Assembly (NCBI RefSeq): GCF_006345805.1
Contig: NW_021835949.1
Coordinates: forward strand, 1-40,768
Direction: 5' to 3'
Length of the DNA: 40,768 nucleotides
DNA from: Octopus sinensis
Taxonomy: Eukaryota
Shown: piece by piece, positions 1-40,768 of the stretch
Layout of the letters: every line of letters begins with the position of its first letter
How positions within the stretch are numbered: the stretch's first letter is position 1
Position numbers and translations under genes: made by a program
The notes under the pieces: generated by a model
Told to the model about the DNA's origin: nothing
The model's input: only the letters and a program-made list of their open reading frames with translations
Databases searched by the model: none

Positions 1-164
1 AGTAAAAATACTGGTAATAATAATAATAATATAATAATAATACTAGCAATAAAATAATGATGCATGAGTACGGAAAATATCATTAAGGCTTTAGCGTAGG
101 TAGAAATACTTATCGTAAGCTAGGTTAGTGAGCGTCTGGGAGAAGATTAGCCTACGGGAGGGCT

Positions 165-243
165 TGACTGCGCATATTAGACGCAGGGCGATTTTTTGAG
201 CCAAAATTTTTGGGAAAAAAGTGCGTCCTAATGCCGTCAATAC

Positions 244-247
<4 letters not shown>
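165..247. mobile_element. Terminal fragment of a Tc1/mariner-superfamily (Tc2/pogo-like) DNA transposon or MITE
   Basis: Reverse complement reads TACCGTATTTGACGGCATTAGGACGCACTTTTTTCCC...GCGTCTAATATGCG, the typical TACCGTATTT..AGACGCA terminus with a subterminal inverted copy. It ends at TA next to a (TA)n tract. The other end is not seen. Confidence 0.5.
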
Positions 248-288
<41 letters not shown>

Positions 289-401
289 TATATATAATAT
301 ATATTATATAATATATATAATATATATATATATATATTATAAATATATATATATATATAATATATTATATATTATAATATATATAAATAATAATATATAT
401 A

Positions 402-476
<75 letters not shown>

Positions 477-505
477 ATATAATATCACATATAATATATA
501 TATAG
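246..505. repeat. Imperfect (TA)n microsatellite
   Basis: Directly visible. It explains the poly-YI ORFs 221..505 and 337..648. Confidence 0.95.
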
Positions 506-1087
506 CGGGTGAGAGAAAAAGAGGATAAGGCGAAGAGTGAGTCAGAGAAAGGGAGAAAGAAGAAGAGAGAATAAAAAGATGAAGAGAAAGAAAAAGAGGG
601 AGAAGCCCCCATGACGCCATGTGGTATGGGGAACCTAATATTTATCACGTGGTTAAAAATGTTAGCTGAAGGTTGTGAGACAGAGAAATTTAGAAATATA
701 ATTTTATAGGAGGGGCGGTTCTGAGGGTGAGGTTAAAGATAAACAGAGAGAGAGAGAGAGAGACAGTAGGGAGAGAGTAAAAGAGAGAGATGATGATGGT
801 GGTGATGATGGTGCTGATGGTGGTGGTGGTGAGTGGATAGTTAAAAGCATATCTTTTTTTTAATTGAACTAAGTCCTTTTATTACGGTTGTATCATATGT
901 CCCGATATATATAATATATTATATATATATATATATTATATTAATTTCAACAATTGAGGGTAAAATTAATTAATATTAATCAATTTCACCAAGTATTCAG
1001 TATGTAAAGGGACCATTTTAGGCGGATTTTAGCTGCTATTTCTAATGAGTTCAGTATGTGGCAAAGTAATTTATTTTACTAAGCCCT

Positions 1088-1140
<53 letters not shown>

Positions 1141-1639
1141 TTGTTATGGGAAAATAAGAGTGAATGTTTGTTTTATGAGTGCTGTGTATAAGTCTCTAAT
1201 CTTGTGCATAAAGTATATGAAGTGTATATGTAAAGGGCATTAAGTAATCATCGTATTCCAGTTTCGTTCACCTTTCAATGAGTAGCAGATGAGTGACTAT
1301 TTATCCGTACTGAAACAACACAGCCAACGCTTTCACGTTATTTGGATAAAGTTTTCAGAAATAACCCAATAAGTTTATCATTAATTCCGTGAAATATTCA
1401 TGGCTTCTGCTTGTATGTATATGAATGTACGTACATACGAATGTATGTATGAATGTGTGTATACATGTGAAGATGTATATCTGCAAACGCTATACGCATC
1501 GGACTAAAAGCTTCCAATAAAAAACTCGTTTTCTCAGAAAAATGTTTGTGTTGTTGAACACATTAAGCTACATAGAAAACTCACTGACCTGTAGTAAGCT
1601 GACCATTGGTCCGTTGGTAACCAATGACAAGTAGTTGTT

Positions 1640-1845
1640 AATAAAGCATAACATATCTTACGTATATATTCAGACATGTATAATAGAACGCGGAAGTAGT
1701 CTTGTGTTGAGTAACGACTGTTGTATCACTTAAAAATTCAGTGAAATTCTCTTTCGGTGGATTGTCTATTTTATTATCAAGTTATGTCTGGACATTTTAT
1801 TTACGTTTATTACCAGTTATATATTGGTTAAACCCAGGTGTAAGT
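1640..1845 (+). promoter_or_regulatory. Putative promoter / non-coding first exon of the caspase gene
   Basis: ETS-like CGGAAGT core at 1688-1697. Candidate donor GTAAGT at 1840-1845 and candidate acceptor CAG at 2123-2125, two bases before the ATG. The block has a paralogue at 9745-9932. Function is inferred. Confidence 0.35.
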
Positions 1846-2127
1846 TTAACAAATGTTGATCTTTTACCTTATCAATTTTAATCTACATTTATTGATATCT
1901 ATTGAATAATCACTTGCCTTGATATCTATAATCACACCATCTTGATATCTATAAACAATTCAATTTCACTTTTATTCCTGTGCTGAACAACGACAAGAAC
2001 GGCGCTAATCCATCGTCGTTTCCCTTTCCTTAACTGCTGTCAAATGTTTAAACCAACTTTCATAACAATCAACGGTTTTTTGTTCTCCTGATACATTTCT
2101 GGACATTCATACATATTCCGATCAGTC

Positions 2128-2955
2128 ATGGACTACGAAAAGGCACAATGTCTAAAAGGTATATTATTTAATGAAAAATCACCTGAAGATGTTGAAAAGT
2201 GGTCTGATGAGGAAAGTACCAGATATGATATGGATCCTAATAAACGTAATCTGGCCGTTATAATCACTAACGAAAAATTCAAGGAATTGAATTTTCGGGA
2301 AGGAGCTGATGAAGATACACGAACAATTAAAAATGCATTGGAATCATTAGATTTTGAAGTGGAAGAATTGAAGAATCAATCAGTTAAACAGATGAAAAAA
2401 GCCTTACGGAAAATACAAAATAAAGGAGGGAAATACAACTGCTTTGTTTGTGTTATATCAACTCACGGTAAAATCGGAGACAAGATATGTGGCAATGACA
2501 AGGAAGTACTTATTGAGGATTTAGTGGAGGAGGTACTTCCTGGTAAATGTCCAGGTTTAGAAGGTAAACCAAAACTATTCTTCATACAAGCCTGTCGTGG
2601 AAAAAAAACGGACGAGGGTGCAAGTCAGAACAGTGCTATTAAAACTGAAAAGGTAGACGTTACTGATATCATAACTCACAAAATACCCGTTTGGGTAGAC
2701 GTACTTGTAGCTTATTCAAGTGTCTCGGAATATTACTCCTGGAGAAATGTAACCGATGGATCTTGGTTTCTTCAAGCGTTAGCTTACATTTTACAACACT
2801 ACGGAAAGAAACTTGAGCTGCAAGAATTAATGCTTTTGGTTAATCATGTGATTGCGTCTAAAGAGACTAGAAGCACCGATTGTGAAAAGAACAAAAAGAA
2901 ACAGATTCCTTCAATATCGAACACGTTAACAAAGGAACTATACTTTGAGAAGTAA
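2128..2955 (+). CDS. Effector-type caspase (caspase-3/7-like, peptidase C14A), 275 aa, uninterrupted coding sequence
   Basis: Intact ORF with good start context (gtcATGG). Motifs: LAVIITN..F, R.G...D, catalytic His in STHG, GKPKLFFIQACRG with catalytic Cys, p10 motifs DVLVAYSS, YSWRN..DGSWFLQAL, KQIP and TLTKELYF. Short prodomain; DVTD in the intersubunit linker. Confidence 0.93.
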   Translation: MDYEKAQCLKGILFNEKSPEDVEKWSDEESTRYDMDPNKRNLAVIITNEKFKELNFREGADEDTRTIKNALESLDFEVEELKNQSVKQMKKALRKIQNKGGKYNCFVCVISTHGKIGDKICGNDKEVLIEDLVEEVLPGKCPGLEGKPKLFFIQACRGKKTDEGASQNSAIKTEKVDVTDIITHKIPVWVDVLVAYSSVSEYYSWRNVTDGSWFLQALAYILQHYGKKLELQELMLLVNHVIASKETRSTDCEKNKKKQIPSISNTLTKELYFEK

Positions 2956-3459
2956 AAATCTTCCTTTCTCTTACGTTCCCCCTCCTCACTCTTTAACTTT
3001 CTCTCTCCTTCATCCTCTCCACACTCACACATATATTTACGCATATAGGTATATGTATATATAGGAACACAAATAAGCATGCATAAATACACACATACAG
3101 ACACACACTCATGTATGTACATATGATACACACACACAGCACACACACACACATAAATATATATATATATATATGAATGCATGTATGTAATATTTGGGAC
3201 TAATAGGTATATGTCGATTAGTGTGTGGAAGTGTTGTGTAAAGCACTGGTGGGGTTTGGGCTACCTGGTGCAATCTGCAGTTGGGGTATATTTCCATTAG
3301 ATCTACTTCAGGAATACTGCAGTGTTAATCGATATAATAATAATTAAGTAACCAGATGTTGCACGCATTCCAAACCATAATGGACGGTAGACTACTACCA
3401 AATCCATCTTTTAGTTAATTGCGGAATTACTTTTATTATTAATATATATATATAAATAT

Positions 3460-4810
3460 ATATCCTTGAGATTTCTACTTTTTCTTTTCCAATTCTCTTG
3501 TAAGAACTTGTTATTCCCTTGCATTGTAATTGAGCGACGACATCTGGTTCTAAGCACGATATCGTATAGTTCAAGTACCAAAGGAGAAAGTAATGCTGTA
3601 GATCAAATATCCGGATCAGAGACTTACATTTTACATTATAACTTTTATAAGATATTAAATTTGCAAAGAAAAAAATACTTTCCTAATTCTTTGTTCTTCA
3701 CGTTGAAATAATTGAAATGCTGTAAAAATGATAATATTGATAATTTGGTTTTGTATTTTATAAAATACATTATAATCATGAACATCCTGTTTTTTTTTTC
3801 TGTTAGAACTACATTGCTTTGTACGGTCTTTCATTTGTTAATACGGTTGGCTGTTATTTCAGAGAACTTTGACTGTTATATCGGCAGTTTCCTGCCTTAT
3901 CACCAGCGCACTTACGTTTATAAATTTTTAACAATTTCACATTTTCCCGCTCGCTTTGTCACACAAAAAGTCATAATGGAAAACGCCTAACGCTAGCTGC
4001 TAATTAAAGAATATTTCAACCAGGAGTCGCAGACGCAGATCGAGATACGATTCAAGAGTCAAAGATAGCCAATAATACATGATTGAGACTTTGTTAAATA
4101 TTATTTCCTTATTGAATTGTTGTCGAGTAGACTTATAATGAAATACATTGTAATCATGAACTTTCAGTTAATATCCCATGATAGGATCACGCAGGGCATT
4201 GAAATTAAGAGCCGTTCCTCAGTTGTAGAGTGGAATCTATTCTACCAAAATGTAACTGGAGAATATTTCCTCCGAAATTCTGATGAATAAGAAAGCCAGA
4301 AAATATTGTGGATATACAATATTATAAAAACTCGAGAGAAAAGAGAATTTTTTATAAATATAAATACTAGAGAGAAGGTGCGTGGCCTAGGGGTTAGGTA
4401 ATAGTAATCACGAGTTCAAGATCGTAATTTCGATTCCAGGACCGAGCAGTGTGTGGTGTTATTGAGAAAAACACTTCATTTCTTATTGTGTCAGTCCACT
4501 CGGTCGTAAATGAGTAACCCTGTGACGGACTTGAATCCTGTTGAGGACGAATGTTGCGATTTCGGTTACTGAAACGCTGTGGAATTGGGTAACCCAACAC
4601 GTGAATCCTAGGAGTCGAGACGGTACTTATTTGCACCTACAAAAGGAAAAAGAGAAAACATTCAAAGAAATCAATCCAGTGCAGCGAGGTGGCCACCGAC
4701 CACCCGTCAAAACAAGCCAACAAAACGACTGCATTCACATACTTTTATCTGGCAACGCTCACTGTGTTTATGCATTATACATCTCTCTCTCTCTCCCTCT
4801 CATACACACA
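3460..4810 (+). repeat. Unit 1 of a diverged ~1.3 kb tandem duplication
   Basis: Anchors shared with unit 2: ccttga.atttctac (3465/4819), acggttggctgttatttcagag, tacgattcaagagtcaaagatagccaataatac (33 bp identical), and near-identical SINE plus downstream sequence (offset 1316 at ORFs 4541/5857). Confidence 0.85.
4377..4620 (+). mobile_element. tRNA-derived SINE
   Basis: A-box-like TGGCCTAGGGG, B-box-like TTTCGATTCC, followed by gtgtgtggtgttattgagaaaaacac. The same head family occurs at 5690 and 26352. Confidence 0.65.
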
Positions 4811-4811
4811 T

Positions 4812-6097
4812 ATATAACCTTGATATTTCTACTTCTCCGTTTCCAGTTCTTTTCTGAGAACTTATTTTGTTTGATTGTAATATTGTTTTTATGTTCATCA
4901 AAATTTATTCAGTAACATATGACAGAGAACTGATAACATTGGTAATTTGATTTTACTTCTTAACATTAATGGCAGAAACTATTATTTCCTTGTTCAATTG
5001 TTGTCCATTGGACTTATAATAAAATTACATTGTAACCATGAACATCTTTTTTCGTTATTTTTATTAAGACTACATCGCTTTATACGGTCTTTCAATTCTT
5101 AACACGGTTGGCTGTTATTTCAGAGTTGTTTGAATGCTACATCGACATTTCTTCAGTTTCTCACCAGTCACCACTGCTGCACTTACGTTTATAACCTGTT
5201 AACAATTTCACTTTTTTTTCCGATTGATTTACCTAATTAACAACACCTTACGCCGGCTGCAAGGTAAAGAATTTTTCAACCAAATGTCGCAGGCGCAGAT
5301 TGAGCTACGATTCAAGAGTCAAAGATAGCCAATAATACGATGACTAAGACTTTGTTAAAATTGCAAGGCTGAAGAACCATGCTCAAGAACTAGCGATAAA
5401 TTTAACAACAGCTGCGCAACATATCATTGCTGACTAATACAAGATTGGAAATAATGTTTCTATTTACACTGCTAAGATAATGTCCCAGGATAAATTCATG
5501 CAGGGCTTGGAAATTAAGAGCCATTCCTCAGTTCTTGACTGGAATCTCTTCGACCAAATTGTAACCGTGGAATGTTTCCTCTGAAATCTTGATCGATTCA
5601 AAAGTAAAAACAGAGAATACAGTGGATATACGATCTTAAGAAAAATTCGAGATAAAAGAGAATCTTTGATAGATATAAAGACTAGAGCGGGAGTGCGTGG
5701 CCAAGCGGTTAGCTAGCTGTACCCACGAGTTCAAAATCATGGTTTCGATTCTAGGACCGGGCAGTGTGTGGTGTTATTGAGAAAAAACACTTCATTTCTT
5801 ATTGTGTCAGTCCACTCGGTCGTAAATGAGTAACCCTGTGACGGACTTGAATCCTGTTGAGGACGAATGTTGCGATTTCGGTTACTGAAACGCTGTGGAA
5901 TCGGGTAACCCGACACGTGAATCCTAGGAGTCGAGACAGTACTTATTTGCACCTGCAAAAGGAAAAAGAGAAAACATTCAAAGAAAACACTCCAGTGCAG
6001 CGAGGTGGCCACCGACTACCCGTCAAAACAAGCCAACAAAACGACTGCATTCACATACTTTTATCTGGCAACGCTCACTGTATTTATGTATTATACC

Positions 6098-6130
<33 letters not shown>
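4812..6130 (+). repeat. Unit 2 of a diverged ~1.3 kb tandem duplication
   Basis: Collinear with 3460-4810; ends in a (CT)n tract like unit 1. Confidence 0.85.
5690..5935 (+). mobile_element. tRNA-derived SINE (duplicate of 4377-4620)
   Basis: TGGCCAAGCGG A box, GGTTTCGATTC B box; body near-identical to the unit 1 copy. Confidence 0.65.
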
Positions 6131-6879
6131 TCTCTCTTTTTCTTTCTCTCTCACTCACTCTCTTCCTTCCTCGCTCTCTCCGATGAAGCTATAAGGTGTT
6201 AGTCCGGTACTCAGCTATCAGTCCATTGCATCCGATAGCAGAAACGACTGTAAGTTTCTGCAGTTCATCAGATAATTCTTTATTCTTTTGTCATCTCATT
6301 TTCTTCTTGCAATTCTGTACTCGACGAACTCTTTGTCATGATGCAGATGTATATTGAGCTCTGCACCCGGTTATCCAAGAAATGAAAAAAGGTAAATCCA
6401 CATCGGGTAACACCCAACCAAATTTCAGCTTTCCCCTTCTACCAGTGCAAAGATACAATTTCTATACAAGGACGTTTAAATAAGGGAAATTCATTCATCG
6501 AAAAATACAGAACACGTCTAAATATGAAAGCATAACAAACTTTAATCTCTATACATATTTGAATTCATGGTCACATACACATCACTGTAAATATTTCTTC
6601 CCACTACTCTAGTTTTTGAAATTTTGTGCATATATATATTTCCCCATCACCACCGAAAGATGAACAACTATCTCGCCTGTCCACAGGGGATATACGCACA
6701 CTAACTCACGCATATATACCTATAAATACATATATACAGACATACATATAGATATGAAATAAGCTGCTTACCACACAGCCAATACATATATTTACAGAGA
6801 GGGAGAGAGTTTGAAGCTTGCCCTATTTTATAGGGAGTCCATGGCTCAAAATAGTATATGATTTGAACAGGGTTTATTG

Positions 6880-7170
6880 GTAAAGGATAGTCACATGACT
6901 GGTCTTGGAAATGTTTGTAGGTTCCTTGCTTCGTACGTGTGTTAGCATATATTTACTGACTATATATCGGTGGGGGGGGGGATCCCAAGAGGCCTCCTGC
7001 ATGAGGAAGTGGCCACGAAAACATGAACACGAGGACGATTTTATGTTCGTTTGAAGGACGTCAGCCGGAAATATATGAAGTCGCTTGATCAGGACGTCCT
7101 GAGAAGGGAGAAGATCGCAAATGATCACCCACGCTGGAAACAAATGCTGCAAAAAGGTATAAAGCGAGGG
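6880..7170 (+). mobile_element. Degenerate RTE-clade LINE fragment (ORF C-terminal region)
   Basis: Conceptual translation GLGNVCR...IPRGLLHEEVATKT*TRGRFYVRLKDVSRKYMKSLDQDVLRREKIANDHPRWKQMLQKG resembles the RTE C-terminus WLGHV.RM..RIPK.LLYGEL..G.R..GRP..R.KD..K..MK......WE..A.DR..W. Confidence 0.7.
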
Positions 7171-7184
7171 GGAAAAACTGGAAT

Positions 7185-7325
7185 TTGTCACCAAGGAAAT
7201 ACACTCACAAGGCTTTGGTCTGCCCGTGGCTATGGTAGACGACACTGACCCAAGGGGCCACGCAGTAGGCCTGAACCAAGAAACCTGTGGTTGGGAAGCA
7301 AGCTTCTTACCACAGTCACGCTGCA
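7185..7325 (-). mobile_element. Diverged tRNA-derived SINE head fragment
   Basis: Similar to the 18900-19020 part of the major SINE (ctcacaaggc.ttggtc.gccc..ggctat...ccacgcagtagg.ctgaacc...cttaccacag). Confidence 0.7.
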
Positions 7326-7350
7326 CCGATATATATATATTATATATATA

Positions 7351-7392
<42 letters not shown>

Positions 7393-7403
7393 ATATACAT
7401 ACA

Positions 7404-7436
<33 letters not shown>

Positions 7437-7487
7437 GTATGTATGTATGTTGTAGGAAGTTAAAAATGAGGTACATATGTATTTCCG

Positions 7488-7525
<38 letters not shown>

Positions 7526-7543
7526 TACATACATACGTACAAC

Positions 7544-7580
<37 letters not shown>

Positions 7581-7817
7581 TGTAGGCAGTTAAAAATGAG
7601 GTACTTATGTATATTCATAGGCCTCGGCAGAGATTATAAAGTACTTTCAAAATATAGATATATACCTGTCGACAAACACAATATAAGAATATTAAAAATT
7701 ATATTAAACCTATGTAAAGCGTGTGCATTTTGCTTCTTTAATTTCCTGTTTATATTACAACTCACAACGTAGGGATAATCGAAATTCCTCCCTTTCTTTC
7801 CTTATACATGTATATGC

Positions 7818-7855
<38 letters not shown>

Positions 7856-7875
7856 TATATATGTATGTATATACA

Positions 7876-9163
7876 CGAGGGGCGTTCAATAAGTAATGCC
7901 CCTGACCCACTTCCCATAGCAGTAGAGCAACGAAACTTGGCACAGTTATTAGTCTTTTTCTACGTAGGAACCACCTAGAGTTACGCATTTCTCCCATCGT
8001 TTGATGCAGCTCTGGAGACTGTTTTTGTAGAAGACCCCAGCTTGGTCCTCCAACCACGACGTGACTTCAGAAATCAAGGCTGCATCATCTGGGAAACGCT
8101 TTCCTTTCAAAAACAACTTCATGGCTGGGAAGAGGTGAAAATCAGAGGGCGCAAGGTCAGGAGAGTAGGGGGATGGGGGAGGAGTTCATAGTCGCACGCC
8201 TGTGCTTCTGATCTGGCGACATGCGAGTTGTAGACCGGAGCGTTGTTCTGCAGGAGGAGGATGCTTTTGCTGATCTTGCTCCGCCTCTTGAATTTGACAG
8301 CTTCTCTTAATTTCCTCAAAAATGAAGCATAATAGGCTCCTGTAATTGTGGTACCCTTTGCCAGGAAATCTGTTATCACTACTCTGTCCTGGTCCCAGAA
8401 GACTATGAGCATAACCTTGCCAGCGGAGGGCAGCATCCTTGCCTTCTATGAAGGAATTGAGTCACGGTGCTTCCACTGCATTGACTGGGCGTTGGTCTCT
8501 GGATCATAGAGATGGACCCAGGTTTTATCCTGTGTAATCAGTCTTTTGAAAAATTTTGACTCATCTTCTTGGCACATCTCCAAATTCATCCTCGAGCACT
8601 CAACGCGTTCTTGCTTCTGGAATGGTGTGAGCAACCTGGGAATTCATCTTGCAGACACGTTTTGCATATGCAAATGGTCATGAATGATATTTTCCACAGA
8701 CCTGGTACTAATCTTGACCTCATGGGCTATTTGGCGAATAGTTATGCGTCGATCTTCCAAAATGGCAGCCTCTACTTGACAGACAGATGCCTCATCAATG
8801 GCAGAAGGGGGCGACAAGATCTGGGAGCTGTTTCCACAGAGTTCCGACCATGTTTGAATTCACGATGCCAGCGTTTTACAAGGTCATATGATGGGGCATC
8901 TTCACCATAAGTTTCTTTCATTTCATCGAAAGTCTCCCGTGGTGTGCGTCCTTTCAAATACAAAAAACGGATCACTGCTCGATACTCAACAGGCTGCATT
9001 TCACACTTGACTCAGTTCAAACACATGTAAATCAGAAACCACAATTAGTTCAGAGCTGTAATTGGTCGCTTAATCTATCGAGATATAAATAATTGCACAT
9101 GCAAAATTCAGCTAGATCACAACTGCAAGTGGGTCAGGGGCATTACTTAATGAACGTCCCCCG
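7876..9163 (-). mobile_element. Full-length but inactive mariner transposon (~1.29 kb)
   Basis: 37-bp TIRs at 7876-7912 and 9127-9163 (3 mismatches), TA at the right end, embedded in (TA)n; internal transposase remnants. Confidence 0.93.
7960..8999 (-). pseudogene. Mariner transposase pseudogene
   Basis: Frameshifted pieces 8772..8999 (YRAVIRFL..G HTH, RWHREFKHG), 8446..8634 (LITQDKTWVHLYDPET..QSMQW) and 8119..8436 (GKVMLIVFWD, LLLQNNAP where HDNA is mutated, HPP then frameshift before SPDL). The 3' limit is approximate. Confidence 0.9.
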
Positions 9164-9211
9164 TATATATATATATATATATATAATATATATATATTAT
9201 AATAATATATA

Positions 9212-9245
<34 letters not shown>

Positions 9246-9332
9246 CTATATAATATATATATATATACATATATATATAATGCATATATATGAAATGGTG
9301 TACATTAAAATCATTATTACCCTGATATTATT

Positions 9333-9367
<35 letters not shown>

Positions 9368-9386
9368 GTGTGTATATATACGTATG

Positions 9387-9425
<39 letters not shown>

Positions 9426-9744
9426 ATATATATATAACAATGTATGTAGGTTTGTATATAGGTATGAGCGTAAGTATGTATGTGTGTGGACTTCGTGTAC
9501 GCCTGTGTGTGTATGTGTGTGTATGTGTATGTGTGTGTGCGTGCGTGCGTGTGTGTATTCATGTTCAAAAGCACATCTGCGAGGCTAGACGCATTGAACA
9601 AAAAGCTCGCAATATAATATGTCGTTTTGTAACAAATATCTTTCTTTTATTTCTTCCGTGTAAATTACAAAGAAAACTTTTCTGTCATCGGCGTCGTCCT
9701 AACTGTAGTTCATTTTTCCTTGGCTCATTTTTAACCATTAATTT

Positions 9745-9932
9745 TGAAGCTTAACATCTTTTACAAGTAAGATGATAACGTTCACACAATATATAAAATA
9801 AATATGACGCGGAAGTTGCCGTGTGCTGAATGACTTTTGTAGAATCACGTCCATAGTCAGTGAAATTGACAGCGGAGTGTCCTTATTATTATCAAGTTGT
9901 ATGGGCACATTTTGTTAAAGTATCAACTTATA
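9745..9932 (+). repeat. Diverged paralogue of the caspase upstream block 1640-1825
   Basis: Exact anchors acgcggaagt (1688/9807), tcagtgaaatt (1738/9857; same 50-bp spacing) and ttattatcaagtt (1771/9886). Confidence 0.75.
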
Positions 9933-10408
9933 TCAGTCCCCCAGAACATCACATGGTTCTGGAGGTGGTCCTTATGTCCTGCAGTAATTTGGGGAACTGT
10001 ACTTTTGTGATCCTTTCTAAATATTCGCGGAAGAATCCGATGGTGCCCATCTGGAAGTTTTGATTTTCTTCCGGGTTTTGTTTCGGCGAGGAGGTTTTCC
10101 CTCTTACTTTCGAGACACTACTTTTTGATACACAAAACATTTCGGCTGTTTCCGTTACACTAGCACCTGCCATCCGAGCACCAACAATTTTGACCTGTTT
10201 CAAAGTCCGAGAGATCTGTCATTGCAATAAATTTTAATTACCTTTTTCTGATGATACCTGAAAAGAAACAGCAATTTTATTAAAACATATTAAGCAACAC
10301 TAATAACAAATCACAAAGCAAAAAAATAATCAAGCTTTGACGGTTTTATAGATATTTAAATATTATGATGCTATGATGCCCGGTGTTTCCATTATTTTGT
10401 CCAACCCG
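9933..10408 (-). mobile_element. Truncated Tc1-like element (one end plus transposase HTH)
   Basis: The minus-strand end TACGGGTTGGACAAAATAATGGAAACACC is a Tc1-type TIR. ORF 9949..10203 QVKIVGARMAGASVTETAEMFCVSKSSVSKV is a Tc1 N-terminal HTH. Confidence 0.8.
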
Positions 10409-10705
10409 TATATATAAATGTATATATACACACACACACACACACATATATGTATATATATACAAAATGGGACAAGAACGCAAAACATCTGGACAGTATG
10501 TATGTATTTATTATGTACGTATACACACACACACACACACACACATATATATGCATATGTGTAATAATATATGTGTGTGTGTATATATATGTATATATAT
10601 ATCTATATCTATCTATCTATCTATCTATATATATATATATTTATCTATCTATCAATCTCTCTCTACATATATATATATATATATGTATATGTATATGTAT
10701 ATATT

Positions 10706-10759
<54 letters not shown>

Positions 10760-10832
10760 CTTGTTTTTGTGCCTTATTTATATATAAAATACGATAATTA
10801 GCCGTCATTTTTGACGGCACGGAGTCCATCTA

Positions 10833-10868
<36 letters not shown>

Positions 10869-10877
10869 AATTCTTAT

Positions 10878-11143
10878 ATTTTGTTTCAGTCATTTGATTG
10901 CAGCCATGCTGGAGCACCGCACTTAGTCGAACAATTCGACCCTAACACTTATTTTTTGTAAGACTAGTAGCTATTCTATTGGCCTCTTTTGCCGAACCGC
11001 TAAGTTACGGAGACGTAAACACACCACCATCGATTGTCATGTAATGGTGAGGGGATAAACACAGACACACAAACATATGCATACATACAAATATCTATAC
11101 ACACACGCACATACATTTATATATATATACATACATGTGTATG

Positions 11144-11178
<35 letters not shown>

Positions 11179-11372
11179 TATATGTATATATATGTGTGTG
11201 TGTGTGTTTGTGTGTATGTATATGACGACCTTCTAGTTTCCGTCTACCAAATCCACTCACCAGTCTTTAGTCGGCCCGGGGATATAGTAGAGGACACTTG
11301 CGTAAATTACCACGCAGTGAGACTGAACCCGGAACCGTGTGGTTTTAAGCAAGCTACTTATCTCACAGCCAA
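10878..11372 (-). mobile_element. tRNA-derived SINE (major family) with expanded internal TA/CA microsatellite
   Basis: Same body as 18622-19020 (gtttcagtcatttga.tgc.gccatgctggagca; gccgaaccgctaagt; gtttccgtctaccaaat; ctgaacccggaacc). Confidence 0.85.
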
Positions 11373-11374
11373 CA

Positions 11375-11381
11375 TATATGT

Positions 11382-11426
<45 letters not shown>

Positions 11427-11459
11427 ATATATATATATATATATATATATACATACTAC

Positions 11460-11553
<94 letters not shown>

Positions 11554-11700
11554 GTAATATATATATATATATATATATACATACATACATACATATATAT
11601 GTTATATAATATAACATATATATATGTATATATATATACATACATATATTTGTATATATATATATACATACATACATATATATATATATATACATCATAC

Positions 11701-11731
<31 letters not shown>

Positions 11732-11802
11732 ATATATACATACATACATACATATATATATGTATATATTATATATATATATACATACATACATACATAT
11801 AT

Positions 11803-11882
<80 letters not shown>

Positions 11883-11897
11883 CTATATATATATATA
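11375..11897. repeat. Long (TA)n/(TACA)n microsatellite
   Basis: Directly visible. Confidence 0.95.
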
Positions 11898-11984
11898 GTT
11901 AAACCAAACACGAAAGCACAAAAAAACACAACGCGAGGACGTGGAACAAATATAGTATTATTGGACGCTCAGGAAAGAAGGAGG

Positions 11985-12019
11985 GTTTAACGTTTCGAGC
12001 GGAGCTCTTCGTCGGAAAC
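11985..12019 (-). ncRNA. Candidate minimal type I hammerhead ribozyme of the Penelope-element kind
   Basis: Minus strand GUUU-CCGACGA-A-GAGC-UCC-GCUC-GAAA-CG-UU-AAAC. Stem I is GUUU/AAAC, stem II is GAGC/GCUC. The core is a CUGANGA variant (U4C) with one extra nt, then GAAA and a palindromic ACGU stem III. It lies on the same strand as, and downstream of, the PLE ORF. Confidence 0.6.
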
Positions 12020-12194
12020 ATAGGAGAAGGAAAGATCCAGAGAAGGGAAGACAGAGGAAAAAAAATCGCCAACGGCACACACGCTGTCACATTTTGAATG
12101 ACCGGAAGGAAATGGGTGAAGAAAAGTTCTTTCAAAGGCAGGAGGGTGGTTCTTTCAAAGACAGGAGAATGGTAGAGGAGGAGGAATGTGTGTG

Positions 12195-13630
12195 TAAGTG
12201 TGGATATGTGCCTGCGGGAAGGTCTGCGTGTGCGTGTGTGTGTATGAGTGTATGTATGCAATGATAACACGTGTTTTGGTGTGTGTGTGCGTGTGTGTGT
12301 GTGTGTGTCGTTGTGGCTGTTAATCTTTGCGTGTTGTAGGGCTAGTAGTGTTTAAGGTCAAGGAAGAAGGATTTAGGAGTGGCTCCTTTTGTCTCTACCA
12401 CAGGTCAATAGTAGTTACTGCTAGTTTGAAGTATGTGTGTGTATGCATGTATGTATATGTATCGTGTGTGTGTTTTGTTTGTAGTGTGTGTGTGTATGTA
12501 TGTGTGTGTTCGTGTGTGTATGCGTAGAAATTGGGTGTGTGGCGAATAACTGTGCTTTACTTAGTGTATGTGTGCGTGTGTGCTTGTACGTGCGTATGTG
12601 TGTATACATGTATGTATAATTGTGTGCCGTGTGTATGGGATGTATATGTGGGCTCATTTGTGTGTGTGTGTGTGTGTGTGTACGTGCGTGCGTGTCGTAC
12701 GTGCGTGTAGTTGTGTGTGCGTGTACGTCTGCGTTTGTATGTGTGTATGTAAGCGTATATGGGTGTATATACATGTATCCATGGGGTTGTGAGTTTTGGG
12801 TGTGTGCATTCGTGTGCGTGTGTGCGTGCGTATGTGTGCGCATGTTTTTGTGTGCGTGTGTGTGTGTGTGCCTGTGTCTATATGTGTATACGCATGTGTA
12901 TGTGTGTGTGCGCGTGTAGGCGTATATTGTGTGTATGTATATGTATCGGTGTGTATGTGAATTTGTCTATGCGTGTGTGTGGAGGGGTGTTTGGAGTTGT
13001 GTGGGCATAATGTGCGTGCGTGTGCTTGTGTGCGTGTGTGCGCTTACGTGCGTGTATGTGCGTGTGTGTCTGTGCTCATGTGTGTACGTATCTGTATGAG
13101 TATTGTTTGTTGGAGGTATATGTAGGCATCTGTGCTGGTGTGTGTGTATGTACGTGTGTATGTGTGTGTGTGCGTTTATTGTGTGCGTATGTACGTGCGT
13201 GTATGTGTATGTGCGTGTGTGTGACCGTGGAGATGTGTGTCAGGTTGTGTTCATTTGATTGTGTGTACGCGCGTGTGCTTGAGTATGTGCGTGTATATGG
13301 CTATGTGTGTGTGTCTAAAGGTATGCGTGTCTGTGTGTGCATGGGGTTGGATGGGATAGGTTTCTGTGCATTCTTTGCGTGTGTGTACGTTTGTGTACGT
13401 GTGTGTGTGCACGGGCATATGTGTGTGTGCACGGGCATATGTGTGTGTGCACGGGCATATGTGTGTGTGCGCGTGGGTGTGTGTGGGTGTGTGTATTTGT
13501 GTATGTATGCGTGTGTGTATGTGTGTGGAAGTATGTGTGCGTATATGTGCATGTATGTTGTATGTGTGTGGTGTGTTGGAGATGTGTGTGTGTTCGTGGA
13601 TACGTGAGTATGTGTGTGTATGTGTTTGTG
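12195..13630. repeat. Cryptic (GT)n-rich low-complexity tract including 3 x ~20-bp minisatellite gtgtgtgtgcacgggcatat
   Basis: Directly visible; mirrored at 40240-40768. It is the source of the poly-CV and poly-HT ORFs. Confidence 0.9.
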
Positions 13631-13848
13631 TATAAGAACAATAATTTATAAAAATAATAAAATAATAAAAAATGTAAACACTAAAAAAACAAAAAAATTA
13701 TAAAACAATAAAATAATAAAATAAAAGACGTAATAGCACGTGAGGAAAGAAAATGAAAAAAAGACAAAGAAAAGAAAATAAGAAAAAAAGAAAAGAAGGA
13801 AGAAATAAGAAATAAAGTTGCTTGTTGCGGGAGGTGGAGACGCAGTCA

Positions 13849-16142
13849 CTAAGAGGAGGGGGCTGTGTTGAGTCCGTGCGGGGTATTAGTCTGTAAAAGT
13901 GAAAATAAACCGTTGCTCCAAGTGAAGCCTGGACTGTGGAGGTCCGTTGTGTGGGGCGAGACCAAACACAGAGATGTCACCGGGGAAATGGTTGGCCGAG
14001 CACAAGTGACGGGCGACGGGAGAATTGGTACGCAGCCGATCATCCCTTAGATGTTCGGCGAACCGGTCGGCCAGTCGGCGGCCCGTCTGTCCTACATAAA
14101 GCAGAGGTTGCATTTTATGCAATAGATGAGACCAGACGAAGTGCACGTAAAAGAATGTCTAATGCGTACAGTTCGCTGGTTGGAGCCGGTGACAGCAGTG
14201 GTGTTGGTGATGAAGGGGCAGGTGTTGCAGTGGGAGCTGGAGCACGGGAAGGATCCATGTGGGGCTGAGGGGGAAGAGGAGAGGGTGCTACGGACCAGGA
14301 GATCGCGTAGATTCCGGGCTCGTTTGAAGGATGACGAGTGTGGGTTGGGGAAAATGGGGCGGGTCGTGGGATCGAGCTGGAGACGACGGAAGGCAGGTAG
14401 TATCCTCCGACGAAAGGGTAGAGTGGAGGGGTGGAAAAGGAGGGGAAAGGGGGTGCGGTTAGTGGGTTGGTGAGAGGAGTGAGAAAGGGCGGTGGTGCGG
14501 TCGATTCGACGATAGCGGGCAAGGGCGTTCAAGACCAGGGTTGGGGGGTATCCTCGATGCTGAACAGGCGTGCCCGGTACCTGAGACTGGGTCTCAACAT
14601 CCTGGTCGCGGCTGCACAAGCGTCGAAGCGGAGGAACTGGGAGTAGGGGATCCTTTTGGTGTGGAAGGGATGGGAGGAGGAGAAGTTGATATAGAGGTGG
14701 GAATCCGTGGGTTTTGAAGAAGGCGGAGTTGGTGAGAGAGTGGGAGGGTGGTCGATGCTAAGAGAGATGTCAAGGAAGTTAACAGAGGTATTAAGAGATG
14801 GTAGAAGTGAATTGGAGAGAATTGGTGGAAGTTAGAGAGGAAAGAGATGAAGTGGCAGAGTTGTTCGCGGGAGAGGGATGTGGCGCCTATGCAGTCGTCT
14901 ATGTAGCGACCGTATAGCTCTGCGGTCGGCTCGGAGAATTGGGAGAATGCTTGGGCCTCAATGTAGCCAACAAAGAGATTGGCAAAATTGGGGACCATTC
15001 TCGTTCCCATCGCGACCCCAGACACTGTTCGTACATTTCCCCGGCGAACGTAAAGCAATTGAGGGTGAGGACGAGCTCTGCTAAGCGGAGAAGGGTGGGG
15101 TGCTGGGGTAGGGGTCGCTTCGACGGTCGAGGAAGTATTGGAGGGCTAAGAGACCGTCGTTGTGGGGAATCACAGTGTAAAGGGATTTGATGTCTAAGGT
15201 AAAGAGGAGGTGTGAGGGGCTGGGAGGGAAGGAAAAGGAATTGAAGAGACGAAGGGCGTGGTTAGTGTCATGTATGTGAGATGGGAGGGCAGAGACAGGA
15301 TGCGGTCGAGGTATAGGGAAAGCGATCGGTGGGAAAATTACAGGTGGAAACGATGGCGTGGCCAGGGTTATTGGGTTTATGAATTTTGGGAAGGAAATAG
15401 ATGGTAGAGGTTCGGGGTGTACGGACGATAAGGTTGGTGACGGTGGGTTGGAAAGCAGAAGAGGAGATGAGGTCGTGGATGGTGGAGGACACTCGCTGTT
15501 GGTAGGAGGAGGTGGGATTGGAGGGGAGTAGGCGATAGAAGAGGGGATTTTGAACATGGCTGAGCGCTTCCTCCCTGTATAGGTCCGCTCGCCACACCAC
15601 CACTTCTCCGCCTTTGTCTGTCGGTTTGATGACAATGTCATTGCGGCGACGGAGGTTGCGAAGGGCAATCGATTCAGCCCGAGTGAGGTTGTCTCGGAGA
15701 GGTCTTCTTTTGAAGTTGAATTGGTTGACCAACGCATTGCAGTCGTTCACGAACAAATCTAGGCTACTGAATTGGCCTGGGGGCGGCGTCCAGTTGGATG
15801 GGCGGCGCCCCAGCTCCAAAAAGCAATCCTGATTGTCGTGACGCTGTGGGGACGCGTGGGAAAACGCGCAAAGTTTGAGGCGGCGCAGGAACTGGTTGAC
15901 TTCGGTCCGGGTCTCAAATTCGTCACAGTGGCGCGTGAGAGGCATGAAGCGGAGTCCCTTACTGAGGAGAGAGCGCTCGACAGCGGAGAGGGGGAGATTG
16001 GGGGGTATAGTGACAACAGTGCGAGGAAGCAAGGTGGTGGGATGAGTGGGGTCAGGAAGAAGGGGTGCAGAGGTGTGGGGAGGAGAGTTGGAATAGTTGG
16101 GTGAAGATGGGGTAGGCGTAGGAAGGTCAGTGTGGGGTGTGT
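13849..16142 (-). mobile_element. Penelope-like retroelement (Neptune-type: RT, Cys-rich linker, C-terminal GIY-YIG), frameshifted
   Basis: Pieces: VVTIPPNLPLSAVERSLLSKGLRF, DIVIKPTDKGG.VVVW, IYFLPKIHK, LFTLDIKSLYTVIPH, GVAMGTRMVPNFANLFVG, YGRYIDDCIG, FPCSSSHCNTC, FTCTSSGLIYCIKC, LYVGQTGRRLADRFAEH, PHGLN. Confidence 0.92.
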
Positions 16143-19100
16143 AAATTTACAACATAAAATGTACGAAAAACTACACTTGCAAAACAATGTGACAACAGAA
16201 ATGAACGGACCGGTACCCGACGAAAATGACGACCGTCAAAATAATGGGCCGGGCGTTGTTCCTCATGTCCCGCAAATAAAACCCAAAAGACATAAATGGA
16301 CAAGTCAGGAATACATTTCTATCCTACACGCTTACTTTACAGCAGTGCTCTACCCAAAGAATGAAAATACAACAACACATACATACAAAATATGGAAGAA
16401 AAATAACATAAATAAAGACCTGGATACAACAATGAACCCTAATAAACTAGCAAATATACGGAGATATATTCTCAACGCAAAAAAATATCAGAAATAGAAA
16501 TAGAACATTTAAAAGAAAAAATACATCAGGAAAATGTAGATAGAAGCCACACAACAATGCCAAATAATATAAACATTGAAACAGTAAAACACGAAGACAA
16601 ACGTAACATTTCCAACAAAAACGATGTAAACAACAAAAAAAAAACCCAGACCGTAAGGATACATAATAATACACGACAAACAACAAGCCAAAACACAACA
16701 AACAAACATACGGATGAGATAGAAAGCGACACAAATCTAAAACCTGGAAACAACAAAGGAGAGCCTAATGATTATGAAACTATAAAAAGTAGAATAATCA
16801 AAGAACTGAAAACCACAGAGCTCAAAATGGACCACCGACCATACCTCCCAAAAATTAAAATAGACAAAACAACAACATCAATTATAAACAACATAAACCT
16901 AGCCGTCACGGAACTAATAGCCACTGAACCAAAAAGCGATATCACTGAGCTAAATGACTTAGTATACGCAGTAGCCACTGCAGCCACAAAAGAAGCTGGA
17001 TATTCACTCAAACCCATCCAAACAGGAGTATCACCACCCAAAACAAAATACAAAAAATAAGAAAAGATCTGTCGTTTCTTAATGAAATCAGTAGACAATC
17101 AACGCTACTGAGCAACAAAAGGAAAACAAAAATACTCCGAAAATACAACACCACAGAAAAAGATTTACCCGAGATAAAAGAAAAGCTGAAGCAAGATATC
17201 CTTGCCAAAGCACAAAGGATCCGCCGGTGCGAGAAACGCCAACGTTTCTTTGAACACAACAAACAGTTCAACTCCAACCCCAAAAAGTTCTACCAAGAAC
17301 TTGGCAAAAATAAAATAGAAATCACTGCAGCACCAACGGCAGAATTAGTGGAAGAATTCTGGAGAGAAATATGGTCGGCGAACGAACAACCAAAAAAAAA
17401 AAGGAGTCTTAAAACAACAAACTCAGCATCTGAGCAACTTTGGACCCCCATAACAACTGAAGAGGTCACCCAGGCACTGCAAAGACTAAGCAACTGGAAG
17501 GCACCTGGGCATGACAATATCCCCAACTTCTGGTTGAAATATCTAACAGGAATACACAAAAAGCTGGCTGAAAACTTTAACAACATACTGACAGAGCCAG
17601 AGACAATGCCTGAATGGCTCACGAAGGGGAAAACCATCTTAATTCCCAAATCAAATGAGACAGCAAAACCAGAAAACTACAGACCAATAACCTGTCTCCC
17701 TACAACGTACAAAGCATTTACTGCAGTAATATCGCAAAGATTGAACAAGCACCTGGACGAAAACAACCTGTTCCCAGAAGAGTAGAAAGGATGTCGCAAA
17801 GGCTCATATGGCTGTAAAGATCAACTAATGATCAATAAAGCCATAACTGAAGACAGCCACCGAAAGAAGAAAGGCCTCAGTATGGCCTGGATCGACTACA
17901 AAAAGGCGTTTGATAGCATCCCCCACACATGGATCCTCGAAACACTAGCCATGAACAAAGTTGCACCAATAATTATAAAGTACATAGGACACTCTATGAA
18001 TAAATGGCAAACAGTGCTACAGCTCCAAACAAAAGAGGGACTTGCGAAAACCAAAACCATCCCCATTAGAAGAGGAATATTCCAGGGAGATACGCTCTCT
18101 CCACTCCTTTTCTGCTTGGCACTGTCACCTCTATCGGATATGCTAAACAGAACTGGATGCGGATATAAATGTTACGGCAAAAAGATCAGCCGTCTTTTGT
18201 ATATGGATGACCTAAAATTTTACGCTACAAATGACAAACAGCTGGAAACACTATTAAAGACAGTTCATGGATTTACCAAAGAAATAGATATGAAATTTGG
18301 ATTAGAGAAATGCGCCTAAGTAACCCTGAAAAGAGGAAGACTAATTAAGAGTAGCAACATCACACTAGATAAAACCAATGAAATAAAAGAATTAGACCAA
18401 AGCCAAACTTACAAATACTTAGGAATCCATGAACTAGATAAGACACAACACACACAAATGAAAGAGAAAATAAAAAAGAATATTATAGAGGAGTTAGATC
18501 AATACTAAAAACAGAGCTCAATGCTAAGAACAAGATAATATGTATTAACACTTTAGCTGTCCCAGTTATAAGTTACAGCTACAATATCCTTAACTGGACA
18601 CTAAATGAACTAATCAAAATACCCTTTTACCCTTTTACTTGTTTCAGTCATTTGACTGCGGCCATGCTGGAGCATCACCTTTAATCGAGCAACTCGACCC
18701 CAGGACTTATTCTTTGTAAGCCCAGTACTTATTCTATCGGTCTCTTTTGCCGAACCGCTAAGTGACGGGGAAGCAAACACACTAGCATCGGTTGTCAAGC
18801 AATGCTAGGGGGACAAACACAGACACACAAACACACACACATACATATATATACATATATACGACAGGCTTCTTTCAGTTTCCGTCCACCAAATCAACTC
18901 ACAAGGCATTGGTCGGCCCGGGTCTATAGCAGAAGACACTTGCCCAAGGTGCCACGCAGTAGGACTGAACCCGGAACCATGTAGTTGATTAGCAAGCTAC
19001 TTACCACACAGCCACTCCTGAGGAAAACAAGAAAAATAATGACAGGATCTAGGATGCATCACCCAAAATCTACTAGGCACTGCACACATCCTACGCAGAA

Positions 19101-19214
19101 CACTTTCCATACAATAACCGTCAGAGCATCACAACAAATCACAGCACATACCCAAGGCACACAGAGCTGCTCTCGGTAGTGAATTGAAGGCACGATATAA
19201 AAAATATACTACTG
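16143..19214 (+). mobile_element. R4/Dong-type (RLE) non-LTR retrotransposon, internally deleted, SINE-interrupted
   Basis: N-terminal KRHKWTSQE..ILHAYF; RT motifs WKAPGHDNIPNFWLK, NYRPITCLPTTYK, AWIDYKKAFDSIPH, GIFQGDTLSPLLF, LLYMDDLK, FGLEKC. The CCHC/RLE region is deleted at ~19068. The 3' UTR ends ctactg followed by (AAT)n. Confidence 0.9.
18622..19020 (-). mobile_element. tRNA-derived SINE inserted into the R4 coding region
   Basis: Head with TGGCTGTGTGG A box and GGTTCAGTCC B box, CORE-like ccttgggcaagtgtctt, tail (gtaaaagg)n. It splits R4 between ...ELIKI and RKTRKIMT. Confidence 0.9.
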
Positions 19215-19760
19215 AATAATAATAATAATAATAATATAAAAATTAAATAATACGGCGATTATCTAACAAAGGGATGGGAATTTTTGTGATATAATTATTA
19301 AATAACTAGTAGATATAATTAGTATAATAAAAGGAAAGTGGTATATTTATTATTAAAAATGTAGAAAATAAAAGATTGTAAAAGCAGAAAGATAATAATA
19401 CTAACAAACAGAAACTAAATAAAAGTACTTAGAGAGAATGTTTATGAAATTCAGGGATTGATAATTACGAGAAATACTAACAATATTAAATTTAGTGGAT
19501 GGAAATTCATGCAAAAAAACCAACTCTAAATGCAAGGGAGAGAACAATCGAGAAATTATTATTATTTAGCTCCCTTCATCTGTGCATTGATTTTGAAAAC
19601 TCTTGTAGCCTCTCAAAATGCAGATCACCACCACTTTGCAGTTTACTTTTAAGTAAATATTTAAGAAATTCATAAAATGTATGGAGTACAATGAGAATAA
19701 TATTAGTATAATAAAGAAGACAGTTGTCTCATAGGAAAAGAAAGATTTATTAAGATATTA

Positions 19761-20160
19761 GGCGCAGGAGTGGCTGTGTGGTAAGTAGCTTGCTAACCAA
19801 CCACATGGTTCCGGGTTCAGTCCCACTGCGTGGCATCTTGGGCAAGTGTCTTCTGCTATAGCCCCGGGCCGACCAATGCCTTGTGAGTGGATTTGGTAGA
19901 CGGAAACTGAAAGAAGCCTGTCGTATATATGTATATATATATATGTGTTTCTTTGTGTGTCTGTATTTGTTCCCCTAGCATTGCTTGACAACCGATGCTG
20001 GTGTGTTTACCTCCCCGTCACTTAGCGGTTCGGCAAAAAAGAGACCGATAGAATAAGTACTGGGCTTACAAAGAATAAGTCCCGGGGTCGAGTTGCTCGA
20101 TTAAAGGCGGTGCTCCAGCATGGCCGCAGTCAAATGACTGAAACAAGTAAAAGAGAAGAG
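19761..20160 (+). mobile_element. Full-length tRNA-derived SINE with target-site duplication
   Basis: GGCGCAGGAGTGGCTGTGTGG...GGTTCAGTCCC head; agatattagg present at both junctions. Confidence 0.92.
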
Positions 20161-20289
20161 AGAAAGAGATATTAGGAAATAATTATTACATAATTTTGGT
20201 ATAAGAAAAGGAAGATCATATATTTATCCTTTATAGAGACAGAGTTTCCGAAATATAAAGCTGGATATCCTGGGAGGGAGCCACTCAAT

Positions 20290-20816
20290 TAGAGCGAGCC
20301 CAATACGCAACTGATACTTAATATATCACTCCCGAAAGGATGAAAGGCAAAGTCGACCTCGGCGCAGTTTGAACTTGGAACGTAGCGGCAGACAAAATAC
20401 CTATTTCTTTACTACCCACAAGGGGCTAAACACAGAGGGGACAAACAAGGACAGACAAAAGGATTAAGTCGATTACATCGACCCCAGTGCGTAACTGGTA
20501 CTTAATTTATCGACCCTGAAAGGTTGAAAGGCAAAGTCGACCTCGGCGGAATTTGAACTCAGAACGTAGCGGCAGACGAAATACCTATTTCTTTACTACC
20601 CACAAGGGGGTAAACACAGAGGGGACAAACAAGGACAGACAAAAGGATCAAGTCGATTACATCGACCCCAGTGCGTAAATGGTACTTATTTAATCGACCC
20701 CAATTGGATGAACGGCACAGTCGACCTCGGCGGAATTTGAACTCAGAACGTAACGGCAGACGAAATACGGCTACGCATTTCGCCCGGCGTGCTAACGATT
20801 CTGCCAGCTCGCCGCC
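20290..20816 (-). mobile_element. Second SINE family with ~2.6 tandem ~185-bp body repeats
   Basis: Head GGCGGCGAGCTGGCAGAATCG, B box GAGTTCAAATTCC; the unit gtattt.gtctgccg...gtagtaaagaaatag is repeated. gctggatatc lies on both flanks. Confidence 0.85.
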
Positions 20817-21709
20817 TTAATAGGGCTGGATATCAACAATAAAAATAATAACAACATTAAATTAATGATTATAGGTTCAAATATATAAGTAAATAGGGAA
20901 TAGGTAGTAATATAGGATAAGATTAGTATAATTCAGTATTGTAGAATGGGATAGATTAAAGTATATGACGTAAATAATCGGAAAAAAAATATTGATATGC
21001 AATCATTAAAATATTGTTTAAAATACATAATTATAGTTATAATACAGGTAGATACGCTAAAAATTACTTTTATACCTAAATATCTTATAAACATTGTTAG
21101 TATTTAAATATGTTCAAAGTATGAATTGTTTTATTGAAGATGATGCAATTGACAATAAAAATAGTTAAATATTATTACATGGAGTATAAATGATTATTAT
21201 TAGTGAAGAAGTGAAATAACAATAAAGCTATCATTTGTATTTATGCAGACATGAAAATCACTCATTTATGAATAAATGAATTTATTTATAAATTTATTTA
21301 TTTATTTATAGATAACATAAAATAATATATATATTATAAAATAAATTACGTGTACATGTTTTAATTTATGAAACAATCTATTGTGATATTTGAATTTTTC
21401 TATGGTTAAGTAAATTTCTCCATACTAATTTTCTCGTCATTTATAAATTCACACACATACTCACACACACACAAACACACACACGCACGAACGCAGACAC
21501 ACACACACACACACGCATGCATACTGATGCACAAATATATCTGCATATGTGTACACTTGCATTCTCGTATTTTGAACGATGTACATAGATGCCATGCTTG
21601 GGTATGTGTATGTATGTATGTATGTATGTATGTATGTATGTATGTATGTATGTATGTATGTATGTATATACGTATGTCAGGTCACTTTCGAGTGCTACTG
21701 GTAACATAT

Positions 21710-22255
21710 ATTTACTTATATATTTGAACCTATAATCATTAATTTCAAGTTGTTCATATTCTTCTTGATGATATCCAGCTGATATCCAGCCCTATATTTT
21801 GGAAATTCTGTCTCTATAAATGATTACAATATGATTTTCTTTTTCTTATACCAAAATTATGTAACAATTATTTCCTAATCTATTAATAAATCCCCTTTCT
21901 CCTCTTAGAAAACCCTCTTATTAATTTATATTCATATTATTCTCATTGTACTCCATACTTTTTATGAATTTCTTAAATATTTACTTATATTTTCATGACT
22001 AAAATTTAATATATATCATATTTCTCTTGTTGGTATCCATCCCTGTATTTCGTAAACATTGTCTCTAAATACATTTATTTGGTTTCAGTTTGTTAGTATT
22101 ATCGTTTATTTTCTACAGTTTTAGTAATAAATATACCACTTTCCTTTTTTTATACTAATTATATCTACTAGTTATTTTATAATTATATCACAAAAATTCT
22201 CTTCCGTTTTTATAGATAATCGTATTATTTTATATTAATTTTATTATTATTATCT
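21710..22255 (-). repeat. AT-rich unclassified repeat, copy B (SINE-free)
   Basis: Inverse homologue of 19225-20893 without the two SINEs. Confidence 0.8.
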
Positions 22256-22488
22256 TCCACAACTTCTAACGTTCTGTTTAAAGATTAACTTTGCGATTTT
22301 GGAACTTGATGTCGAGACATTAATATGTAACAAAGATTTTAAAAATTTTACCTGAGGATGTAGTTTACAATCAATCAACCATCCATCCAACCATCCATCC
22401 ATCCATCCATCCACCTATCCATCTATCAATCTGTCTCTTTTATACTTTGCATGTACCCTGTCTTCGCGTTGTTGTTTCTTTTTCTTGT

Positions 22489-22543
<55 letters not shown>

Positions 22544-22711
22544 AAATTAGGGAAAAAACCCTATTATGCAATTCAAACAACGATAGACATAAACCAAATC
22601 ATAAAGAAAACATAAAATATATTATAAAACATTTATATATATTATATATTTATATTGTGAAATTTGATTTAATACTAAATTGAATTTTCCCTGTATGGTT
22701 GGGTTATACTC

Positions 22712-22724
22712 CCTATTATTATTA

Positions 22725-22768
<44 letters not shown>

Positions 22769-22785
22769 TTTTATTATTATTATTA

Positions 22786-22826
<41 letters not shown>

Positions 22827-22858
22827 CATTATTTTTATTATTATTATTATTTTTATTA

Positions 22859-22892
<34 letters not shown>

Positions 22893-22952
22893 TTTATATT
22901 ATTATTATTATTTTTATTATTATTATTAATATTATTATTATTATTATTTTTA

Positions 22953-22983
<31 letters not shown>

Positions 22984-23001
22984 ATTATTATATTATTATT
23001 A

Positions 23002-23079
<78 letters not shown>

Positions 23080-23211
23080 TATTTTTATTATTATTATTTA
23101 TTTTTATTATTATTATTTTTATTATTATTATTTTTATTATTATTATTTTTATTATTATTATTATTATTTTTATTATTTTTATTATTATTATTATTATTTT
23201 TATTATTATTA

Positions 23212-23249
<38 letters not shown>

Positions 23250-23357
23250 TTTAACATTATTATTATTATTATATTATTATTATTATTTTTATTATTATTT
23301 TTATTATTATTATTATTTTTATTATTATATTATTATTATTATTTTTATTATATTATT

Positions 23358-23412
<55 letters not shown>

Positions 23413-23416
23413 TTTT

Positions 23417-23476
<60 letters not shown>

Positions 23477-23490
23477 TATTATTATTATTT
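22712..23490. repeat. ~780-bp imperfect (TAT)n microsatellite
   Basis: Directly visible. The mirror tract at ~31102-31168 is only about 65 bp. Confidence 0.95.
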
Positions 23491-23668
23491 CTTCCGAAGT
23501 GGGCGGATGTGTATTCCCGAAGCTCGTAAGTTTTTACACCATTTCTGCCTGAAACTTCGGAAAAAGTTTAAATATTTTTGTATATTTGTGTGGCCAAGCC
23601 AACTAACTTCTTGTGGAGCTAGTTGGTTAGCCAAATGTTACCCCTATTAGGGGTAAAAGTTTTGGCAA
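23491..23668 (+). mobile_element. Inverted duplicate of the presumed 5' UTR of the Tx1-like element
   Basis: cttccgaagtgggcggatgtg...cccctattaggggtaaaa is the reverse complement of ~30931-31100, which runs into Tx1 ORF1. Confidence 0.8.
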
Positions 23669-25064
23669 AAATGGCAAACAGTGCTACAGCTCCAAACAAA
23701 AGAGGGACTCATGAAAACCAAAGCCATCCCCATTAGAAGAGGAATATTCCAGGGAGACACGCTCTCTCCACTCCTTTTCTGCTTGGCACTGTAACCTCTA
23801 TCTCATATAATAATGACAGAATCTAGGATGCATCACCCAAAATCTGACGTAGATAGACTATATATACAACGTATAGAAGGTGGTAGAGGCCTTATACAGC
23901 TGGAAAACTACTATAAAATAACCACCATAGGACTGCAAAAATATCTACTTCAGAAGGAAGGAAAACTGATACAAATAGCGGCAAAACACGAGCAAAACAA
24001 AAAACTGTTCTCAGTATTTAAGGAAGCTGACAAATACAAACAAGAAATCATACCACCTAATAAATATGAAGAAGAAGAAGAAGAAGAAGAAGAAGAAGAA
24101 GAAGAAGAAGAAGAAGAAGAAGAAGAAGAAGAAAAAACAAAAGCTATAAAACAAATGAAATCCAAACTGAAAATAGAACAGCAACGAACCGTGATAAAAC
24201 GATGGCAAGAAAAGCCTCTTCATGGTAAATACTGGACTAAACTAAACGCAAAAGAAATAGACAAAGAAAAATCCCAGCAATGGTTGAAAAGCTCAGGACT
24301 CAAAGCAGAGACAGAGGGATTTTTTATTGCAGCACAAGACCAAAGCCTCCCCACCAGAAATTACCAAAAACATGTAATGAAAAGAAATATAACGAGTAAC
24401 TGCAGAATATGTGGAGATGGACAAGAAACTATAAATCATATTATCTCTGGCTGCCCAGTCCTGGCTAAGAAGGAATATATTCACAGACATGACAGAGTTG
24501 GAACCTACATACATTGGAAGCTATGCCAACATTATGGAATAACAACAGAAAAAAGATGGTATAGGCTCACACCAGAAAAGGTCACAGAAAACGAGAAAGC
24601 AACCATATTCTGTGATATAACGATACACACAAGTAGAGAAATTAAGGCCAACAGACAAGATATAGTTGTCCGAGATCATGAAGAAAAAAAATGCTTTCTA
24701 ATTGATGTATCAATACCGGCAGATGACAATGTGTCTCTAAAAGAAATGGAGAAACTTTCAAAATACAAAGACCTGGAAATAGAGGTAACCAGAATGTGGA
24801 ATCTAAAAACAGAAACAATCCCTATCATAGTAGGTGCATTAGGCATGATTAAAAAATATTCAGACAAATACATAACAAAAACACCAGGACTTACAAACAC
24901 ATATAACATACAGAAAATTGCACTACTAGGCACTGCACACATCCTACGCAGAACACTTTCCATATAATAACCATCAGAGCAGCACAACAAATCACAGCAC
25001 ATACCCAAGGCACACACAGCTGCGCTCGGTAGTGAAGTGAAAGCACGCTATAAAAATAAAACTA

Positions 25065-25067
<3 letters not shown>
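23669..25067 (+). mobile_element. 5'-truncated, internally deleted R4/Dong copy retaining the CCHC and RLE endonuclease region
   Basis: Starts in RT (KWQTVLQLQ..GIFQGDTLSPLLF), jumps at ~23803 to IMTESRMHHPKSDVDRLY, and ends ctactg+(AAT)n. It differs from the arm copies at several positions. Confidence 0.9.
23813..24967 (+). CDS. R4-type C-terminal ORF (post-RT region, CCHC finger, restriction-like endonuclease), 384 aa
   Basis: HPKSDVDRLY..R.EGGRGL, LHGKY, TEGFFIAAQDQSLPT, CRICGDGQETINHIISGC, RHDRV, RQDIVV, IDVSIP, K..KY..L; in-frame (GAA)22 at 24068-24133. Expression is unknown. Confidence 0.7.
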   Translation: MTESRMHHPKSDVDRLYIQRIEGGRGLIQLENYYKITTIGLQKYLLQKEGKLIQIAAKHEQNKKLFSVFKEADKYKQEIIPPNKYEEEEEEEEEEEEEEEEEEEEEEKTKAIKQMKSKLKIEQQRTVIKRWQEKPLHGKYWTKLNAKEIDKEKSQQWLKSSGLKAETEGFFIAAQDQSLPTRNYQKHVMKRNITSNCRICGDGQETINHIISGCPVLAKKEYIHRHDRVGTYIHWKLCQHYGITTEKRWYRLTPEKVTENEKATIFCDITIHTSREIKANRQDIVVRDHEEKKCFLIDVSIPADDNVSLKEMEKLSKYKDLEIEVTRMWNLKTETIPIIVGALGMIKKYSDKYITKTPGLTNTYNIQKIALLGTAHILRRTLSI

Positions 25068-25122
<55 letters not shown>

Positions 25123-25132
25123 TAATAATATT

Positions 25133-25201
<69 letters not shown>

Positions 25202-25220
25202 TATTATTATTATTATAATA
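25068..25220. repeat. (AAT)n tract at the R4 3' junction
   Basis: Directly visible. Confidence 0.95.
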
Positions 25221-26149
25221 TACGCACACTAACTAACGCATATATACGTATAAATACATATATGCGGACACACATATAAATATTAATAAAATAAAGAGAA
25301 AAAGATTATAAGTCCTGAGTGGTTCTCTCCCCTTGTGAGAAATTCTCCCATCATTCTATTTCTTATTAATCTCACTTGCTTCGGAAGCATCCGTAGGTGG
25401 AAGTACTAACAGTCGCCTGTCGAAATTCTCACGTGTGTGTTATACGATGCTAGAATTCTGAATGCTACTAATGGCAATGTACCATGGCGAAATGAAACAT
25501 ATAGGAAATTGATCCTTCCTAAGTCATCTTGACGTGGAAATACGAAAAGAGTCCTGGAATTCAAACCCGAGTAAAACGCAGTGAGGCATGTATGTAGTTT
25601 GTAGAGAAAACGGTAATCGATCTTACATGAAGAACTATAAAACAAGGTGAATAAGTACTGGAAAGAATGAGAGGAATAAAATAAGATCCTCCAAAGACTC
25701 ACAGGATAAAATCTTAAACAGTTAAGAGATTTTCCCTCTTGCTTTCATTCAATCTCTTTGACTCTTTGTCTCTCCTCTACTGGACCCAAAACAGAAAATA
25801 TAGATTGCTCTTGCGTATAACGTAAATTTAATTTTAAATTACTCTGAGGATTTCATTGCCTTACCTCTGTCTCTTCACTTTTTGTTTCCACTGTAAAGAG
25901 AGAAAAACAACAACAAAAAAAAAAGACAAAGAAGAGAAGAAGATCGATCGCATATAGTTCCTAAAATGTTTTAAATGAATATAGACCAACTAGTTTCATA
26001 ATCCCGGGATACGTTGCATCGATATGCTCCAATGAGAGCGAAATAACGTTATATGCAGGTACAAGGACACCCAAAATGGGAAAAAAATTTAAAAAAAACT
26101 ATTTTTAAGGAAATATTATTTCATGTTTGTTTTGTTTTTTGTTTTTCCA

Positions 26150-26352
26150 GTTTCAGCTCTTGGGCTGTGGCCATGCTGGGGCACCGCCATTGTGGTGAAA
26201 GAGTACAGCAGGGATCACCACCCCCTGCCGGAGCCTCGTAGAGCTTTTAGGTGTTTTCGCTCAATAAACACACACAACGCCCGGTCTGAGAATCGAAACC
26301 GCGATCCTGCGACCGCGAGTCCGCTGCACTAACCACTAGGCCATTGCGCCTC
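26150..26352 (-). mobile_element. tRNA-derived SINE (head family of 4377/5690; tail shared with the major SINE)
   Basis: Minus strand GGCGCAATGGCCTAGTGGTTAG...GGTTTCGATTCTCAGACCGGG...ccccagcatggccacagccca. Confidence 0.8.
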
Positions 26353-26407
26353 ATGTTCACTAAATCATAGGAAAATGCTATCACTCTATAATAATGAGGC
26401 AAAAAGA

Positions 26408-29043
26408 TTAAAAATGAAAAAAGAGTGTAAGTCCTGAGCGGTTCTCTCTCTTGGAGGGAAAATTTTTCCTCCTTTCTATTTCGCAAACTCTCTTTCTCTG
26501 CGTGTTACTGCTCCAACGGTCGCCGAACAGACTGTTTAGCTCGTTATCGTCAAAGTCTAGAGTTTCCCCGAGAACTTCGTCGCATTTTTCTTCCACGAAT
26601 CCTCTATAAAACGTTAGAGTGGAACTACTACCGATCGCATTGCCCGCTTGGCGGAGGGCTGAGAGAGCTTGACGGCACTCGAGGTGCCAAGCGCCCTTTC
26701 TCGGTTTGCATTTGATCCAAGATTGCAGCTCTGTCAAAGAGACGAACTGCGGAAAGTCGCGTCTGAAAAAAGACGACCACACCTGTTCACCGTCTAGGAA
26801 ACGCTTGAGATGCCGTAGCCTGAGCGTATGTCTGCGCATCAGTAAACAAGGCATGCCAAGGCCTCCGTTCATCGGCCGTTGACAGCAGATGGAGCGCCTG
26901 GCCAGTGGTACTCGACCCTTCCACAAAAAGTTGAAGAGCAAACGCACCAGCTTGGTTAACCAGCGATCGACACATGGGACGACGGTCAATCGGTAATAGA
27001 TGACGGATGCGATGTACGCATTCGCCACCTTCGCTCGACCTTTCAGGGACAGCTTCCTCTCGGCCCATTTCTGGGTGAGATTGGCCACCCGGTTCGTCAC
27101 TTCTTCCCAGTTTTTATCCACCTGGAGGTCTGGACCGAACCAGACCCCGAGCAGTTTAACGGGTCCGTCTGCCCAGCGCCCTATGACGCTGTTGGACGGC
27201 ATGGACTTGCCTCTCGAGGTGCCTAGTTGCAAGCCCACGGACTTTTCTGCGTTAATATTTGCACCTGTCACCGCTTCGTACTCGTTTAGTGTCTCGCCGA
27301 TCAGGCCAATGTGGCTGTGGCTCGACACCATCACGGTGACGTCGTCGGCATAGGCAGACACTCTGTTTCCACCTCCTAGATCGCGCGGGATACCCCTCAA
27401 AGCCTCCAACTTGCTCAGTAATCACTCGAGAGTTAATACGTACAGGAGGGAGGAGAGAGGGTATCCTTGGCGAACCGAACGCGAGATGTCGAACGGCTCC
27501 GAGCAGAGTGATGGGCCTAAAGTTCCCTATAACGTCCACCTTGTTTGTGTCCTTTCTCAGCAAAGCCACCACTCCTCGACAAACAAAAGCAGGAATTCTC
27601 CCGTTTTGTTGTCAGTTGCAGTAGACGTTTGCCAAGAGGCCCGCAAACAAGTCTGGCATTGAAGTGTAAAGCTCGTAGGGCAGAACATCCAAACCCGGCG
27701 ATCTGCCTCTCGTGCAGCTCTTCATTGCTTCCTCCACTTCCCAGGCAGATATCGGTCTTTCGCAGCACTCCACCTCGCTGTCCGAGAGTTGCGGTAGGCC
27801 GTCCAGGTACACACTGAAGTATGTCCCGTTGTCCGTCCCAAACAGTTGAGCAAACACCGCACACATCTGCTTTGGCTCGGAAACCTCGCACCCGTTCTGG
27901 TCCACCAAAGACCGAATGGTCGCTTTGTTGCCGCGCTTCGCCTCCGCCACGCGGGCCCATCGAGCGGCCTTAGTTCCCTCCCCGCTTAGCGAACGTGCCT
28001 TAGCTCTGACAACGCAGCCTTCGTGTTTGGCGTCAAAGTGTTGGTCGAGGGCCAACCTTGCCGCCAATACGTCGGTTGCAATGCCTGTCTCAAGAGCCTC
28101 GTCTAGTTTTCTAACTAAATCCCGCTCTGTTTTCCTACGTTCTACTGCTTGAGCTTTAATAAACCTAATCGATTCTGCTCCAATTGTTCTCTTGAGAGCA
28201 AACCACCAGTTGCTGTTGATGACTGTCCCCGTGAGAGCCCGTTTAACTAATAAAATAATCCGGTCTCTGTAGGCTTTGCACGCCGTTAACGATGCGTTCA
28301 GCTTCCAGTAGCCAGGACCCTGTCTATGTAGCCAATCTAAGTCGATTGTACAGATCACGAATTTGTGGTCCGTGTAGTCGACTAGGTGGAATTGTGGACA
28401 CCTTATGCTGTCCTTATCCGCTGGCCTACAGAAAGTACGATCTAGACGATCCGATGCGATTAGTCCAAGTCCACATTGGCACATTCGGGTTGTCCAGTCG
28501 AAACCTGCCGGACAGCTGAAAGCGCCTGAGCAGGTTGGCGAGGCTCTTGCACCCCTCTCTCCCATCAGATGCTCCCGTGCCCACCCGATCGAAACGTTCG
28601 TCTAAGACAGCGTTCCAATCCCCAACTAGCACTAGAGTGCGTGACGTTCCCAAGAAAACCTCCAAACGTTTGAAATAATCGGACTGCCCTGCCCCTGTCG
28701 GAGCGTAGGCAGCCAGCAGTCTGAAAACACCGCCGTCACTACCGTCAACGTCGAGGACCACCAACTTACTTTCTGGATCCAGGAAGACCGTCTTTATTTT
28801 CAAATCAAGGCACTTCCGAAACAACACCGCAGTACCACCACCGCCCGCTTCCGACCGACACGGAGATAGAAAAATCTCGTATCCGCCGAAAAGGGCTGCG
28901 AGTTACCGCGGGTCAGAGAGCCTGGTTTCGCTAATGGCTGCTACGTCCACGCTATGAAACCTCAGGTCGTTTAACGGGTGACCCTGTTTCCAACGTGACC
29001 CGAGGTCTCTCACATTTATGCTACCGATTCTGAGTTTGACCAT
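26408..29043 (-). pseudogene. Tx1-like ORF2 (APE endonuclease plus RT) pseudogene
   Basis: MVKLRIGSINVRDL, AISETR, LVGDWN, GPGYWKLNASL, GRSPGLDVLPYELY, NFRPITLL fused directly to SEPFDISRSVRQGYPLS (middle RT motifs deleted), AYADDVT, KLLGVWFG, GGLGMP. Multiple stops and frameshifts; no C-terminal zinc finger. Confidence 0.88.
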
Positions 29044-31100
29044 GTTTTAAAAGGGTATGAAGGAGAAAAAGGCTCTACTTACTGTTGTTGTTGTTGTTTG
29101 GTGTGGGTGGCTCCCTTGTGCTTTTGGACGGGTGTTTCCATCGGGTTTTTGTATAGTTTTTTTGAGAAATTTCTCCCTAGCGACCGAACATCGTTTGAGT
29201 ATTTCTCTTTAATTATGTTATATTTATTTTCATTGATTTTTATGGCGAGAATGTGTGCTGGTGGTGTGTTGTGTGTGGGTATAATAAAATCTGTAATTTT
29301 CGTGTCTGTGTTTTCCTTCAGGTATGTAATAAGTTGCTCATCTTTTGTGTTTATTGCTGTAACGGTGTCTGTGTGTATTGGTGTGTGTGGCAGTAGTGGT
29401 GGAGAAAGTGTTGTTGATTGTTGTAGTGAGTGCTTGTTGTCGTTGTTGATGTTGGGAAGCTCTATTTGTTCGCGCCTCAACAGTGTGTCATGTGTTGCTT
29501 TGTGTTTTTTCTTCTCTTTTTCTTTAGTGGCACTGTGTACCACTCCCCTTTCTCACTATCAGTGCTCGCACAATCCGAACTGATTTGGTCTGGAAAGGGG
29601 ACGTCTGTCGGGTCCGTTTCAACAGTTTGGCGAAATGCTGTTCATTCTGTTGGAAACGGCGGCGCTGCTATTATTGTTGGTGTTGGTGACGGTGCATCTG
29701 TTTCCTTCTGTGTGCTCTTTCTTGGTGTTGGTGTTGGTTTGGTGGTGGTTGGAGGTGTTGTCGCTCTTCGTGGTGGTGGTGGTGGTGGTGCAGAAACACT
29801 TGGTGTCCCACGCTTTTGTTGTTGTTGTTGTTGTTGCTGCTGCTGCTGTTGCTGTTGTTGGTGCTGCTGCCTCTTTCTTTTCTTTGCTTATAAATGGGGC
29901 AGTCCTTTTTTTAGATGTTTTTCGCTGCTGCAGAGGTACCACTTTGATTTTCGCCCCTCTACAGCAACGTGTAATCTGGTGCCGTCCGGCAAATTAACCG
30001 AGTCGGGTATGGCATTTATATTTTCCTGCTGAATTTTCACCAGCAGCTGCACCCTCATACCTGACCAGTTCCGCTCTCGCAACCTGTGCACTTCCAGAAT
30101 AGTGGCAGTGTCCTCTATGTTATAGATGACAGCAGCCACTAGCCAAGATATGCTTAGCTCTGGCGGCACCTGGTCAATTAAAATTTTTGTTACTCGTCGA
30201 CCAAGATATGTTGGTACGAGCAACAAATTTTCTGTTTGCAAGGGCGAAATAGCATGCTTCCTTGCCTCTTCCTCCGTTGGGAATCGAACCTCCACGGTTC
30301 CAAACCGCTTTCCTTTGGTCACATAGCTCTTTTGACCCCATATGGGCTTTAGAGCTATCTCTAGTTTTTGTGGTGCTGCATTGCTCAATTTCTTTCGAAA
30401 ATCCTATAGATGATTGTTTTTATATTTGTGTCATTTATTAGTTGTTGTCGTGTATTGAGGAAAACACTGTTTCCCTGTTTCCTCAACAACTCTTTTGCAC
30501 TTTTAATTTCTTCCATCGTAACTTTTATTTCCTCCGAGCTCTGTTTTGCAGCGGAGGCGAAACCCTTACGATGACTTTCACTTTTTGTGTCGTTGCTGGT
30601 GGTGGTGTCGGTGTCGTTGCTGGTCCTCTTTCTCTCCTTCTCCGGTACTGGAGTAATGGTGGAGGGAAGAGCAGGGAAATCTTGAAAGACATCAAAAGTG
30701 ACGCCTTCGTTTACACTTTCATTTGGAACGTTGCACGCGCAGGCACGTTCTTTCCAATTTTCTTGTTTGCCTTTTAAGGCACGAAATGGGCGGTTTGGAG
30801 CCGTTTTCGAAATTGTCTGTGTTTGTGGAGGGTGTGATGTTTGAAGAAGGGAACAGCTAATTGCTCTCTTCAACGACATTTTTTTGTAAAATAAATGTGA
30901 ATGTTTGCAAAAATTTAAAAGTTCAAACGAAAATTTTACCCCTAATAGGGGAAAATTTGCCTAACCAACTAGCTCCACAAGAAGTTAGTTGGCTTGGCCA
31001 CACAAATATACAAAAATATTTAAACTTTTTCCGAAGTTTCAGGCAGAAATGGTGCAAAAGCTTACGAGCTTCGGGAAAACACATCCGCCCACTTCGGAAG
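26520..31100 (-). mobile_element. Tx1/L1-clade non-LTR retrotransposon, decayed and 3'-truncated
   Basis: 5' UTR, ORF1 remnants and ORF2 with APE and RT in the canonical order; 5' end abuts (TTA)n. Confidence 0.88.
29079..30879 (-). pseudogene. Tx1-like ORF1 remnants
   Basis: Frameshifted pieces 30385..30879, 29888..30388 (RRM-like FGTVEVRF..EEEA; degenerate knuckle KWYLCSSEKHLKKG), 29619..29942 and 29079..29543, directly upstream of ORF2. Confidence 0.7.
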
Positions 31101-31101
31101 A

Positions 31102-31168
<67 letters not shown>

Positions 31169-31639
31169 TTAGGGAGTATAACTCCAAACATACAGGGAAA
31201 AATTCAATTTAGTATTAAATCAAATTTCACAATATAAATATATAATATATATAAATGTTTTATAATATATTTTATGTTTTCTTTATGATTTGGTTTATGT
31301 CTATCGTTGTTTGAATTGCATAATAGGGTTTTTTCTCTAATTTATATATATAATATATATATAGATATAAATATATATTATATATATATATATACAACAA
31401 GAAAAAGAAACAACAACGCGAAGACAGGGTACATGCAAAGTATTAAAAGAGACAGATTGATAGATGGATAGGTGGATGGATGGATGGATGGTTGGATGGA
31501 TGGATGGTTGATTGTAAACTACATCCTCAGGTAAAATTTTTAATATCTTTGTTACATATTAATGTCTCGACATCAAGTTCCAAAATCGCAAAGTTAATCT
31601 TTAAACAGAACGTTAGAAGTTGTGGAAGATAATAATAAT

Positions 31640-32175
31640 AATAAAATTAATATAAAATAATACGAATATCTATAAAAACGGAAGCGAATTTTTGTGATAT
31701 AATTATAAAATAACTAGTAGATATAATTAGTATAAAAAAAAGGAAAGTGGTATATTTATTACTAAAACTGTAGAAAATAAACGATAATACTAACAAACTG
31801 AAACCAAATAAATGTATTTAGAGACAATGTTTACGAAATACAGGGATGGATACCAACAAGAGAAATATGATAAATATTAAATTTTAGACATGAAACTATA
31901 AGTAAATATTTAAGAAATTCATAGAAAGTATGGAGTACAATGAGAATAATATGAATATAAATTAATAAGAGGGTTTTCTAAGAGGAGAAGGGGGATTTAT
32001 TAATAGATTAGGAAATAATTGTTACATAATTTTGGTATAAGAAAAAGAAAATCATATTGTAATCCTTTATAGAGACAGAATTTCCAAAATATAGGGCTGG
32101 ATATCAGCTGGATATCATCAAGAAGAATATGAACAACTTGAAATTAATGATTATAGGTTCAAATATATAAGTAAT
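31640..32175 (+). repeat. AT-rich repeat copy B' (mirror of 21710-22255)
   Basis: Reverse-complement match. Confidence 0.85.
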
Positions 32176-33067
32176 TACATGTTACCAGTAGCACTCGAAA
32201 GTGACCTGACATACATACATACATACATACATACATACATACATACATACATACATACATACATACATACATACACATACCCAAGCATGGCATCTATGTA
32301 CATCGTTCAAAATACGAGAATGCAAATGTACACATATGCAGATATATTTGTGCATCAGTATGCATGCGTGTGTGTGTGTGTATGTGTCTGCGTTCGTGCC
32401 TGTGTGTGTTTGTGTGTGTGTGAGTATGTGTGTGAATTTATAAATGACGAGAAAAATAGTATGGAGAAATTTACTTAACCATAGAAAAATTCAAATATCA
32501 CAATAGATTGTTTCATAAATTAAAACATGTACGCGTAATTTATTTTATAATATATATATTATTTTATGTTATCTATAAATAAATAAATAAATTTATGAAT
32601 AAATTCATTTATTCATAAATGAGTGATTTTCATGTCTGCATAAATACAAATGATAGCTTTATTGTTATTTCACTTCTTCACTAATAATAATCATTTATAC
32701 TCCATGTAATAATATTTAACTATTTTTATTGTCAATTGCATCATCTTCAATAAAACAATTCATACTTTGAACATATTTAAATACTAACAATGTTTATAAG
32801 ATATTTAGGTATAAAAGTAATTTTTAGCGTATCTACCTGTATTATAACTATAATTATGTATTTTAAACAATATTTTAATGATTGCATATCAATATTTTTT
32901 TTCCGATTATTTACGTCATATACTTTAATCTATCCCATTCTACAATACTGAATTATACTAATCTTATCCTATATTACTACCTATTCCCTATTTACTTATA
33001 TATTTGAACCTATAATCATTAATTTAATGTTGTTATTATTTTTATTGTTGATATCCAGCCCTATTAA

Positions 33068-33595
33068 GGCGGCGAGCTGGCAGAATCGTTAGCACGCCGG
33101 GCGAAATGCGTAGCCGTATTTCGTCTGCCGTTACGTTCTGAGTTCAAATTCCGCCGAGGTCGACTGTGCCTTCCATCCAATTGGGGTCGATTAAATAAGT
33201 ACCAGTTACGCACTGGGGTCGATGTAATCGACTTAATCCGTGTGTCTGTCCTTGTTTGTCCCCTCTGTGTTTAGCCCCTTGTGGGTAGTAAAGAAATAGG
33301 TATTTTGTCTGCCGCTACGTTCTGAGTTCAAATTCCGCCGAGGTCGACTTTGCCTTTCAACCTTTCGGGGTCGATAAATTAAGTACCAGTTACGCACTGG
33401 GGTCGATGTAATCGACTTAATCCTTTTGTCTGTCCTTGTTTGTCCCCTCTGTGTTTAGCCCCTTGTGGGTAGTAAAGAAATAGGTATTTTGTCTGCCGCT
33501 ACGTTCCAAGTTCAAACTGCGCCGAGGTCGACTTTGCCTTTCATCCTTTCGGGAGTGATATATTAAGTATCAGTTGCGTATTGGGCTCGCTCTAA
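33068..33595 (+). mobile_element. Tandem-body SINE (mirror of 20290-20816)
   Basis: GGCGGCGAGCTGGCAGAATCG head plus repeated units. Confidence 0.85.
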
Positions 33596-33719
33596 TTGAG
33601 TGGCTCCCTCCCAGGATATCCAGCTTTATATTTCGGAAACTCTGTCTCTATAAAGGATAAATATATGATCTTCCTTTTCTTATACCAAAATTATGTAATA
33701 ATTATTTCCTAATATCTCT

Positions 33720-34115
33720 TTCTCTTCTCTCTTTTACTTGTTTCAGTCATTTGACTGCGGCCATGCTGGAGCACCGCCTTTAATCGAGCAACTCGACCCC
33801 GGGACTTATTCTTTGTAAGCCCAGTACTTATTCTATCGGTCTCTTTTTTGCCGAACCGCTAAGTGACGGGGAGGTAAACACACCAGCATCGGTTGTCAAG
33901 CAATGCTAGGGGAACAAATACAGACACACAAAGAAACACATATATATATATACGACAGGCTTCTTTCAGTTTCCGTCTACCAAATCCACTCACAAGGCAT
34001 TGGTCGGCCCGGGGCTATAGCAGAAGACACTTGCCCAAGATGCCACGCAGTGGGACTGAACCCGGAACCATGTGGTTGGTTAGCAAGCTACTTACCACAC
34101 AGCCACTCCTGCGCC
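33720..34115 (-). mobile_element. Full-length SINE (mirror of 19761-20160)
   Basis: Reverse-complement match. Confidence 0.9.
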
Positions 34116-34662
34116 TAATATCTTAATAAATCTTTCTTTTCCTATGAGACAACTGTCTTCTTTATTTATACTAATATTATTCTCATTGTACTCCATACTT
34201 TTTATGAATTTCTTAAATATTTGCTTAGAAGTAAACTGCAAAGTGGTGGTGATCTGCATTTTGAGAGGCTACAAGAGTTTTCAAAATCAATGCACAGATG
34301 AAGGGAGCTAAATAATAATGATTTCTTGATTGTTCTCTCCCTTGCATTATGCCTAGACTTGGTTTTTTTGCATGAATTTCCATCCACTAAATTTAATATT
34401 GTTAGTATTTCTCGTACTTATCAATCCCTGTATTTCATAAACATTCTCTCTATGTACTTTTATTTAGTTTCTGTTTGTTAGTATTATTTTCTCTGCTTTT
34501 ACAATCTTTTATTTTCTACATTTTTAATAATAAATATACCACTTTATTATACTAATTATATCTACTAGTTATTTAATAATTATATCACAAAAATGTCCAT
34601 CCCTTTGTTAGATAATCGCCGTATTATTTAATTTTTATATTATTATTATTATTATTATTATT

Positions 34663-37600
34663 CAGTAGCATATTTTTTATATCGTGCCTTCAATTCACTA
34701 CCGAGGGCAGCTCTGTGTGCCTTGGGTATGTGCTGTGATTTGTTGTGATGCTCTGACGGGTATTGTATGGAAAGTGTTCTGCGTAGGATGTGTGCAGTGC
34801 CTAGTAGATTTTGGGTGATGCATCCTAGATCCTGTCATTATTTTTCTTGTTTTCCTCAGGAGTGGCTCTGTGGTAAGTAGCTTGCTAATCAACCACATGG
34901 TTCCGGGTTCAGTCCTACTGCGTGGCACCTTGGGCAAGTGTCTTCTGCTATAGACCCGGGCCGACCAATGCCTTGTGAGTTGATTTGGTGGACGGAAACT
35001 GAAAGAAGCCTGTCGTATATATGTATATATATGTATGTGTGTGTGTTTGTGTGTCTGTGTTTGTCCCCCTAGCATTGCTTGACAACCGATGCTAGTGTGT
35101 TTGCTTCCCCGTCACTTAGCGGTTCGGCAAAAGAGACCGATAGAATAAGTACTGGGCTTACAAAGAATAAGTCCTGGGGTCGAGTTGCTCGATTAAAGGT
35201 GATGCTCCAGCATGGCCGCAGTCAAATGACTGAAACAAGTAAAAGGGTAAAAGGGTATTTTGATTAGTTCATTTAGTGTCCAGTTAAGGATATTGTAGCT
35301 GTAACTTATAACTGGGACAGCTAAAGTGTTAATACCTATTATCTTGTTCTTAGCATTGAGCTCTGGTTTTAGTATTGATCTAACTCGTCTATAATATTCT
35401 TTTTTATTTTCTCTTTCATTTGTGTGTGTTGTGTCTTATCTAGTTCATGGATTCCTAAGTATTTGTAAGTTTGGCTTTGGTCTAATTCTTTTAATTTATT
35501 GGTTTTATCTAGTGTGATGTTGCTACTCTTATTTAGTTTTCCTCTTTTCAGGGTTACTTTGGCGCATTTCTCTAATCCAAATTTCATATCTATTTCTTTG
35601 GTAAATCCATGAACTGTCTTTAGTAGTGTTTCCAGCTGTTTGTCATTTGTAGCGTAAAGTTTTAGGTCATCCATATACAAAAGACGGCTGATCTTTTTGC
35701 CGTAACATTTATATCCGCATCCAGTTCTGTTTAGCATATCCGATAGAGGTGACAGTGCCAAGCAGAAAAGGAGTGGAGAGAGCGTATCTCCCTGGAATAT
35801 TCCTCTTCTAATGGGGATGGTTTTGGTTTTCACAAGTCCCTCTTTTGTTTGGAGCTGTAGCACAGTTTGCCATTTATTCATAGTGTCCTATGTACTTTAT
35901 AATTGTTGGTGCAACTTTGTTCATGGCTAGTGTTTCGAGGATCCATGTTTGGGGGATGCTATCAAACGCCTTTTTGTAGTCGATCCAGGCCATACTGAGG
36001 CCTTTCTACCTTCTGTGGCTGTCTTCAGTTATGGCTTTATTGATCATTAGTTGATCTTACAGCCATATGAGCCTTTGCGGCATCCTTTCGCTGCTCTTCT
36101 GGAACAGGTTGTTTTCGTCCAGGTGCTTGTTCAATCTTTGCGATATTACTGCAGTAAATGCTTTGTACGTTGTAGGGAGACAGGTTATTGGTCTGTAGTT
36201 TTCTGGTTTTGCTGTCTCATTTGATTTGGGAATTAAGATGGTTTTCCCCTTCGTGAGCCATTCAGGCATTGTCTCTGGCTCTGTCAGTATGTTGTTAAGT
36301 TTTCAGCCAGCTTTTTGTGTATTCCTGTTAGATATTTCAACCAGAAGTTGGGGATATTGTCATGCCCAGGTGCCTTCCAGTTGCTTAGTCTTTACAGTGC
36401 CTGGGTGACCTCTTCAGTTGTTATGGGGGTCCAAAGTTGCTCAGATTCTGAGTTTGTTGTTTTAATACCCCTTTTTTTTTTTGGTTGTTCGTTCGCCGAA
36501 TTCTTCCACTAATTCTGCCGTTGGTGCTGCAGTGATTTCTATTTTATTTTTGCCAAGTTCTTGGTAGAACTTTTTGGGGTTGGAGTTGAACTGTTTGTTG
36601 TGTTCAAAGAAACGTTGGCGTTTCTCGTACCGGCGGATCCTTTGTGCTTTGGCAAGGATATCTTGCTTCAGCTTTTCTTTTATCTCGGGTAAATCTTTTT
36701 CTGTGGTGTTGTATTTTCGGAGTATTTTTGTTTTCTTTTTCTTGCTCAGTAGCGTTGATTGTCTACTGATTTCATTAAGAATCGACATATCTTTTCTCAT
36801 TTTTTGTATTTTGTTTTGGATGTTATTTATCCACAGGGTTTGTTTGGGTGGTGGTACTCCTGTTTGGATGGGTTTGAGTGAGTATCCAGCATCTTTTGTG
36901 GCTGCAGTGGCTGCTGCGTATACTAAGTCATTTAGCTCAGTGATATCGCTTTTTGGTTCAGTGGCTATTAGTTCCGTGACGGCTAGGTTTATGTTGTTTA
37001 TAATTGATGTTGTTGTTTTGTCTATTTTAATTTTTGGGAGGTATGGTCGGTGGTCCATTTTGAGCTCTGTGGTTTTCAGTTCTTTGATTATTCTACTTTT
37101 TATAGTTTCATAATCATTAGGCTCTCCTTTGTTGTTTCCAGGTTTTAGATTTGTGTCGCTTTCTATCTCATCCGTATGTTTGTTTGTGTTGTTTTGGCTT
37201 GCTGTTTGTCGTGTATTATTATGTATCCTTACGGTCTGGGTTTTTTTTTTTGTTGTTTACATCGTTTTGTTGGAAATGTTACGTTTGTCTTCGTGTTTTA
37301 CTGTTTCAATGTTTATATTATTTGGCATTGTTGTGTGGCTTCTATCTACATTTTCCTGATGTAATTTTTCTTTTAAATGTTCTATTTCTATTTCTGATAT
37401 TTTTTTGCGTTGAGAATATATCTCCGTATATTTGCTAGTTTATTAGGGTTCATTGTTGTATCCAGGTCTTTATTTATGTTATTTTTCTTCCATATTTTGT
37501 ATGTATGTGTTGTTGTATTTTCATTCTTTGGGTAGAGCACTGCTGTAAAGTAAGCGTGTAGGATAGAAATGTATTCCTGACTTGTCCATTTATGTCTTTT

Positions 37601-37744
37601 GGGTTTTATTTGCGGGACATGAGGAACAACGCCCGGCCCATTATTTTGACGGTCGTCATTTTCGTCGGGTACCGGTCCGTTCATTTCTGTTGTCACATTG
37701 TTTGCAAGAAGTGTAGTTTTTCGTACATTTTATGTTGTAAATTT
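34663..37744 (-). mobile_element. R4/Dong-type element (mirror of 16143-19214)
   Basis: ORF pieces 37388..37696, 36462..37058, 36057..36269 and 35369..35881; same SINE insertion and same C-terminal deletion. Confidence 0.9.
34857..35255 (+). mobile_element. SINE inside R4 (mirror of 18622-19020)
   Basis: Reverse-complement match. Confidence 0.9.
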
Positions 37745-40020
37745 ACACACCCCACACTGACCTTCCTACGCCTACCCCATCTTCACCCAACTATTCCAAC
37801 TCTCCTCCCCACACCTCTGCACCCCTTCTTCCTGACCCCACTCATCCCACTACCTTGCTTCCTGGCACTGTTGTCAATATACCCCCCAATCTCCCCCTCT
37901 CCGCTGTCGAGCGCTCTCTCCTCAGTAAGGGACTCCGCTTCATGCCTCTCACGCGCCACTGTGACGAATTTGAGACCCGGACCGAAGTCAACCAGTTCCT
38001 GCGGCACCCCAAACTTTTGCGCGTTTTCCCACGCGTCCCCACAGCGTCACGACAATCAGGATTGCTTTTTGGAGCTGGGGCGCCGCCCATCCAACTGGAC
38101 GCCGCCCCCAGGCCAATTCAGTAGCCTAGATTTGTTCGTGAACGACTGCAATGCGTTGGTCAACCAATTCAACTTTAAAAGAAGACTTCTCCGAGACAAC
38201 CTCACTCGGGCTGAATCGATTGCCCTTCGCAACCTCCGTCGCCGCAATGACATTGTCATCAAACCCGCAAACAAAGGCGGAGCAGTGGTGGTGTGGCGAG
38301 CGTACCTATACAGGGAGGAAGCGCTCAGCCATGTTCAAAATCCCCTCTTCTATCGCCTCCTCCTACCAACAGCGAGTGTCCTCCACCATCCACGACCTCA
38401 TCTCCTCTTCTGCTTTCCAACCCACCGTCACCAACCTTATCGTCCGTACACCCCGAACCTCTACCATCTATTTCCTTCCCAAAATTCATAAACGCAATAA
38501 CCCTGGCCACGCCATCGTTTCCACCTGTAATTTTCCCACCGATCGCATTTCCCTATACCTCGACCGCATCCTGTCTCTGCCCTCCCATCTCACATACATG
38601 ACACTAACCACGCCCTTCGTCTCTTCAATTCCTTTTCCTTCCCTCCCAGCCCCTCACACCTCCTCTTTACCTTAGACATCAAATCACTTTACACTGTGAT
38701 TCCCCACAACGACGGTCTCTTAGCCCTCCAATACTTCCTCGACCGTCGAAGCGACCTCTACCCCAGCACCCCACCCTTCTCCGCTTAGCAGAGCTCGTCC
38801 TCACCCTCAATTGTTTTACGTTCGCCGGGGAAATGTACGAACAGTGTCTGGGGTCGCGATGGGAATGAGAATGGTCCCCAATTTTGCCAATCTCTTTGTT
38901 GGCTACATTGAGGCCCAAGCATTCTCCCAATTCTCCGAGCCGACCGCAGAGCTATACGGTCGCTACATAGACGACTGCATAGGCGCCACATCCCTCTCCC
39001 GCGAACAACTCTGCCACTTCATCTCTTTCCTCTCTAACTTCCACCAATTCTCTCCAATTCACTTCTACCATCTCCAATACCTCTGTTAACTTCCTTGACA
39101 TCTCTCTTAGCATCGACCACCCTCCCACTCTCTCACCAACTCCGCCTTCTTCAAACCCACGGATTCCCACCTCTATCTCAACTTCTCCTCCTCCCATCCC
39201 TTCCACACCAAACAGGCCATCCCCTACTCCCAGTTCCTCCGCCTTCGACGCTTGTGCAGCCGCGACCAGGATGTTGAGACCCAGTCTCAGTACCGGGCAC
39301 GCCTGTTCAGGCATCGAGGATACCCCCCAACCCTGGTCTTGAACGCCCTTGCCCGCTATCGTCGAATCGACCGCACCACCGCCCTTTCTCACTCCTCTCA
39401 CCAACCCACTAACCGCACCCCCTTTCCCCTCCTTTTCCACCCCTCCACTCTACCCTTTCGTCGGAGGATACTACGTGCCTTCCGTCGTCTCCAGCTCGAT
39501 CCCACGACCCGCCCCATTTTCCCCAACCCACACTCGTCATCCTTCAAACGAGCCCGGAATCTACGCGATCTCCTGGTCCATAGCACCCTCTTCTCTTCCC
39601 CTCAGCCCCACATGGATCCTTCCCGTGTTCCAGCTCCCACTGCAACACCTGCCCCTTCATCACCAACACCACTGCTGTCACCGGCTCCAACCAGCGAACT
39701 GTACGCATTAGACATTCTTTTACGTGCACTTCGTCTGGTCTCATCTATTGCATAAAATGCAACCTCTGCTTTATGTAGGACAGACGGGCCGCCGACTGGC
39801 CGACCGGTTCGCCGAACATCTAAGGGATGATCGGCTGCGTACCAATTCTCCCGTCGCCCGTCACTTGTGCTCGGCCAACCATTTCCCCGGTGACATCTCT
39901 GTGTTTGGTCTCGCCCCACACAACGGACCTCCACAATCCAGGCTTCACTTGGAGCAACGTTTATTTTCACTTTTACAGACTAATATCCCGCACGGACTCA
40001 ACACAGCCCCCTCCTCTTAG
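37745..40020 (+). mobile_element. Penelope-like (Neptune-type) element (mirror of 13849-16142)
   Basis: Same RT and GIY-YIG motifs; ORF pieces 37855..38124, 38811..39089, 39252..39755 and 39724..40020. Confidence 0.92.
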
Positions 40021-40768
40021 TGACTGCGTCTCCACCACCCGCAACAAGCAACTTTATTTCTTATTTCTTCCTTTTTTTTTATTTTTTTCTTATTTTCTTT
40101 TCTTTGTCTTTTTTCATTTTCTTTCCTCACGTGCTATTACGTCTTTTATTTTATTATTTTATTGTTTTATAATTTTTTTGTTTTTTTAGTGTTTAAATTT
40201 TTTATTATCTTATTATTTTTATAAATTATTGTTCTTATACACAAACACATACTCACGTATCCACGAACACACACACATCTCCAACACACCACACACATAC
40301 AACATACATGCACATATACGCACACATACTTCCACACACATACACACACGCATACATACACAAATACACACACCCACACACACCCACGCGCACACACACA
40401 TATGCCCGTGCACACACACATATGCCCGTGCACACACACATATGCCCGTGCACACACACACGTACACAAACGTACACACACGCAAAGAATGCACAGAAAC
40501 CTATCCCATCCAACCCCATGCACACACAGACACGCATACCTTTAGACACACACACATAGCCATATACACGCACATACTCAGCACACGCGCGTAGTACACA
40601 CAATCAAATGAACACAACCTGACACACATCTCCACGGTCACACAACGCACATACACATACACGCACGTACATACGCACACAATAAACGCAACACACACAT
40701 ACACACGTACATACACACACACCAGCACAGATGCCTACATATACCTCCAACAAACAATACTCATACAG

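Follow-up and report, generated by a model that had tools for sequence, protein, structure and literature searches.

The question raised by this locus is whether two long, mirror-image blocks of dead retroelements on one Octopus sinensis contig are the arms of a true inverted duplication or two alleles, and what produced the junction at which one of them meets the sequence between. The window (the whole stretch of DNA analyzed here) is the complete 40,768-bp contig VCDQ01000929.1 (GCA_006345805.1), which has its own record in the chromosome-level assembly and contains no runs of N. The contig is short and unplaced. We read it as holding a genuine head-to-head (fold-back-type) junction which, in the simplest interpretation, may well bound a true inverted duplication, a preference that we hold tentatively.

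Mirror structure of the contig

Positions 13092-23663 are the reverse complement of 40768-30930, and the sequence between them forms a spacer. The extent of each part was established as follows, the two arms by repeat search, self-BLAST and MAFFT:

13092-23663 (+): left arm, given as a minimum extent, with the mirrored sequence running off the contig
30930-40768 (-): right arm, the reverse complement of the left, terminating at the contig end
23664-30929 (no strand): asymmetric spacer of 7266 bp, composed of a truncated R4-like LINE, (AAT)n, and LINE X without the initial ~170 bp

The first-pass annotation had described a giant inverted duplication around a spacer of ~7.2 kb with its elements in mirrored order, and all three methods recover this mirror structure, the element order being collinear in both arms. 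Repeat search and self-BLAST agree on a single collinear inverted match of 13092-22781 to 40768-31102 (97.1% with gaps included, over 9756 columns), with a further inverted match across the (TAT)n block (23422-23663 to 31168-30930). No inverted self-match was found within the 7266-bp spacer by self-comparison. Because the right arm stops at the contig end, position 40768, the arm length of 10.57 kb is a lower bound; position 13092, previously taken as the start of the duplication, merely mirrors the end of the sequence and is no boundary.

A global MAFFT alignment, followed as far as the arms are homologous, gives 9823 aligned columns with 137 substitutions (1.39%), a lower rate than the ~2% estimated earlier by eye, although the private substitutions themselves are present as described. 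The arms are thus 98.6% identical at the substitution level in inverted orientation, which is far beyond chance, and the match cannot be a chance product. The overall Ts:Tv of the arm differences is 76:76. MAFFT also places 47 indel events between the arms, more than half of them (26/47) of 1 bp, while private indels of 10, 17, 20, and 28 bp have microhomology at their flanks. Two of these had been noted before, and both are present: the left arm lacks 28 bp at 17037 (27 bp at ~17045 in the earlier reading), and the right arm lacks 17 bp at ~36500. The differences are spread throughout the arms, including the innermost 173 bp, and the arm alignment contains no private TE insertion in either arm.

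Retroelements of the arms and spacer

The arms carry the following features, listed in left-arm coordinates:

13900-16100 (-): decayed, frameshifted, probable Penelope-like element (PLE) with RT-like motifs and a C-terminal GIY-YIG-like motif; mirror at 37787-39969 (+)
16200-19252 (+): LINE with restriction-like endonuclease (RLE) affinity, R4/Dong-like, RT at ~17642-18431; mirror at 37685-34622 (-)
19765-20153 (-): second SINE-like copy of ~390 bp, inverted relative to the one at 18632-19020; mirror at 33731-34111
20288-20768 (+): tandem array of a 184-bp unit, 2.6 copies; mirror at 33116-33596
20770-22713 (no strand): AT-rich block with (TGTA)n and (TA)n microsatellites; mirror at 31172-33114
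22714-23489 (+): impure (TAT)n of 776 bp, the left-arm target microsatellite 5' of X; mirror at 31102-31168, of 67 bp
23490-23662 (+): the ~170 bp with which LINE X begins, as present in the left arm, ending abruptly at the junction

The (TAT)n blocks of the two arms thus differ in length by 709 bp. The assignment of the PLE draws on RT-like motifs recognized by eye (LPKIHK and YIDD) and on a GIY-YIG match (E = 0.0019, 18.9 bits) that lies under the Pfam cut-off of 22.6 and was obtained with a query stitched over one frameshift; no Pfam RT match was found for this element in any frame. For the arm LINE, the RT is recognized by Pfam (RVT_1, 4.6e-32) and is closest to R2, with R2 proteins at E values of 1e-24 to 2e-21 compared with 3.5e-15 for L1 ORF2p. 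This copy has lost its zinc-knuckle/RLE region, ends in the tail ACTACTG(AAT)7, and is interrupted by a SINE-like insertion at 18632-19020 (mirrored at 34857-35245).

Several of these lesions are common to both arms and collinear: the PLE frameshift motif, present once per arm at 15014 (-) and 38842 (+), the SINE insertion in the R4-like LINE, and the C-terminal deletion of that LINE. All of the shared inactivating lesions reported in the first-pass annotation were found at mirrored positions, which places the copying of the segment after the decay of its elements.

From the inner end of the left arm, the sequence continues as follows:

23663-23668 (+): junction filler TGGCAA, a direct copy of TGGCAA at 23672-23677; its first T is ambiguous with X
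23669-25067 (+): member of the arm's RLE-LINE family, truncated at the 5' end and with an internal deletion, ending in ACTACTG and then (AAT)n
25068-25220 (+): (AAT)n of 51 units, in which the truncated LINE's tail is merged with the microsatellite 3' of LINE X
25221-31101 (-): LINE X, APE-type and essentially full length, with (ATT)n on both sides on its own strand

The truncated LINE is composed of two segments, of which the first (23669-23831) corresponds to arm positions 18002-18160 at 91% and the second, from 23809, to the arm from 19035 onward. Its open reading frame (23813-24967, 384 aa) encodes a putative zinc knuckle and an RLE-like C-terminus: CxxC...H...C and (R)xD...D-type motifs are visible by eye, zf-RVT matches at 1e-5, slightly under the Pfam cut-off, and R2 residues ~918-1138 align weakly (E 0.002-0.012). 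The best relative of this frame is 89% identical and lies on a 990-bp contig. Both the arm copy and the truncated copy terminate in ACTACTG(AAT)n. Dong/R4-clade LINEs, members of the R2 group, insert in (TAA)n microsatellites, and the family described here resembles them in its R2-nearest RT, its putative zinc knuckle and RLE-like C-terminus, and its (AAT)n ends in AT microsatellites; it differs in that the spacer copy is devoid of the RT core and the arm copy of the endonuclease region, and it is a candidate member of the clade.

LINE X has ORF1-like frames (30960-29891), an endonuclease region (28902-28429), and an RT region (27421-26411), with ORF2 broken across at least four frames and the 3' end of the element falling somewhere within 25221-26250. 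Its first ~170 bp (31101-30930) sit in the right arm. Pfam matches to Exo_endo_phos (1.5e-7) and RVT_1 (1.6e-4) indicate that an APE endonuclease and an RT are present, and relatives of the element carry PF03372, PF00078, and PF13966; the comparison with L1 ORF2p in the PDB reached only E ~0.4. The element is a candidate Tx1-like LINE, present here as a single copy with (ATT)n flanking both sides. Sequence-record searches returned no record of the arm and spacer ORFs, no independent copy of the junction described below, and no separate allele or orthologous locus.

The inner-left junction and its possible origin

At the inner-left junction, LINE X breaks ~170 bp into its 5' end. Homology to X stops at 23662/23663 and R4-like homology begins at 23669, and the filler is thus 5-6 nt long; templated filler of this kind is a signature of repair or template switching, as in Pol-theta end joining and at LINE 5' junctions. 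No repeat is common to both sides of the 23662/23669 join, and an assembler overlap therefore could not have created it. Judged by its base-level features, the inner-left junction is a clean repair junction, and it probably represents genuine structural variation in Octopus sinensis whether the duplication is true or false. The breakpoint in X (~30930) and the LINE target site (25068-25220) are ~5.7 kb apart, in the same orientation and head-to-head, and the 1.4-kb LINE insert that lies between them reaches the target with its 3' tail and has templated filler at its truncated 5' end. Because the truncated LINE ends like the arm copy and sits in the (AAT)n 3' of X, its 3' junction resembles that of a normal site-specific insertion; its 5' flank is not the microsatellite.

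These features are consistent with a series of events in which the ancestral locus would have run PLE, R4-like LINE with SINE, SINEs, AT-rich block, (TAT)n, LINE X, (ATT)n. A Dong/R4-like LINE would have used its restriction-like endonuclease to start target-primed reverse transcription in the (TAA/AAT)n microsatellite 3' of X, and ~1.4 kb of LINE RNA would have been copied, with a single template jump inside the element. The cDNA would then have failed to join the other side of the target at its 5' end; 6 nt (TGGCAA) would have been re-copied, and the cDNA connected to a DNA end that lay ~170 bp into X from its 5' side, in opposite orientation and ~5.7 kb off, either at a collapsed fork or on the sister chromatid. 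The product would be an inverted X[1-170], (TAT)n, AT-rich block, SINEs, R4, and PLE, at least 10.6 kb in all, and a second junction, beyond the contig, would have to restore a monocentric chromosome. Afterwards the arms would have diverged by 1.4% substitutions, small microhomology-flanked deletions, and the 709-bp change in microsatellite length. Under this scheme, we infer that a single event gave both the LINE insertion and the inversion, and that the two arms share a chromosome. That the structure is a germline inverted duplication, old by its arm divergence, in which a site-specific RLE LINE (Dong/R4-like) bridged two chromatids head-to-head, is a more doubtful proposition than the duplication itself. 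The first-pass annotation had suggested initiation by a PLE or R4 endonuclease: an R4-like part gains support from the truncated copy with its (AAT)n tail in the target at the inner junction, the manner then proposed does not, and a role for the PLE is not supported, the element sitting 0.8 kb or more within arms whose outer ends fall outside the contig.

Alternatives to a true duplication and to a LINE bridge

It is quite possible that the arms are alleles and not paralogues, the junction being real and derived from a heterozygous inversion, with a haplotype switch by the assembler giving a false (haplotypic) duplication. The inverted piece would be the part of X that starts at position 171 and runs to the 3' end, alone or together with the bridging LINE. 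In the assembly graph, this piece as carried by one haplotype would overlap the other haplotype in reverse complement, and a walk that came in by the left flank of haplotype B and went out by the same flank of haplotype A in reverse (flank, arm (B), segment, and arm (A, reversed)) would yield exactly this contig. A balanced inversion would need no additional junction for a viable chromosome, whereas for the true duplication the contig ends inside the right arm, with the outer boundaries and the required second junction all out of view. The arm divergence of 1.39% is of the size expected between two haplotypes, and it is close to the heterozygosity of 1.22% reported genome-wide for O. vulgaris, a value for the sister species and not for this individual. 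The lack of a private TE insertion in either arm likewise favors alleles over paralogues, as does the form of the contig, which stands alone, is short, and stops ~9.8 kb after the right arm begins, a distance from the spacer of roughly one long read. False duplication of divergent haplotypes and gapless chimeric joins are documented errors of long-read assembly (PMC9668749), and the present case resembles such false duplications in its heterozygosity-level difference, its contig end, and its small, unplaced contig. Usual instances are tandem or on separate contigs adjacent to gaps, whereas here the copies are inverted within one gapless contig with unique sequence between them, and a heterozygous inversion is additionally required. 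The allelic reading accordingly demands a structural polymorphism plus an assembler error at the branch point, and the false path would often be contradicted by reads of 10-20 kb spanning the 7.3-kb segment. No published account of this exact artefact was found, and the argument from the assembly graph is our own inference. The caspase gene of the left flank has no annotated second copy (it is a singleton at 90% clustering), which we count in favor of the true duplication; that no second near-identical allele of it is on record is a weak objection to the allelic reading, since such an allele may be purged or unannotated.

A second alternative bears on the cause of the junction alone, and overlaps with both the true-duplication and the haplotypic readings. 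The LINE could predate the rearrangement and merely have been cut by an unrelated breakpoint, in which case FoSTeS/MMBIR or two-break end joining would have acted on two breaks, one within an R4-like copy that was older and longer and the other within the 5' end of X. We regard this origin as rather unlikely. The templated filler of 5-6 nt and the 1-nt microhomology are equally typical of MMBIR or alternative end joining, TE sequence makes up more than half of such a genome so that a break within a LINE is unremarkable, and the truncated copy has an internal deletion and may therefore be old. Yet the 3' end of the LINE lies exactly in its family's target microsatellite, with only 1.4 kb of LINE up to the breakpoint; the R4-like 5' part was not found elsewhere in the contig; and the frame of ~384-390 codons in the truncated copy is still open, which suggests youth. 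Error-prone replicative repair is further disfavored in that substitutions adjacent to the junction are not significantly enriched (6 compared with 2.3 expected, a count equaled in 8-10% of windows).

An artefact of library or read, in which a missed SMRTbell adapter, a snap-back, or a ligation chimera in one seed read generated the mirror, is improbable. In its favor are the small size and palindromic outline of the contig and its origin in a PacBio-based assembly, a platform that we take from the title of Li et al. 2020. The 7266-bp spacer is asymmetric, and the 137 substitutions, the microhomology-flanked deletions of 10-28 bp, and the 709-bp microsatellite difference extend up to the junction. 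Missed-adapter palindromes are spacerless and have identical arms; the arm-wide differences, the microhomology-flanked deletions, and the non-palindromic spacer together exclude a missed adapter or a single snap-back read, and random joining in a ligation chimera would not reconnect the same locus 5.7 kb away.

Least probable is an RNA-level copy, in which the R4-like RT would have jumped from its own RNA onto the 3' end of a read-through transcript that stopped ~170 nt into X and then copied over 10 kb of it, making the left arm a retrocopy: R2-group RTs perform end-to-end template jumps with few added nucleotides and the truncated LINE has one jump-like internal deletion and a 6-nt filler, but the scheme needs a transcript of more than 10.6 kb and cDNA synthesis through 776 bp of (TAT)n and AT-rich sequence with many terminator-like signals, and it has no supporting sequence trait such as spliced introns or a defined 5' end.

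Significance and comparison with known rearrangements

Cruciform formation, which the first-pass annotation had envisaged, is unlikely given a 7.3-kb asymmetric spacer; the instability of inverted repeats depends on spacer length. A locus of dead retroelements such as this could give a long hairpin RNA only if transcribed right through, and no function is implied. If the duplication is true and transcribed, it would be a hairpin-capable locus of at least 10.6 kb, giving one long dsRNA against four retroelement classes, and could supply long hairpin RNA to an animal whose ADAR editing is very active. The structure is ordinary in kind, and it is the junction that is instructive. A true duplication would be a well-preserved natural germline case of a LINE insertion bridging an inverted rearrangement, with its base-level anatomy (target microsatellite, truncation point, and templated filler) preserved, and would extend a mechanism so far documented for L1 in human tumors to an R2-group element and a mollusc germline. 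A false one would be a worked case of how long-read assembly can turn a heterozygous inversion into an apparent giant palindrome, and a caution against counting such structures in TE/dsRNA surveys of heterozygous invertebrate genomes.

The nearest counterpart to the LINE-bridged duplication is the L1-bridged fold-back inversion of human tumors, with same-orientation breakpoints 5.5 kb apart (Rodriguez-Martin et al. 2020, PMC7058536). The present breakpoints (~5.7 kb) share this geometry, and in both systems a short, 5'-truncated LINE bridge has its 3' end at the endonuclease target and adjoins sequence duplicated head-to-head. The bridge here is a site-specific RLE-type LINE (R2 group, Dong/R4-like), located in a cephalopod germline genome with arms that have since diverged by 1.4%; the tumor cases were demonstrated by a copy-number step, whereas this one is known from its sequence, with the resolving second junction out of view.

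Large inverted duplications and palindromes of animals are similar in having arms of at least 10 kb with more than 98% identity, a unique multi-kb spacer, and mostly repeat content. Classic palindromes are held at more than 99.9% identity by arm-to-arm gene conversion and often contain genes, whereas the arms described here are 98.6% identical and contain only dead retroelements.

Content of the arms and their divergence

The giant inverted repeat named by the first-pass annotation is recovered by repeat search, self-BLAST and global alignment. Within the window, the first two of these yield a single, long, collinear inverted match (13092-22781 against 40768-31102; 9756 columns, 97.1% with gaps included), and a second stretch of match (23422-23663 against 31168-30930) lies beyond a (TAT)n block. 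The left arm (13092-23663, plus strand) and its reverse complement, the right arm (30930-40768), enclose a spacer of 7266 bp (23664-30929), in which no inverted self-similarity was found; there are no runs of N in the contig. The same elements occur in mirrored order in both arms.

Features of the arms, in left-arm order

13092-13633, left arm: TG-rich low-complexity stretch
~13900-16100, minus strand, left arm: decayed, putative Penelope-like element (PLE), with reverse transcriptase (RT)-like motifs and a C-terminal GIY-YIG-like motif
~16200-19252, plus strand: arm copy of an R2-group (Dong/R4-like) LINE, RT matching Pfam RVT_1 (4.6e-32)
18632-19020, mirror 34857-35245: SINE-like repeat of ~390 bp, inserted in the arm R2-group LINE
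19765-20153, mirror 33731-34111: second copy of the SINE-like repeat, inverted
20288-20768, mirror 33116-33596: tandem array of a 184-bp unit, 2.6 copies, ~90% identity
Inner end of left arm: AT-rich block, then (TAT)n, then the first ~170 bp of X, an APE-type LINE of the spacer

The GIY-YIG match in the PLE is weak (Pfam, E 0.0019, for a segment rejoined over one frameshift), and Pfam searches with whole frames of this region gave no match. The RT of the arm R2-group LINE has R2 proteins as its nearest matches (E 1e-24, vs. 3.5e-15 for L1 ORF2p); the element has lost its C-terminal region and ends in ACTACTG(AAT)7. The two SINE-like copies form an inverted pair within each arm, 91-95% identical and ~745 nt apart, and tRNA and Rfam scans of these repeats returned no match. 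Partial copies are also present in the left flank (7197-7314, 10881-11094, and 11231-11371).

The inactivating lesions described in the first-pass annotation are common to both arms: each arm has one occurrence of the PLE motif, in mirrored positions (15014, minus strand; 38842, plus strand), and the SINE insertion and C-terminal deletion of the R2-group LINE are collinear in the two. The segment was therefore copied, or exists in two versions, after its elements had decayed.

Global alignment to the end of homology gives 137 substitutions in 9823 aligned columns (1.39%) and 47 indel events, 26 of which are single-base. Private indels of 10, 17, 20, and 28 bp also occur, and include the two picked out at first pass: 28 bp missing from the left arm at 17037 and 17 bp missing from the right at ~36500. 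Because the larger indels are flanked by microhomologies (e.g., CCAAA on both sides of the 28-bp indel), they resemble genuine deletions. Overall, transitions and transversions are equally frequent (76:76), with nine CpG-type changes, a spectrum that does not discriminate among alleles, paralogs, and errors. The arms differ most, by a wide margin, in the length of the (TAT)n 5′ of X, which is 776 bp and impure on the left (22714-23489; 88% matches) and 67 bp and perfect on the right (31102-31168); this gap could reflect real length instability or assembly collapse.

As the window is a complete contig (the fetched locus is identical to window positions 1-12955), position 13092 is merely the mirror of the contig end, and the arms are at least 10.57 kb long. 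The outer arm boundaries are consequently absent from the assembly, and no extension of the right arm exists there. The contig is separate from the chromosome-sized records of the same assembly (one of 135.9 Mb), and we infer that it is unplaced. An (AAT)-rich stretch opens the contig and CA-rich low-complexity sequence closes it, which probably explains the breaks at both ends.

The spacer LINE and the inner junction

On the minus strand, in the direction from right arm to spacer, the (ATT)n at 31168-31102 precedes X, which has its 5′ end at 31101 and its 3′ end between 25221 and 26250 and runs essentially full length through the spacer.

Features of X and its 3′ side

30960-29891, minus strand: ORF1-like frames
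28902-28429, minus strand: APE-type endonuclease (Exo_endo_phos, 1.5e-7)
27421-26411, minus strand: RT (RVT_1, 1.6e-4)
25068-25220: (AAT)n on the 3′ side of X

With (ATT)n before it and (AAT)n on its 3′ side, X sits in an AT-trinucleotide microsatellite. Relatives found by homology search share an APE, RT, and zf-RVT architecture and carry no family names, and a PDB sequence search gave no placement, which leaves the first-pass Tx1 label tentative. ORF2 of X (26411-28902, minus strand) is divided among at least four overlapping frames, each open for 120-340 codons. Either the element is in early decay, or single-base indel errors persist in the long-read consensus; in the second case, the 26 one-base differences between the arms may include errors as well.

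The left arm holds only the first ~170 bp of X, with homology up to 23662/23663. This piece is followed by a filler, TGGCAA, duplicating the TGGCAA at 23672-23677, and from 23669 by a second, 5′-truncated copy of the arm's R2-group LINE family (plus strand), the start of which is equivalent to arm position 18002. The truncated LINE runs to 25067 with one internal deletion, where segment A (arm 18002-18160) meets segment B (starting at the equivalent of arm 19035) with an imperfect overlap of ~20 nt. It has an open frame of 390 codons, the C-terminal part of which aligns weakly to the R2 zinc-knuckle/RLE region (E 0.002-0.012). Within this frame, a perfect (GAA)22 at 24068-24133 encodes 22 residues of poly-glutamate. 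The element ends, like the arm copy, in ACTACTG(AAT)n, and this tail passes into the microsatellite 3′ of X; judged from sequence, the 3′ end resembles that left when a Dong/R4-like element inserts normally and site-specifically into (TAA)n. The 5′ end is joined via the short templated filler to the same locus, inverted, ~5.7 kb away.

No sequence is common to both partners at this inner junction (23662/23669), and overlap assembly therefore cannot create the join unless some read already spans it. A biological origin is the most probable one, and the junction is likely to be a real structural variant whether the duplication is true or false. We lean slightly toward the LINE insertion as the bridging event itself, rather than a bystander cut by the breakpoint. 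Over the last 173 columns before the junction, the arms differ by six substitutions and one indel. A mutation shower, a mark of replicative repair at a breakpoint, was considered for this excess and rejected, given that 2.3 substitutions are expected per 173 columns and 8-10% of equal-sized windows match the observed count (not significant).

Inverted duplication or joined haplotypes

The contig is predicted equally well by a true and by a false duplication. We tentatively place first, at somewhat under an even chance, a true inverted duplication. It may have formed as a LINE-bridged fold-back, with two same-orientation breakpoints a few kb apart and the tail of a truncated LINE at its target; in the germline, the chromosome could stay monocentric only with an additional junction, which would lie beyond the contig. 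In human tumors, L1 has been found to bridge sister chromatids head to head, producing a fold-back inversion with breakpoints 5.5 kb apart (PMC7058536), and the present structure resembles this case in its same-orientation breakpoints a few kb apart, its short 5′-truncated LINE bridge, and the position of the tail at an endonuclease target. A true duplication requires no assembler error.

Almost level with it, and likewise short of even, is a false duplication. Here the animal would carry the spacer segment inverted on only one haplotype, whether or not the LINE served as a bridge, and the arms would be alleles. The inverted segment of one haplotype would overlap the reverse complement of the other, and by the logic of the assembly graph a walk could begin in the left flank of one haplotype and exit, in reverse, through that flank of the other. 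The product would be flank, arm, segment, and reversed arm, and the difference between the arms would be heterozygosity. Long-read assemblies are documented to contain divergent haplotypes as false paralogs, as well as chimeric joins without gaps (PMC9668749). The arms diverge by 1.39%, near the 1.22% heterozygosity reported for the sister species O. vulgaris; neither arm has a private transposable element insertion; the contig is short and stops within the right arm, roughly one read length from its start; and a balanced inversion requires no extra event. Two points speak against such a path: ordinary-length reads would cross the 7.3-kb segment and conflict with it, and no second near-identical copy of the flanking caspase is on record, which also counts, if weakly, for the true duplication.

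Neither the junction nor the locus turned up in the independent records searched. The caspase ORF (2128-2955) is on record on one contig only (VCDQ01000929.1, GCA_006345805.1), 40,768 bp long, at coordinates identical to its window positions, and no allele or orthologous locus was found through it: the ORF clusters alone, and its nearest relative shares 51% identity. Of the ORFs queried from the spacer and from close to the right end, none is on record. When the junction was sought in independent data via an ORF 150 bp away, the best match, at 89% identity, lay on a contig of 990 bp, whereas all others were ~50% identical and came from other phyla.

Missed SMRTbell adapters and snap-back molecules yield identical arms with an absent or tiny spacer, an origin ruled out here by the asymmetric 7.3-kb spacer, the arm differences up to the junction, and the microhomology-flanked indels; the arms are two different genomic sequences, and other artifacts and an RNA-level copy, taken together, are very improbable.

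Repeat-built inverted segmental duplications are a known kind of structure, as are LINE-associated rearrangements and haplotypic false duplications. Should the present structure prove real and LINE-bridged, it would add a new case, that of an R2-group element in a mollusk germline.

Fold-back potential and the left flank

While the mirror structure, element order, and shared lesions of the first-pass interpretation stand, its functional proposals fare less well. A role for the PLE endonuclease finds no support: the PLEs are internal to the arms, whose outer ends are unseen. The instability of inverted repeats depends on spacer length, and cruciform extrusion across 7.3 kb is thus very unlikely. 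For a hairpin RNA of 10 kb, a single transcript would have to extend over at least 28 kb, crossing long microsatellites and AT-rich sequence. Within an arm, 18810-19020 and 19765-19975 of the inverted SINE pair are 91% complementary and 744 nt apart, and on sequence grounds such short pairs would be more ordinary and more plausible candidate dsRNA/ADAR substrates than the giant repeat.

The caspase ORF of the left flank (plus strand) is intronless and encodes 275 aa (Pfam Peptidase_C14, 3.4e-51; singleton at 90% clustering). Its nearest relatives, octopus caspase-3-like proteins, reach only 51% identity, and O. vulgaris has no near-identical ortholog despite a split only ~2.5 My ago; the ORF may be a diverged retrogene or a lineage-specific paralog on an unplaced contig. 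Just downstream is a direct repeat of ~1 kb (3760-4800 and 5019-6115; 77-88% identity). Additionally, the 13-kb flank harbors five long impure (TA)n arrays (246-504, 7329-7578, 9164-9436, 10545-10757, and 11374-11897), which match one another in every self-comparison.
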